DNA of 64,000 nt, taken from positions 10,788,001 to 10,852,000 of the forward strand of contig JBHGNT010000003.1 of NCBI GenBank assembly GCA_043228905.1. Direction: 5' to 3'. How positions within the stretch are numbered: the stretch's first letter is position 1; each line of letters opens with the position of its first letter. Below the pieces are notes generated by a model. The model had not been told where the DNA came from and searched no databases. It saw nothing but the letters and a program-made list of their open reading frames with translations. The position numbers and the translations under genes were made by a program. This DNA comes from Azolla caroliniana (lineage: Eukaryota; Plantae; Polypodiophyta). This document shows, piece after piece, positions 1 through 64,000 of the stretch.

Positions 1-650
1 GGTAAGTTTCTTACTCCCCAATGCAACAAGTTTGACATCTTGATACAAAAATGCCCCTACCACATAATCACTTGCATCGATCTCAACCAACCTCGTAAGG
101 TTTAGATAGGTATGGTAAGAGAAGTGAAGGAGCCTCATATAAATGGTCTTTGAGTGTTTGAAGTGACTTATTTAGATGATCATTCGAAGGGATTGGTTTT
201 GTAGACTTGAGTGTTTGGCCTTTTAAAAGGTTCATAAATAGTGTCGTCAAATGAGAGTAATTGCAAATAGATTTTCATAGAAAGCCCACAAAACCTAAAA
301 ATGAATGTAGCCCACGAATGGTTAGAGGAGTAGGCCATAGCTCGACTTTCTCTATTTGAGAAGGATCAATTTGCACACCTTGTTCAATGATTAAATGTCC
401 AAGATAAGTAATTGACTTCTTGAAAAATTCACATTTTCAATATCTTGGCAGAAAATTGTTTGTCACGTAATGTTTGAAGTATAAAGTAGACATGTATACC
501 ATTTTCATCTAATGTATGGCTATAAATAAGTATATAATCCAAGAATACAATGATAAACTACTCGAGTTGATGTCAAAACATATCATTCATTTTTTGTTGG
601 AATGTGGTTGGAGCATTAATCTAACCAAAATGCATGTAATAGCGGCAAGG
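1..650 (-). pseudogene. Degenerate Ty3/gypsy pol fragment (RT C-terminal half and RNase H start)
   Basis: Manual minus-strand translation gives MHFG*INAPTTFQQKMNDMF...FIIVFLDYILIY (RT motifs MPFGLTNAP / YLDDILIY) and VEIDASDYVVGAFLYQDVKLVALGSKKL (RNase H; resembles ORF 27996-28583). Confidence 0.85.
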
Positions 651-897
651 GTGCTCGCCATAAGGATGGTAGAGTCTAGTTATGCATTGCAAGGTAGGAA
701 CATGAATAGGGAGAAGCAACAAATTGAGAATGTGGTGCGAAGGAAAAGAGGAGACATGTTGAAAGGAATAGGGAAACATATTAATGGTGGCGATAGCAGG
801 ATATGTAAGGAACCAATCAATCTAACGAACAAGGTGGGGTGGTTAGAAGAGGAGGTTAGGGATCATCCCAACAACAAGGCGGAGGCTATCTACAAAG

Positions 898-1353
898 TCA
901 ATTGTATAGAGGATCCGTAACTGTGGGGAGAGGCGGAGGTTTGGAATAAAGAGGGTGGGAAGCAGGCAACTTGGGGAGATCACCTCAACCATGCATTATG
1001 GCATACAGTGAGTGATGGAGTAGCTGAGAGGCAATGGGGGCCTCAAGGAGGGTCGTCACAGGAGTTTGACTATGTTGTGGCGTTTGAAGCCACGACATGT
1101 TGTAAGTAGAAAATTTTCTACAAGAATGTGGTCAAGTGCATAATGTGTGCTCAAGATGGGGTCATACCAAGGAACATAGTCAATTGCAGAGAGGATTCGC
1201 GAGTGTGGGGAGAGGCAGAGGTTTGGAATAAAGAGGGTGCAAAGCAGGCAGTTGAGGTGGATCATCCCAACCATGCATTATGGCATACGGTGAGTGAGGG
1301 AGTAGTTGAGAAGCAGTGGGGGCCGCAAGGAGGGTCATCACAGGAGTTGGACT
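898..1353. repeat. Diverged direct duplication of ~180 bp (about 898-1077 vs 1180-1353)
   Basis: Both copies share gtggggagaggc.gaggtttggaataaagagggtg...aaccatgcattatggcatac...aaggagggtc.tcacaggagtt. Confidence 0.8.
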
Positions 1354-2817
1354 TGTTGAGGATCGACCGGACACAACCGCTTACATGTTCCTTTCCGGGT
1401 GCATAAGAAACAAACAGGGTAATACGCAGACAGAAAACGAGAAGGCAAAAAGATAAGTACAGAGACACAAGGTGTTTTATGTGGAAAACCCGGAAGGGAA
1501 AAAAACCACAGGGGTCCACAAACCCCAAAAAATAGAATCACTAAGTAGAGAGAGGAATACAAGGAGACTCACAGGCACCAACCTCGAGCTCGTCTTCGTC
1601 TAACATACGACGGCTAAGTTACAACTCACACACTCTCTCTCACACTCTTCCTTTCCCTAGTTACAGAGGCAACCACTCACTATAACTTCTTACAACTATA
1701 ATTATTCACACTACTTTACTAAAGTTTGCCCTAGTTGTATTTATACTTATACAACTTTATGGCTATTTACATACATAGCCCACATGGGGCACATTTCGAC
1801 TATTTACAAATATAGTCTCCTGAGTTGGCTATATCCTCGATTTTGGTTTCGGCCTCAACCGAGTTACTCATCAACTAGGCTCTTCTCTTCCAATCCGGAG
1901 GGACCTGTTTCCCAAAAAACTCCCCCTTCACTCCGGCATGGGGCACTTCACCAAACTGACTCTCTATCGGCACGCGTTTACCTTTTCGGCTGACAACACC
2001 TTTGCCAGCATATCCGATCCATTCTCGGCCGTGTGAATCTTCATAAGAACAAAGTCCTTCTCTTCTACTTGATCTCGGAGCCAATGGTATCTCCTCTAGA
2101 TGTGCTTGGTCCTCGAGTGGTAGGCAACAATCTTGGCAAGATGGATGTCACTCTGATTATTGCAGTAGAGTCGGAATTCTTTTGTCCAATTCCCAGCTCA
2201 CCGATAAACTCCTTCATCCATATTATTTCCTTGCCAGTTTTTGCTGCGGCCATATACTCGGCTTCCGTGGTTGAAAATGCCATGACCTTCTGCAGGTTCG
2301 ACTGCCACGAAACAACTCCCCCTACATAAGTCATCACATATCCGGAAATGGATCGGCTGGTATCCACATCAACCGACATGTTCGAGTCCGTGTAACTTTC
2401 CAATGTGGGATTACCCAAGTTGAATCGAAGACACACATTCGAGGTGCCTCTCAGGTACTGAAGTATCCACTTCACAACAACCCAATGATCTCTTCAGGGA
2501 TTGCTCATATATCGGCCGACCACTCCGATTGTGTATCCAATGTCCGACCTGGTACATACCGTCACATACATCAGGCTTTCGACCGCTGAGGCATAAGGGA
2601 CTTTTGACATCTTGGCCTTCTCAATTTTAGATTTTGGGCATTGATCTTTGGTTAGCTTGCATTTCGTCGGTAGTGTCGCGCCGACCGCTTTTGCACTTTC
2701 CATGCCGAATCTCTAGAGCACCTTTGTCACGTATTTCTCTTGTGACAGCCACAATAATTTCTTTGTTCGATCCTGAACAATGTGCATCCCCAAGATTTGC
2801 TTTGCCGAGCCCATATC
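1354..2817 (-). mobile_element. Ty1/copia (Tork/Tnt1-like) fragment A: 3' LTR (1354-1917), PPT, RNase H and RT end
   Basis: LTR edge tgttgag at 1354. PPT (rc of aactcccccttca) at ~1918-1930. ORFs 2065-2475 and 2494-2703 carry YTDSNM..SRSISGY..VSWQSNLQ..STTEAEY and KVPYASAVESLMY. Truncated at ~2817. Confidence 0.88.
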
Positions 2818-5800
2818 TCGGCTTTTGGTCCCCTTAGTTTAGTTGGCTCTGGCTTCAACTCTTTCTTTCGGCCGCTCCATGTGGCTAGTCTCTGCTTAGC
2901 CGATCTTCCTTCATCTGTCCACATGTCCTCGGCTCCTCCAGCCGATTCAGACATTCTGACTTCTTTAGTCGTGCCAAAATCAAATTCTTCATCCAATACG
3001 GGTTTTCAAAATTCGTCTCTCTCCTTCCCTTCTTCACTTCTTCTACATGTCGAGATTCTGTAAGCCAAGCATACTTGAATAAATTCGCAACTTATCAAGG
3101 ATTAGGGGTTTGGTGAAGATGTCGGATGCCTGCCGATCAGTTGGAACATAAAAAAGTTCGACTTCTCCGGAGAGAACTCGCTCGGAGACAAAGTGATAGT
3201 GCACCTCGATGTGCTTTGTCCGGGCGTGGAAGATAGGGTTCTTCACTAACTGGATGCTGCTAAGGTTGTCGCAGTATATGATTGTCGGCTCAGACACCTC
3301 TAGATGCAAATACTTCAATAGCCTTTTGGGCCCAATGGCTTCGCATGTAGCGACATCCGCCCTCGATACTCGACCTTAGTGCTCGATAGTGCCACTATTG
3401 GCTGCATTTTGCTGCTCCAAACGATCACAATGCTTCCCAATGAAAATGTGAATCTAGAAGTTGACCTGCGATCGTTGGCATTTCCGGCCCAATTGGCATC
3501 CGTGTAGCCGACTAACTCTTTGTCTACTCCTACCTGATACAACAACACACTATCCTTAGTGCCACTGACATATCACAATATCCTTTGCACACACTGAAGA
3601 TGTTCGGACTTGGGTTGTGACATGAATTGACTAATCAGGCTGACTAGGTAACTGAGATCTGGCCAAGTGATTTCCAAGTAGATGAGGCTTCAAACAATAT
3701 GTTGGAACCCTGGCGGGTTGCACGCCTTTTCCAGAACCTTGACGAAGCTTAACGTTTCTGTCCAGAGGGGTTGAGATAGATTTGCAATGCGCCATCCCGA
3801 ACTTGAAGAGCATATTCAACACATAGTGGCGTTGGCTGATCAATATGCCTTCAGGGGTTCGAATCACTTCGATCCCGAGGAAGTAATGAAGGTCCCTAGG
3901 ATTCTTCATTTCGAATGATGCCGCGCATTGCGACTTTACATGGACGATTTCCCCGAGGTTGGCACCGGTGATGACAAGATCATCGACATATAGCAGAATG
4001 CTAATTGGTTCGGTCCGACTCGACTGAATGAACAATGAAGAGCCCGATTTCAACGGAGCAAACCCCATCCTATGCAAGCGCTGCATGATCCTCACATTCC
4101 AGGTGCACCGGGCTTGCTTGCGTCTGTATAGCGCCTTTTTCAATCAATCGGCAAACCGCCGAGGTGTTCCGTTTGGATAGAAATCCGGGGGGATGTACCA
4201 TGTACACTTGTTCCTCAAGATCACCTTGCCGGAATGCATTCTTTACATCCATTTGATGTAAATGCCACCCCTTTGCCACGGCCACCGCAAGCAATACAGA
4301 GATGGTTGTCATTTTCGCGACTGGCGCGAAGGTCTCATTGTAATCAATGTTGTGTTTCTGCGCATAGCCCTTGGTCACCAATCGGGCCTTATAATGGTTG
4401 ACCGAGCTATCGATGCTGTACTTCACCTTGTATACCCACTTGCATCTGATCGGCTTCACATTCTTGGGGGTGTCAACCATGTCCCAAGTCTCGTTCTCCG
4501 ATAATGCTCGCATCTCTTCCTCCATCACGGCACGCCAATTTGCCTCCTTCGCCACTTTTACGTAGCTCTCTGGCTTATACCCATATGCCACCTTCTCCAT
4601 ATACGCATAATGATGCGTCATATACTCATATCCTTTCCGAATTACGGGATTCTTTTGGCGGGTGGATCGGCGCAATGCTTGGTTCATCGACTTCTTGGCC
4701 CTCTAGGCTGATTTCGACCTCATTTTCGGAGGTCCCCTTTGCTTTCGGCCGTGTCGGATTCACTTTGATCTGATATTTCGGCCTATGTGGCATACTCCTG
4801 CATCTTCATCTTCCCCTTTTCCTTGTGCGTAAACCGTCTCCTCGATTTGTGCATGGGGACTGCACAACCGAATCTCCACTACTCGCCGACTCAGTCGCTC
4901 ATTCGGCCCACTTGGCCGGAATGAGATCAAACTCTCTTCTAGAGTTTTGATTTCCTCTTCCTCAAGGGGCATCTCGGCCTCACTAGCCTCATCCTTAGAA
5001 TTCGGAATGGGGTGGATGGGAGCTAGAGGTGAAGACAAGTACCACGAAGCCGACTCATCGAAAATGACATCTCAGCTTGGACCTCTTTCGTTCGGGGGTT
5101 ATAACACTTATAACCCTTCTGCTCATCCGAGTAGCCAACAAGAATGCACTTCTCGGCTTTCGCATCTAGCTTCTTCCGCTTCTCCTTCAGCACATGCACA
5201 TATGCAATGCTACTGAAAACCCTCAAGTGTGTGGAATTCGGTTCCTTCCCGAAATACAGTTCGTGTGGCCACACTCCATTTGCATAAGTCTGATTCTGCA
5301 GGTATACCGCCGTCCTAATGGTTTCGGCGGAGTAAATTTTGGCATATGCTTCTTTTCAAGCATTGCCCTAGCCACTTCTTTGATCATCCAATTCTTCCTT
5401 TCGGCCATGCCGTTCTGTTGCGGTAGATTTTGCGTCGAATTCCTTTCTTTTGCAGATAGGTAAAGAACTGGTCGGAAAAGTACTTTTTCCCGCCATCGGT
5501 CCTGAGGCACTTGATTTTTCGGCCTGTTTCCCGTTCGGCAAGGCTCTTTACCTTTAAAAAGCAGGAGAAAACTTCTCTCTTCTTCTCGATTAAGCACGCC
5601 CAAGTGTGCGAAGTGTAGTCATCGATGAAGGTTACAAAGTAATGACTGTCACCAATACTCATGTTTTGCGATGGTCCCCATACATCTGAATTGATTAAAT
5701 CGGGCTTGTTTCGGCTCCTATTTTTTTTCAATTGGGAATGGAAGTCGCTGATGCTTCCCCAAATGGCAGGCTTCGCAAACTTGGCTATTTCGGCCACTGA

Positions 5801-6490
5801 ATTTCGGGAAGCCGAAAACGATGTTTTTCGTCTGCATCTCCCAAAACCGCGAGAAGTTGATGTGGCCGAACCACTTGTGCCACAAGTCGATACTCGATTC
5901 GACTTTTTGCCCTTTTGCAAACATAGCAATGCCTACGTCGTTCGTCTCGAGGATGAACATCCTCCCTTCTTGGCACCCTTGTGCTATTATCCTGCTTGCT
6001 TCTTTGATGAAGAACCTAAAATGAGTCAATCGAACTTACATGCACTGATCGACAATCTGTCCAAATACCACCAAGTTCTTGGTGATTGTCGGCACATGCA
6101 AGACAATTCTCATGATTCCCTTCTGGCTGATATGGTTCTGAGGGACATCTCCGATGTGTTCGATGGGGTGAGGGGTGTCATTGCCAATTTCGATGAACCC
6201 CGGCTGCTCCGGCCTTTCCAGAGTCAAGAACCACTCCTTGTGATTTGTCATGTGGTTCGATGCACCCGAATCCACATACCACACCTCATTTGAAATTTTT
6301 GTGCTTTGTGTTGGCTTTGTGCTTAACCACGACGGCTAGGCCCGTTTTGGCTCGCCCTGAGCCTTTGGCATAGTGCGATCTCTGATGCCTATCCGTGTCT
6401 CCTCGGCTCGATCTGGCCTTGTACAAATTGGCTTGCTTTTACCATTACTCGCTCTCTGTGTGGCCCTTTCGGCCATAGTATGAACATTTA
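2818..6490 (-). mobile_element. Ty1/copia internal fragment B1 (gag end, PR, INT, RT, RH), no LTRs, same family as B2
   Basis: WYVDSGASNHMT (PR), LWHKWFGH and SDVWGP..FIDDY (INT), CKWVYKVK..HQMDVKNAF and LLYVDDL (RT), YTDANWAG and YCDNLSSI..RTKHIEVHYHF (RH). Many frameshifts. Confidence 0.92.
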
Positions 6491-7385
6491 GCAAAAGAGT
6501 CATAGATACAAAACTTAGATATGCTGAAACGTATAGACAAAACAGAAAACAATAAGATCACAAAATACACTATGCACACTGTTTTACATGGAAAACCTAA
6601 ACGGGGAAATAACCACAGGAACAGAGCTTCACTATACAGTAGATATAGAAATAGAGAAGATTACAACACTCTCTGTGGAGTATGTTAGCCTCACAAGGGT
6701 CTTGGTGCCTGATGTTTCACACACAGAGCTATGACGCCGCTCTCTCACTCTTCTTCCTCTCTCGCTTCACTACAACACTCTTACTCTCTCTTTCAGTTCT
6801 ACGTTCTGGTGAGCATGTCGAATCCATTGTCGTCAGTATGAATCTTCAGAAGGGAAAACTTTCCTTCATCTACCTTTTCTTGCAACCAATGATACCTCCT
6901 TTGTATATGGTTGGTCTGAGAGTGGTATGCAACGTTCTTTGCAAGATGTATGGCACTTTGATTATCACAGTGGAGCAAGAATTCTTCTTGCTTCATCCCA
7001 AGTTCACTAAGGAAACTCTTCATCCAAATCAGCTCCTTGCTGGCCTCTACCGCTACTATATACTCTGCCTCTGTGGTCGACAAGGCCATAGACTTCTGCA
7101 GTCGTGACTGCCATGACACTAGTCCCCCTACATAGGTCATCACATACCCTGACGTGGATCGGCTCGAGTCTGCATCCCCTAACATTTCCGAATTGGTAAA
7201 CCCTTTGAGCATGGGTTTTTCAACACCATACCTTAGGCATACCCCCAAGGTGCCTTTTAAGTACCCGAGTATCCACTTCACTGTTGCCTAGTGTTCTCGT
7301 CCTGGATTACTCATATATCAGCTTAATGTTCCCACAACAAATGCTATGTCTAGTCTAGTGCAGACCATAGCATACATTAAACTCC
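6491..7385 (-). mobile_element. Tork-like copia fragment: partial LTR (~6491-6790) joined to RT end and RNase H (6795-7385)
   Basis: LTR piece resembles element C LTRs (tggaaaacc..aaccac..cttcactat..agtagatata). ORF 6799-7281 has KWILGYLKGT..SRSTSGY..STTEAEY..HCDNQSAIHLAKN. Confidence 0.82.
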
Positions 7386-7656
7386 CAAAGTATATCCTTC
7401 GCGGAATATACTTTGGGAGTTAATGTAGAGCTCATTTATGAGCATTGAAGTACGTGTCAGTACTCCTATCAGTCCGTATGGACTTGTATAAAAGTGCTCA
7501 TTGAGCACATCCTATGTACAGATTGAGTATTATTTTTGAATTGAGTTTTGTGCTCTCTCTCTCTCTCTCCTGTGTATTGTGTATATTCAAGCTCTCCATT
7601 AAACTTATGTTTCTGTGTTCGGTTTTCTATTGCTTCCGCATGCTATTCTTTTTACA

Positions 7657-7668
7657 TGGTATCAAAGC
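7657..7668 (+). promoter_or_regulatory. Primer-binding site (tRNA-iMet) of B2
   Basis: tggtatcaaagc directly after LTR end ...tttaca; one mismatch to TGGTATCAGAGC. Confidence 0.9.
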
Positions 7669-7753
7669 GCGAGGGTTGAGAACCTCTACAACCGACCTTA
7701 GCTCAAGAAGAAAACCTAACCTTCGTAAAAAATAGAAAAAACAAACAAACAAA

Positions 7754-10700
7754 ATGGAAAGAGGCATGGCTAGCTCGCTTCCAACAGAGAAGCTCGATAG
7801 AAATAACTACGCGTCTTGGTCTTACAAGATGCACCAGTACCTGCTCGGGCACGGTTATTGGAGCTATGTCGACGGAGCAAATGACACAACACCCGATTCG
7901 ACACACAAAGACTTCCCGGCTTGGGAAAAGTTGGCGAGCAGAGTTCTCTACTGCTTTGCGTCTTGTGTGGGCGAACAACTTCTGAGCTATATTTGGGATG
8001 CGAAAACGACGAAAGATGCTTGGGTAAATTTGAAGAAGATTTTTGCCGCAAGCACCATAGCTAGGAAGCTTCAACTCCGACAAGAGCTGAGCAACTTATG
8101 ACAACGCAACTTGTCGGTGGCTCATTACACCTCGAAGATCAAAGAGATATGTGACTCCTTAGCCTCTATCGATGTGAACGTCGAGGAAGGCGAGATGGTG
8201 CAGATCTGTCTTGGGGGACTGGCGTTGAAGTTCGGAGCATTCCGAACTACTGTGTGTACATGGGAGAATACGCCGTTGTTTTTCGACCTACAGTCGATGC
8301 TCCTTATAGAGGAGAACCACGCGGGTGCGTCGATGAACACGCATGTCGACAACAAGATGTTGTACATGGAGGGAGATAGGCCCCGTGATCGTGGCGGACG
8401 AGGCGAGTCGGCACGCAATGGAAGCGGCCGACGGGATCAAGGAAGAAGGCACTGAAGTGATGCCGACAACAATTTTGGACCCTTCGGAAATAGGGGGAGT
8501 CGAGGCGATGAGAACTGGCAAGGGAAATCCGCCGCGGAATGCTGGTATTGTGGCAAGAAAGGCCACAAGGAGAGAGAGTGCTGGAAGAAGCACGTCAATT
8601 CGGAGAGGACCGGATCCGGATCAGGTTCTGGACAAACTGACAAGGGTAATCAACAATGATCGCACTACGCCGAAGGATCCGGAAAAGCCGGAGAAGGGTC
8701 AACCTTCGTGACGAGACATGAAACGAACTTGATAAAGAAGTCAACCCTGAAATCGAAGAAGGTGTGGTACGTCGACTCCGGCGCATCAAACCACATGATG
8801 TGCCACAAGGAGTGGTTCTCATACCTTGAGAAACCGATGCAACCGGGAGTAGTCGCAACTGGAGACGACACTCCGCATCCGATCGTGAATGTCGGTGAAG
8901 TTCCCCAGAGCCATGTTGGGCAGAAAGGGAAACTCATGAACGTGTTACACGTCCTGAAAATCACGAAGAATCTGGTGTTGGTCGGGTAGATCGTCGACCA
9001 GGGGATGCAAGTCCTGTTCATGCACCTCGGGTGCTTCATCGAGGAAGAAGGCCGAGTTATTGCGCAAGGGCGCAGAGACGGGAGGATGTTTATCCTCGAC
9101 TCTAGTGACGGTGGCACCACAATGTTCGTGAAAGGACAAAATGTTGAGTCAGATATCGACTTATGGCACAAGCGGATAGGCCACGTCAACTATCAACGGC
9201 TTCAGGACCTGCAATCGAAATAGGTGGTATTCGGATTGCCCAAATTTAGTGGCCGGAAGGTAGAAATTGTGAAGCTTGCCACCTAGGAAGCAACACCGAC
9301 TTCCTTTCCCTAACGAGCGTAACTGAAGTTGGAACAAGCTCAACTTGATACATTCTGATGTATGGGGGCTGGCACAAAACGTTAGTCTTGGCGGGAGTCG
9401 ATATTTTGTCTCCTTCATCGACGACTATGTGCGGCACACGTGGATCTACCTCATTGAGAAGAAGAGTGAAGTCTTCGACTGTTTCCGGGACCTCAAGAGC
9501 TTTGTTGAAAGGGAAACAGGAAGAAAGATCAAGTGCCTGCGGTTAGATGGCGGAAAAGAGTACTTTTCTGGTCAATTCAACGGGTATCTGCAACAGATGG
9601 GAATTCAACGCAAATTCAGTTGCAGATATACGCTGGAGCAAAACGGCGTGGCCAAAAGGAAAAATCGGTCGGTTGTGGAAGCGGCGCAGGCAATGCTGGA
9701 AGAAAAGAGCTTGCCCAAGTTCTCTTGGGCCGAGGCAGTACGAAGCACGGTGTACATCCAGAATTGGATCAGAGACAAAGTGTCAGCACATGAGCTGTAT
9801 TTTGGAAGGAAGCCGAATCTACGACACTTGAAAGTTTTCGGTAACATTGCATATGTGCATGTGCCGAAGGAGAAGCGAAGGAAGCTGGACGCGAAAGCTG
9901 AGAAGTGTATCTTGGTCAGCTATTCGGACGAGTAGAAGGGTTATAAATGCTATAAGCCCCGAACCAAACAAGCTCGCGTGAGCCGCGACGTTGTGTTTGA
10001 CGAGTTAGCGTCCTGGTACTTGCTTCCGACTCCTGACCTCAATTCCAATCCGAGCTCTTACGATGAGGTCAGCAAGGCTGAAGTGCCTCTGGATGAGGGT
10101 GAAATCGAGACCCTCGAAGAGAGTCTGATATTGTTTCAGTTGAGTGGACCGAATGGACGACTGAGTCGGGTTCACCAATCCGAAGAAGAGCCGGCGAATA
10201 GTGGAGACTCGGCCATGCATTCCTCGCATAGGAAGCCGAGGAGACGGCTTACGCGCAAGGTAAAAGGGAAGAAGAAGGTGTCGGATTACGACACGGATAG
10301 GAACGAGTCGGATAGACGCAAGTCCGACTCCGAGGGAAGTGATGACGAGTCTTTGAGAGTGAAGTCCGTGTCCGCTGAGAAAGCCTCAACATCAACTAAT
10401 GAGCAATTACGCCGATCTACCCGCGAGAAGAACCCTGTTTTGCGGTTCGGATACAATGAGTACATGGCGCATCACTATGCGTACATGACCCATGTAGCGG
10501 AAGTGCGTGAACTGGAGAGCTACGTAGAAACGGCGAAGGACGCAAATTGGCGTGCCGCAATGGAGGAAGAGATGCACGCATTGGTGGAAAATGAAATCTG
10601 GGACCTGGTTGACGCACCGAAAGGTGTGAAGCCGATCGTATGTAGGTGGATGTACAAGGTCAAGTACAACACCGACGGCTCAGTCAACCGGTACAAGGCC

Positions 10701-12545
10701 CAATTAGTAGCAAAAGGCTACCTGTAGCAACATGACATCTACTATGATGAGATGTTTGTACCGATTGCGAAGATGACGATCGTCCGCGTGTTGCTCGCAG
10801 TAGCTGCGGCGAAGGGGTGGCACCTACATCAGATGGATGTAAAGAATGCGTTCCTACAAGGTGAGCTTGAGGAACATGTGTACATGGTACAACCCCTTGG
10901 ATTTCACCTCGGAACGAACACCTCGGCGGTGTGCCGGTTGAAGAAGTCCCTTTACGGACTAAAGCAAGCCCTGCGTGCCTGGAACGTGAAGATCATGCAA
11001 CGATTGCGTCGGATGGGCTTTGCGATGTCAAAATCGGACTCCTCACTGTTCATCCAGAAAGGTCGACTCGGGCCGGTTAGCATTTTTCTTTATGTTGATG
11101 ACTTGGTCATCACCGGCGCCGAACTAGGTGAGATTGACCGCGTGAAGCTCCAGCTTGCGGCATCATTCGACATGAAGGATTTGGGGGACCTTCATTACCT
11201 CCTCGGGATTGAAGTGATCCGCACCCCCGAAGGCATATTGATCAGCCAACGTCATTACGCGCTGCATATGCTCTTCAAGTTCGGGATGGAAAATTGTAAG
11301 CCCATCTCAACCTCTTTGGATAGAAATGTGAAGCTTCGCCCATATTCGGGAAAAGCGTGTGACCTGACACGGTTCCGAGAGATTGTCGGAATCCTCATCT
11401 ATTTGACTATTACTCGGCCGAACCTCAATTACCCAGTCGGACTAATCAGTCAATTCATGTCGCAGCCTACGGCAGAACACTTTCAGTGCGCGCAAAGGAT
11501 ATTGCGATATGTCACCGGCATGAAAGACATGGCGTTGCTATATTAAGCAGGCATTGTCGAACAGTTAGTCGGCTACACGGATGCCGATTGGGCCAGAAAT
11601 GCCAACGATCGTAGATCCATATCCGGATATGCATTCTCTCTAGGAAGTGCGGTGATTGCGTGGAGCAATAAGAAACAACCGGCAATAGCACTGTCGAGCA
11701 CGGAGGCCGAGGATCGAGGGGTGACTATCGCTACGTGCGAAGTCATTTGGCTGAAATGGTTACTTAAGGATCTGCAGGTGGGGGTATCCGATCCAACGAC
11801 AATCTACTATGACAACCTCAACAACATCCAGCTAGCAAAGAACCCTGTCTTCCACGCCCGGACTAAGCACATTGAGGTGCACTACCATTTCGTCCATGAG
11901 CGTGTCCTCTCTATTGATGTCGAACTTTAGTATGTTCTGACAGATCGGTAAACCGCCGACATCTTCAACAAGCCTCTTTGTCTGGACAAGTTGCGGCAAT
12001 TCTTGGGTGTGCTAGGGTTGCGTCACCTCGACGTGCCGAACTTGAGGGGGAGAGACATCCTGGATTACCACGTAAGGGGGAGAGAAGTTCCGGAAGACCG
12101 CGACGCCGAGTCGGATGACGAATTTGTTTTTGGATCGGCTGAAGAAGTCGAGGGTGGATCCGTGGAAGATTCCGAAAGCGGACATAAGGGGAGCAGTCAA
12201 AAGAAAGAGCCGAAGCCAACCAAGCGTTTGGGAGACGAAGCCATCAAGGGCGAGAAGACCGAAGTCAAGTTGGAGACAACCAACTCGGACGAAAGCGAGT
12301 CGGTTCGGCTGTTTGATTCGGATATGCCGAATCAACTGAGGGCCAAGCGGAAGAGAAGGTAGCAAAAGAAGCGCCAACCCCATGACAACAACGGAGCTGA
12401 GAAGGGCCGCACGAGCACGCAAGCCATCCGGAAGAGTCGAGGCGTGCGGAATCGAACAGGTCAAGGAGCGCGAGCAAGCCGTGAAGCCAGAAGGAAACAG
12501 AGCGTAGATCTGGAAGAGCGGATGGAACCTCAAGTTGAGCTTGAG
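7754..12545 (+). pseudogene. copia gag-pol of B2 with stops and frameshifts
   Basis: KLDRNNYASWSYKM (gag N-term), CWYCGKKGHKEREC knuckle (~8560), WYVDSGASNHM, HSDVWG..FIDDY..QNGVAKRKN, HQMDVKNAFLQG..LYVDDL, RTKHIEVHYHF. Confidence 0.93.
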
Positions 12546-12876
12546 GGGGAGTGTTGAGATACAACCTCAACATTGGCCGTATTGGCTGTGCATGCAAAGA
12601 ACCAGATCGGTTGGGACCGATTGGTTAGGCCAGACTAGTGCGTAAACCAGTGCGTAGATTGGTGCGTAACAAGAAGCTGTAGTGGTGCGTAAACCGCGAG
12701 GCCGTTGGAAAGATATTCCGCGAAGGAATATACTTTGGGAGTTAGTGTAGAGCTCATTTATGAGCATTGAAGTACGTGTCAGTACACCTATCAGTCTGTA
12801 TGGACTTGTATAAAAGTGCTCACTGAGCACATCCTATGTACAGATTGAGTATTATTTTTGAATTGAGTTTTGTGTG

Positions 12877-12907
<31 letters not shown>

Positions 12908-13250
12908 GCGTACTGTGTATATTCAAGCTCTCCATTAAACCCGTGTTTCTGTGTTCGGTTTTCTATTGCTTCCACATGCTATTCTTTTTATAGTTGAGTA
13001 ATCATTCGGTCAAATAGCAATAAATGAACTGTGCTGAAATAAGAATCACACTAGTATGCCAGAGAGAGACACAAGATAAACAATAGTGCACAGATATTTA
13101 CGTGGAAACCCTAAAATGGGAGAAAACCATGGAGAATAGAACTTCACTATGTATAGTAGATATACAATAGAGGGTATGTCACAACACTCCTTCGAGTGTA
13201 TCAACCACGCAGGGCTCTTGGCGTCTGTTGTTACACACACAGCTATGGCG

Positions 13251-13251
<1 letters not shown>

Positions 13252-13287
<36 letters not shown>

Positions 13288-13296
13288 CTCTCTCTC

Positions 13297-13341
<45 letters not shown>
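13252..13341. repeat. (CA)n(CT)n compound microsatellite inside LTR of C; counterpart at 18061-18121
   Basis: Directly visible; lengths differ between the two LTRs. Confidence 0.95.
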
Positions 13342-13347
<6 letters not shown>

Positions 13348-13709
13348 ACACGCTCTCACACTCTCACGCTACTTCTGTTCTGCTCACTTTTTTTTTTCAC
13401 TCACGTTTTGTCCTAAGGGTAAATTTATACTTATACATTGTATGGGCTATTTACAAATGTAGCCTCTGCTACATATCATTATTATTATTGCTATAATAAT
13501 AATAGTCAAACTATCAAATAGTCGACTCATTGTTTTCGACTCTTCAACTGTCAGTTTTCCAAACAATTGGATCTTCCCTATCTTCAATTGTCGGCACTCC
13601 TTGGTCTGATCAGTAGGCTCCTCATAGTCATCGACTGTCAGCAACTTCTGGATAGTCGGTTCCTCCTCCCACTGGAGGGACATATTACCAACAAACTTCC
13701 CCTTCACTC

Positions 13710-16700
13710 ATGTGGGAGGAAGTCAGTCAGTCCTGTCTTCTATCGACAGACTCTGAGTCTATCCATAGGTAGGTTCTTCATCAGCATGTCGGATCCATTG
13801 TCGTCAGTATGGATCTCCAGCAAGGAAAAGTCTCCTTCTTCAACTCTCTCCAGCAACGAGTGATACGTTCTCTGTATATGCTTGGTCCGGGAGTGGTATG
13901 CAACATTCATGGCAAGATGTATGGCACTCTGACTATCACAGTGAAGCAAGAGCTCCTTTTGCTTCATTCCTAATTTGGTGAGAAAACTTCTCATCCAAAT
14001 TATCTCTTTTCTGGCCTCTACCGCTGCCATGTATTCTGGCTCTATAGTCGACAAGGCTACAGACTTCTGCAGTCGTGACTGCCATGACACTGCTCCCCCC
14101 TGCATGGGTCATCATGTACCCTGACGTGGATCGACTTGATTCGACATCTCCCGACATGTCTAAATCGGTAAAACCTTCTCGCAGAGGTTTTCCGACACCA
14201 TACCTTAGGCACACCCCCGAGGTGCCCTTTAAGTACCTGAGTATCCACTTCAGTGCTGCCTAGTGTTCTCTCCCTAGATTACTCATATATCGGCTTACTG
14301 GTCCTAAAACAAATGTTATATCTGGTCTTGTACAGACCATAGCATACATTAGACTGCCGACGGCCGAGGCATATGGTACCTTCCTCATCTCGGCCTTTTG
14401 CTTCTCCCCTTTCGGGCACTGCTTTGCATTCAATCTGCAATTTGTCGTCAACATTGAGCCGACCGTCTTTGCATCTGACATGTTAAATCTCTCTAGGATC
14501 TTCATCACATGCTTCTACTATGACAACCATAGCACCTTTTGAGTTTTGTCTCGAACTATGTGCATTCCTAAGATCTGTTTAGCCGGTCCAAGGTCTTTCA
14601 TGGCAAATGATTTATTGAGAGCTTTCTTCAAGCTTCCAATCTTCCTTGTATCTTGACCAACAATTAACATGTCATCGACACATAGCAAGAGAATCAAGAA
14701 GTCTCCTTCTTCGTACCTTTTGACGAACACATAGTGATCGGCCAATGTTTTCTGGAACCGGTGTTCCATCATGAAGGACTGGAACTTCTTGTACCATTGG
14801 CGTGGAGCTTGTTTCAGACCGTACAAGCTTTTCCTTAGTCGACACACCAGATTCTCTTTCCCTTTCTCCTCAAAGCCTTTGGGTTGCTGCATGTAGATTT
14901 CTTCTTCTAGCTCCCCGTGTAGAAATGCGGTTTTGACATCCAACTGTTCGATCTCCAGATCCATGCTGGCTGCTATGCTCAGAATAGTTCGGATGGATGT
15001 CATCTTAACGACTAGTACGAATATTTCGTCAAAGTCGACGCCCTTCTTCTATTGGAAACCCTTCACCACTATACGGGCTTTATACCTGGGCTCACTGTCG
15101 GCTTCTCCAGTCTTCACCTTGTAGACCCACTTATTCCTGAGTGCTCTCTTACCTTTCGACAGCTCTACTAGGTCGTAGGTGTAATTCTTGTGCAAGGATT
15201 CCAACTCATCTTGCATCGCGCTAAACCATTTCTCTCTATGCTCATCGACAATGGCTTCTTCGTAGCACTCTGGTTCACCTTCATCAGTCAAGAGGATGTA
15301 TTGACTGACATATGTAGTCGGTGCTTTCCTTTCTCTAAGTGGGTATCTTCTTCCACTCGTTGTTGGATCTCATTCGGATGTCTCTGCCAACTCTTCCCTC
15401 TGCTTGGGATTCTGCTCGTCAATCAGCCTCTCTTGGTTGGACAACTCCAACATATATTCATCAATTGACCTTTGCAGCTCTGCCGACTCTGACTCGTAGT
15501 CAGTCGGTTTCTCCGAGTCTATCGACTCAGATTCGGCTCTATCGGCCAACTGTTGGTGACGACACACTTGACCTTAAGTCGATGGTAGCCGAAGTAGACT
15601 AGGGAGTCGATTCTAACTTTTGTTGCTTCCAGTCTTCAATCGCCTTATCTTCTAAAAAGACTACATCCCGAGTTCTCACTACCTTCTTGTCAACTAGGTC
15701 CCATAGCCTATATCCGAACTCATCTTCTGAGTATCCCATGAATATGCATGCTTTCGACTTACTGCCGAGCTTTGAGCTCTGATCTTTCAGTACATGTATA
15801 TACCCCAAACATCCGAACACCCTTAGGTGTTGGTAGGAGACATCCTTCCCTGTCCACACTCTCTGTGGGACATCGCCCTTTAATGGTACTGAGGGAGACC
15901 TGTTGATCAGATAAACAACTGTGTACATCTCCTCAACCCAATAGGATTTCGGCGGTTTCGCATGAGAGAGCATGCTCCTTACCCTCTCCATGATCGTTCG
16001 ATTCATCCTCTCTGCAAGCCCGTTCACCTCTGGGGTCTTTGGCACTGTGTATTCGATCTGAATACCTTGGCTCTTGCAGTATTCTTCGAACTGTCCTTTG
16101 TACTCCCCAACGTTGTCGGTTCGGACAACCTTCAACTTCCGACCCGACTCTCTTTTGGCTCTTGCCTGGAACTCCTTGAAAACCAACGGTACTTGATCCT
16201 TCGTCTTCAGTACGAAGGCCCATGTCTTCTGACTATGGTCGTCAATGAATGTCACAAAGTACTGTCCACCTCGATGCGATGGAGCGTCCACATAGCACAC
16301 GTCCGTGTTTACCAGTTCCAGTGGCACTTCTCTTCTCCTCGGTGGTCTTGTGTGGAATGCTACCCTATTCTGCTTTCCGACTAAGCAGTCGACGCACTTC
16401 TCCAGGTGCACTCCCTTGACTTCTGGTAGAAGTTTCTTGTCTGCTAGCAGGTGCATTCCCTTCTCACTCATGTGGATTAGCCTCTTATGTCATATTTCTC
16501 CTGCCGAGTCGGCGACCACATTTACTTCCGATTTGCACAGTCAGGCATGCATCATATATAATGTGCCTTCTTTCTGTGCTCGGGCCACTATAAGATTTCC
16601 TCGACAGAACTTCCACTTGCCATTTCGAAAGCTACCACTATAGCCTTCATTATCTAACCTTCTAGTCAATATCAGATTCAATATGATATCAGGGACGTGT

Positions 16701-17772
16701 CGAACATCCTTTAGAGTCAATCAACACCCTGTCGATGTTGCAAACACTTCCGATTCCGGTTACCCTGAACTCTCCAATGTCGCCCATCTTTACATAGCCA
16801 TGATCCCCGGCTATATAAGTTGAGAAATACTCTCTCGACGGAGTTATGTGGAACGATGCCCCAGAATCAATCACCCACGTGCAACCTTCACTTGCAAGAT
16901 TTGCACTTGTCTGTTCACAAATGAATAGGAGTTCTTCATTGCTCGTAGCAATGGCCGAAGTGTTCTTCTCATCAGGAATCTTCTTGGGTTTGACAGTATT
17001 TCCGACACTCTTATATTTCTTTAAGTGTCGACAGTCCTTCTGGAAGTGTCCAAGATTTCCACAATAAAAGCACATGGGCTTACCTCTGGACTTTGATTTG
17101 GTGTGGGATTTGTCCGTTCGTTGCGGACTTCTTCTTCGCCGGTCTCTTCCTCTGTCCATATGTTGAGTCAGATTCGACTCCAATTGGGACATGACTCCTT
17201 TGTCTTTCCTCCTTGCCTCCTCATTTAGGATGCTTGTCTTCACCGTCTTAAAGACAAGTTCTCTTCTTAAGAGGAGGTGCTGAGAGTAACCACCAGGTTC
17301 TCCTAACTATCCGGCAATGTGCACATCAGCAGGATGGCCTGCATTGCATCATCCAAGGGAAACTTGGTCGCAACAAGTTGATTTACATACCCCATGAATG
17401 ATCTGATGTGTTCGACGATGCTCTCACCATCTCTGTATTTCAACCGTACGATTTTTCTCATCAACGAGGTTTTATTGAGCGCGTTCTTACTCTCATACAG
17501 ACTCGACAACTTCTGCCACATCTCGTGAGCATTTGTGTCGTTCGCCACATGTTGAAGGACACTTACATCGACACATTGTCGGATAGTGGCCACCACCTTT
17601 CTATTCAGAAGCTTCCAGTTCGACTCCAATACCCCCCGGGTATTTCTGCTCTTTTGACTGGCTCAAATAGGTCTTTGACTATGAGAAGGTCTTTTATCTT
17701 GATCTTCCAGTCTGCATAGTTCTGTGAGTTGAGAACTATCATACCTAGCAAATTGCTCACACCTCCTTCCAT
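13710..17772 (-). pseudogene. copia gag-pol of C, disrupted
   Basis: ATG at 17772 (MEGGVSNLLGMIVLNSQNYADWK), CFYCGNLGHFQKDC, WVIDSGASFH, TDVC..FIDDHS..NGLAERMN, QLDVKTAFLHG..LCVDDM, HCDSQSAIHLA. Confidence 0.93.
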
Positions 17773-18076
17773 GCTTGCACCTCAAGCTCTGATACCAGTT
17801 TGTTGAGTAATCGTTCGGTCATATCGCAATAAACGAGCTGTGCTGAAATACAAATCACACTAGTATCCTAGAGAGAGAGACAAGATAAACAATAGTGCAC
17901 AGAGATTTACGTGGAAACCCTAAAACGGGAGAAAACCACGGAGAATAGAACTTTAGTATGTATAGTAGATATACAACAGAGGGTATGTCACAGGACTCTT
18001 TTGAGTGTATCAGCGACGTAGGGCTCTTGGCGTCTACTGTTACGTACACAACTATGGCGCCACACACACACACACA

Positions 18077-18124
<48 letters not shown>

Positions 18125-18462
18125 CTCACACTCTTACGCTACTTCAGTTCTGCTCACTTTTTTTTTTTCACTCACGTTTTGTCCTAAGTGTATTTATACT
18201 TATACACTGTATGGGCTATTTACAAATGTAGCCTCTGCTACGTATCATTATTATTATTGCTATAATAATAATAGTCGAACTATCAAATAGTCGACTCACT
18301 GTTTTCGACTCTTCGATTATCGGTTTTTTGAACAGTCGGATCTTCCTTGTCTTCGACTGTCGGCACTCCTGGGTCTGATCAGTAGGCTCCTTGTAGTCAT
18401 CGACTGTCAGCAACTTTTGGACAGTTGGTTCCTCCTCCCACTGGAGGGACATATTCCCAACA

Positions 18463-19628
18463 ATGGATACATATGGCTATAAAACATGACATTTAGACTT
18501 TATGTCTAAGTGCACTTCAGGGTCCTTGTAATAGGACTTAAAGAGTCGAAACCACATGGGTGGACACAGAGGCATAGTTTATTATTAACATTTTTTCGTG
18601 GATAAAGTATTCATGATGCAAATATACAGGGTTGAGCCTCGGGAGCCGCCATGAAACAATCAATATAGAGATTAGGGAAAGACATTCATTTGTCACCCCC
18701 ATGGTTTTTAAAACACCTTTGTGTTACCATAGTAACTTGACCTTGAACCTCATCTCATACGTCTAAAGGGGAATTGACATGAGATTATGATATCGATTAA
18801 TGTTTGCCCATGATATGTTTACATCACGACATGATGTTAGGACTATTTGTCTAAGCTTATCCTATTTCTGTGCCAGAAATTATCATTCAATTGCTCGTAA
18901 TAACAACCCGATGACATTTGCCCAAGTGGAAGGAATCAAGGAAATCCTCCTCGGCCATTCCCCATTGAGTCGTATTTTTTACAAAAACAAAATTTCCTTA
19001 ATTCTACCTTGCATGAGATTTCCGAACATCGGCAATCTCATAGTGCTCTCGAAGCATGTGTCATTAGTATCCAACATGATACTAATAGACGATGAACGTA
19101 AAGGGGAACCATCATTTGTCGTAAAGCCATTTACGGGAGAGAAAAATGAAAGAACCGAAGAAGCAATCTACATGTGGCTGGGCCGATGGGAGTCTCATTT
19201 TGAGCTCTATCCCAAGCCAAATAGGATGAAGATTGCTTACATCGGTCGAGAACTAAGGGGTAAGGCCACCTCCTGGTGGCGTGGGCTCCGTACTATAGGG
19301 AAATTGCTAGATACCTGGACAGACATTGTCAAGGTTTTCAAGGGTCAATTTTTGCAACCTCCATCTCGAACCGAGGCAACACAAGCTTTAATGAACCTCT
19401 CTAGTTGGAAATTTTCCTCACTAAAGACTATGTTCACCATGCTAGAACCCAAATCCAAAAATCGGGTCTAGAAGGGGACAATTGGTTAATAACTTGTTTT
19501 ATCAATGGCATCCCTAATTCGGACTATCACTAGATTGTGCACAATAAGGATCCAAAATCCTTCGAAGAGGTCGTTGAAATAGTTCTTCGTTATCAACGCA
19601 CTTCGAAGAAGGACCATAACAAACCTGA
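18463..19628 (+). mobile_element. Old chromovirus-type gypsy D0, left part (5' leader and gag)
   Basis: Gag-like KPFTGEK..WLGRWESHF..KIAYIGRELRGKATSWW..WTDIVKVFKGQF. Homologous to the rc of 46790-47540 in D. Continues at 49185 after TSD CCTGA. Confidence 0.85.
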
Positions 19629-19842
19629 TGTTAGAGTTATGATCTAACATAAGCATATGATAAGGATATAAGAGAGCGAGAGAAAAAAGGGTGTCGATCC
19701 ACCTGACCACCCCCGAGCGAAGGGATCGAGATGGACTCGAGCCTCAATCGGCGTCCCATACCACCGCTATGGCGTCGAGTCGTACCTGGTGCTGGTGCGC
19801 TCGGTACAAGACTTGACCCACCACAAAACAAAGACACGACGT

Positions 19843-20449
19843 TGTTGGGATTTCGGTCCCTCCGGATGGGATGTCCGGAGATGAATGACGGCAAGCCCGG
19901 TTGCGGTTACGGAGCCGGATGATGAATACCCCGGTTACGGAGCCGGATGATGAAGACCCCGGTTACGGAGCCGGATGATGAAGACCCCGGTTACGGAGCC
20001 GGATGACGAATGTACCCGGAGAGAGATCCGGATGCGGGGACATATTTGTGAATATGTTTGCCAAGAGCCCTTGAGGCTATATTTGTAAATAGCCCGAAAG
20101 TCATATGTGTATAAATATGACTTAGGGCAAACAGTTTATGTTGTTGCTCATTTTATGCGAAAAGAGAGCAGCCGAGAGAGAGAGACGAAGAGGTCGTTGC
20201 CTCTGTGTATTACCGCCGCCTGTGGCGAAGACAGTGAGCTCAAGGTTGTTGCCTTGTAGCCTCATTAGTGTACATCCCTGTTCATAGTGATAGTTGGAGT
20301 TTGAGGACTCCCGTGGTTTTTTCCCATTTAGGGTTTTCCACGTAAAACATCCAGTGTACCTTTCTCTCTCTATTGTCCCTGTGCACTGTGTATTTCCCGT
20401 TTTCTGTGAGTTGATCCTATTCCTCGGTTGTGGCCGAGCACTGCGTTCC
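19843..20449 (+). mobile_element. Solo copia LTR H (related to LTRs of I), 3' end slightly truncated
   Basis: Starts tgttgggatttcggtccctccggatggga like 25469; shares aggctatatttgtaaatagccc and ttagggttttccac. Confidence 0.85.
19904..20012. repeat. 28-bp tandem repeat x~4 in LTR H
   Basis: Unit ccccggttacggagccggatgatgaaga. Confidence 0.92.
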
Positions 20450-21241
20450 ATAAGCATATGATAAGGATATAAGAGAGCGAGAGAAAGAAGGGTGTCGATC
20501 CACCTGACCACCCCCGAGCGAAGGGATCGAGATGGACTCGAGCCTCAATCGGCGTCCCATACCACCGCTATGGCGTCGAGTCGTACCTGGTGCTGGTGCG
20601 CTCGGTACAAGACTTGACCCACCACAAAACAAAGACACGAAGTAGTATAGATATGATGAAATGAGAGTACCTAGGCCTCATATTTATAGCTATTGGGAAT
20701 TCGGTCCCTTCGAATGGGATCTAAATGAGAACTGGAGGAGCCGGATCTAGAAGGGTTCCGGATGAGACCCGGAAATTGGATCGAGTGAATATGTTTCATG
20801 GTGAGCCCATCGAGGCTATATTTGTAAATAGCCCTAAAGTCATATAAGTATAAATATGAATTAGGGCAATCACTGAATTGTGTGTTGTAAATTGTTGTAT
20901 ATAGAGAGTGAGTGAGAGAGAGAGATATATATAGAATTGATTTCTGTTGTAACTACCCGTTGGCGAAGATACAGAGCTCGAGGTCATTTCCTCTGAGTCT
21001 CTGATTGTACCTTTCTCATATCGTGATAGTTTGGAGTCTGTGGGCTCCCGTCGTTTTTCCCATTTAGGGTTTTCCATGTAAACATCCTGTGTTCTCTATC
21101 ATTGTTTGTGTGTGTACGTGCGTTCACTTCCCACTTCCCATTTCTATGTTTGACTCTCATCGAAGTGATTCAAGACTCGGTTGTGGACGAGCAATATTCT
21201 GCGCTATTTCCTTCAAACTGGTATCAGAGCGAACAAAGGAA

Positions 21242-24200
21242 ATGGAAGAATCATGCGGCGGCATGTTCAAGCTCACCAGCTCCAACCACCCAGTGCGGAA
21301 GTCGAAGATGAGGGACATGCTCATGGTCAAAGATCTCTGGCTGTCGGTACAATTCGGGGACAAGAAACCGGATAAGATCGATGCCATGACATGGGAGGTG
21401 ATGCACATGAAGACAACGACATACATTCGACGCTTCATCGACATGGGCCTGTACAACAACTTCAATGAAGAAAGTAAGGCTCATGTGCTCTAGGAAAAAA
21501 TCGGCACCATGCTGGAGAGTAAAAATGCTGTAAATCGGGTTTCGGTATTCCGGAAGTTAGTGAGACTCCGGTACCAGGACAGATCTAGCATGGCGGAGCA
21601 CATGAACGCATTTCAGGGGCTCATAAACCAAAAAACTTTGCTCGAAGTACCTCTAGCTAATTAGGTACTTGCATTGCTCCTGCTTGGCTCCCTCTCGGAT
21701 AGTTGGGAGACGCTAGTTGTCACTTTGACCAACGTCGGCCGGAAGGAAAGCAGTTGTCCCTAACAAGGGTAAAATCAAGCTTGCTAGATGAAGAAGCTCG
21801 CCGGAAGGACTAGGAGTCCACAACCAATCTGAAGGCCTTGGTCACGGAAGATGACCATAACCGGGGAAGAGGCTGGTATCAGAGTCCCCAAAACTGGGAC
21901 AAATCGGGGACGAGATCGAAGTCAAGAGGGAGACCTACTTGCTTCTATTGTGGGAAGCTAGGGCACTTCTAGAAAAATTGTCGGCATTTCCGGAAAGAGA
22001 AAGGAACCGACAGTGCCGATTCGAAGAAGGGTTCAGACCGGAACGGTTTGGACCATAAGGGCTCGAATAAGAAGGGAACATTGGCGATCACGACAATTGA
22101 AGAAGAACTGATGCTCATTACCGAGGAGAATGAATTAAACCTTGTTGGCGACGAGACAACATGGGTTGTCGATTCTGGAGCATCGTTCCATCTGACACCG
22201 GACCAGAAATGCTTCTCATCCTACATAGGCGGAGATCACGGTTGTGTCCGGATGGGGAATGAAGGTACATGCTGAATTGTTGGCATAGGAGATGTGTTGT
22301 TGACGATATCAACCGGATGCAAATTGCTGCTGAAAGAAGACTGACACGTTCCGGAGGTTTGGTTGAACCTGATATCAGCCGGTCGACTACATGATGAAGG
22401 CTACACGGGTAGCATCTGGATTGGAGTCATGAAATTCAGCAAATGAAGCTTGATCGTGGCTCGAGCCTGGAAGATCAACACATTGTACCTAATGCATGAC
22501 CGGATATGCCGGGAAGAAGTGAATGTAGCATCCGACACTACCGGTGAGCTGTGGCACAAGAGACTGTGTCATATGAGCCAGAAGGGTATGAGAAGACTTG
22601 CCGAAGAAAACCTCATTCCGGAGGTGAAAGACGTGCATATTGAGAAGTGCACTAATTGCTTGGCCGGAAAGCAAAACCAAACCTCCTTCCAGTCAAGACC
22701 ACCGATGAGATGGAATGCACCATTGGAGCTGGTGTAGACTGATGTGTGTCAAGTGGACACGAAGTCACATGCCAGATCACAGTACTTCGTGACGTTCATA
22801 GATGACCACAACCAGAAGTTGTGGGCCTCACCGTTGAAGACAAAGGATTAGGTGCAGTCCATCTTCAAGGAGCTCCACGCGAGAGTGGAAAGAAAAATTG
22901 GTCGGAAGCTGAAGGAGGTTTGAACAGATAACGGAGGAGAATACCATGGGCAATTCGAGGAGTATTGCCAGTCGAAGGGAATCCGGCTCAAAGTCACCAT
23001 GCCGAAGATGCCGGAATTGAATGGGATGGCCGAGCGGATGAACCAGACTGTGATGGAGAGAGTCTGGAGCATGCTGGCACATGCAAAGCTACCCACCATG
23101 CCGAAGATGCCGGAATTGAATGGGATGGCCGAGCGGATGAACCAGACTGTGATGGAGAGAGTCTGGAGCATGCTGGCACATGCAAAGCTACCCACCATGC
23201 CGAAGATGCCGGAATTGAATGGGATGGCCGAGCGGATGAACCAGACTGTGATGGAGAGAGTCTGGAGCATGCTGGCACATGCAAAGCTACCCATCACATT
23301 TTGGGCTGAGGCGATGATGACGACGACGTATGTGATAAATAGATCAGCCTCAGCACCCTTGGACGGAGACACACCACAGAGAGTATGGAACGGCATCTAA
23401 AGGTGTTCGGGTGTCTCGCATATGTGCATGTTGCAAAGGACACGGGAGCAAAGCTAGATCCGAAGTCCAGGCTATGCATATTCCTTGGATACGGTGATGA
23501 TGAGTTCAATTACCTTGTGTGGGATCTGGTCGACAAGAAGGTGTTCCGGAGTCAGGATATAGTCTTCATGGAAGACAAGACCATTGCCGACTGGGAGTTG
23601 GAGAAGAAGGTGATGAACTCCGGATCATCCAATGAAAACCAGCTTGAGGAAACAAGGACTTACCCGATTGAAAACTGAAAGTTAGCCGGTAACAGATTGA
23701 CACTCGATGAACTGGCCGGATTCGGACAAGAAACCGAACTGACTGAAGAAGAAGAAGAAGAAGAAGGAGACACTGGAACCAAACAAGACCCTAAATCAGA
23801 TTCGGATGAAGAACAAATGGAGGAACCGGTAGTTGAAGGCCAAAGATGGAGATACCCTCTCAGGGAGAGAAGAGCCCCCCGGAGATTTCCGGATGCTGAG
23901 CACGTATTGTTGACCAATGAAGGGGAGCCGGAAAGCTTCGAAGAAGCAAAGAAAGACACGCAAAGCCGCAAGTGGTTGAGTGCCATGCAGGACGAGATGG
24001 ATTCCCTGCATGAGAACCACACATATGAATTGACGGAGCTACCGAAAGGAAAGAGAGCACTCGGGAATAAGTGGGTCTACAAGTTGAAACCGGGAGACGC
24101 CGGAAATCCACCAAGGTACAAGGCCCGGATCGTGGTGAAGGGTTTCCAACAGAAGAAAGTTGTGGATTTCGATGAGATCTATGCCCCGATAGTAAAGATG

Positions 24201-25458
24201 ACATCCATCCGGACGATATTGAGCATAGCGGCAAGCATGCAGCTCGAGGTAGAGCAACTGGACGTCAATATGGCATTCCTACATGGAGACCTCGAAGAAG
24301 AGATCTACATGCATCAACCGGAAGGATTTGAGAGCAAAGGGAAGGAGCACCCCCGGGCTAAAGAAGAGCTTATACGGATTGGAGCAAGTCCCCCGGCAAT
24401 GGTACAAGAAGTTCGACTCCTTCATGATGGATCAAGGGTACCACAAGACGCAAGCCGATCACTGCGTGTTTGTGAAGAAATTTGACGGAGGAGATTTCCT
24501 GATATTGCTCCTGTACGTGGACTACATGTTGATCGTCGAACCAAACCAAGTCAAGATACGAATGCTGAAGAAGGCCCTAAACAGGACCTTCTCAATGAAA
24601 GACTTGGGTCCGACAAGACGGATTTTGGGGATGCACATCATCCGGGACTGGTGGGAGAAGCTGTTGTAGTTGTCACAGGAAAAGTACGTGACAAAGGTGC
24701 TTCAACGGTTCAACATGTCGGAGGCAAAACCGGTCGGATCGACACTTCCGACAAATTGCAAGTTGTCCAGAAAGTAGAGCCCAAAGAGAAAGGTAGAGAA
24801 GTCAGATATGATGAAGATACCATATGCCTCTGTCGTAGGAAGTCTAATGTATGCAATAGTGTGCACTCGGCCGGATATCGGATATGCAGTCGGAGTGGTG
24901 AGTCAGTTCTTGAGCAATCCCGGAAAAGAGCACTAGAATGCGGTCAAGTGGATACTCCAAGATCTGAAAGGCACCTTGAGTATGTGCCTTCGGTTTGGCT
25001 CCGGTAAACCCCAGCTTGACAAATTCACAGATTCGGATATGTCGACTGATGCGGATACCAACCAGTCTACATCCAGATATGTCATGACTTATGCAAGGGG
25101 AGCTGTATCATGGAAATCGAGACTGCAAAAGTCCATTGCACTGTCCACAATGAAAGAAGAGTATATGGCAGATGTGGAAGCCGGCAAGGAGAGAATCTGG
25201 ACGAAGGACTTCTGGCTCTACTATGACAGTCAAAGTGCCATCCACCTTGCGAAGAATACGTCCTACCATTCCCAGACAAAGCACATCCAACGGAGGTATC
25301 ACTGGATCCGGGAGAGAGTAGAAGATCAAGACTTCATGCTGACGAAGATCCACACAAAGGAGAACAGATCATATATGTTGACCAAGGTGCTATCAGCTGA
25401 CAAACTGGACATGTGCCGGAAATGGATAAGATTAACAAGAAATCCTATTCCGGAATGA
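21242..25458 (+). pseudogene. copia gag-pol of I, disrupted
   Basis: MEESCGGMFKLTSSN, WVVDSGASFH, LWHKRLCH, NGMAERMN, KWVYKLK..RYKARIVVKGF..QLDVNMAFLHG, LLYVDYM, DSQSAIHLAKN. Confidence 0.92.
22995..23293 (+). repeat. Perfect 99-bp tandem triplication in the integrase core of I
   Basis: MPKMPELNGMAERMNQTVMERVWSMLAHAKLP repeated three times; unit starts at 22995, 23094, 23193. Confidence 0.97.
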
Positions 25459-26559
25459 AGGGGGAGTTTGTTGGGAATTCGGTCCCTCCGGATGGGATCC
25501 GGAGGAGACGGATCGAACGAGCTGGATGAAGGAACCGGATCCGGAAGGGTTCCGGATGAGACCCAGAAACCGGATCAAGTTAATCCAGATGGATCCGGTG
25601 CAAATCGGATCCAAGAACATATGTGTAAATATGTTTCATGGTGAGCCCATCGAGGCTATATTTGTAAATAGCCCTAAAGTCATATAAGTATAAATATGAA
25701 TTAGGGCAATCACTGAACTGTGCGTTGTAAATTGTTGTATATAGAGAGTGAGTGAGAGAGAGAGATATAGAACTGATTTCTGTTGTAACCGCCCGCTGGC
25801 AAAGATACAAAGCTCGAGGTCGTTGCCTCCGAGTCTCTGATTGTACCTTTCTCATATAGTGATAGTTTGGAGTCTGTGGGCTCCCGTCGTTTTTCCAATT
25901 TAGGGTTTCCCACATAAACATCCTGTGTTCTCTATTGTTGTTTTTGTGTGTGTACGTGCATTCACTCCCCACTTCCCATTTCTATGTTTGACTCTCATCG
26001 AAGTGATTCAAGACTCGGTTGTGGACGAGCAATATTCTGCGCTATTTCCTTCAAACTGGTATCAGAGCGAACAAAGGAAATGGAAGAATCATTCGGCGGC
26101 ATGTTCAAGCTCACCGGCTCCAACCACCCAGTGTGGAAGTCGAAGATGAGAGACATGCTCATGGTCAAAGATCTCTAGCTGCCGGTACAGTTTGGGGACC
26201 AGAAACTGGATAAGATCGATGCCATGACATGGGAGGTGATGCACATGAAGACAATGGCATACATCCGACGCTTCATCGACATGGACCTGTACAACAACTT
26301 CAATGAAGAAATTAAGGCTCATGTGCAATATTCCGGTTATTGTGGATGAGCAATATTCCACGCTATTTCCTTCAATAGAGATACCCAAGGCCCCCATGCT
26401 AGTTCACACTTGGCCTAATGGGTTGTCTCAATCCTGAGGATTAAAAGTAATCCTCCCCTTCTTTACACCCTTGTTTAACCCTCACACTTATCCACGTGTA
26501 TAGAATATTACGGTAAATTCACTCCACGGGATATTAGATGGTCATGCTCGTAACATACT

Positions 26560-28590
26560 CCCCCTCTTTAAAACATTGCACTCTTGCAATGGAAAGTTAG
26601 GGAAGTTAGTTCTAAGAGTATTTTCGCGTTCCCATGTGGCATCTTTGATAGATTTATCCATCCATTTAATTTGAAATTCTCGGATTACTTTAGTACACAT
26701 ATTTTTTGTTTTAACATCAAGAATTCTTTTTGGTACATTTGGTGTAGAAGATAATTCTTCAGAAGTAACCAGAGTTTCAGTTGTAACTGTATTGTCGCAA
26801 GAACCGAGAAGTTCTTTTAGACGACTTACATAAAAAACTAGATGAATTTCAACACCATCGGGAAGAGCGAGATGATAGGCTGATGAACCAATGCGTTTGA
26901 GGACTTGAAAAGGTCCAAAAAATCGTGGGGCTAACTTAATGCACTTACCCGTAGATAATGTCCTAGAAATGTGAGGTACACGTAAAAATACCTTCTGTCT
27001 AGGGTTGAATACACATGGTTGCCTATTATGATCGACGTAAAAACGCGCTCTATCTTGAGCTGTTTTTATATTATGTCGTGCAATATACAACATATCTTGC
27101 ATGTATCCCGAAGAAAGTTGTGCATACTTCGAAACTCATCATGATGTATATTAACATCAATCGGGGCTCGTGGTTGAAAACCATACATCAACATAAAAGG
27201 AATATATCTCGTTGACGTATGCTTGGAGCTGTTATAAGCAAACTCCAAAATTGGGAGATAACATTCCCATTTTGTTAGTTTTGCACCAACGTATGATCGA
27301 AGCATGTCCTCAATAATTTGATTTACTTGTTCTATCTGTCCATCAAATTGAGGATGATATATGGAACTCATGCTCAGCTTAGTTTCTAACTTCTTAAAAG
27401 ACTTGCATCCAGAAGTCACTAGTAAACTTTGGATCTCGAGCACTCACGATATCCATCGATAACCCATAAAAACGAAATAACTCGTCAACGAATTGGTAAG
27501 CCAATTCAGGAGCTATTACCGTGGTTTTAGTAGTAATAAATCTAGCCATTTTAGTTAGTCTATCAACCAAACCTAGATGGTATCATGGCCATTTTGGGTG
27601 CGAGGAAGGCTAACAATAAAATCCATGGATATACTTTCCCAATTATTATTGGGAATGTCCAAGGGATGTAAAAGTCCTCGAAGGTGATCATAAAGATCTG
27701 ATGTTATTTCCCAGTATTTCGCAAAATAACTGTCATCATGATACTTTTCTCGAAGGTGATCATAAAGATTTGATGTTATTTCAGTGAAGCTAAGCATGTT
27801 AACTTTACGGATGCGACTTAGTGCATCAACGACAATGTTCATGGAACGTTTACGATATCGTATGGAAAAATCAAAGTTCTGGATGAGATCAGCCCATTGT
27901 CCCTTATGACCTTTCAAGTCTTGTTGGTCACAGAAATATTTCAAGGACTTGTGGTATGTAGTTACCACAAAACAATTTCCATAAAGATAAAGGCGTCATG
28001 TTTTTAGCGCATGTATAACTGCAAATAATTCCTTTTCTTGAACAATATACCGACATTGAGCAGAATCAAGTTTCTTACTCTCGAATGCTATTGGTTTACC
28101 ATCTTGATATAAGACAACACCTATAGCATAATCCCGTGCATTGATTTCAACCTCAAAAGGTTTTGAAGGATCAGGTAAAAGAAGTGAAGGAGCCTTGCAT
28201 ACCATGTCCTTGAGTTCCTGAAAGGCGAGGTCTAGTGTACCATTCCACACAATAGGTTTTGTAGACTGACACATTTGACCTTTTAGAAGATCAGTAAACG
28301 ACGTCGTCAATTGGGAGTAATTACCAAGGGATTTTCGCAAAAACCCAAGAAAACCTATTAACCCATTGTCCCCTTCTAGACCCGATTTTTGGATTTGGGT
28401 TCTAACATGGTGGACATAGTCTTCTAGGGAGGAAAACTTCCTGCTAGAGAGGTTCATTAAAGCTTGTGCTGCCTCGGTTTGAGAGGGAGGTTGCAAAAAT
28501 TGGCCGTTGAAAACTGTGACAAAATCTGTCCAGGTATCGGGCAAATTTCCCCAAAGTTCGGAGCCGACGCCACTAGGCGGCAACCTTACC
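26560..28590 (-). pseudogene. D gag end fused to RNase H, integrase and chromodomain (PR and most of RT deleted)
   Basis: LPDTWTDFVTVFNGQF (gag) runs into EINARDYAIGVVLYQDGKPIAFESKKL (RH); WESISMDFIVSLP, HPQFDGQIEQVNQ (INT); PKRILD..FQIKW..DATWE (chromodomain). Confidence 0.9.
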
Positions 28591-31499
28591 CATGTGAGAT
28601 CATGATATCGATTAATGTTTGCCCATGATATGTTTACATCACGACTTGATGTTATGACTATTTGCCTGCCCTTATCCTATTTCTTTGCCAGAAAGAATCA
28701 TTCAATGGCTGAGAATAACGACCCGATGTCATCTGCTCAAGCGGAAGGAACTTGAGTCGTATTTTTTACAAATACAACATTTCCTTAGTTCAACCGCGCA
28801 TCAGATGTCCGAACTTCGGCAATCTCAAAGTGCTCTCGAGACACGTTGTCGCGGTATTCCACGAGTACGTGTAGGATCCGAGGTGGGACCACGGGGTCTT
28901 GGACTAGGGAGTAGAGGAGAAGGAATAAGACACAAAATGGAAGCTTAGCTCAAGAGGACTATACATGTGCACATGTTGCACACCACCAACTTGCCCATTC
29001 CACCTCGGTTTCACACTTTAGCCGGAAATCTTCACGACATCCACCCCCACCAAACCCACATCCACCTGTATATGCCGAGAAAGGAAAAGGGTGAGAGATT
29101 TCGGCGACGATGATCAATCGGGTCCTCTGCCTTACCGGCACCCGACCGTCTCACTGGCTCCTTACCGGCCCCGATCCGTCGACTTCCGGACCACGCCTAT
29201 CCTCCTTTCGGGAACTCACCTCCACAGCCATCCTTGTTGACCTTGCTCGACTTCGTCATCCACTTCGAGCATGCCTGTCCCTTCCACACAACCTCCATAA
29301 CCTCCCAATCCGTCGTACGTCGCCGAACCGTCGGCTCCATTTGATTCGCCATATCCAACATTCTCGCCTTCCTCCTTGATGGGTCCTACCGGACCACGTT
29401 GCTGATCCAATCACCCCTCCTTTGTCCGCCGTGTATGTCCTCCGATCGGGTCCCCGGTCACTCCAATCGCACGCCGGATTACGCGTACCGCATACCACGT
29501 GTGTCCCTCCTTTGGTTCGACCGTCTCCTCCTCCCGAATACCTCGTGTTGACTCCTTCCATCCCGCACTCGCCTTCCGTAGGCTCTTTCCGTTATTGCGT
29601 TATTACGCACGTGCGTGTAGAAGGGGCGGGACCACAGGGGTCTCGGACGAGGGAGAAGAGGGATACTGATAAACCCGACTTCGGACATGACCCGGAGGCA
29701 ACCGAACACGAGAGGGAAAGAGAGAGAGAGAACATGCGCACGACACTAACTCTTATACACATAGGAAACAAAGAAAGAAACGCACCCGACACCAACAGAG
29801 ACACAAATATGCACAACCCTTTATATAAATGATTACAAGAGTGAGTTATAACTCCAGCTCCGAGCCGGACTGAGGTAGGCTAGGTCACAACAACAGACTG
29901 TCGCCAAGCCGCCGTCGGGGAGCTCCCGGGCTCATTGCGTCGAGTGGGGTCTTGCACATGAGGCCAAGTAGAAGTAAACCCCCACATAACATCCAGGCTC
30001 TTCACTTGGCTAAAACCCTTAACAGCCACGAAGAGGGCAGAAGAAGAAGAAGAAGATGACAAGATGAAACCCCAAGAATAAGAATGAGATGAGAACCAAG
30101 AAAACTACCAAACCCTAGACTTACGTGGTATACCCTTCTAACTCAAAATGGGCAACCCCTCTACAAGGGACCATCCCTTCCTTTTATAGAACAAGGAGAG
30201 GAATGCGTTACAATGTGGGATAAATCCCACTTACATGGGATTCTCTGTTCCGACTTGAATCCTACTATTCACACGTTTTAGAAGGGTAAGTGCACATGAT
30301 GCACTCCGCTGATTCTTCTGATATTCCCCGGTTTCTCACCATAGCCCGGAATCTTCACGACATCCGCCCCCACCAAACCGCACGTCCACCGGTACGTGTC
30401 ATAATCGGTGAAGGGAGATGGATTCCGGCTGGTGAGAAATCGGTCTTTCGTGTCCAATCCCGAGTTTGTGCGTCGATCGCTGCCGGGTTTGAACCGTCGG
30501 CTCCGGTTCTTCCTTGTGCATGTCTCCTCGTTGGCTCGTTCGACCTGTCGACAGGTCATCCATGGTGGTCCCATAGTATGCATGCTTTGTTGCTGCCCTT
30601 GACTTGGCCGAATGCACACTCCGCTATCCGCCGTAAGCCCGGGGTCCTCCACTCGAGGAGTGCACGTAACGGCCCGCTTGGCCTCAGTCCATCGCCGCGT
30701 TGTCTTGGTTTCCGTCTTTGCCGCCGCTACCGTCTGTCACTCTCGGTCTCACACGGGCTCTCGGGCCGGATGCCAGAGTCTCTAGAGTCGGTGCGTGTGA
30801 AGTCCCGGCACCACCGCTTCCCTTTTGCCTATGGGTGTCCTCTGCGTCTGAGGAATACTCGTAGTAGCCTGCTTGGCCCTCTTTTGTCTTGCGCCACTGG
30901 CCGCCGGGTTGAAGCCTTTCGCTCGCCGTCATCCCGTCGCCCCCACTAGCTTGTCATCTCGGGCTTGGCTTGCCACGCCAGTCGTTACCACTCCGACTAA
31001 GCCGTCGAGATCTCCGAAGCGGGTGTGGAGGATCCTTCTCAGGCCTGTATATCTTTCCCGGTTTCTGACCCGTGCAGTCCGTCACGCACCCCTTTTTGCG
31101 TTCCCGGCACATCCGTGTGCCATCTCTTAGTTGTGCTCTGATTCGGCCCGCTATGGCCACTTGCACGACTCTTGTTCCGCCCTGGGTATGCCTTGCCAGC
31201 CCGACACATCGCCTGTGCTTGCCCTTATCGGCTCTCGCGAAAACCGTAACCGGTCGGTAAGGGTTTCGCAATTAGACAACTCCTGATCTGCTACTTCGTG
31301 TTGCCTGGTCCAGTTCCCTACCGCCACCGACCTTCTCTCTCGGTCGTACGTTGCCACGTTGGTGGAACAACCGAAATTTCCGGATCGGCGTGAGGATCCC
31401 ATAGGACCGGACTTCGTTTCTCTACTTGCTGAAATTTGGGGTGTCTTTTGTTTGAGTCCATCTCGACTCTCCTCGTGTCTTCCATGTAGCCAGGTCCCA

Positions 31500-32390
31500 T
31501 TTCTTGCCGCCACCGTCAGTATCTTGGTCTTATGTCGGATCCGATGCCGACTGCCCAACTCTCTAGATCCGGTGCGAGGTGACCCATAGGACCGGCCTAT
31601 CCCTGCATTCCGCCCTCGTCCCCTCGCCACCACCGTCAGTCTCTTGGTCTTACGTCGAATCTGATGCCGACCGCCGAAGTCTCTAGATCCGGTGTGAAGG
31701 ATCCTCCTCGGGTTCTTCGTATCTCGGACCCTTATCCCATGTCGTCTCTCTCCGCATGTAGAGAGTGTGGCTCGCTCCACACCCTCTCCCATGTTACAGA
31801 CGTACCGTGTTCCCGGCCTCTTCGTAGGCCCGCTCTCTTCCTCCCTTCTGGATCGGTTATTCGGAAGTCCGCTCCGCCCGGTTCTCGCCCGGGTTCGTCC
31901 GTCACTCCGCATTGCCGGGTCCTGTTCTCCTGCCGCCACCGTCAGTATCTTGGTCTTACGTCGGATCCGATGCCGACTGCCGAAGTCTCTAGCCCGGTTT
32001 GAGGTGACCCATAGGACCGGGTCTTCGTTTTCCGCTTCAGTCCCTTGTCGTCCCGAGTTCGTCCCTCATTCTCTGGATTGCCGGGTCCCGTTCTCCTGCC
32101 GCCACCGTCAGTATCTTGGTCTTACGTCGGATCCGATGCTCACCGCCGAAGTTTCTAGATCCGGTGTGAGGTGACCCATAGGACCGGCCTATCCCTGCCT
32201 TCCGCCCTTGTCCCCTCGCTGCCACCGTCAGTCTCTTGGTCTTACGTCGGATCCGATGCCGACCGCCGAAGTCTCTAGATCCGGTGTGAAGGATCCTCCT
32301 CGGGCTCTTCGTATCTCGGACCCTTATCCCGGGTTGTCTCTCTCCGCAAGTTGAGAGGGTGGCTCGCTCCACACCCTCTCCCGTATCGGC
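31500..32390. repeat. Complex internal repeats in F (five copies of a ~65-bp core plus longer duplicated blocks)
   Basis: ccaccgtcagt(a/c)tcttggtctta(c/t)gtcg(g/a)atc(c/t)gatgc near 31510, 31630, 31936, 32102, 32222. Confidence 0.9.
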
Positions 32391-32687
32391 ACCCTCATGC
32401 GGATTCTGGCCCTGGTCGGAAAATCCATGACCGGATCGCGCTCCAACCGAATCGGAGTGTCGCGTTGTTCAGTCCCTGGTCAAGTCGATTCTTGGTCTCT
32501 TCGTCGACCTTCTCGCGAGCCATTTCCCATCCATTTTCATTGGCATCGTGCCAAGACTCCTCGACACCATCATCCATCTCCTCGGACTCACATGGGCATA
32601 AGGGCCCGAATGCCGAGTTCTCCGGAATCGGTCCTGAGGGCTCTTGTCCGTTCCTTCCCCATATCGTCTCGTTGGTGATTCTTGGTC

Positions 32688-33860
32688 TCACGCCGCCGCC
32701 TCTCTCCTCTTGGGACTCACGTGGGCACTCGGGCCCGACTGCCATCGTCTCGGGAGCAAGTGTGGGAAGACACAAAGAATCGCCCGTCCGTTTTTGCCCT
32801 TGTCCGTAGCGACCGACTCTTCGTGGCTGGTGGTCATCTCCTTACCGATCGCGCAAGCCCCGGCTGGGCTTGCTTCTACTATGTCTGGAGCCTCGGGTTG
32901 ACGTGCCCGAAACCGCCGGTCCCAACGCTTCGATCCCGCGCTCGGTATCCCGGTCTTGTCCTCAGCCGCTCTATCTCCGCAATTCCAGAGGGCGTTATGT
33001 TCCGCACCCTCTCCCATGGTACCGTCGTACCGATCTTCTATCTCCTTGTGGGGCAAGTTCGCCTCCTCGGCCTCGGCTTGCGGCCTCGATCTTTCCTCTT
33101 CTTCGAGCGTTGCCTCTAGAGTTGTGTACGCCTCCGCAATCCTGGCCCCGAAACCGAGTCTCGCCAACTCTCTTTGCCGTTCGACCTCTTCCCGCTCTGA
33201 TGGCATGCCGTCGCGCGCCTTCCTCTTAGCCTTCTCAGCCTTCTCAGCCTGCTCGTCATCTAGCAGTTGGCATACCCTTCTGACCTCCAACCAGTCCTCG
33301 GTAAGGCCATTCGCTCTGTCCTCATCTTCGAGCTCAATCCCGATGGCCTCCCGTTCCACTCGGTCGATTGACTTAACGAACAACAAGACTTTGTCCGCCC
33401 CCATCAAACCTTGTTCCCGCTCCGGGAGCCGAGCAAGTTGTCGCTCGAACTCTCGGAACGCCTTTGTTGCGCCCTGGTGGGTCTTCGCCGATGCCACCCA
33501 CTGGTCGAAGTCGCGTTGTCCCCGGCTCTTTCGCCGTCCCCCATATGCCTGCAGGAGCATCTCTACGAAGGCCTCCCACAAACTATGAGTTTCTCGAAGC
33601 TCCTTCACTTCCGCATGTATACGGACGACGACGACCCGGCAAAAGAACTCCAGCCTCAACGCCTCGTCTACGTCTCGCTCCTCCATTTCCGCGTTGTAGG
33701 CTTCCAAGTAGAATGGGACTTTGTCCCCGTTGAAACGGACAACTCTTTTGACCACTTGCTCAACCGCTTGCTACGCCATCTCTCGTCTTGCTTGTTGCTC
33801 GTCCAAACTCCCTCACCGCTTCGACAAAAAGTTGTGCGAAGTCGTCTTCCTCCAACTCCA
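32688..33860 (-). pseudogene. Gag (capsid-like) coding region of F; frameshift or stop near 33760
   Basis: RFNGDKVPFYLEAYNAEM..WEAFVEMLLQAY..DFDQWVASAKTH..AFREFERQLARL..DKVLLFVKSID lies just downstream of the PBS. Homologous to E and J ORFs. Confidence 0.75.
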
Positions 33861-36325
33861 TTCTCCCTTTTTGCCCTTTCACGTCGGGTTCACCAAATAA
33901 TGTCGTGTTATTACGCGCGTGCGTGTAGAAGGGGCAGTACCACAGGGGTCTCGGACGAGGGAGAAGAGGGATACTGATAAACCCGACTCCAGACACGACC
34001 TGGAGGCAACCGAACATGAGAGGGAGAGAGAGAGCGAGAGAACATGCGCGCGACACTACCTCTTATACACACAGGAAACAAAGAAAGCAATGCACCCGAC
34101 ACCAATAGAGGCACAAATATGCACAACCCTTTATATATATGATTACAAAAGTGAGTTACAACTCTGGCTCCGAGGTAGGCTAGGTCACAACAACAGTCTG
34201 CCACCAAGCCGCCGTCAGGGAGCTCTCGGGCTCGTCGTGCCGAGCGGGGTCTTGCATAGGAGGCCGAGTAGAAGTAAACCCCCATATAACATCCAAGCTC
34301 TTCACCGGGCTAAAACCCTCAACAGCCACGAAAGGGGCAGAAGAAGAAGAAGAAGAAGACAAGATGAAACCCCAAGAATAAGAATGAGATGAGAACCAAG
34401 AAAACTACCAAACCCTAGACCTACGTGGTATACCCTTCTAACTCAAAATGGGCAACCCCTCTACAAGGGACCATCCCTTCCTTTTACAGAACAAGGAGAG
34501 GAATGCGTTACAATGTGGGATAAATCCCACTTACATGGGATTCTCTGTCCCGACTTGAATCCTACTATTCACACGTTTTAGAAGGGTAAGTGCACATGGT
34601 GCACTCCGCCGATTCTTCCGATATTCCCCGGTTTCTCACCATGGCCCGGAATCTTCACGAGACTGTGTGTCGTTGTAGTCCCCCGAATTTGCGCTCGTTC
34701 TTTGGTCCTTAAGTGACCCCATTACGTGCTCCTCGCTTCCCCCTTGCTTGTCGTGCTCTCTTGCCGTAGAGTGTACCATCATACCGACCTCCGTGTCGGT
34801 GTCCTTTGCGGCTCTTGTTACCGCTTCGCCTCGACTTGCGCTGTCTTGGCTTAGCATGTCCTCCGGGACGCCGCGCTTTCTCTTCTGGGCGTGTATCCTT
34901 CTCCGCGCACCATCCTTCTCTCCTGCCGTTCATTTGCCGATCACGACACCTTACCGCTCCGTCTCTCGCCGCGTGCTTGCCTCTCAAAGGCTCGACCGGT
35001 CTGCCGTTGCTAGTCACTCGTCGCCACTCTTCCGGGTGCATGCTTGCTTCTTGGCCCTTCGCCGGCCATAGTGCATGCTCTGTTTTACGCCCTTCACTTG
35101 CTGTAGACCCGACCTACAGTTCGGCCTCTTCTCCCTTTGTTATCGTAGCCTGTTCCGACTTGGGCTTGCCGTCTTGGCCCCACTCGTCCATTATTTCATA
35201 CGGATACCCGCTCTGGTAACCTCGTCCACTTCGGTAACCAACTCCTCGTCGCCACCCGCCGTCTCTCCGGTCTTACTTTGGTCCACAATCGCCGAAGTCT
35301 CTAGAATAGGTGTGGAGGGTCCTGCTTGTTTCCGGTCTTTCACGGAACCGTAGTCGTCATGCCCGCTTGGCCTCCTTTTCGCGCTCACTAGCTCCCACCA
35401 TGTGTTGCGACTCATCCTCCCCGATCTCCAATCATGCCAGCTTGGTCCATGCCCGGTTTGGTCCCGATCGATCATGTTCTGGTTTGGTCGGCTTCCTTCC
35501 ATAATCGTAACCAGCCGGTAAGGGTTCGGCCGAACCCTTCCGGTCTTGCCGGCTCTTCTTCGGTTTGGTCCGGGTTGACCGGCCCCCGCTTCATTCATTT
35601 CCCGGTTCGCCTTCCAGTTGGGTCAATTCCCGACTCTCTCCTTGTTGCCACTCTCGGCCTCCCCTTCGTTCCTTTCGTATATGCCCGTTCTGGGCCTCGC
35701 ATCCTCCTCTTCGTTTCGGTCACCCGTCTTGCCACTGCCACCGTCTGTCACTCTAGGTCTCATATCGGCTCTCAGGCCGGATGTCGGAGTCTCTAGAACT
35801 GGTGCGGGTAAGATCCCGGCACCGCCGCTCGTTATGTCCTTAGCCACCTCCATTTGTTACCGGCCGGCAAGGAGTCCAAAATACGGAGTGAAGGAATTAA
35901 TTAAGTATGGTTGTAAATAAGCATAGTGTGGACGGACGGACTGGAAACGGTATGCCGTTCTAGATCCGGACGGATCCCGAATGGGTGCGATAGGCACCGT
36001 TTTGTACTACGGGCCGGAAACCTATTTAAAGGCCCGGACCCCATTGAAATCGGAGCGGATAATTAATAGAGCATATGGTGTTTATACTTCTGTGTTGATT
36101 TCCGTTCTGTAATTACTGTTATATCTTACGCGTGTAATTAACCAAGCATTCTAATCGTGTAACTTACGTAAGTCGGTGTAATCGTTGAATCTTAATCCTA
36201 TGCCGTAATCACCCTTTGGTGAAGTGTCTCCGTGACACCTTGTGTTAGGCCTTGTCCGGCCAGCGAATAACACAGTTTTGGCGACCACGATTCCTGCTTT
36301 CTCGCAGCGAACGACGGCTTAATGG

Positions 36326-39300
36326 ATGACGAGACCAACGCACGACCTGGTTACAGACCGAGCTCGACGCCTCGCCGAACGGCAAAGACGGCGTGAGACT
36401 TTCCAGCAAGCAGCGCATGAAATTCGCTCGGATCGTTCGTTCTCCAACGAGATCCGGAGAGTCGCGGAGGAATCTCTTCGGTTACAGCAAACTCGCGACC
36501 AGGACGACGGAAGCAGTCTAAGCAGTCTCCGGGAAACCGAACGCCTTCTCGAGGCGCTGGCAAGCGGAGAAAACGAGGCAGAAGCCTTTTCAGCCTACGA
36601 ATCGGATTCCGACGGGGGATACAGCGTGCACACGAACTACCAGAGCAGCAACGATACCCCCGGCGGCCCGGAGGACGACGGGTCGGATACCGTGCCGACT
36701 CCAGAACCGGAACCGCTCAACCAGGGCTATCCGGAACCGCAAACGGAAGCCGTCAACCCACCAACACCGGAAGTGGAAGAAGCAAAGCCACCGACACCAA
36801 CGAAAGAGCCGGCAAAGGTACCGGAAGAAGAGCCGGTGAAGGAACCGGAAAAAGAACCGGAAAAGGAACCGGAAAAAGCACCGGCAAAAGAACCGGAAGT
36901 GGAACCGGAGAGAAAACCGGAAAGATATCAACAAACGCCACTAAACCGCGGCCTAATACTGGACGACGACATGCCGTTCCAATACTCAAAGTATCGCGAT
37001 GACCCGGACGCGGAAGCGCATGTTCATGCCTTCGAGCAGACATGGGAAGCAAATCACACTTCCCAGCGAATGACACCGGAGGAAGAAGAACGCTCGAAGA
37101 TAGCGGAATTCGGGGTCACGTTGGAAGGACCAGCGACACGATGGCGACGGACGCAGGACCCGGCGACCATCACAACCTTTGCAGAATTAAAAGCAAAATT
37201 CTTGCATTTTTTCCACAAGGAGGTCGACCAGACGACAATGGTGGGCCTGTTTTATACAATCCGGCAGGAGGCAGGGGAAAGCATTCCCCAATTCGTCATC
37301 CGTTTCCAACGAATGCATAGCCAGCTTGCCCGTGCACACCCGGAGGAGGAATTACGGACGATATTTTTAAACGCACTCCGGGAACCGTTACGCACGGTGT
37401 GTACGGTAATCGACTTTCGAGGAAGCACCATTGACTAGGTCATTGACCGGGTCAGAGAAATGGAAAAGTCAAGCTCATGGCTTACGCTGGGAACACTACA
37501 ACGGGCGTTACCCACCGAGGAAGATCTCCGGTTCCGGCAAGCAATTCAATGCACAATCTGCTTGAATGCCGGACACTCGGCAGTGGAGTGCACCATGCGA
37601 ACCCAGTGCGTGATTTGTCAATCCAAGAGTCATACAACGGACCGGTGCGAGTATAACCTGTTAAACTGACAAGCACCACCCGTCCGACGGATCGAGCCAA
37701 GAAGCAGCCGAGACGAAGATGACGATCGTTGGCAAAGAATGAACCGGTACCGACCGGCACAGGATGCCCGGTACGGAGATAGACAAGAGAATGATGGCCG
37801 GTACGGGAATCGGCATGATAACTACGACCGGTATGAGCGATCAGACTGTTATCGGGAGTCCAACAGACGACACGAGCAATACGACAGAGACCATTCCCTT
37901 GGTTACCGGAAGCACCAGGAGGACTACGACCGATTTTACGATCCACCACGACCGGACTAACGCAATAAAAATAAGAATAATAAGAAACGTAATTTCAAGA
38001 AAGGTGGTCACCCTAGGGACCCGGAACATGGAACCCCAAGGAGCCAACCGGCACAGAACGCACCACTCACTACGGGACCGACTCCGGCTACCAGCAATGC
38101 TGAATCCAGCAATACCGTAAAGAGTACTGCTACTACTGCAGGCAGGAAGGCCACTACAGTAACCAGTGCCCGGTAAAGAGCTACGAGAAACGACCAACAG
38201 TTAATATGGTGGTTCCGGAAGTGACGGATGTACAGCAAGTAACCACACGGTCGAAAGGCATGGCCAAAGAGTGGGAAACACAAGAGGCCATACGAAAACA
38301 GGCGACGGAATGGGTGAAGGAAGCCAATGGAAGGAACGTCGCGGACGTGGAACGGCAAAAGGCGAATACCATAGGGAGTGCCGGCGGTAGCCACGCAGAA
38401 AACGAGACATGGCAAGCACTGCAAGAATGTCAGATCACGTTGCCATTAGGAAGACTCTTGCAGCTCGTGCCGCGATTTACGGAAGGACTAAAAACGGTCA
38501 TGACAGACGGTATAGCCCCACCGGCACCAGTCTTCTTCTCGAATCCGGAGGAGGGACCGACGGTGGTGGACACTAGTAGTCCGGTGATTACAACTATTGT
38601 CAAAGGGCACGAACTTCCCGGCACAGTAATCGATGGAGGATCCGGAGTGAACGTAATAAGCCTCCGCACGTGCGATGCCTTGGGTATACATGAATGGGAG
38701 CCATGTCCGTTCTGGCTACGGATGGCGGATACAAGCTCTGTACGACCGACGGGCTTAATACGGAAATTGGAAGTCACCATAGGAGGTCACACATTTCACA
38801 TCTCGGCTGTAGTGCTGCAGCTACAGACGCAAGGCGCGTACCCACTGTTGCTGGGCAGACCATGGTTGAAAACAGCACACATCAAGCAAAATTGGCGGAA
38901 AAATATGATTACCTTCTGGCGCGGAAAAGCCAAGGTCCGGGTACCGACACAACCACGGACGAGCAACGGTAAGGAATGCACACCGCTATATGCGGAATGC
39001 GTGAACATGCTTGAAGGGTTGGCAGACGACGAAGAAGCCCAGTACTTGGAGGAACACCCGAAGATCGTACCACTCTTCGAGATTGACGTAGCTGAAGCCG
39101 TAGCGCCATACATGCCGCAGCGGGACGAAACCGAAGCCGAACCAGACAAAGATGCGATTCGGGAATTACGGCAAGCACAGGAAGCGTTGGAACGGGAAAT
39201 GGCCGTTTCCCAACGGGTAAAAACATCCCAGCTCGACGAAGTGAACCTAGGAAGCAAGGATGAATCAAAGCCGGTACACATCGCCAAAGAAATGAAGCCG

Positions 39301-41688
39301 GAAGATAAAGCGGCGATGATCAAACTTCTCACGGAGTTTCGCGACGTATTCGCCTGGTCATATGAAGACATGCGAGGGCTGGACCCTCAATTATATCAGC
39401 ATCAGATCCACTTAGGCAAGGACGCGAAACCAGTGGCGCAAAGACGTTACCGAATGAACCCCAACTACGCCGCCAAAGTGAAGGAGGAAATCGACAAACT
39501 CCTAAGAGTGGGCTTCATCCGGCCGGTAAAGAAAGCGACGTGGCTGAGCCCCATCGTCGTCGTCCCAAAGAAGAACGGTAAAATCCGCGTGTGTGTAGAT
39601 TACAGGAAACTAAATGCAGCCACAATTACGGATGCATTCCCTCTTCCGTCACTTGGCTGACTTGGCTACACCATTACACACCGCGGTACATCGGACACCG
39701 TTCCAATGGACGGATACGGAGGATAAGGCATACAATGCCCTGAAGGTACTTTTGTCGCAAGCACCCGTCGTGCAGCCTCCGGATTGGAGCAAGGAATTTC
39801 ATGTGTTCGTTGACGCTTCCGACATCGCTATCGGCAGCGCCTTAATGCAACTTACGGAGACTAAATGGTACCGGCCGGTATATTACGCCAGCCGGAAGCT
39901 GTCCCAAGCGGAGAAGAACTATTCGACGACAGAACGGGAGGCCCTGGGCATGATCTACAGTGTCACAAAGTTTCGTCATTACCTATTGGGAAGGAAGTTC
40001 TCCTTTCATGTGGATCACTCGGCGCTCCTGTACTTAGTGTCCAAGGCGTCCCTGACCGGTAAGTTGGCCTGTTGGACCTTGCTGTTGCAGGAGTTCGAAT
40101 TCGAGATCTTTCACCGGCCCGGTATCCAGCATGCCGTAGCAGACTACCTGAGCCGGTTAGAGTCCGGAGAATCAGACGACGGAGTAGCGGATGAATTCCC
40201 GGACGCAGAGTTATTCCGTATCACCCCGGAAACGGCAGCGGACGACACGGTGGTATCAGAAGATAGGTGGCTGACAAACATGCACCAGTTCCTAAGCACG
40301 GGCCTGCCACCGGAGGAAATGAACCGGGACGAGAGGAAACGACTGGCGGTGCAGAGCCGCAATTTCTGTCTGTTACGGGACACTCTCTACCACAAAGGAG
40401 CAGATGGAATATGGAGACGGGCAGTCCGTAGTGACGAGAAACAAGTAATCTTACGGGAAGCACACTGTGGGGTTGCCGGAGGACACTATGCCGGGGAAGC
40501 GACGGCAAGGAAAGTATGGCAGAGCGGCTTGTGGTGGCCCACGACGTTAAAAGACGCCGTCAAGTATGCTAAGGAATGTGACCTATGCCAGCGAATTGGC
40601 CAGCCTACGGAGCAAGCACGGATGCCACACCAACCGGTACTTCCACTAGAGCCATTCCAGAAGTGGGGGTTGGATTTTGTCGGACCGTTCAAGCCACCGG
40701 CAATGAGAACGGGTAATCGTTATGTCATCGTGGCAACGGATTATTGCTCTAAATGGGTGGAAGCTAAGGCCCTGAGAGACAACACCGCGTCTCCACAGCA
40801 AAATTCCTGTACGAAAACGTTTGGTGCCGATATGGATGTCCGATTGAATTAATCAGCGACCAAGGAGGGCACTTCCTCGGCCAGGTAGTGGAAAGCTTAA
40901 CAACGTTCTATGCCGTGGTCCATAAACGAAGCACACCGTACTACCCACAGGCGAACGGGTTAGCAGAGTCCACCAACAAAACGCTGCAGAACATTCTCCG
41001 CAAAATCGTCAACGAAAACCGGACGGACTGGGATACAAAGCTCCATAGCGCGCTATGGGCGTACCGAACGGCATACAAAACAAGTATCCGGACAACGCCG
41101 TTCCGGTTAGCGTTCGGCTTAGAGGCGGTCATGCCGGTGGAATTTCAGGTACCAAGCTTACGGATCCAACTACGGGAACGGCTGAATGAAAAGAAGTCGG
41201 AGGAAATGCGGCTAGCAGCACTATGCGAACTGGAGGAGCAACGGCTGGCCAGCATCCTACACATGGAACTGGAGCAACGACGACGGAAAGCGTTCGTTGA
41301 CCGTCACCGGAAAGGTAATGAAAAGATGTTCGAAATCGGAAAGCCGGTGCTAGTATTCCAAACAAGGATGGGCAAGATGCCGGGTAAACTCCGGTTTAGA
41401 TGGACAGGCCCGTATTGGCTGACACGGGAATACAACGGGTCCTATCAGATTGGGACACTTGCCGGTGAAGTACTAGGCAAGTGGGTGAACGGATTTAGAC
41501 TAAAGCCCTATAAAGGACCAATGCCAAATAACCCGTTTATGCAGCCCACCGGCACTATACCGGGAACCTGTCCGGGAACGGTACGGATGGAAGAAAAAGA
41601 CGACGGGGAACCCGTAGCAGAGGCGAAGGAAGACACGGCAACCCGTAAGGAAAACGGTAAGGGTCCGAAGGGACCTACGGATGTGTAA
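36326..41688 (+). pseudogene. gag-pol of G with premature stops, frameshifts and RT-core deletion
   Basis: Gag (LEGPATRW..FAELKAKFLHFF..IRQEAGESI), three CCHC knuckles, VIDGGSGVN (PR), [25 protein letters not shown] (RT N-term), [12 protein letters not shown] (RH), HHCC, GLDFVGP and QANGLAESTNK (INT). Confidence 0.95.
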
Positions 41689-41702
41689 GGTCACACACCG
41701 TC

Positions 41703-41705
<3 letters not shown>

Positions 41706-41738
<33 letters not shown>
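41706..41738 (+). repeat. A33 homopolymer between pol and the extra ORF of G
   Basis: Directly visible. Confidence 0.95.
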
Positions 41739-41740
<2 letters not shown>

Positions 41741-42076
41741 TCATTAAAAATCGAGGTATGAACGGACGTGAAAGCAAGGAGCGAAAAGGTGCGTAGTGGG
41801 CATTTAAGAGCCGCCACATTGCTTAATACTAATTTGGTACACGACGTGCGCATGCTCGAAAAAGGCGCCAAGACGCACAGAGAAAAAGAAGAACGCATGG
41901 AGACCTTTTTTCGCGAGCCAAGAAGCACAGAAGCACCAAGGCAGTGGAAGCTTAGCAAACGCGAACCTGCACTCAGAGAAACCCCACGTTCGGAACGCTC
42001 TCTGTCTCGCTCCCTCTCTCGCTCTCACTCTCATCACCACTCTACCTCGCCATCTTTCCTCGACCTCGAAGCAGAC

Positions 42077-44746
42077 ATGGAACCACAAACGCTGTCGGAA
42101 GCGGCCAGGAAATGGTTCAGGCAACACGGACTGGACGGGTTCTTGACCATCATGGAGGCACCACCGCACAAAGAAGCCGACCAGGTCATCAAGGAGCTCG
42201 ACAAAGAAGTCATCACCGAGGAAGCGATCCGTGCGCTAACAGGCCTTCCAGAGGGAGGTATTTTTCAGATTGATAATCCAACCTCGGAGCAACTCACCCG
42301 ATATTTCGGTGAGTACTCTGTAGCCGGCAAAGGCTATCGAACGCAGGGCGGCGAAGATCCGCTGTTCAGGGAGATAGCTCGAGTGCTCCATGAGTACGGC
42401 CACGTGTACCCCCGACCCCCTGTCATGCCAAAAAATCGGGCAGGGATGATCATAGCCACCTATGAAGGGATCCAGGTGGACTGGCCGGTGTTGATTGCAG
42501 ACGGTTTGTGCGCGGCAATCGACATGGTACGAGGAAAGGACGGCAAGGAGGGCCGGAAGCTGTGGCATGCCGTAGCTCAGTGGATAACATTGCTCGTGCC
42601 GCCGGTCGAGACCGTTCAGCCAAAGAAGCGGCCAAGATTATCGGAAGGAAGCACCTCGAAACCCGCGTCCAAACGATAGCAGCTGCTGGCGTCGAAGGCG
42701 ACGAAAGGGAAGAAACGGCTCCTAGTACCGGAGGAGGTGTCACCGGTGGGACCCGTTAAGATAACCATACGGCGACCGGGACAGAAGGAACCAGAACCCT
42801 TGACGGCACGGAAACATGCCGTTACCCAGGAAGAGGAAACGGAGGAGCCAGAAGAGCACCTCCAACGACGGTCAAGAAGTAGGACCGCCGGGACAGCGGG
42901 GGAGCGTTCGGACCCGCAGAAGGAAGAAACGCCCCCAACTCAACCTGAGCAAACCGCAAGGGAGGAACCGGAACCGGTGCGTGTGGAACCGGCCTTGTCG
43001 ACTTCTATACCAGAAGTCATTCCAACGGCTCCGGAGACGGCGAGAACCGGAACTCAACAGCCGGCGAGCCCAGCCAGCACACACGGCGGCCAAGAAGTAG
43101 AACTAGAACGGCAGATACAGGCACTCAGGCCAGACAATTCCACAGTGAACGAGCCGAACCGACCAGTACAGCAGCAAGGCACCAGTAGCATGTGGCTACG
43201 GTGTGTAGGTGAGCAGATCGCCGGAGCGGTCGAGTACATAGAGGCGGAGGAGAGAGCGCACAACGAACGGTTGCTCGTCACAACCGTAGATCTAGAGACG
43301 GCCCGGTCCAGAATCCAGAGCCTTGAACAAGACTTGGACAGGGTCACAAGGGAAATGGCTCAATTGGCTTTGACAACACAAGTCCAAGCACCGGTGACTC
43401 CGGGCAACGTACAGAATAAAGCGTCAGATCAACCTGTACATAGCAATCAGACCCCGGCAACGGAAACCGTTCCGGAGAGAAATGCGGCACAAGCCCAAGA
43501 GCTTGCGGACTTAAAGGATGAGCTAGCTGCCCAAGAAGCGCCGAGGAGCCGTGAAAGAGAGTTGAAGACGGCATCGGAGGCAGAACTCAAAAAGACTGCT
43601 GAGAATCTACGCCGGGCTGAGGAGAGCTTACGGAAAGGCCACCAAGCGTACGACCGGCTCAAGGAGGGAAAGGAGAAAATGCTGCAAGAGAAGGACAGAC
43701 TCCGGAGGAACGCCAAAATAGAAGTAGAGCGCCTGAAAGAGGAACTCCGGCAGGTAAAGGACCGAGAGGACCGGAACCATCGCCAGATCAACGGCAAGCT
43801 CAAACAAAAAACGGAGGAATTTGAGCACTTGCACCGGGAGTATAAATGGTTGCAAACGGAGCACAAGGAACGGACGGATGAGCTCCGGCAAGCAGTTGAT
43901 CGGACCGCAACGACATACGCTAATGAACAAGCGGAAAACAGAAGACGGTTGGAAGAGGCGGAGAAGGTTCGGACAGAGCTCCTCAGGCAACAGCAAGCGG
44001 AAAAAGAAAGAGCGGCGGAGGTACTGCAGAGGCTGCAGACGACATATCAAGGGCAGCTGACGCGCTACAGAGAGCAGGCGGAGGATACGGCGAATCTCAT
44101 CAAGCAGTTGAAGGAGGAACGACAAGTTGTGGAAAGTAGAGCGCAAATGGGAGCAAGTCGCATCCAGGATATAATGCGGGCCTGGTTGAACCAGACCAAG
44201 AGCTTGATTGACAATGGGTCCGTCAAATGGTGGACCAAGTGGGCCACGAACGCGGCGGAACTCCAATTGCTCCGGGCCGACGTAGAGAACCGGCGGAAGG
44301 AGGGGGATGATTGCTATATGCTGACTTCCGAAGACTTCACCGGCATAAGAGATGAGCTGGCCGAAGACTTTCAAGCCTTGGCAGAGGACCAACTAGGGCA
44401 AGTCCGGCAACTTGTAGCTCAGCTGGACGACGACAGGCTGGAGGCGCAGATCCAGTTTGAAAGCTACGAGAGGTCCCGGATCCGGGAAGAGAAAGCACGA
44501 GAACCGGTTACGGTCAACCTCAGTGATGAGGAACTGTTACTGGAAGGAGACCGGACCGGTAGCAGTCAAACGGAGATGCCGGAGTCAGAGAAACAAACGG
44601 AGCAGCCGCCTATAGAGCAGCCGGAGCAGCCGCAGTCCCAACCGCAACCACAGCAGCAGCAGCAAGCAGAGCCGCAACAACCACAACCGGAAGAACAATT
44701 GGAAAATCTGGAACAAAGTATTTTGGACAATTTGGGGGAACAATGA
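42077..44746 (+). pseudogene. Extra ORF of G: N-terminal plant-transposon (PF20167/PMD-like) domain plus long coiled coil; one in-frame TAG at 42677
   Basis: ORFs 41768-42679 and 42737-44746 are in the same frame. Motifs ITEEAIRALTGLP and RAGMIIATYEGIQVDWPVLIADGL; E/K/Q/R-rich region ~43240-44500. Domain call is from motif memory only. Confidence 0.7.
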
Positions 44747-45221
44747 AGGGGCCGAGAAGGGTTCGACGTACAAGGTACTGTCCCACGGGCGTGCCATGTG
44801 TTACCGGCCGGCAAGGAGTCCAAAATACGGAGTGAAGGAATTAATTAAGTATGGTTGTAAATAAGCATAGTGTGGACGGACGGACTGGAAACGGTATGCC
44901 GTTCCAGATCCGGACGGATCCCGAATGGGTGCGATAGGCACCGTTTTGTACTACGGGCCGGAAACCTATTTAAAGGCCCGGACCCCATTGAAATCGGAGC
45001 GGATAATTAATAGAGCATATGGTGTTTATACTTCTGTGTTGATTTCCGTTCTGTAATTACTGTTATATCTTACGCGTGTAATTAACCAAGCATTCTAATC
45101 GTGTAACTTACGTAAGTCGGTGTAATCGTTGAATCTTAATCCTATGCCGTAATCACCCTTTGGTGAAGTGTCTCCGTGACACCTTGTGTTAGGCCTTGTC
45201 CGGCCAGCGAATAACACCATT

Positions 45222-46230
45222 CGGACGTTATTGTTCATGGCTACCCCATCTCCAATCGCGGAAGCCTCGATTACGCTTGCCGCCTCCTCTTTCTCGATGT
45301 CCTTGCCATCGTCTTGGTTGCCCGCCTTGCCGCCGCCACCGTTCGTCACTCTAGGTCTCACACCGGCTCTTAGGCCGGATGCCGGAGTCTCTAGAATCTG
45401 TGTGGGTAAGGTCCTGGCACCACCACTCGTCTCCTCCCCACTTGATGTTTCGGGCCACCGTGTCCCGAATCCTCCGCCCACTCTCGAAGTGGCGCTCCCC
45501 ACTTCATAGTCACCGGCCTCATCCATGGCCGCCCCTTTTCCCCAAGACGAGAGGGTCTCTTGCTCCGCACCCTCTCCCATGTCGTCGTCGTTGCTCACTC
45601 CTCGGGCCTCCGCATTGGCCCCATCGTCCACGCATAGGGAGGCTTCTTCCTCTGCATCCTCTGATCGTCTCCGACCCGACTCCATAATAAGCCCTTCTTC
45701 GGCTTTGAACTTCACCTTCATGATCTTGCACGCCTCTAGGTCGTACTTCTTCGGTTGATCGCGTGTCGAGCTCTCTTCCAGCAGTAGTGCGTAGCCGCTC
45801 ACCGCCCTCTCTTCTCCGCCGCTCGTGGGCCACGTTGTTGCCGACCGCTCCCCATCAGGTTGCAGGCATACCCACTCCGGTTTCGCATATCCGTATGCCT
45901 CCAATAGAGCTCCCTTAAAGGACTCCCACGACTTATCAGGTCCTTGAATCTCCATGACCTCTTTGTGCACCGATACGGCTGCCACTCGACGAAAATATTC
46001 TAGCCACATCGCTTCGTCCACGCCCCTCTTCATCATCTCGGCATTGTACGTTTCAAAGAACCTCGGGACATCATCCCCGTTGAATTGGCCGACTCGATCG
46101 ACCACCCTCTCCACGGCTTGTTGAGCCGCATCTTGCCTCGCCTTCCTCCGTCAGACATCCACCCTCTCGACGGCTTGTTGAGCCGCAAAGTCGAAGTCTT
46201 CGTCTTCAAACTCCGTCCTCCCTTGCTGCC
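45222..46230 (-). pseudogene. Gag-like coding region of E, interrupted by G
   Basis: GQFNGDDVPRFFETYNAEMMKRGVDEAMWLEYFRRVAAVSVHKEV..SWESFKGALLEAYG aligns by eye with the F gag. Confidence 0.72.
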
Positions 46231-46789
46231 TCTTCACGTCGGGTTCACCAAAGATGTCGCGGTATTCCACGAGTATGTGTAGGATCCGAGGTGGAACCAC
46301 AGGGGTCTTGGACTAGGGAGTAGAGGAGAAGGAATAGGACACAAAATGGAAGCTTAGCTCAAGAGGAGAAGAGGAAGAATAACACATTAACATATAATAG
46401 AATAGATGGAGGCAAGATACACCCACAAGACAAGAAACATCAACATGCTATATTAAGAGTTCACAAAAGATTACAACCAAGGCCGTATAAGCTGCACCCA
46501 AAACGACTACAAGAAAACCCTAACCCGATAAGTAAGCAAAGAAGCATAGAAACCCTAAAAGAAACCCTAGAAGAAACCCTAAAACCGAATAGAACCCCTC
46601 GACCTAAGTGGTATACCTCTCTCACTCAAAATAGGCAACCCCTTCACAAGTGACCCCTCCCTTCCTTTTATACTATTTTCCTACTATACATGTGCACATG
46701 TTGCACACCACCAACTTGCCCATTCTAACTCGGTTTCACACTATAGTCGAAAATCTTCACGACAACGTGTCATTAGTTTACAACGTGGG

Positions 46790-48720
46790 CTGACATATGC
46801 AATCTTTGTAATATTTAGCGTGGAATATAGTTGAAAATGAGACTCCCATCGGCCCAGCCACGTGTAGATTGCTTCTTCGGTTCTTTCCTTTTTTTCTCCT
46901 GTAAATGGCTTTACGACAAATGATGGTTCACCCTGACACTCATCGTTTCTATTAGTCTCACATTGTAAACTAATGACACGTGTCTCGAGAGCACTTTGAT
47001 ATTGTTGAAGTTCGAACATCTGATGTGCGGTTGAACTAAAGAAATGTTGTATTTGTAAAAAATACGACTGAAGTTCCTTCCGCTTGAGTGGATGATATCG
47101 GGTCGTTATTCTGAGCCATTGAACGATTATTTCTAGCAAAGAAATAGGATAAGGATAGGAAAATAGTCATAACATCAAGTCATGATGTAAGCATATCATG
47201 GGCAAACATTAATCGATATCATGATCTCACGTCAATACCCCTCTAGACGTATGAGAGTAGGTTGAAGATTAGGTTACTATGGTAACACAAAGGTATTTTA
47301 AAAACCATGGGGGTGACAAATGAATGTCTTTCCGTGATTTCTATATCGATTTTTTTCATGGCGGCTCGCCAAGGCTCAACCATGTATGTTCGCGTCATGA
47401 ATAGTTTATACACGAAAAAAATGTTAACAATAAACTATGTTTCTGTGCCCACGTATGTGGTTTCGGCTCTTTATGTCCAATTACGAGGACCCCGAACTAC
47501 ACTTAGACCTAAAGTTTAAACATGTATTATAGTCATACATATAATATTTGAACTCGAGACCTGGAGAACAAATGCATTAAACACTTGGCCTAACCAAATA
47601 GGTTGCTCGTGTTGAATGTTTAATATTTTATGCATATAACAGATATTCGAGGCATTTTCCCATATATGTTTTTTTTAAAAGAAACATATATGTCAAGAGT
47701 CCTTATTTCCCTCTCGTTTACCACAAACTATGTTGGTACATTACCTAACCTCAAGTCTCATAATTACGATGGCATACGTCAAAGTGTAACCTAATGGTCA
47801 AGCCAAATGAGCCGTATTTTCGTAGTAGGCCCACGTGGCCCATCACATGGTTACCTCATTCTGAATGCCTTTCAAAAGAATGATCTCATGGTGGCATCGT
47901 ATCCATGTAATGAGGGAGGGATGTTGGATATGTGTGTCATAGGATCGACCTCACATGAAGTGGGTCAACCCCTACATTCGTTACGTAACGAAACCGAAGT
48001 GACCAATAGGGATGTCAACCAAAACAAATTGTTGAAAAAAAGGATGGTGACTATGCCATTCTCAAAAACATGTGAGGACGGCCACCAAGGACAACATTCG
48101 ATATATAAACGTAATAACTAATATACACATACGTATATTTATCACACATATACGATCAAATACGTATCCACGTGACCACATATGTGTATATTAAGAATAA
48201 TCGTAACATCAAATAGCCAACATATGATGAAATCGAGACACGTAATCGAGGCATATAACCACTATGCACACAGAACATCCAATAATAATTGTTAATCATA
48301 ATACGCAATTAAGGTATTGACCTCTTACGCATACGATACCAAACACATATCATTTACAAAAAATCGAGGTATTGACCTCATATGCATACGTAACATATGT
48401 ATTTGAACATAATACGCAATTGAGGTATTAACCTCGTACGCATACGACACGAATCACATACACATATGTAAACGTTTTACACAACCAATTAATTACCACT
48501 ACAACATACACATAAATATATTTCAAATGAGGCATTGACCTCATACACATATTGACTGTATACGTGATTAGATGGGAGAAGGAAAAATAGAGAAAAAAAA
48601 CAAAAAAGAGTTACCGAAGTTTCTTTGTTGATCGTTATGTGGATCAAGGTCGACCGCATGTCGATCGATCACAATCCATCAAGAACACAAAAACAAACAA
48701 AGGAAACATTAGAAACATAT
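46790..48720 (-). other. Long 5' leader and gag start of D, with short repeats (gaggtattgacctc) at ~48310-48545
   Basis: Lies downstream of the PBS at 48721; ends in GEPSFVVKPFTGEKKERTEEAIYTWLGRWESHFQLY..KIAYVS. Confidence 0.85.
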
Positions 48721-49184
48721 GCTCGGATACCAACTGTTAGAGTTATGGTCTAACGTAAGCATATGATAAGGATAAAATATAGATAAACATAAGAAAGGAG
48801 AGAGAGAAAGAAGGGTGTCGATCCAACTGATCACCCCCGAGCGAAGGAATCGAGACTGAGCCTCAATTGGTGTCCCATACCCCTATCATGGCGTCGAGTC
48901 ATACCTGGTGCTGGCGTGCTTGCTACAAGAGTAAACCCACCACGAAACAGAGTCTCGACGTAGTCAAGATATGATGAAATGAGGGTAGCTAGGCCTCATA
49001 TTTATAGTGATACCCAAGGCTCCCAAGCAAGTTCACACTTGGCCTAATGGGTTGTCTCAATCCCGAGGATTAAAAGTAATCCTCCCCTTCTTTACATTCT
49101 CTTTCAACCCTCACACTTATCCACGTGTATAGAATACTAAGGTAAATTCTCACCACGTGATATTATATGGCCATGCTCGTAACA

Positions 49185-50016
49185 CCTGAAGCGCCCGCGA
49201 CAAAACAGTCACAATTCGCTGGGAAACGCAAGACATCCAATGAATTCATGGATGGCGATTGTAAGTAACAAAATCCTTTTTGCATATTTTGCAAAAGGAG
49301 GGTCATATAAAATAGCAATTTCGGAAGCTCCAATGAATAGAGCACGCCAACAAAACCAAAGTTGTAGACTATAAAGGTCAGATTCCTGATGTCCTTGAGG
49401 TCTATACACATCATTTAAGTAATTGTAAATTTCCTTCCCTCACTATGTATTGGGGCCCAATAATTTACTATGTCCAAATAGGTATATCAATGGATCTCCC
49501 GTACAATTCTTATTTGATTCGGGAAGCTCACACAACTCTAAATGATTGTTTGGTTCAGATCTGGGGAATCCAACCCACCGTAAGTGATCACACCTATAAG
49601 GTGCACTTGGCTTATGGAAGAGTACAATACATCACGAGGCGATTCATTCATTAGGAATTTCTATTTATCCTTGTATAGAGGAAGTAGACTTCCATTTTAT
49701 TCAATGTGTTAAAAAAACAATCTCTTTCAATTGTTTTCCCTCCATGAATATCTGAGTTGTCTTGTTCTTCTTTATTTTATTGTGTACTTGATCCAAATAT
49801 TCATGTTTATAATATTGATAGTGTCTCGGGTCATTTATCACATTTTGAACAACAACAATTCGATGAAATCTTAAATGATTTTCTTGATGTTTTTCAAAGT
49901 GAACTACCACATGGGTTACCTCCTAAACGTAATGTAGACCATCATATAGATATTGTACCTAGAGTTGCACCAATAAGTATAACTCTATATCACTTAAGTT
50001 GATCTAAAGAGAACGA
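49185..50016 (+). mobile_element. D0 continued (gag end, PR region, RT start); resumes at 54702-54748 after J
   Basis: EILNDFLDVFQSELPHGLPPKRNVDHHIDIVP. Across J the frame reads SKENE/VSKQAKDYLQMGYIR. Confidence 0.82.
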
Positions 50017-53000
50017 TGTTGTGTGGTTTTTCCCAAACGATATGAAAACTAGTAAAATAAGTATTTAAGATTAGCTTAATGGATGGATATGGGAAGATAG
50101 ATATCTTCAAGAGCTTCATAACACATTTTTCTACGCATGAAACAGATAAAGAAATATCAAGTTATGTGTGTGTGAAGTTTGAGAAGAAGAGGAAAACAAA
50201 ATTGTATTAAAATATCCCACATAGATAGGAAACTTTAGGATCCATCTATATAACTAGATTGAGAACCCTTAGTTTTTATCTATGTGTTGAGAGCATAAAA
50301 GGAATGGTAGGACTTGGACCAATTTGTCTATATAGAAAAATGTGGCTAAGGAATCTGATAGAGCCGACAACTGGAAATCAGATGTAGCCGGCAACCGGAT
50401 AGAACCGACAATGAAGCCGAGAACCAAAAATTGGATGGAGATGGTAACCGGAAACCGGATGGAGCTGGCAACTGGAAATCAGAAATCGGACGGAGCCGGT
50501 GATGAAGTTGGGAATCGGAACCGGAAATCGACGAACTATCGGACGGAGCCAGTGATGAAGTTGGGAACCGGAACCGACAACCGACAACCTATCGGACGGA
50601 GCCGGTAACCGATAACCGGACAGAGCTGACAATCGGCAACCGGATGGCGACTAAACGAAAACCAGACATGGACCGGACGGATCGGATGGGCGATGATCGA
50701 GATGGACGGATGATAGGATCATGCGGCGAATTAAAGTAAAGTAAAGTAAAGTAAAGTAAAGGTGATGTGGACGCATGCAACTGAAGTTGGAGGGCATGCA
50801 TAAAGTAAAGATCATGTGAAAGGCATGCAAAGAAAAGAGGGAGGCCATGCAACTAAAAGTGCGCATGCAAAGTAACATTGGAAACTATGATCAATGGAGA
50901 ACTCCATATATATTTCATTTTTTTTCCCCACTTTTTCCGCTCTCCATTTTTTTCTTTTCCTTCTCAGCTCCGTTATCTTATCGAAGCAATATCTCTCAAA
51001 AACCCTAATTTTCCTTACGGAAGCTATCTCTTAAAAAGCTTAATTTTCCTTACGGAAGTTATCTCTCACATAAAACCTAATTTTCCTTATAGAAGCTATA
51101 TATCAAAAACCATAATTTTCCTTACGGAACCCATGTCTCTCATATAACCATAATATTCCTTACAGAAACCATATCTCTTGAATAGCCTGATTTCTTTTCT
51201 TATGAAAGCCATATCTCATAAATTTGAAACCTAATTTTCTTATCGAAACCACAAACCCTAAAATTTTCTTATATATTAATCTCTTTAAACCTAAACTTTT
51301 GTAATCCCGATCTTGGGATAGATTGTAAATTTTCTTTCCATTTACTAATAAACTCTATTAAATTTTCTCGTTTATGTTAATTCTTAAAGTATAAACACAC
51401 GAATGTGATATCCTCTGGTCAGTGGCCCAGGGTCCTGCCTCAAGTTCACGCATCCTCGTCGTATTTTAGCGATATCTTTGGTGAACCTGACGTGAAACGA
51501 GGCGGCAGGAGGATATCTCATGGAGGCATATAGATACAAAGTGCCGAAGAGATGCAGTCAATATGAGTTCGACCAATGGATATCATCATTAAAGACCCAC
51601 CAAAGTGCCATGCATGCTTTCATTGAGTTCGAGTGTCACTTTGCACAACTCTCAGAGCAGGATCAAAGATTGGTGGGGTGGATAAAGTCCTAATGTTCGT
51701 GATGTCAATCGATCGGAAGGAAAGGAAGGCCAGGATGCAAATACAAACTACCACCTAAAGAAGAGAGCTTGAAGAGGGAAGGTTTGATGGTATTTGACGT
51801 AGAGGCCTTCATCAACAAGGCATATGAGAATTTAAAGGTGCAAGTCGAGGCCAAAGAGAATCTTATAATGGAACCAAAACCGATTAAAATGGTTATCAAG
51901 GAAGAAAAGACCTCCCAACAAAGGTGGAGTAATGATACAGCCAATACGAAGGCTCAAGTTCGGTACAATAGCACCACAGGAGAAGATGTGGAAAATGACA
52001 CCTTCTGGTCTTGCAAAGAAACAATGATGAAGAATGAAACAAATGAATGGAGGGTGGCGAATGCCACTTCAAGCGAAGACAAATGTTTCGGAACACGCAT
52101 CGTGTCTGAAACATCAAGTGATGAAGGTGCAAGCATGCACAAAGCTTCCATGATCAATGGAGATAAAAAGTGTGAGGTCGACATGATTGAGGAGATAGCC
52201 ATGAAAAATGACATCGAGTCAGAGGTGGCTATGAACGAGTCAATGGTGGATGGCCGTGTCGAACTTGTTCTAGAGACTTGGGCAGATGCATCAAAATGCA
52301 AACATGAGACCCAAGCGACGGAAGGTGGCAGCGAGGAAGTGAAGGTCGAAGCTAACACATGCGAAGAAGAAGGAGATGTCAAGCCTAAGAGGGTAGACGA
52401 TGATCATGAAGAGACTTTCCCCACAAAAGTTCTTGAGACTTCGGCATTAACTGATGTAAGACCCAAGAGACGGAAGGTGGCGGTGAGGAAGCAAAATTAA
52501 AGCCAATGCGAACAACCATAAGGTGGAAGTGGCTAAGGGTAGCACTGCAAAGGCAATGGCAATCTACAAAATCATATAAATCCATCTGCACTCGTTTGAG
52601 AGACTTGGTAATTAACCAATGTAAGACCTAAGAGAAGGACGGTGGAGGCAAGGAAGCAAGGATTGAAGATAGTGCGTGCAACAAGGAAATAAAACGAAGC
52701 ACAGGAACAAAAGTTGATGCTTGCAACAAAGAGCCGAGGAGTAGCACAATAAGGGAAGACAAGGGCCAAGTGGGCCAAATGGATCCAAAAGATGTAATCA
52801 CAAAATCTAACAAGGATGACACTAGCATGGAAGTCATGGTCAACTCCAAAGTATACCACGAAAGTGGAAAAAGTGAGAAGCATGAAATGTGTTCACTTAA
52901 GAACCTCGAGGTGAGCATGCAATTGAAGAATGGACCACTAAGAGTACTCAACAATATTATTTCAATAAGGCCTTTGAAATGCATGCATGGAACAAGAAAG

Positions 53001-54697
53001 GATGATAAAAGAAAGTTAGATGACCAAGGAGATGGTCAAGATGAAGGTGGCACATGCACAAAGCATGAAGCATGGATACCAGCCACAGAAAAGGGAGCCA
53101 TGGATACCAGCCACAGAAATGCAAAGAGTGAACGAAGAATATGGTGGATCAAATGGCAATGGTAGTTCAGGTATAAAGAAGAAACATCGATGAAGTAGAG
53201 TAATCAAAAGCGGAGCCTCACCAAAATTGGCACATACCGGTGGATGTGCAGGTTTGGTGGGGGTGAATATCGTGTGGTTTTTCACACACAATATTAAACC
53301 GGTAAAATAAGTATTTAAGATTAGCTTAATGGATTGATATGGGAAGATAGATATCTTCAAGAGCTTCATAACACATTTTTCTACGCATGAAACGGATAAA
53401 GAAGTATCAAGTTATGTGTGTGTGAAGTTTGAGAAGAAGAGGAAAACAAAATTGTAAGATATCCCACACAGATAGGAAACTTTAGGATCCATCTATATAA
53501 CTAGATTGAGAACCATTAGTTTTTATCTATGTGTTGAGAGCATAAAAGGAATGGTTGGACTTGGTCCAATTTGTCTACATGGACAAATGTGGCTAAGGAA
53601 TTGGATAGAGCCGCCACTGGAAACTGGATGTAGCCGGCAACCGGATAGAACCGGCAACAAAGCCGGGAATCGAAAACTGGATGGAGACGGTAACTGGAAA
53701 CCGGATGGAGCTGGCAACCAGAAATCAGACGCAGTCGGTGATGAAGTTGGGAATTGGCAACCGGCGACCTATCGGACGGAGCTGATAACCGACAACCGAA
53801 CGGAGCCGACAATCAGCAACCGGATAGAACCAACAACCGGATGGCGATGGAACAGAAACTGGAGGCGGACCAGACGGATCGAATGGGCGACTGTCGAGAT
53901 GGACAGATGATAGGATCATGTGGTGAATTAAAGTAAAGTAAAGTAAAGTAAAGTAAAGGTGATGTGGACGCATGCAATTGAAGTTGGAGGGCATGCATAA
54001 AGTAAAGATCATGTGAAAGGCATGCAAAGAAAAGAGGGAGGCCATGCAACTAAAAGTGGGCATGCAAAGTAACATTGGAGACTATGATCAACGGAGAACT
54101 CCATATATATTTCATTTTTTTCCCCACTTTTTCCGCTCTCCATTTTTTTCTTTTCTTTCTCAGATCCGTTATCTTATCGGAGCCATATTTCTCAAAAACC
54201 CTAATTTTCCTTACGAAAGCTATCTCTCATAAACCCTAATTTCCTTACGGAAGCCATAAACCCTAATTTTCTTTACGGAAGCCATATATCTCAAAAACCC
54301 TAATTTTCCTTACGGAACATATCTATCAAAAACCCTAATTTTCCTTACAAAACCCATATCTCTCGTATAACCATAATCCTCCTTACGGAAACCATATCTC
54401 TTGAATAGCCCTATTTTTTTCTTATGAAAGCCATATCACATAATTTTGAAACCTAATTTTCTTATTGAAACCAAAAACCCTAAAATTTTCTTATCTATTA
54501 ATCTCTTTAAACCTAAACTTCTGTAATCCCAATCTTGGGATAGATTGTAAATTTTCTTTCCCTTTACTAATAAACTTTATTAAATTTTCTCGTTTTTGTT
54601 AATTCTTAAAGTATAAACGCACGAATATGATATCCTTTGGTCGGAGGCCCCGGAGTCTTGCCTCAAGTTCACGTATCCTCGTCGTATTTTCGCGAGA
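50017..54697 (+). mobile_element. Pol-less gag-remnant LTR element J: LTRs 50017-51474 and 53268-54697
   Basis: ~1.45-kb paired LTRs. PBS tggtgaacctgacgtga 51479-51495. PPT ggtttggtgggggtgaa before 53268. TSD ACGA/ATGA. EFDQWISSLKTHQSAMHAFIEFECHFAQL..DKVLMFVMSID at ~51565-51715 matches the F gag. Confidence 0.9.
50990..51300 (+). repeat. ~35-bp degenerate tandem repeats with AAACCCTA motif in J LTRs (also 54190-54510)
   Basis: Unit aaaccctaattttccttacggaagc(c/t)atatctctca. Confidence 0.88.
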
Positions 54698-54749
54698 ATG
54701 AGGTATCTAAGCAAGCCAAGGACTATTTACAAATGGGTTATATAAGACA

Positions 54750-55527
54750 GAGAGAGATAGATAGATAGATTATATTATCGTCTTCGGAGGTCAAATATGA
54801 CCTATGAGACCAAAAATATTACATTTCACGTGATACGTGTGAAAGTGAGTAGTGACTCTCGATGTTCAAGAACTTTACCAATGAATGTTGCAATCGACAG
54901 TGCACATTGTGGTTGTGAGAGGAATTCATGCAAGGATTGGGCTTGGTCGAAGAGAAGTGGAAAGCATGGTCGAATATGATCAAAGGCAGAGCATTGTATC
55001 AAAGTGTGATACTCAGACTCGCGAACTTGTTTAGGGCAAAGTGTTCATAGCTGACCACTCTCATCACTTGTGCCCCAACGCCCTATCTCACATCGCAATG
55101 CATGTGAGCTAAGTCGCATGGAAGCAATGGTTCGAATAGCAGAGAACGGTATGGACTCTAACATTTATCGATGTGTATGATTTCCCCGTTCCACAAAGAA
55201 TATGGTTTTGTAGCTAGGTGCAACATGTGTAGTATAATGTGTGAAGCGTGAGCCTCCACATTTGTCCCATGTCATGATACATTGGCGTTGCAAAAAGACC
55301 TCATTTACAGAGGAATCTAATGATGCATCATGAAGCAAGTGTCTCGCGTCCCATCTACCAAACCATTTATCTATATCTTGCATCCAATCGGAACACAAAA
55401 TTTTGCTTTTATGTGTCTTTTGGATCTTTTTGCTTGCTTCCCATGCAATTCTAGGAAGTCGATGTGAGGGACTTTTTTGAATCTTAAGCATGTATTCAAC
55501 TCCCTTTCCATGTCCATGATCTCAATG

Positions 55528-55530
<3 letters not shown>
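54750..55530 (-). mobile_element. 5'-truncated non-LTR retrotransposon (RTE/RTEX-like LINE 3' end) with (TCTA)n tail
   Basis: Minus strand gives HRLPRIAWE.. and ASMRLSSHALRCEIGRW..TLCPKQVRESEYHTLIQC, the C-terminal Cys/His region of LINE ORF2. Microsatellite tail at 54750-54772. Confidence 0.75.

Positions 55531-55580
<50 letters not shown>
55530..55580. repeat. (GA)n microsatellite
   Basis: Directly visible. Confidence 0.97.
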
Positions 55581-55581
<1 letters not shown>

Positions 55582-55586
55582 TATAC

Positions 55587-58500
55587 TGTTAGGACAGAGA
55601 GAGAATTGAAAGGAAAGTATTATATTACACTGTAAGAAGGATTACAGAGAGTAGGCAAAAGAGAGCTATAGAATGGTGTTGAACCAATTTGGTTTTGGTA
55701 TGATTGATAGATCCCTATTTATAAGTCCCTGTAGAGTAATACAGAACACTCTAGAATCTTCTAGGACATTCTAGAGTATAGACTAATCTAGAAGGTTCTA
55801 CTATATAGAACACTCTAGAATATTCTAGGTCATTCTAGAATGTAGAGTGATAGAATATTCTTATGATATTAGATTATATATTCTAATAACCATTCATATA
55901 AGCATATTATTACAATGGTTAAGGATTTGATCTATGTATAACAAGGTCATGGGTTCAAATCCTTTCGAGGCATAATATGAGTGTCATCATGACACTATCC
56001 CCTTTCTTTGACGACACCTCTCTAGGGTCATAGGGTTTGTGGCAGGACTTGGTTTATGAGGATATTGGCGATGAAATTTAGTGACCATGTCCGTGACATT
56101 GGAAAGATTTGATGCAGGTTCCCAAGTTTGACTAATAAATCAAGTAATACAACTTGTTGCGCACGATTTTAGAATCGAGAATGGCTGCAACCTCAAATTC
56201 GGGTCCTTCCAAGAACTCAACAGGTGGTGGGGGAGTTGTAAGATGGCCCAGAATTGAACCTGTGGTGTACGGTTCCAAAAGGGATACATGAAACACCGGA
56301 TGAAGACGCATGTGTGGAGGGAGGCCAGGACGAAATGCAACATCACTTATCTTACCAGTGATCATGTATGGACCAAAACGTTGGTAATCCAATTTACTCC
56401 AAGGCCGAGTGGTCTTGAGGTTGTGGTGGAGAAGCCATACACGATCCCCAACACGAAACTTTTTGGAGTCTAGGCGATGACGATCCACAAGCCTTTTGTG
56501 GGTAAGTTAAGCATCATGCAAATTGTGGACAATGGTAGTGTGAATTTGTTGGAGGCGACTAAGACTTTCCTCAGTGGCAAGGTTGGTAGGAACGTCTGGA
56601 TGTGCATTTATCGTCCACCGAGGATGACAACCCGTATTTGCGAAAAATGGGGAATATCTTGTAGAAGAACGGACTGAGTTGTTGTAAGCGAATTCAGCCA
56701 TGTGCAAAAAATCAACCCAATCATCTTGTTGGTAGTTGATGAAACAACGAAGATATTGCTCCAAAGTCTGGTTGGTAGACTCAATTTGGTCATTAGTCTC
56801 AGGATGATAGCCCGAAGAAAGCTTAGTCAAAATTCGGAGAAGTTTGAACATGTGTTTCCAAAATGTTGAGATGAATTGTGGAGCACGATCACTAATAATA
56901 TCCCCGAAAGACCATGATGCTTAAATACCTCCCGCATAACTAGACTGACCGCCTCTTGACTAGTAATAGACTTTGTACATGGCAAGAAATGTGCCATTTT
57001 GGTAAATCGATCAACCACTGTGAGAATTGCATCAAAGCCTTTTGAAACAGGAAGATCGGGAATGAAATCCAAGGATTTTCCGGAATGGGAAGTGGTTGTA
57101 TTAAGCCATAGGATCGGTGTCGAGGACTCTTTGATCGACAACATGTATCACAATTGTGAACATACTCCTCAACAAAATGACGAAGGCACGAGAGACTAAT
57201 TCTAGAGTTTTGCGAACTCCAAAATGTCTAGCCATTAGTGAGTCATAGCAACGTTGTAAAACTTGTAGTCGTGGGGGACCATTAGGAACATACAATAGGT
57301 TTTGTCAAAACAGAAAACCATCATGCCAATACAACTAACGATAGTCATTACGATGGTTTTTCGACTGCCAGCAAGAAGTGCGATCCAGGATGATATGATC
57401 CAAAACATCCTTGGCGAATTCATCAGCGGCCACATGATCTCAAATGGAATCAAGAACAGTGGAATCATCAAGTGTTGTTATGACATTAACTACCATTAAT
57501 TGTAGGTGATTAGGACCCAAAAGGATTTGCTTTTTATGCTCAAATGTAGGTTCCCCTGGACGAAGTTCCATATAAGAGCGTCGAGAAAGAGCATCCGCTT
57601 TGCCTTGCTGCATCCTAAGGCGATATATGATGACAAAGTTGAAGTGATTCAAAAATTGTGTCCACCGGGCTTGTCGCCGACTGAAGATTCGAGCATTTTG
57701 GAAATATGTTAGGTGCTTATGATCGTTGTAGACAATGATCTGTTGAGAAGAACCTTCTAGAAAATGTCTCCATTGTTGCAAAGAATCAACAATTCCAAGA
57801 AGTTCTTTGTCATGGATCTCGTAGTTGATCTCTGCAGCTTCAAACTTTCGGCAATGAAAGGCGACAGGGTGTAGTTGTCCATCATCTCCAATCTGTGATA
57901 TGACACTCCCTAGTGCAAAATCGGATGCATCAACTTCAAGGATGGCGCATTTTGTTGGATCGACAGGTGCTAAAATAAGTGTCATTGTAAAAGCTCATTT
58001 TAAGCTTCAAATGCTTCGACTACATCTGAACTCCATATTTATGGTTGATTTTTGTGTGTGAGTTGATTGAGTGGAAGCACGACCTTGGAATAATTGTTAA
58101 TAAATTTCCAATAAAAATTTGCAAACCCAAGAAAACATTGCACATCACACACTGAAAGGGGCGGGGTGTCTGCCACTTTAAAATTGCTTGAACCTTCATG
58201 GGGTCCATAGCAATACCATCCGATGATACAACACACCCCAAAATTTCCACTTGATTCTAGCTGAAACTACACTTTTCTAATTTTTCATAGAGACCATATT
58301 CTCGTAATTGACGTAATACTTGACGAACATGTTCATCATGCTCCTCTTGGATCTTCGAGTAGATCAAAATGTCATCTAGGTAAACTATAGTGCAAATATC
58401 GAGAAAATCTCGAAAAATATTTTTTGCCATATGGTGGAAAACTGTAGGCGCATTCGTGAGACCAAATGACATCACAATATACTCAAAATATCCATAGCGA

Positions 58501-60378
58501 GTGCAAAAAGCAGTCTTCCATTCATCCCCTAGACGAATCCAAACTAGATTATATGCACCACGAAGGTCCAACTTCATGAAATTTTTTACTTCAATGGGAC
58601 GTTCCAAAAGATTCGGGATTAATGGTAGAGCATATCTATTCTGGATAGTCACTTTGTTTAACCCTCGATAATCCACAACCAACCAAAGAGACCCATTCTT
58701 TTTCTTAACAAAGAAGATAGGTGCACCGGCAGGGGATCTAGAATGTTGAATGAATCTGTTTGCCAGATTCTCGTCGATATATTCCCGCAAAGTCTCTAGC
58801 TCTATAAGGGAGAGATTATAAATTGGGTCCCATGGAGGTTCCTTCCCTGGTTGTAAGTCAATAGGGAAATTGTATGGCCAATGCTTCAACAATGTATTGG
58901 CCTTCACCTTATCAAAGACATCTGAGAACTCTTTGTATTTCTTTGGTAGTTTAATGTCCACTTCATGTAAGGTGGATGATGGAGTTGCTACTATTGCGAA
59001 TACGAATATGTCCTCGTTCCCCCCTTCCTCACATAACTGACATAGAGAGATGGTTGATAACTTATGGGATCTAGTATCAAATGTCAGAGATTTGAGGGAT
59101 ACTAGCTTTGTTCTTGTTTCCTAGGTGTCCTCAATTGTTCTTTTCATCCAATCAATCTTCAGGTTATGGAGTTCAAACCAAGGGAGACCTAGAAATATTG
59201 GGTGTTCCGAACTGCGAATAATGTTGAAAGAGATTATGCTTGCCAAATCACCAAGAACTATACAAATTGGCTTAGACTCTTCAACTATATCACCTAATGC
59301 TATGGGACGGCCATCAATGACTCCTACGGCTACTGGGTCTGGGAGCTTATTCAAGAGGATGTTTTGTAACAATGCAAATTCACAATCCATGAAACAAGAG
59401 TTGACTCAAGAATCTAGGAGGGCAGAGCCTAAGACTCGATGGCATGTAGATGTGGTAAGCTTGACTTGTGGAGAAAAAACTCTACTCACTTGATTTGATG
59501 AAATGGAACCACGACTAGGAACTAACTCTACATAACTATGATGGTCCAACCAAATGGCTCCTATTTTGGCCGGACATACTCATTTAACACATCCTCTAAT
59601 TGGCTCAAGACATTGAATCTATTCTCATGGCATGGACTATTAGGCTTACTTATGCTATTAGAAGTAACAATGGAACTTGAAGTAGGGTTGTCATGTACAT
59701 TTACTTAGTATACTTGACGTCTCGTTTATGTGGACAATTCACGACAATATGTCTTGGACCACCACAATATAGGCATAGGTGGTGTGCTTGACGTTGTTGC
59801 TTCACAGCATCTAATAAAGGCCCTCAACGTTGTGTTGACTCTATTTCCATCGGAGTTGGGCCGTCTCTTGTAATGGGTCTAGAAACTTGTGGAGGTGTTG
59901 CGACTACAAAAGTGTAAGTTTGTTCTGGTTGGTGACGTAACATTTGTTAGAGCTCAAAACGTCGCTCAAATAGGTGATTATCACATCGCACGGCTCGACT
60001 AATGGCCTCTGTAAGAGACTTCGGATCTTCATGGAAAGTAAGAAGAATATCTTTGACATCATTAAGCAAACCTTGACGGAATTGATCTATTAAGGCCGCC
60101 TCATCCCAAGGGATATCGCATGCCAAGAGATAGAAATCAGTTGCGTAAACCGACACGGGATGATCTCCTTGTCGGAGCCTTCGAATCTTGTTTATCGTCG
60201 TCCTAGTGTTGTCGGTGTCTCCGAAACTAGCTTGAAACTCCTTAACAAATGTCTCGAAATAATCTAGCAATGGTGATTTATTCTCGAGGAGTGGTGCAAA
60301 CCATGCTAATGTCGTACCGCATAGCAAGGTTCCCACTAACCCCACACAAGTAACATCAGTTGGGTACCGATTGGTTGA
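55587..60378 (-). mobile_element. Tcn1-like chromovirus K, 5'-truncated: 3' LTR 55587-55994, disrupted gag-PR-RT-RH-INT-chromodomain
   Basis: LLCGTTLAWFAPLLE..LRQGDHPVSVYATDF (gag), CLYCGGPRHIVVNC, SPAGAPIFFVKKKNGSLWLVVDYRGLN..VYLDDILIYS, VDASDFALGSV, EFEVAAILDSK (chromodomain). PPT rc ctatcccctttct after 55994. Confidence 0.9.
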
Positions 60379-63300
60379 AACTTAAGAACCGAACCGAACC
60401 ACGAAACCATCTAAACCGAACCGTTTACAGAAAAATCAAACCTAAACCAAACGGTTCTAGAGACATATGAACCATTAAGCCGTTAAAATCGTTAAACCGT
60501 GGTTTCGCAGTTCAGTTTTGGTTTCTTGTTATAAACACATTATTGATGTTTTTTCTAAAATTTACATAAGCCCACATGCTAACATTACGATGACATCTAA
60601 CAAACATGTCAATAACTTCCAAACATGGTAATACTTTCATTCCACCAAGTAGGCTTATTTGTAATTAATATAAAAAGGACATTTGGGTTTATCCACGATT
60701 AGTTACATGTCAATAACTTCAAAACATGTATATATATACAAAATGACATTGATTCGATGTCCAAATAGGGTGATGCTCTGATTCCACCATGTAATATTAT
60801 TTCTAAACAAATAATGTAAATTGCATCTGTTTCAAAAGTAGAGATTATTCCAACATCCTCTTCATCATCGTTTGTGCCATTCTCTACTAGTTCCAATGGG
60901 CTAAAAACCAAAAGATTACCTAATAAAGGCCCATGCCACCAAGGAACAACAAAAAACCAGAATACAACTTTCATGCATTTACCATTCCGGAATCGATGTG
61001 AGTTTAGGATAGAATGCTTCCAAGACACTTAGTTCTCTCTTTTGTTGTACTACTACTTCTGAGCTTTCCTCGCCTAAAGCCATGAACAATGTAGGATCCA
61101 ATAGGAACTGTAGAAATTTTCATATTTACCGGCAAAATAAGAACCCAATGTGACAAATAAGCAAACTATCATATTAGGTTTTAACTAGCAAAGAAAAGCT
61201 ATTACCTTAGGAAGGTTACTCCAAGATATTTCAGGACACATATTCAACTTTGATTCCATGCGAGCTCATTTTGCATGAAATCTTCGAGGAATAATTATAC
61301 ATTTGATTGTGATCATTATTGCCTGAAAAATCTTTTCTAGGATCATTGGAATGGATGAGGTCCTGTTGTATAGGTTCTAAGATAGATGGACAATTATCCA
61401 AAAGAAATAATCGCACCTGTATAACCTACAACCAAGAAATTAGGCATTAACCTTAGCTTTAAAATGTTTGCATGCAAGTAAGGTATTATCTAATACATGT
61501 CCTAAGTTTTGTGTGGATATTTACAGACATGGTTTTTCTTTTTTATTTGCATATTATTAGTGGGTACTATCTAGCATATGAATCTCAGAACACAATCAAT
61601 CTAAACAATGCTCATCCAAGTAACAAATTCATATCCAAATTCTAGAAAAATGATCATATATCATAACAACATCCCATAATTCCATTCCATTACCTGGACA
61701 ACCACTGCATATAAATTCCCCCATATAATATAGAGGATCAATCCTAAACTGCCATATTCACTAAGTCTTGTAGCAAGTCCAATGTAATCCACACAAATAC
61801 AAGGAACAAATTAATGATTAATGTTTGCAACAAAATGTGGAATGTATTATTATTGCCATCTATAAAGATTACATTATAAAGTAGATGAAGAATAAAACTC
61901 ACGTGTTTGAAACCTCAATCAAATTCTGAAACTCACCTGTATAAAACATTGTTGAAACTTAAATTGTTAAATGATTTAAACAAAGAACAAAATACGAAGC
62001 ATAAAAAACATTAAAATTCATAAAAAAATTTGAAGACCTTAGAAAATACCAAAAAGTCATGTGATATTTTATAAACATGAATAACAAGAGTATGAAACTA
62101 AAAAGAAAAATATGGGTAATTAAACACATGATCTTGTTTGACTCAACATACAATCCACTACATCATCCTCCATAGCAATATCTTGCATGTCTATATCCAA
62201 GTTATTATATGCTTCACTGAAATCTTTAGGTAGTGAAATATTTGTCTCATTAAGAACATCCAACCACGACCTAATGCACATTTCAGCCTTGAAAGTGCAC
62301 GAGTGCAAACAAATTATATCTTGAAAGTTATACTTTGCTTCAGAATTAGCCTCCTGTGATGACACTAATGATGTTGACCTATTGTTAAATAGTTACAAGC
62401 CATCTTGTACATTCGAGGTAAAGCAAACCTAGTCTAAATGTAATCAAACATTTTGAAACTAGTTTTGCACAAAATTAAAGAAAAATGTCAAATCTATAAT
62501 TAACAAATGTAAAGAAAACTTGTTGTTGAATCACCATTAAAGTGGATCCGTATCAGTTTTTGCTCGAGGAAATCTCATAAATTGTTCCATTTCTAATTGT
62601 GAAGAAGACATTGATTCTTGAGAAGGTTTATTGACACCTAAGACTTCCCAAATGTCCTCCTGTTTTGTAAGATCTCTAACACATGTTTCATCAATAGAGT
62701 TCGTAACATCAACAACATACTTTTCTTTAACAATCTGCAACGGTTCGGTTTGAACCGAACTAAACTGCGAAACTGCGGCTTAACGGCTTAACGATTTCAA
62801 CGGTTTGGTTCAAGTTTAGGTTTTTTTAAACGGTTCGGTTCGGTTTCAACAGTCAAAAACCACAGTTTAAACGGTTTAACAGTTTTTAATTTTTAATTTT
62901 TAATTTTTAATTTTTTAAAGTTTTTTTAAAAAAAATTTAAAAAGTTTTAAAAAGTTCTAAAAAATTTTAAAATTTGTTTCTAAACAATCTTTTCATTTTT
63001 ACACCTTATTCTCACATTTTAGGAACATCTTAAAAGTTTTAAAAATTCTAAATAATGAAATATTATAAATTTTAAAAAATTAAAAATTTGACCTATGTGG
63101 AAAACCGAAACCGAACCACGAAACCACGGTTTTTACGGTTTAATGGTTTAATGGTTTAATGGTTTAATGGTTTAATGGTTTAATGGTTTCGTGGTTCGGT
63201 TCGGTTCGGTTCGGTTCGGTTTGGACACTCTCAAACCGAACTGAACCATTGCCGATTGTTACTTTTCTTCCAATACTTTGTGAAGCAAATCAATATCCAA

Positions 63301-63489
63301 ATTCCTCTCAATTGTGTTATTCGGTATTGGAATTTTGAAAACACATATGAAGATGAATGACATTATGTATGAGAAAAAAATTAGTAGTAAATTTGTTATG
63401 TATGAGAAAAACTATTAATATAGTGACATATCGTGGATCGAGAAAGGTTGCAATTCGAGAAAGTATGGACTTCAATGATTCTTGGTATC
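60379..63489 (-). mobile_element. Decayed hAT DNA transposon: transposase fragments (62120-62727, ~63270-63480) and subterminal AAACCG/AACCG repeats (60385-60520)
   Basis: RIATFLDPRY, LEMEQFMRFP..TDPL(MV) and CLHSCTFKAEMCIRSWL resemble hAT core and dimerisation motifs. Confidence 0.72.
62728..63261. mobile_element. hAT-type MITE (534 bp)
   Basis: TIR taacaatctgcaacggttcggtt vs rc of aactgaaccattgccgattgtta. 8-bp TSD CTTTTCTT at 62720-62727 and 63262-63269. Internal (ggtttaat)n and (ggttc)n repeats. Confidence 0.92.
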
Positions 63490-64000
63490 TGTTGGGAGAC
63501 AGGTCCCTCCGCATGGGAAGGGAGAAGATCAGTGACGATCAGGTCCCATATGCCTCTGCCGTCAGGAGCTTGATGTACGCAATGGTTTGTACCCGACCGG
63601 ACATTGGATACGCAGTCGGAGTGGTGAGCCAGTTTATGAGCAATCCCGGCAAGGAGCACTGGAACGCGGTCAAGTGGATACTCCGGTATTTGAAGGGCAC
63701 TTCAAATATGTGTCTCCGATTCGGCTCCGGAAAACCTCAACTGGACGGTTTCACCGATTCGGACATGTCGGCTGATGTGGATACCAGCCGGTCTACATCC
63801 GGGTATGTGATGACATATGCAGGGGGAGCTGTTTCGTGGCAGTCGAGGCTGCAGAAGACGGTTGCATTGTCAACCACAGAGGCGGAGTACATGGCGGCTG
63901 TGGAAGCCGGCAAGGAAATATTATGGATGAAGGACTTCATCGGAGAGCTCGGTATCCGGCAAGAGGAATACCGACTCTACTGCGACAGTCAAAGTGCCAT
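63490..64000 (+). mobile_element. Tork-like copia fragment: ~45 bp of LTR start fused to RT end and RNase H, running off the window
   Basis: tgttgggagacaggtccctccg resembles the rc of the LTR A end. Followed by VPYASAVRSLMYAMVCTRPDI..FTDSDM..STTEAEY..YCDSQSA. Confidence 0.88.

Follow-up and report, generated by a model that had tools for sequence, protein, structure and literature searches.

Gag-only LTR retrotransposons in Azolla caroliniana belong to one capsid-encoding lineage that probably depends on Phygy-type gypsy elements

Three LTR retrotransposons, E, F and J, lie in the window, the whole 64,000-nucleotide stretch of Azolla caroliniana DNA that was analyzed. All three are genuine insertions with a tRNA-Trp-type primer binding site (PBS) and no pol, and every copy is broken. 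F is 5.07 kb, J is 4.68 kb and E is ~3.5 kb minus its nested elements; E hosts F and is also interrupted by an unrelated gypsy element at 35855-45216. The LTRs differ as widely in length as predicted (E, 510 bp; F, 762/770 bp; J, ~1458/1430 bp), and the pairs are 95.9% (E), 93.0% (F) and 91.7% (J) identical. A 317-bp deletion lies inside the E 3' LTR. The features are as follows.

28843..28846, no strand: E target site duplication (TSD) ACGT; second copy at 46765-46768
28847..29039, minus: E 3' LTR, 193 bp
29040..29588, minus: E internal region, 3' piece, with pre-PPT motif and PPT
29589..29592, no strand: F TSD, minus-strand ACGG; second copy ACAG at 34663-34666
29593..30362, minus: F 3' LTR
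30363..30398, minus: F pre-PPT motif and PPT
31479..32382, minus: F degenerate tandem repeats, internal, downstream of the ORF
32395..33861, minus: F gag-like gene, two-lobed capsid and acidic tail, frameshifted
33878..33895, minus: F PBS, 18 nt, tRNA-Trp type
33901..34662, minus: F 5' LTR
34667..35854, minus: E internal region, middle piece, acidic tail remnant
45222..46254, minus: E internal region, 5' piece, with PBS (46250-46233), N-lobe and tail start; most of the C-lobe lost in frame
46255..46764, minus: E 5' LTR, 510 bp
50013..50016, no strand: J TSD ACGA; second copy ATGA at 54698-54701
50017..51474, plus: J 5' LTR; ends resemble autonomous family L051/L069
51479..51496, plus: J PBS, one-base variant
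51520..53165, plus: J ORF remnant, starting in the capsid linker, without N-lobe, with partial C-lobe and a tail with a Trp-rich end; disrupted in this copy, but relative L080 keeps 634 codons open
53232..53267, plus: J pre-PPT motif and PPT
53268..54697, plus: J 3' LTR

Exactly three matches to the predicted 17-nt PBS lie in the window (at 51479 on the plus strand, at 46250 and 33895 on the minus strand), where composition predicts ~1e-5 occurrences, and the spacers from LTR end to PBS measure 4, 5 and 4 nt. It matches the complement of the human tRNA-Trp end, used as reference, at 16 of 18 nt and pairs without mismatch with plant CCA-ended small RNAs. The pre-PPT motif is present in the window elements as claimed. 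The TSDs are 4 bp (E, ACGT/ACGT; F, ACAG/ACGG; J, ACGA/ATGA) and fit an NCGN target in all three elements with one CpG change allowed in F and J. The E target site is present once in an uninterrupted homologue at 18760-19300 of the window. In the fetched loci, a set of short-read contigs from relatives that may include chimeras, 11 of the 14 non-PPT LTR starts also show NCGN.

An ORF at 32688-33755 in F had been called gag-like. Its gag-like nature held up; the frame starts at 33861 and carries frameshifts near 33790 and 32790, and unbroken F relatives encode 474 aa. The predicted F fold (pLDDT 92) is a two-lobed retrotransposon capsid. The top 26 VIA rows in the fold comparison are all Gag-capsid-type chains (dArc1, Z = 10.5), and comparison with Arc gave Z = 8.9 and rmsd = 1.8 for the N-lobe and Z = 8.4 and rmsd = 2.7 for the C-lobe. 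Foldseek by itself produced nothing better than E = 0.023 (cutoff, 0.001), Pfam left the window proteins unmatched and a PDB sequence search did not recognize the capsid. Both peptide motifs described for the gag-like proteins are present, the first with three residues between VP and E instead of two. The pol-less capsids have no zinc knuckle and carry long, open acidic tails of up to ~1200 aa, with motifs common to the clade and no blastp match to helper gag-PR or pol. Open proteins include seven distinct sequences of 474 aa and five of 1419 aa; near-identical ones (98.6-99.9% identity) hint at young copies.

Eleven window pol/gag queries found no pol in the E, F and J internal regions under E = 0.05, and the gypsy stretch used as a control matched at 1e-10 to 1e-22. 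Helper pol matches within the window reach just 24-32% identity, in agreement with the claim that no partner is present there. A metagenome PBS scan recovered intact autonomous elements with gag-PR and RT-RH-INT ORFs (L018(978), L031 and L051), and the metagenome elements have termini, PBS and pre-PPT motif identical in type to those of E, F and J. These helpers probably share a genome with the pol-less elements, a pairing known here from short-read runs: all four runs compared with F also cover helper pol at 80% or more. No RNA run stood among the public runs listed as carriers. The L018 helper-parasite join has mismatched LTRs and no bridging contig among those listed. Protease and pol are missing from all six clade loci with at least 850 nt downstream and present in 11 of 12 helper-type loci, counts made with an LTR filter that left out long-spacer loci such as L051, L053 and L063. 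The case in which other copies carry full pol thus failed, the close relatives having none. Viral contigs contained neither a PBS match nor a relative.

Phylogenetic analysis places the pol-less capsids in one clade apart from the helpers (19 rows, support 99/98; 31 rows including F and J, 100/99). Grouping J-type or F-type gag with the LTR-matching helpers was rejected by the AU test (p-AU = 0.0008 and 0.0003), with groups chosen once the tree was known. All 72 finite pairs, which are not independent, have a capsid dN/dS ratio below 1, with a median of 0.35. Selection in the helpers is stronger (median 0.16; 24 of 45 pairs finite). The single clade, the dN/dS of ~0.35, the absence of a zinc knuckle and the open acidic tails indicate that the elements are not single post-insertion deletions.

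The LTRs probably have a different history. The J LTR ends are 0.76-0.83 identical to L051/L069 and 0.56-0.60 to E/F (shuffles, ~0.52), and J gag does not follow the helper family matched by these ends. Relative L058 is a mosaic: the first 156 nt past its PBS are 88% like helper L051, and what follows is 83-84% like pol-less L080. Because of the J mismatch and this mosaic, the LTR diversity likely reflects LTR capture from helpers.

The expectation that the elements keep their own Gag stood in part: in J-type families and some E-type ones, the C-lobe is all that remains of the capsid. J lost the capsid N-lobe and E most of the C-lobe. Three distinct in-frame junctions delete the N-lobe and leave 634-1064 codons open with the C-lobe under selection; a C-lobe without N-lobe is found in J, L080, L077, L058, L018(7496), L045, P0067, P0073 and P0124. 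C-lobe dN/dS is 0.19-0.37 (one-sided Fisher p = 1e-3 to 4e-6) versus 0.96 and 3.4 in the shifted frame, from lobe and tail comparisons of L080/L058 (five rows), L045/L018b (three), L077/L080 and L077/L058. Type-1 junctions are not monophyletic (3 changes on the tree) and may recur by microhomology; the type-3 set (three rows, 97/86) is the one that supports selection after N-lobe deletion. The E-type in-frame C-lobe loss was absent from 20 N-lobe-matching proteins inspected, and so may be private to E. The NCGN target, zinc knuckle loss, half-capsid forms and likely LTR capture were not part of the original prediction.

We conclude, with a probability of about 0.85, that E, F and J represent damaged copies of a single pol-less lineage, encoding a capsid with a long acidic tail, that likely borrows protease, reverse transcriptase and integrase from an autonomous Phygy-type gypsy element. 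Element RNA would enter helper particles, where the zinc-knuckle-less capsid protein would co-assemble with helper Gag. tRNA-Trp would prime at the PBS common to parasite and helper, and helper integrase would cut CG-centred sites. Template switching between co-packaged RNAs would give the parasite new LTRs, which would account for the dissimilar LTRs and similar gags of E, F and J.

The helper assignment draws on the available text of Neumann et al. 2019 (PMC6317226), in which Phygy, a group based on autonomous 7.7-10 kb elements from Physcomitrella, has a Trp PBS in 81% and a 4-bp NCGN TSD in 100%. NCGN duplication with Trp priming is thus the REXdb Phygy signature, and the guess of Phygy as partner fits. 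The guess of Selgy was wrong, its PBS being tRNA-Ala (90%) in that text. A Selgy or TatI helper is very improbable, even though both have 4-bp TSDs and TatI also uses a Trp PBS (75% of 4 elements). TatI carries aRH in 100%, but the two helper pols scanned with Pfam have one RNase H region, no second RNase H family and neither aRH nor chromodomain; NCGN is reported there for Phygy only, and the Gag homologues include Physcomitrium patens A9U5C3 and Riccia proteins. Named homologues among the best 120 helper pol matches are from Riccia sorocarpa (up to 64%). By TSD, PBS and domains the helper fits Phygy; E, F and J have no reverse transcriptase to place. Like Phygy, the system combines a tRNA-Trp PBS, a 4-bp NCGN TSD, a helper without extra domain and a capsid homologous to a Physcomitrium protein; unlike Phygy, the E/F/J lineage is without pol and nucleocapsid knuckle.

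Each element could instead be an independent deletion derivative of its LTR-matching autonomous family, with gag a passive remnant. Such derivatives occur (L063 combines a helper-type gag with a PPT 1.9 kb downstream of its PBS), and the J LTR ends do match a helper family. The single gag clade, the AU rejections, the clade-wide tail motifs foreign to helper gag-PR and pol, the distinct open proteins and the dN/dS of 0.35 have already largely refuted this account, to which we give little credence. Less easily dismissed, though still unlikely, is that the elements are non-autonomous for Gag too, the protein being unimportant, the open frame shielding the RNA from, for instance, nonsense-mediated decay and the half-capsids arising from in-phase microhomology. 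Tail dN/dS is 0.51-0.80 (L080 versus L058), yet 634-663 codons stay open; some frames continue through the PPT into the LTR; relatives L076, L041 and L038 retain hardly any capsid; and E lost the opposite lobe, likewise in frame. Against this stand the C-lobe ratios relative to the shifted frame and the F-type ORFs, which end 2 kb before the PPT.

The lineage is TR-GAG-like, as proposed: it has two LTRs, a PBS, a PPT, a TSD and a single gag ORF without PR, RT, RH or INT, open in relatives. The available text of Chaparro et al. 2015 (PMC4350172) describes TR-GAGs as mostly under 4 kb with a 5-bp TSD, and TR-GAG1 with a Leu PBS, UBN2 domain and zinc finger. E, F and J fall within that paper's 1-6 kb search filter and outside the size and TSD description (<4 kb, 5-bp): they differ in their 3.5-5.1 kb length, 4-bp NCGN TSD, Trp PBS and absence of a zinc knuckle, and their lineage in its tails of up to ~1200 aa and C-lobe-only forms. 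In the available text on sugar beet chimeric non-autonomous LTR elements, template switching yields new LTR/internal combinations and 28 families retain only GAG/PROT; neither selection on the remnants nor half-capsid forms are reported there (PMC13570524). Titles and abstract starts in the literature outside subscription journals contained no non-autonomous Phygy or C-lobe-only plant elements.

The C-lobe-only forms resemble the Ty1 p18/p22 restriction fragment in that a capsid C-lobe is made without the N-lobe. A domesticated Ty1' factor is reportedly also a capsid C-terminal lobe without N-lobe (PMC10951436; PDB 9rxy, by title). According to the available text, p22/p18 comes from an internal transcript of an autonomous element and blocks assembly (PMC8458377); here, a mobile pol-less element encodes the C-lobe, extended by a long tail, as its main ORF. 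We tentatively suggest, as an analogy more doubtful than probable, that the tailed C-lobe docks into the helper particle, carries its own RNA and poisons helper assembly like p18/p22. Half-capsid families would then be self-spreading copy-number-control factors, having arisen on at least three occasions and been retargeted through helper LTR capture. A predicted complex of helper capsid and L080 C-lobe, computed with alignments not used, gave no verdict either way (score 0.00).

Plant retrotransposons that carry only gag are commonly regarded as products of decay whose helper cannot be traced. In this case the target site, primer, termini and a recombinant allow a parasite to be matched with its helper, and the parasite capsid evolved under selection long after pol loss. 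Together these allow tests of how retaining Gag benefits a non-autonomous element. Since Pfam does not see the capsid, annotation pipelines likely class such elements as non-coding repeats. The recurrent C-lobe-only forms offer a natural test of Ty1-type capsid-fragment interference in plants.

A scan of the window found exactly three copies of the 17-nt tRNA-Trp-type primer-binding site (PBS). The elements concerned are arranged as follows.

46764 to 28847, minus strand: E, split by F and by an unrelated gypsy
34662-29593, minus strand: F, inside E
50017-54697, plus strand: J
35855-45216, plus strand: the gypsy splitting E; LTRs 99.5% identical, 5-bp target-site duplication; young, unrelated to E

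The internal regions measure ~2.8 kb (E), ~3.5 kb (F) and ~1.8 kb (J). None contains pol and the window holds no autonomous helper, both in agreement with the original prediction. LTR-pair identity is 95.9% for E (193 nt compared only, 8 differences), 93.0% for F and 91.7% for J; E must be older than F despite the larger LTR difference within F. The E host element is rearranged (28594-28846 and 46765-47537): its 253-bp flank has an inverted second copy (92%), and a 210-bp piece adjoining the E 5' LTR is flanked by short inverted repeats that contain the target site. The young gypsy has no evident purine tract; a CCA-ended tRNA-like stretch ends 2 nt before its 3' LTR, and additional ORFs of 305 and 688 codons lie downstream of pol.

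The target duplications (E ACGT/ACGT, F ACAG/ACGG, J ACGA/ATGA) each fit NCGN if a single CpG-type change is allowed, and the E site is single in an uninterrupted homologue of its host element elsewhere in the window. NCGN precedes 11 of 14 non-PPT LTR starts at metagenome loci from a PBS scan; of the other three, one is an inverted junction, one a variant PPT and one a site within an LTR. For REXdb elements, PMC6317226 lists 4-bp NCGN duplications (100%) and a Trp PBS (81%) for Phygy, an Ala PBS for Selgy, and a Trp PBS with aRH for TatI. The PBS agrees with the complement of the human tRNA-Trp end at 16/18 nt (bioRxiv 10.1101/400127). It is the exact complement of miR894, an abundant CCA-ended plant small RNA whose listed variant agrees with the J PBS variant; the relevant passages of PMC5846777 give this RNA without naming a tRNA. 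This complementarity makes the E, F and J PBSs likely targets of tRNA-end fragments. In six loci (L009, L027, L032, L066, L075 and L089) the identical PBS lies behind another LTR-like end (TGTAAACA) and no gag was matched; they are probably another Trp-primed group.

The PBS scan yielded at least 120 loci, 80 of those with long flanks. Several are autonomous, with gag-PR frames of 721-745 codons overlapping RT-RH-INT frames of 1152-1180 codons; the two helpers scanned showed neither chromodomain nor aRH. The LTR termini and pre-PPT motif of the helpers recur in E, F and J, and four runs holding F also have contigs over all bins of the L018 helper. In L018:1-12351 a helper and an E-type parasite stand in series and have the LTR between them in common, an arrangement that may be a real tandem or an assembly path. 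L063 (minus strand from the PBS) is an independent short derivative with a helper-type capsid, a PPT 1.9 kb past the PBS and no protease match.

Pfam gave no match for the window proteins. Homologues at 40-71% numbered 19, plus 5 longer ones, and a profile search collected 801 proteins, the distant matches being gag-PR proteins with zinc knuckle, DUF4100 and protease, Physcomitrium and Riccia entries among them. The named homologues suggest that the host is a land plant. In both lobes, the predicted fold of the F core (pLDDT 92) resembles capsids of the Arc, Copia, Ty1-derived and retroviral types. VIA rows 1-26 were all Gag-capsid-type chains (best Z 10.5), and Foldseek ranked the same family first, though with an E-value of only 0.023. 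Open family proteins, which may originate from few samples, comprise seven distinct 474-aa sequences (83-96% to the first), five of 1419 aa and others of 618-690 aa. The zinc knuckle was found in 0/21 pol-less-clade proteins checked, versus a pattern match in 6/8 helper-type proteins. Downstream of the capsid is an acidic, repeat-expanded tail, frequently ending in a Trp/Arg-rich motif. L002:841-2800 has the PBS, termini and PPT of E/F/J and an open frame of 623 codons in which no capsid match was detected; its product appears helical at the N-terminus, the remainder being acidic repeats.

A tree built on 58 full capsids united the E, F and J types of protein in a clade of 19 rows (99/98), and a tree of 43 C-lobes placed window F and J in a clade of 31 rows (100/99). 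PR and pol were absent from 6/6 clade loci that had 850 nt or more of downstream sequence, versus 1/12 helper-type loci. Of 105 possible capsid pairs, 75 had at least 40 codons and 72 of these gave a finite dN/dS; every finite value was under 1, with a median of 0.35 (helpers 0.16). The gag of this clade thus went on evolving under constraint once pol had been lost.

The N-lobe was deleted in frame at three junction types.

Type 1: J, L080, L077, P0067, P0073
Type 2: L058
Type 3: L018(7496), L045, P0124

Open frames of the three half-capsid types span 634, 663 and at least 1064 codons (shuffle maxima 178, 167 and 289). C-lobe dN/dS in these forms is 0.19-0.37, and the tail is partly near neutral (0.51-0.80). 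The type-3 set is a clade (97/86), its pair having a C-lobe dN/dS of 0.37 (p 1e-3). The Ty1 p22/p18 capsid fragment is described as blocking assembly (PMC8458377). The half-capsid proteins may serve in hijack, in restriction or merely in keeping the RNA translated; putative interference is rather doubtful.

At its LTR ends J is 76-83% similar to helpers L051/L069 and 56-60% similar to E and F (shuffles ~52%). Tree-topology tests rejected grouping J-type gag, and likewise F-type gag, with their LTR-matching helpers. Past the PBS, J is L069-like for 38 nt and then follows the pol-less clade, becoming L051-like again right before the PPT; L058 is L051-like for 156 nt and then L080-like. Mosaics on single contigs may be assembly chimeras; the window copy of J, though, agrees with L080. 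The two helper/parasite crossover points would most simply reflect template switches in shared particles, and reshuffling of this type is known from sugar beet (PMC13570524).

The E/F/J observation is real and is well explained, with a probability of roughly 0.85, as a lineage of TR-GAG-like elements parasitising Phygy-type gypsies. The lineage is similar to TR-GAG, yet is novel in its selected capsid without a zinc knuckle, its repeated C-lobe-only forms and, likely, LTR capture.

What the first reader, a model, noticed from the sequence alone, without database searches (positions are those of the whole stretch)
28843..54701. All three Trp-primed elements have 4-bp TSDs centred on CpG (possible NCGN target preference)
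Seen: E has ACGT|ACGT. Its empty site gagacACGTgtcattag can be read from the paralogous sequence at 46970-46990. F has CCGT|CTGT. J has ACGA|ATGA, and removing J restores the D0 frame SKENEVSKQ. Both mismatches are CG>TG transitions. D, G and I have 5-bp TSDs without CG. Inference: the integrase serving this group makes a 4-nt stagger and may select CpG sites, perhaps methylated ones, which would steer insertions into silenced TEs. The sample is only three sites.
Basis: partly seen in the sequence, partly recalled or inferred. Interest (0 to 1): 0.78.

Follow-up and report, generated by a model that had tools for sequence, protein, structure and literature searches.

The report
Phygy-type retrotransposons inserting at CpG sites
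Three defective plant jumping genes here each sit in a 4-base target with CG in the middle, a real and family-wide preference that is already published for the moss Phygy lineage, to which they likely belong.

Summary
E (28847-46764) has ACGT|ACGT, F (29593-34662) CCGT|CTGT and J (50017-54697) ACGA|ATGA. The mismatches fit CpG decay, which also hit 19 of 43 (F) and 23 of 64 (J) CpGs between the LTR copies. The preference is family-wide: 19 of 20 independent outer LTR junctions in related contigs read NCGN (background CG 4%), and contigs leaving the LTR end in three sequencing runs begin with ACGT or CCGT. It is not new. REXdb (Neumann 2019, PMC6317226) lists Phygy as 4-bp TSD 100% (NCGN), tRNA-Trp primer 81%, n=186. 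E, F and J carry no pol. Related contigs hold complete partners with the same primer site, LTR ends and gag, and no chromodomain or extra RNase H, which fits Phygy by elimination. No labelled Phygy sequence was available for a tree. The primer is not the cause: an unrelated element with the same primer site has a 5-bp ATACT duplication. Nothing here tests methyl-CpG reading.

The parts
28843..28846 (+). E left TSD, ACGT
   Evidence: empty site
28847..29039 (-). E 3' LTR (193 bp, with an internal deletion of about 318 bp against the other copy)
29589..29592 (+). F left TSD, CCGT
29593..30362 (-). F 3' LTR; PPT GGTTTGGTGGGGG just inside (to 30379)
32688..33770 (-). F gag-derived ORF, no Pfam hit; 39% identical to gag of the complete partner L019
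33878..33895 (-). F primer binding site TGGTGAACCCGACGTGAA (tRNA-Trp type, recalled)
33901..34662 (-). F 5' LTR
34663..34666 (+). F right TSD, CTGT (CG>TG)
35855..45216 (+). G, unrelated gypsy element nested in E; 5-bp TSD CCATT (control)
45095..46213 (-). E gag-derived coding region (continues beyond G and F); no pol
46233..46250 (-). E primer binding site
46255..46764 (-). E 5' LTR (510 bp)
46765..46768 (+). E right TSD, ACGT
46950..47230 (-). Inverted paralogue holding E's empty target site
50013..50016 (+). J left TSD, ACGA
50017..51474 (+). J 5' LTR
51479..51496 (+). J primer binding site (one C>T)
51511..53195 (+). J gag-derived remnant; no pol
53268..54697 (+). J 3' LTR, PPT at 53251
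54698..54701 (+). J right TSD, ATGA (CG>TG)
19629..49184 (-). D, host element of E; 5-bp TSD CCTGA (control)

Best explanation
E, F and J are pol-less Ty3/gypsy elements with 4-bp NCGN target duplications, likely members of the Phygy lineage and likely inserted in trans by a partner integrase that would read a central CG by sequence. Shown: the TSDs, the family-wide NCGN flanks, the lack of pol, and complete relatives with the same primer site, PPT, LTR ends and gag. Inferred: the partner integrase cuts with a 4-nt stagger and bends the target at one central pyrimidine-purine step. It accepts CG far more than TA, CA or TG and avoids T at the first and A at the last TSD base (VCGB). The CG>TG mismatches arose after insertion, by decay of methylated CpG.
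For: Three window TSDs. 19 of 20 outer junctions in related contigs are NCGN and the other is ATGG, against a flank CG frequency of 0.040 (binomial p 6e-26). Contigs leaving the LTR terminus at 30362 begin with ACGT (21 contigs, X1), ACGT (34, X2) and CCGT (20, X3), while agreement over the 30 letters is only 0.39-0.43. REXdb gives Phygy 4 bp 100% (NCGN), tRNA-Trp 81%, no extra domain. L014 and L019 have gag-pro plus RT-RH-INT ORFs without chromodomain or aRH hits and LTR ends like E and F. No integrase of this kind is in the window (hits to L019 pol are 24-32% identical). 0 of 38 half-sites start with T although TCG is 31-35% of CG contexts; this and a central YR step are known for 4-bp retroviral integrases. 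CpG decay between LTRs: F 19 of 43, J 23 of 64, E 1 of 8.
Against: No labelled Phygy sequence could be obtained, so lineage is by features, not by tree. The link from E, F and J to a given integrase rests on shared cis-signals and 39-40% gag identity. L014 spans 7.3 kb, just under the Phygy range of 7.7-10.0 kb. J's own TSD, ACGA, breaks the VCGB rule. The junction set was filtered by hand: 20 of 31 candidate rows kept; counting the two TCTT rows (L013, L066) as outer junctions gives 19 of 22, and dropping L048 gives 18 of 19. The search pattern demanded an intact primer site and LTR end, which favours young copies. The read-based result is a plurality line, not a count, and X1 and X3 carry the same organism code. 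Methyl-CpG reading is not excluded.
Confidence: 0.82

Rival explanations
1. The integrase or a partner protein selects methylated CpG, so new copies are steered into silenced TE regions.
For: All three window sites lie inside other LTR elements. At least 8 of 20 related flanks match LTR-element sequence in a limited reference (L028, L039, L041, L112; L031, L051, L052, L067). Phygy-into-Tcn1 nesting was the commonest among repeated nested pairs in P. patens. TSD and LTR CpGs decay, so these regions became methylated.
Against: 5-bp elements (D, G) are nested in the same way. Flank CpG o/e spans 0.16-1.43, mean 0.85. GC-rich TEs hold more CG (2-kb bins of the window), so sequence preference alone would favour them. 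No chromodomain in the partner pol. CGCG targeting exists in Drosophila, which has little CpG methylation (recalled). Decay shows methylation after insertion, not before.
Confidence: 0.12
2. They belong to a separate non-seed-plant lineage (TatI-like or unnamed) that shares the primer, 4-bp stagger and CG preference with Phygy.
For: TatI also has 4-bp TSDs and tRNA-Trp (4 elements). Named relatives of the partner pol come from Riccia and Adiantum, none from Physcomitrium.
Against: TatI carries aRH in 100%, and no such hit appears in three complete pol ORFs (L011, L014, L019). REXdb names NCGN for Phygy only. Phygy has been reported in a liverwort.
Confidence: 0.05
3. Three CG-centred TSDs are chance or a boundary-calling artefact.
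For: Only three sites in the window, two with a mismatch, and four LTR termini are mutated.
Against: Empty sites fix the boundaries; 19 of 20 independent junctions; read-based flanks in three runs.
Confidence: 0.01

Closest known systems
Phygy lineage, non-chromovirus Ty3/gypsy (Neumann et al. 2019, PMC6317226; read: passages, section 9, whole Additional file 5; Additional files 1 and 3 too large to read)
   Same: 4-bp TSD, NCGN motif, tRNA-Trp-type primer site, no chromodomain or aRH in the complete partners, coding region filling nearly the whole interior.
   Different: E, F and J are pol-less derivatives of 3.5-5.1 kb net; the complete partner L014 is 7.3 kb against 7.7-10.0 kb. Phygy was defined from P. 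patens; the host here is undetermined. The sites suggest the narrower VCGB.
4-bp TSD class in nested plant LTR elements (Jedlicka et al. 2019, PMC6911290; passages)
   Same: 4-bp TSDs with GC-rich centres; 4 bp commonest in Phygy, Galadriel and Bryco; Phygy nesting into other elements.
   Different: Pooled logos over families; no hit for 'CpG' in its main text.
TatI (REXdb)
   Same: 4-bp TSD, tRNA-Trp 75% (4 elements).
   Different: Defined by an extra aRH domain, not found here; no NCGN preference listed.
Drosophila errantivirus subgroups with TATA, CGCG or ATAT targets (PMC5408687; passages)
   Same: Gypsy-type integrases with a short palindromic, sequence-specific target, one of them CG-centred.
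   Different: Another lineage and kingdom; all four positions fixed.
4-bp-stagger retroviral intasomes, PFV and gammaretroviruses (Serrao et al. 2015, PMC4422553; passages)
   Same: Central YR step; T and A disfavoured at TSD positions 0 and +3.
   Different: They favour YR steps in general; here 19 of 20 sites are CG.

Membership tests
Phygy | 4-bp TSD | tested here: met
   3 of 3 window elements; no related contig had both outer junctions
Phygy | NCGN target motif | tested here: met
   3 of 3 in the window; 19 of 20 in related loci; read flanks
Phygy | tRNA-Trp primer binding site | tested here: inconclusive
   The 18-nt site is present in all three; its match to plant tRNA-Trp is recalled, and no tRNA gene is in the window
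Phygy | No chromodomain and no aRH in the polyprotein | tested here: met
   Pfam on complete pol ORFs of partners L011, L014, L019; E, F and J have no pol to test
Phygy | Polyprotein coding region fills nearly the whole interior | tested here: inconclusive
   Met by partners L014 and L019; E, F and J are pol-less derivatives
Phygy | Phylogenetic placement of RT/RH/INT in the REXdb Phygy clade | not testable with these tools
   REXdb FASTA unreadable; no labelled member found
TatI | Extra archaeal-type RNase H (aRH) | tested here: not met
   No such Pfam hit in partner pol ORFs; REXdb 100%
Chromovirus clades with some 4-bp TSDs (Galadriel, Tekay) | Chromodomain and mainly tRNA-Met primer | tested here: not met
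Selgy | tRNA-Ala primer (90%), 4-bp TSD, 4.4-6.7 kb | tested here: inconclusive
   The TSD length fits; the primer is read as Trp from recall; L014 is 7.3 kb

The most novel reading that the evidence does not exclude
The Phygy-type integrase is a direct reader of 5-methyl-CpG: without a chromodomain, it places its 4-bp cut around a methylated CG and so hides new copies in silenced DNA. That would give a DNA-level route to heterochromatin targeting in plants.
Probability: 0.12. Interest if true: 0.7.

Novelty: new member of a known kind. Interest (0 to 1): 0.2.

Why it matters
As it stands it confirms a catalogued trait, shows that pol-less derivatives follow it, and narrows the motif towards VCGB. 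The open point is why this integrase takes CG so strictly. A near-absolute CpG preference is unusual among plant elements, and whether methylation matters does not appear in the listings of my searches.

Tried and rejected
No genome is held for the window, so genome-wide TSDs could not be extracted. The primer-site pattern found 0 hits in viral contigs. Pfam finds nothing on the E, F and J ORFs. A labelled Phygy reference was sought in the REXdb supplements, by protein search and in cluster members, without success. The integrase tree has no starred branch and only shows G's integrase as distant (28%). The first read-laying on 6.3 kb did not list LTR-terminal flanks; the 81-bp stretch did, where run X10 showed no row at that place among those listed. 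11 of 31 candidate junction rows were dropped: 8 sub-terminal matches, L076 (an inner junction read on the other strand), and L013 and L066 (TCTT followed by a decayed primer-like site). 'Trp priming causes NCGN' was rejected because L058 has the same primer site, unrelated proteins and ATACT|ATACT (one element). Three look-ups in earlier scan findings gave nothing relevant.

Full report
Setting. The window is a nested cluster of plant LTR retrotransposons (self-comparison; sequence). No whole genome is held. The host is undetermined. Named relatives of the family's polymerase come from a liverwort and a fern, so a non-seed land plant is likely.

Observation. E (28847-46764, minus), F (29593-34662, minus, inside E) and J (50017-54697, plus) share an 18-nt primer site TGGTGAACC(C/T)GACGTGAA and a PPT GGTTTGGTGGGGG. 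The tRNA-Trp assignment is recalled. Their TSDs are ACGT|ACGT, CCGT|CTGT and ACGA|ATGA. Host continuity fixes the boundaries independently. E's empty site is in an inverted paralogue and in 20, 15 and 10 contigs of three runs. J's flanks translate in one frame, ending SKEN and starting EVSKQ. F's flanks are also in one frame. The CG>TG mismatches are expected, since 19 of 43 (F), 23 of 64 (J) and 1 of 8 (E) CpG sites differ in that way between LTR copies, against 4-7% mismatch elsewhere. D and G have perfect 5-bp TSDs, CCTGA and CCATT. Local CG frequencies of 0.042, 0.093 and 0.010 put three chance hits near 1e-4 or below.

Beyond three sites. LTR termini were defined from PPT- and primer-adjacent copies, with no condition on the flank. 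Of 31 candidate rows outside the window, 20 were kept as outer junctions and 11 dropped (reasons under Tried and rejected). 19 of 20 read NCGN and one ATGG, against a flank CG frequency of 0.040 (p 6e-26); the flanks are all different from one another. The count is 19 of 22 if the two TCTT rows are included, and 18 of 19 without L048, whose flank resembles a relative's 3' UTR. As a second line, contigs of public runs were laid on the LTR end at 30362. Those that leave it begin with ACGT (X1, 21 contigs), ACGT (X2, 34) and CCGT (X3, 20), with agreement of only 0.39-0.43 over 30 letters. This is a plurality line; flanks starting with T are under-counted there, and X1 and X3 may share insertions. 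In the 20 junctions no TSD starts with T or ends with A, although TCG is the commonest CG context (31-35%; p about 1e-6). J's ACGA is an exception.

Who does the inserting. E, F and J hold only gag-derived coding sequence, with net sizes of 3.5, 5.1 and 4.7 kb. Nothing in the window resembles the partner polymerase above 32%, and G's integrase is unrelated (28%). Loci L014 and L019 are complete relatives. They have the same primer site, a matching PPT and a gag 39% identical to F's, and L014 has LTR ends like those of E and F. Their ORFs are gag-pro (DUF4100) and RT-RH-INT, with no chromodomain and no extra RNase H. Mobilisation in trans is inferred from these shared signals. L058 carries the same primer site but unrelated proteins and a 5-bp ATACT duplication, so the primer alone does not predict the target.

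Mechanism. A 4-nt stagger forces a sharp bend at one central step. Retroviral integrases with 4-bp TSDs favour a central YR step and disfavour T and A at the outer TSD positions (PMC4422553, passages), which matches the outer-base pattern here. Bending alone would also admit TA, CA and TG, so the 19 of 20 CG needs an extra readout. I put plain sequence readout first, because CG-centred targeting is known from Drosophila errantiviruses (PMC5408687, passages) and flank CpG o/e ranges from 0.16 to 1.43. Methyl-CpG reading is not excluded and was not testable here. Nesting in TEs does not discriminate, because the 5-bp elements nest too.

Comparison with the known. Neumann et al. 2019 state that Phygy elements have an insertion preference for NCGN. 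Their lineage table gives Phygy 186 elements, 4-bp TSD 100% (NCGN), tRNA-Trp 81% and no extra domain. TatI shares primer and TSD length but needs aRH; Selgy uses tRNA-Ala. Jedlicka et al. 2019 report GC-centred 4-bp TSDs and Phygy nesting into Tcn1 (passages). Phygy is also named in a liverwort genome (PMC12885004, passages). PMC7466625 (passages) gave no target-site data. Membership is thus met on the features I could test, but phylogenetic placement is untested because the REXdb sequence files could not be read. A link between Phygy targeting and methylation did not appear in the listings of three searches; I did not read the newly listed papers.

Verdict. These copies are likely pol-less members of it. 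Interest 0.2.

Noticed in passing
window 34661 and 54696: F and J both carry the same terminal CA>GA change at their right-hand outer end, each next to the decayed TSD copy. Unexplained, possibly chance.
   Followed up: no
window 28594-28846 + 46769-46787 versus 47230-46950: E sits in one arm of an inverted duplication of about 280 bp (92% identical) within D's gag region, with about 160 bp between the arms once E is discounted.
   Followed up: partly
window 35855-45216: G is very young (LTRs differ at 1 of 417 bases) yet its RT core is missing, and it carries about 3 kb of 3' ORFs (305 and 688 aa) without Pfam hits.
   Followed up: partly
window 28847-29039: E's 3' LTR lacks about 318 bp of its middle compared with the 5' LTR.
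   Followed up: yes
L014/L015 187-11295: A complete element and a gag-only element lie in tandem and share an LTR; several other loci have an LTR with PPT before and primer site after. This may be real tandem structure or assembly collapse.
   Followed up: no
L058 4846-10909: An element with the same primer site but unrelated proteins has a 5-bp TSD, ATACT; several other low-GC loci (L009, L017, L049, L093) share LTR similarity with it or with each other.
   Followed up: partly
window 29593, 53268, 20691, 55881-55888: Terminal TG/CA of several LTRs has become TA, which would fit non-CG methylation decay.
   Followed up: no
window 22995-23296: A 99-bp segment of a copia integrase region is repeated three times in tandem at 99% identity.
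   Followed up: no
window 19648-19845 and 20449-20646: A 198-bp segment of D's LTR is duplicated (98.5%) on both sides of a solo copia LTR, in place of a short TSD.
   Followed up: no
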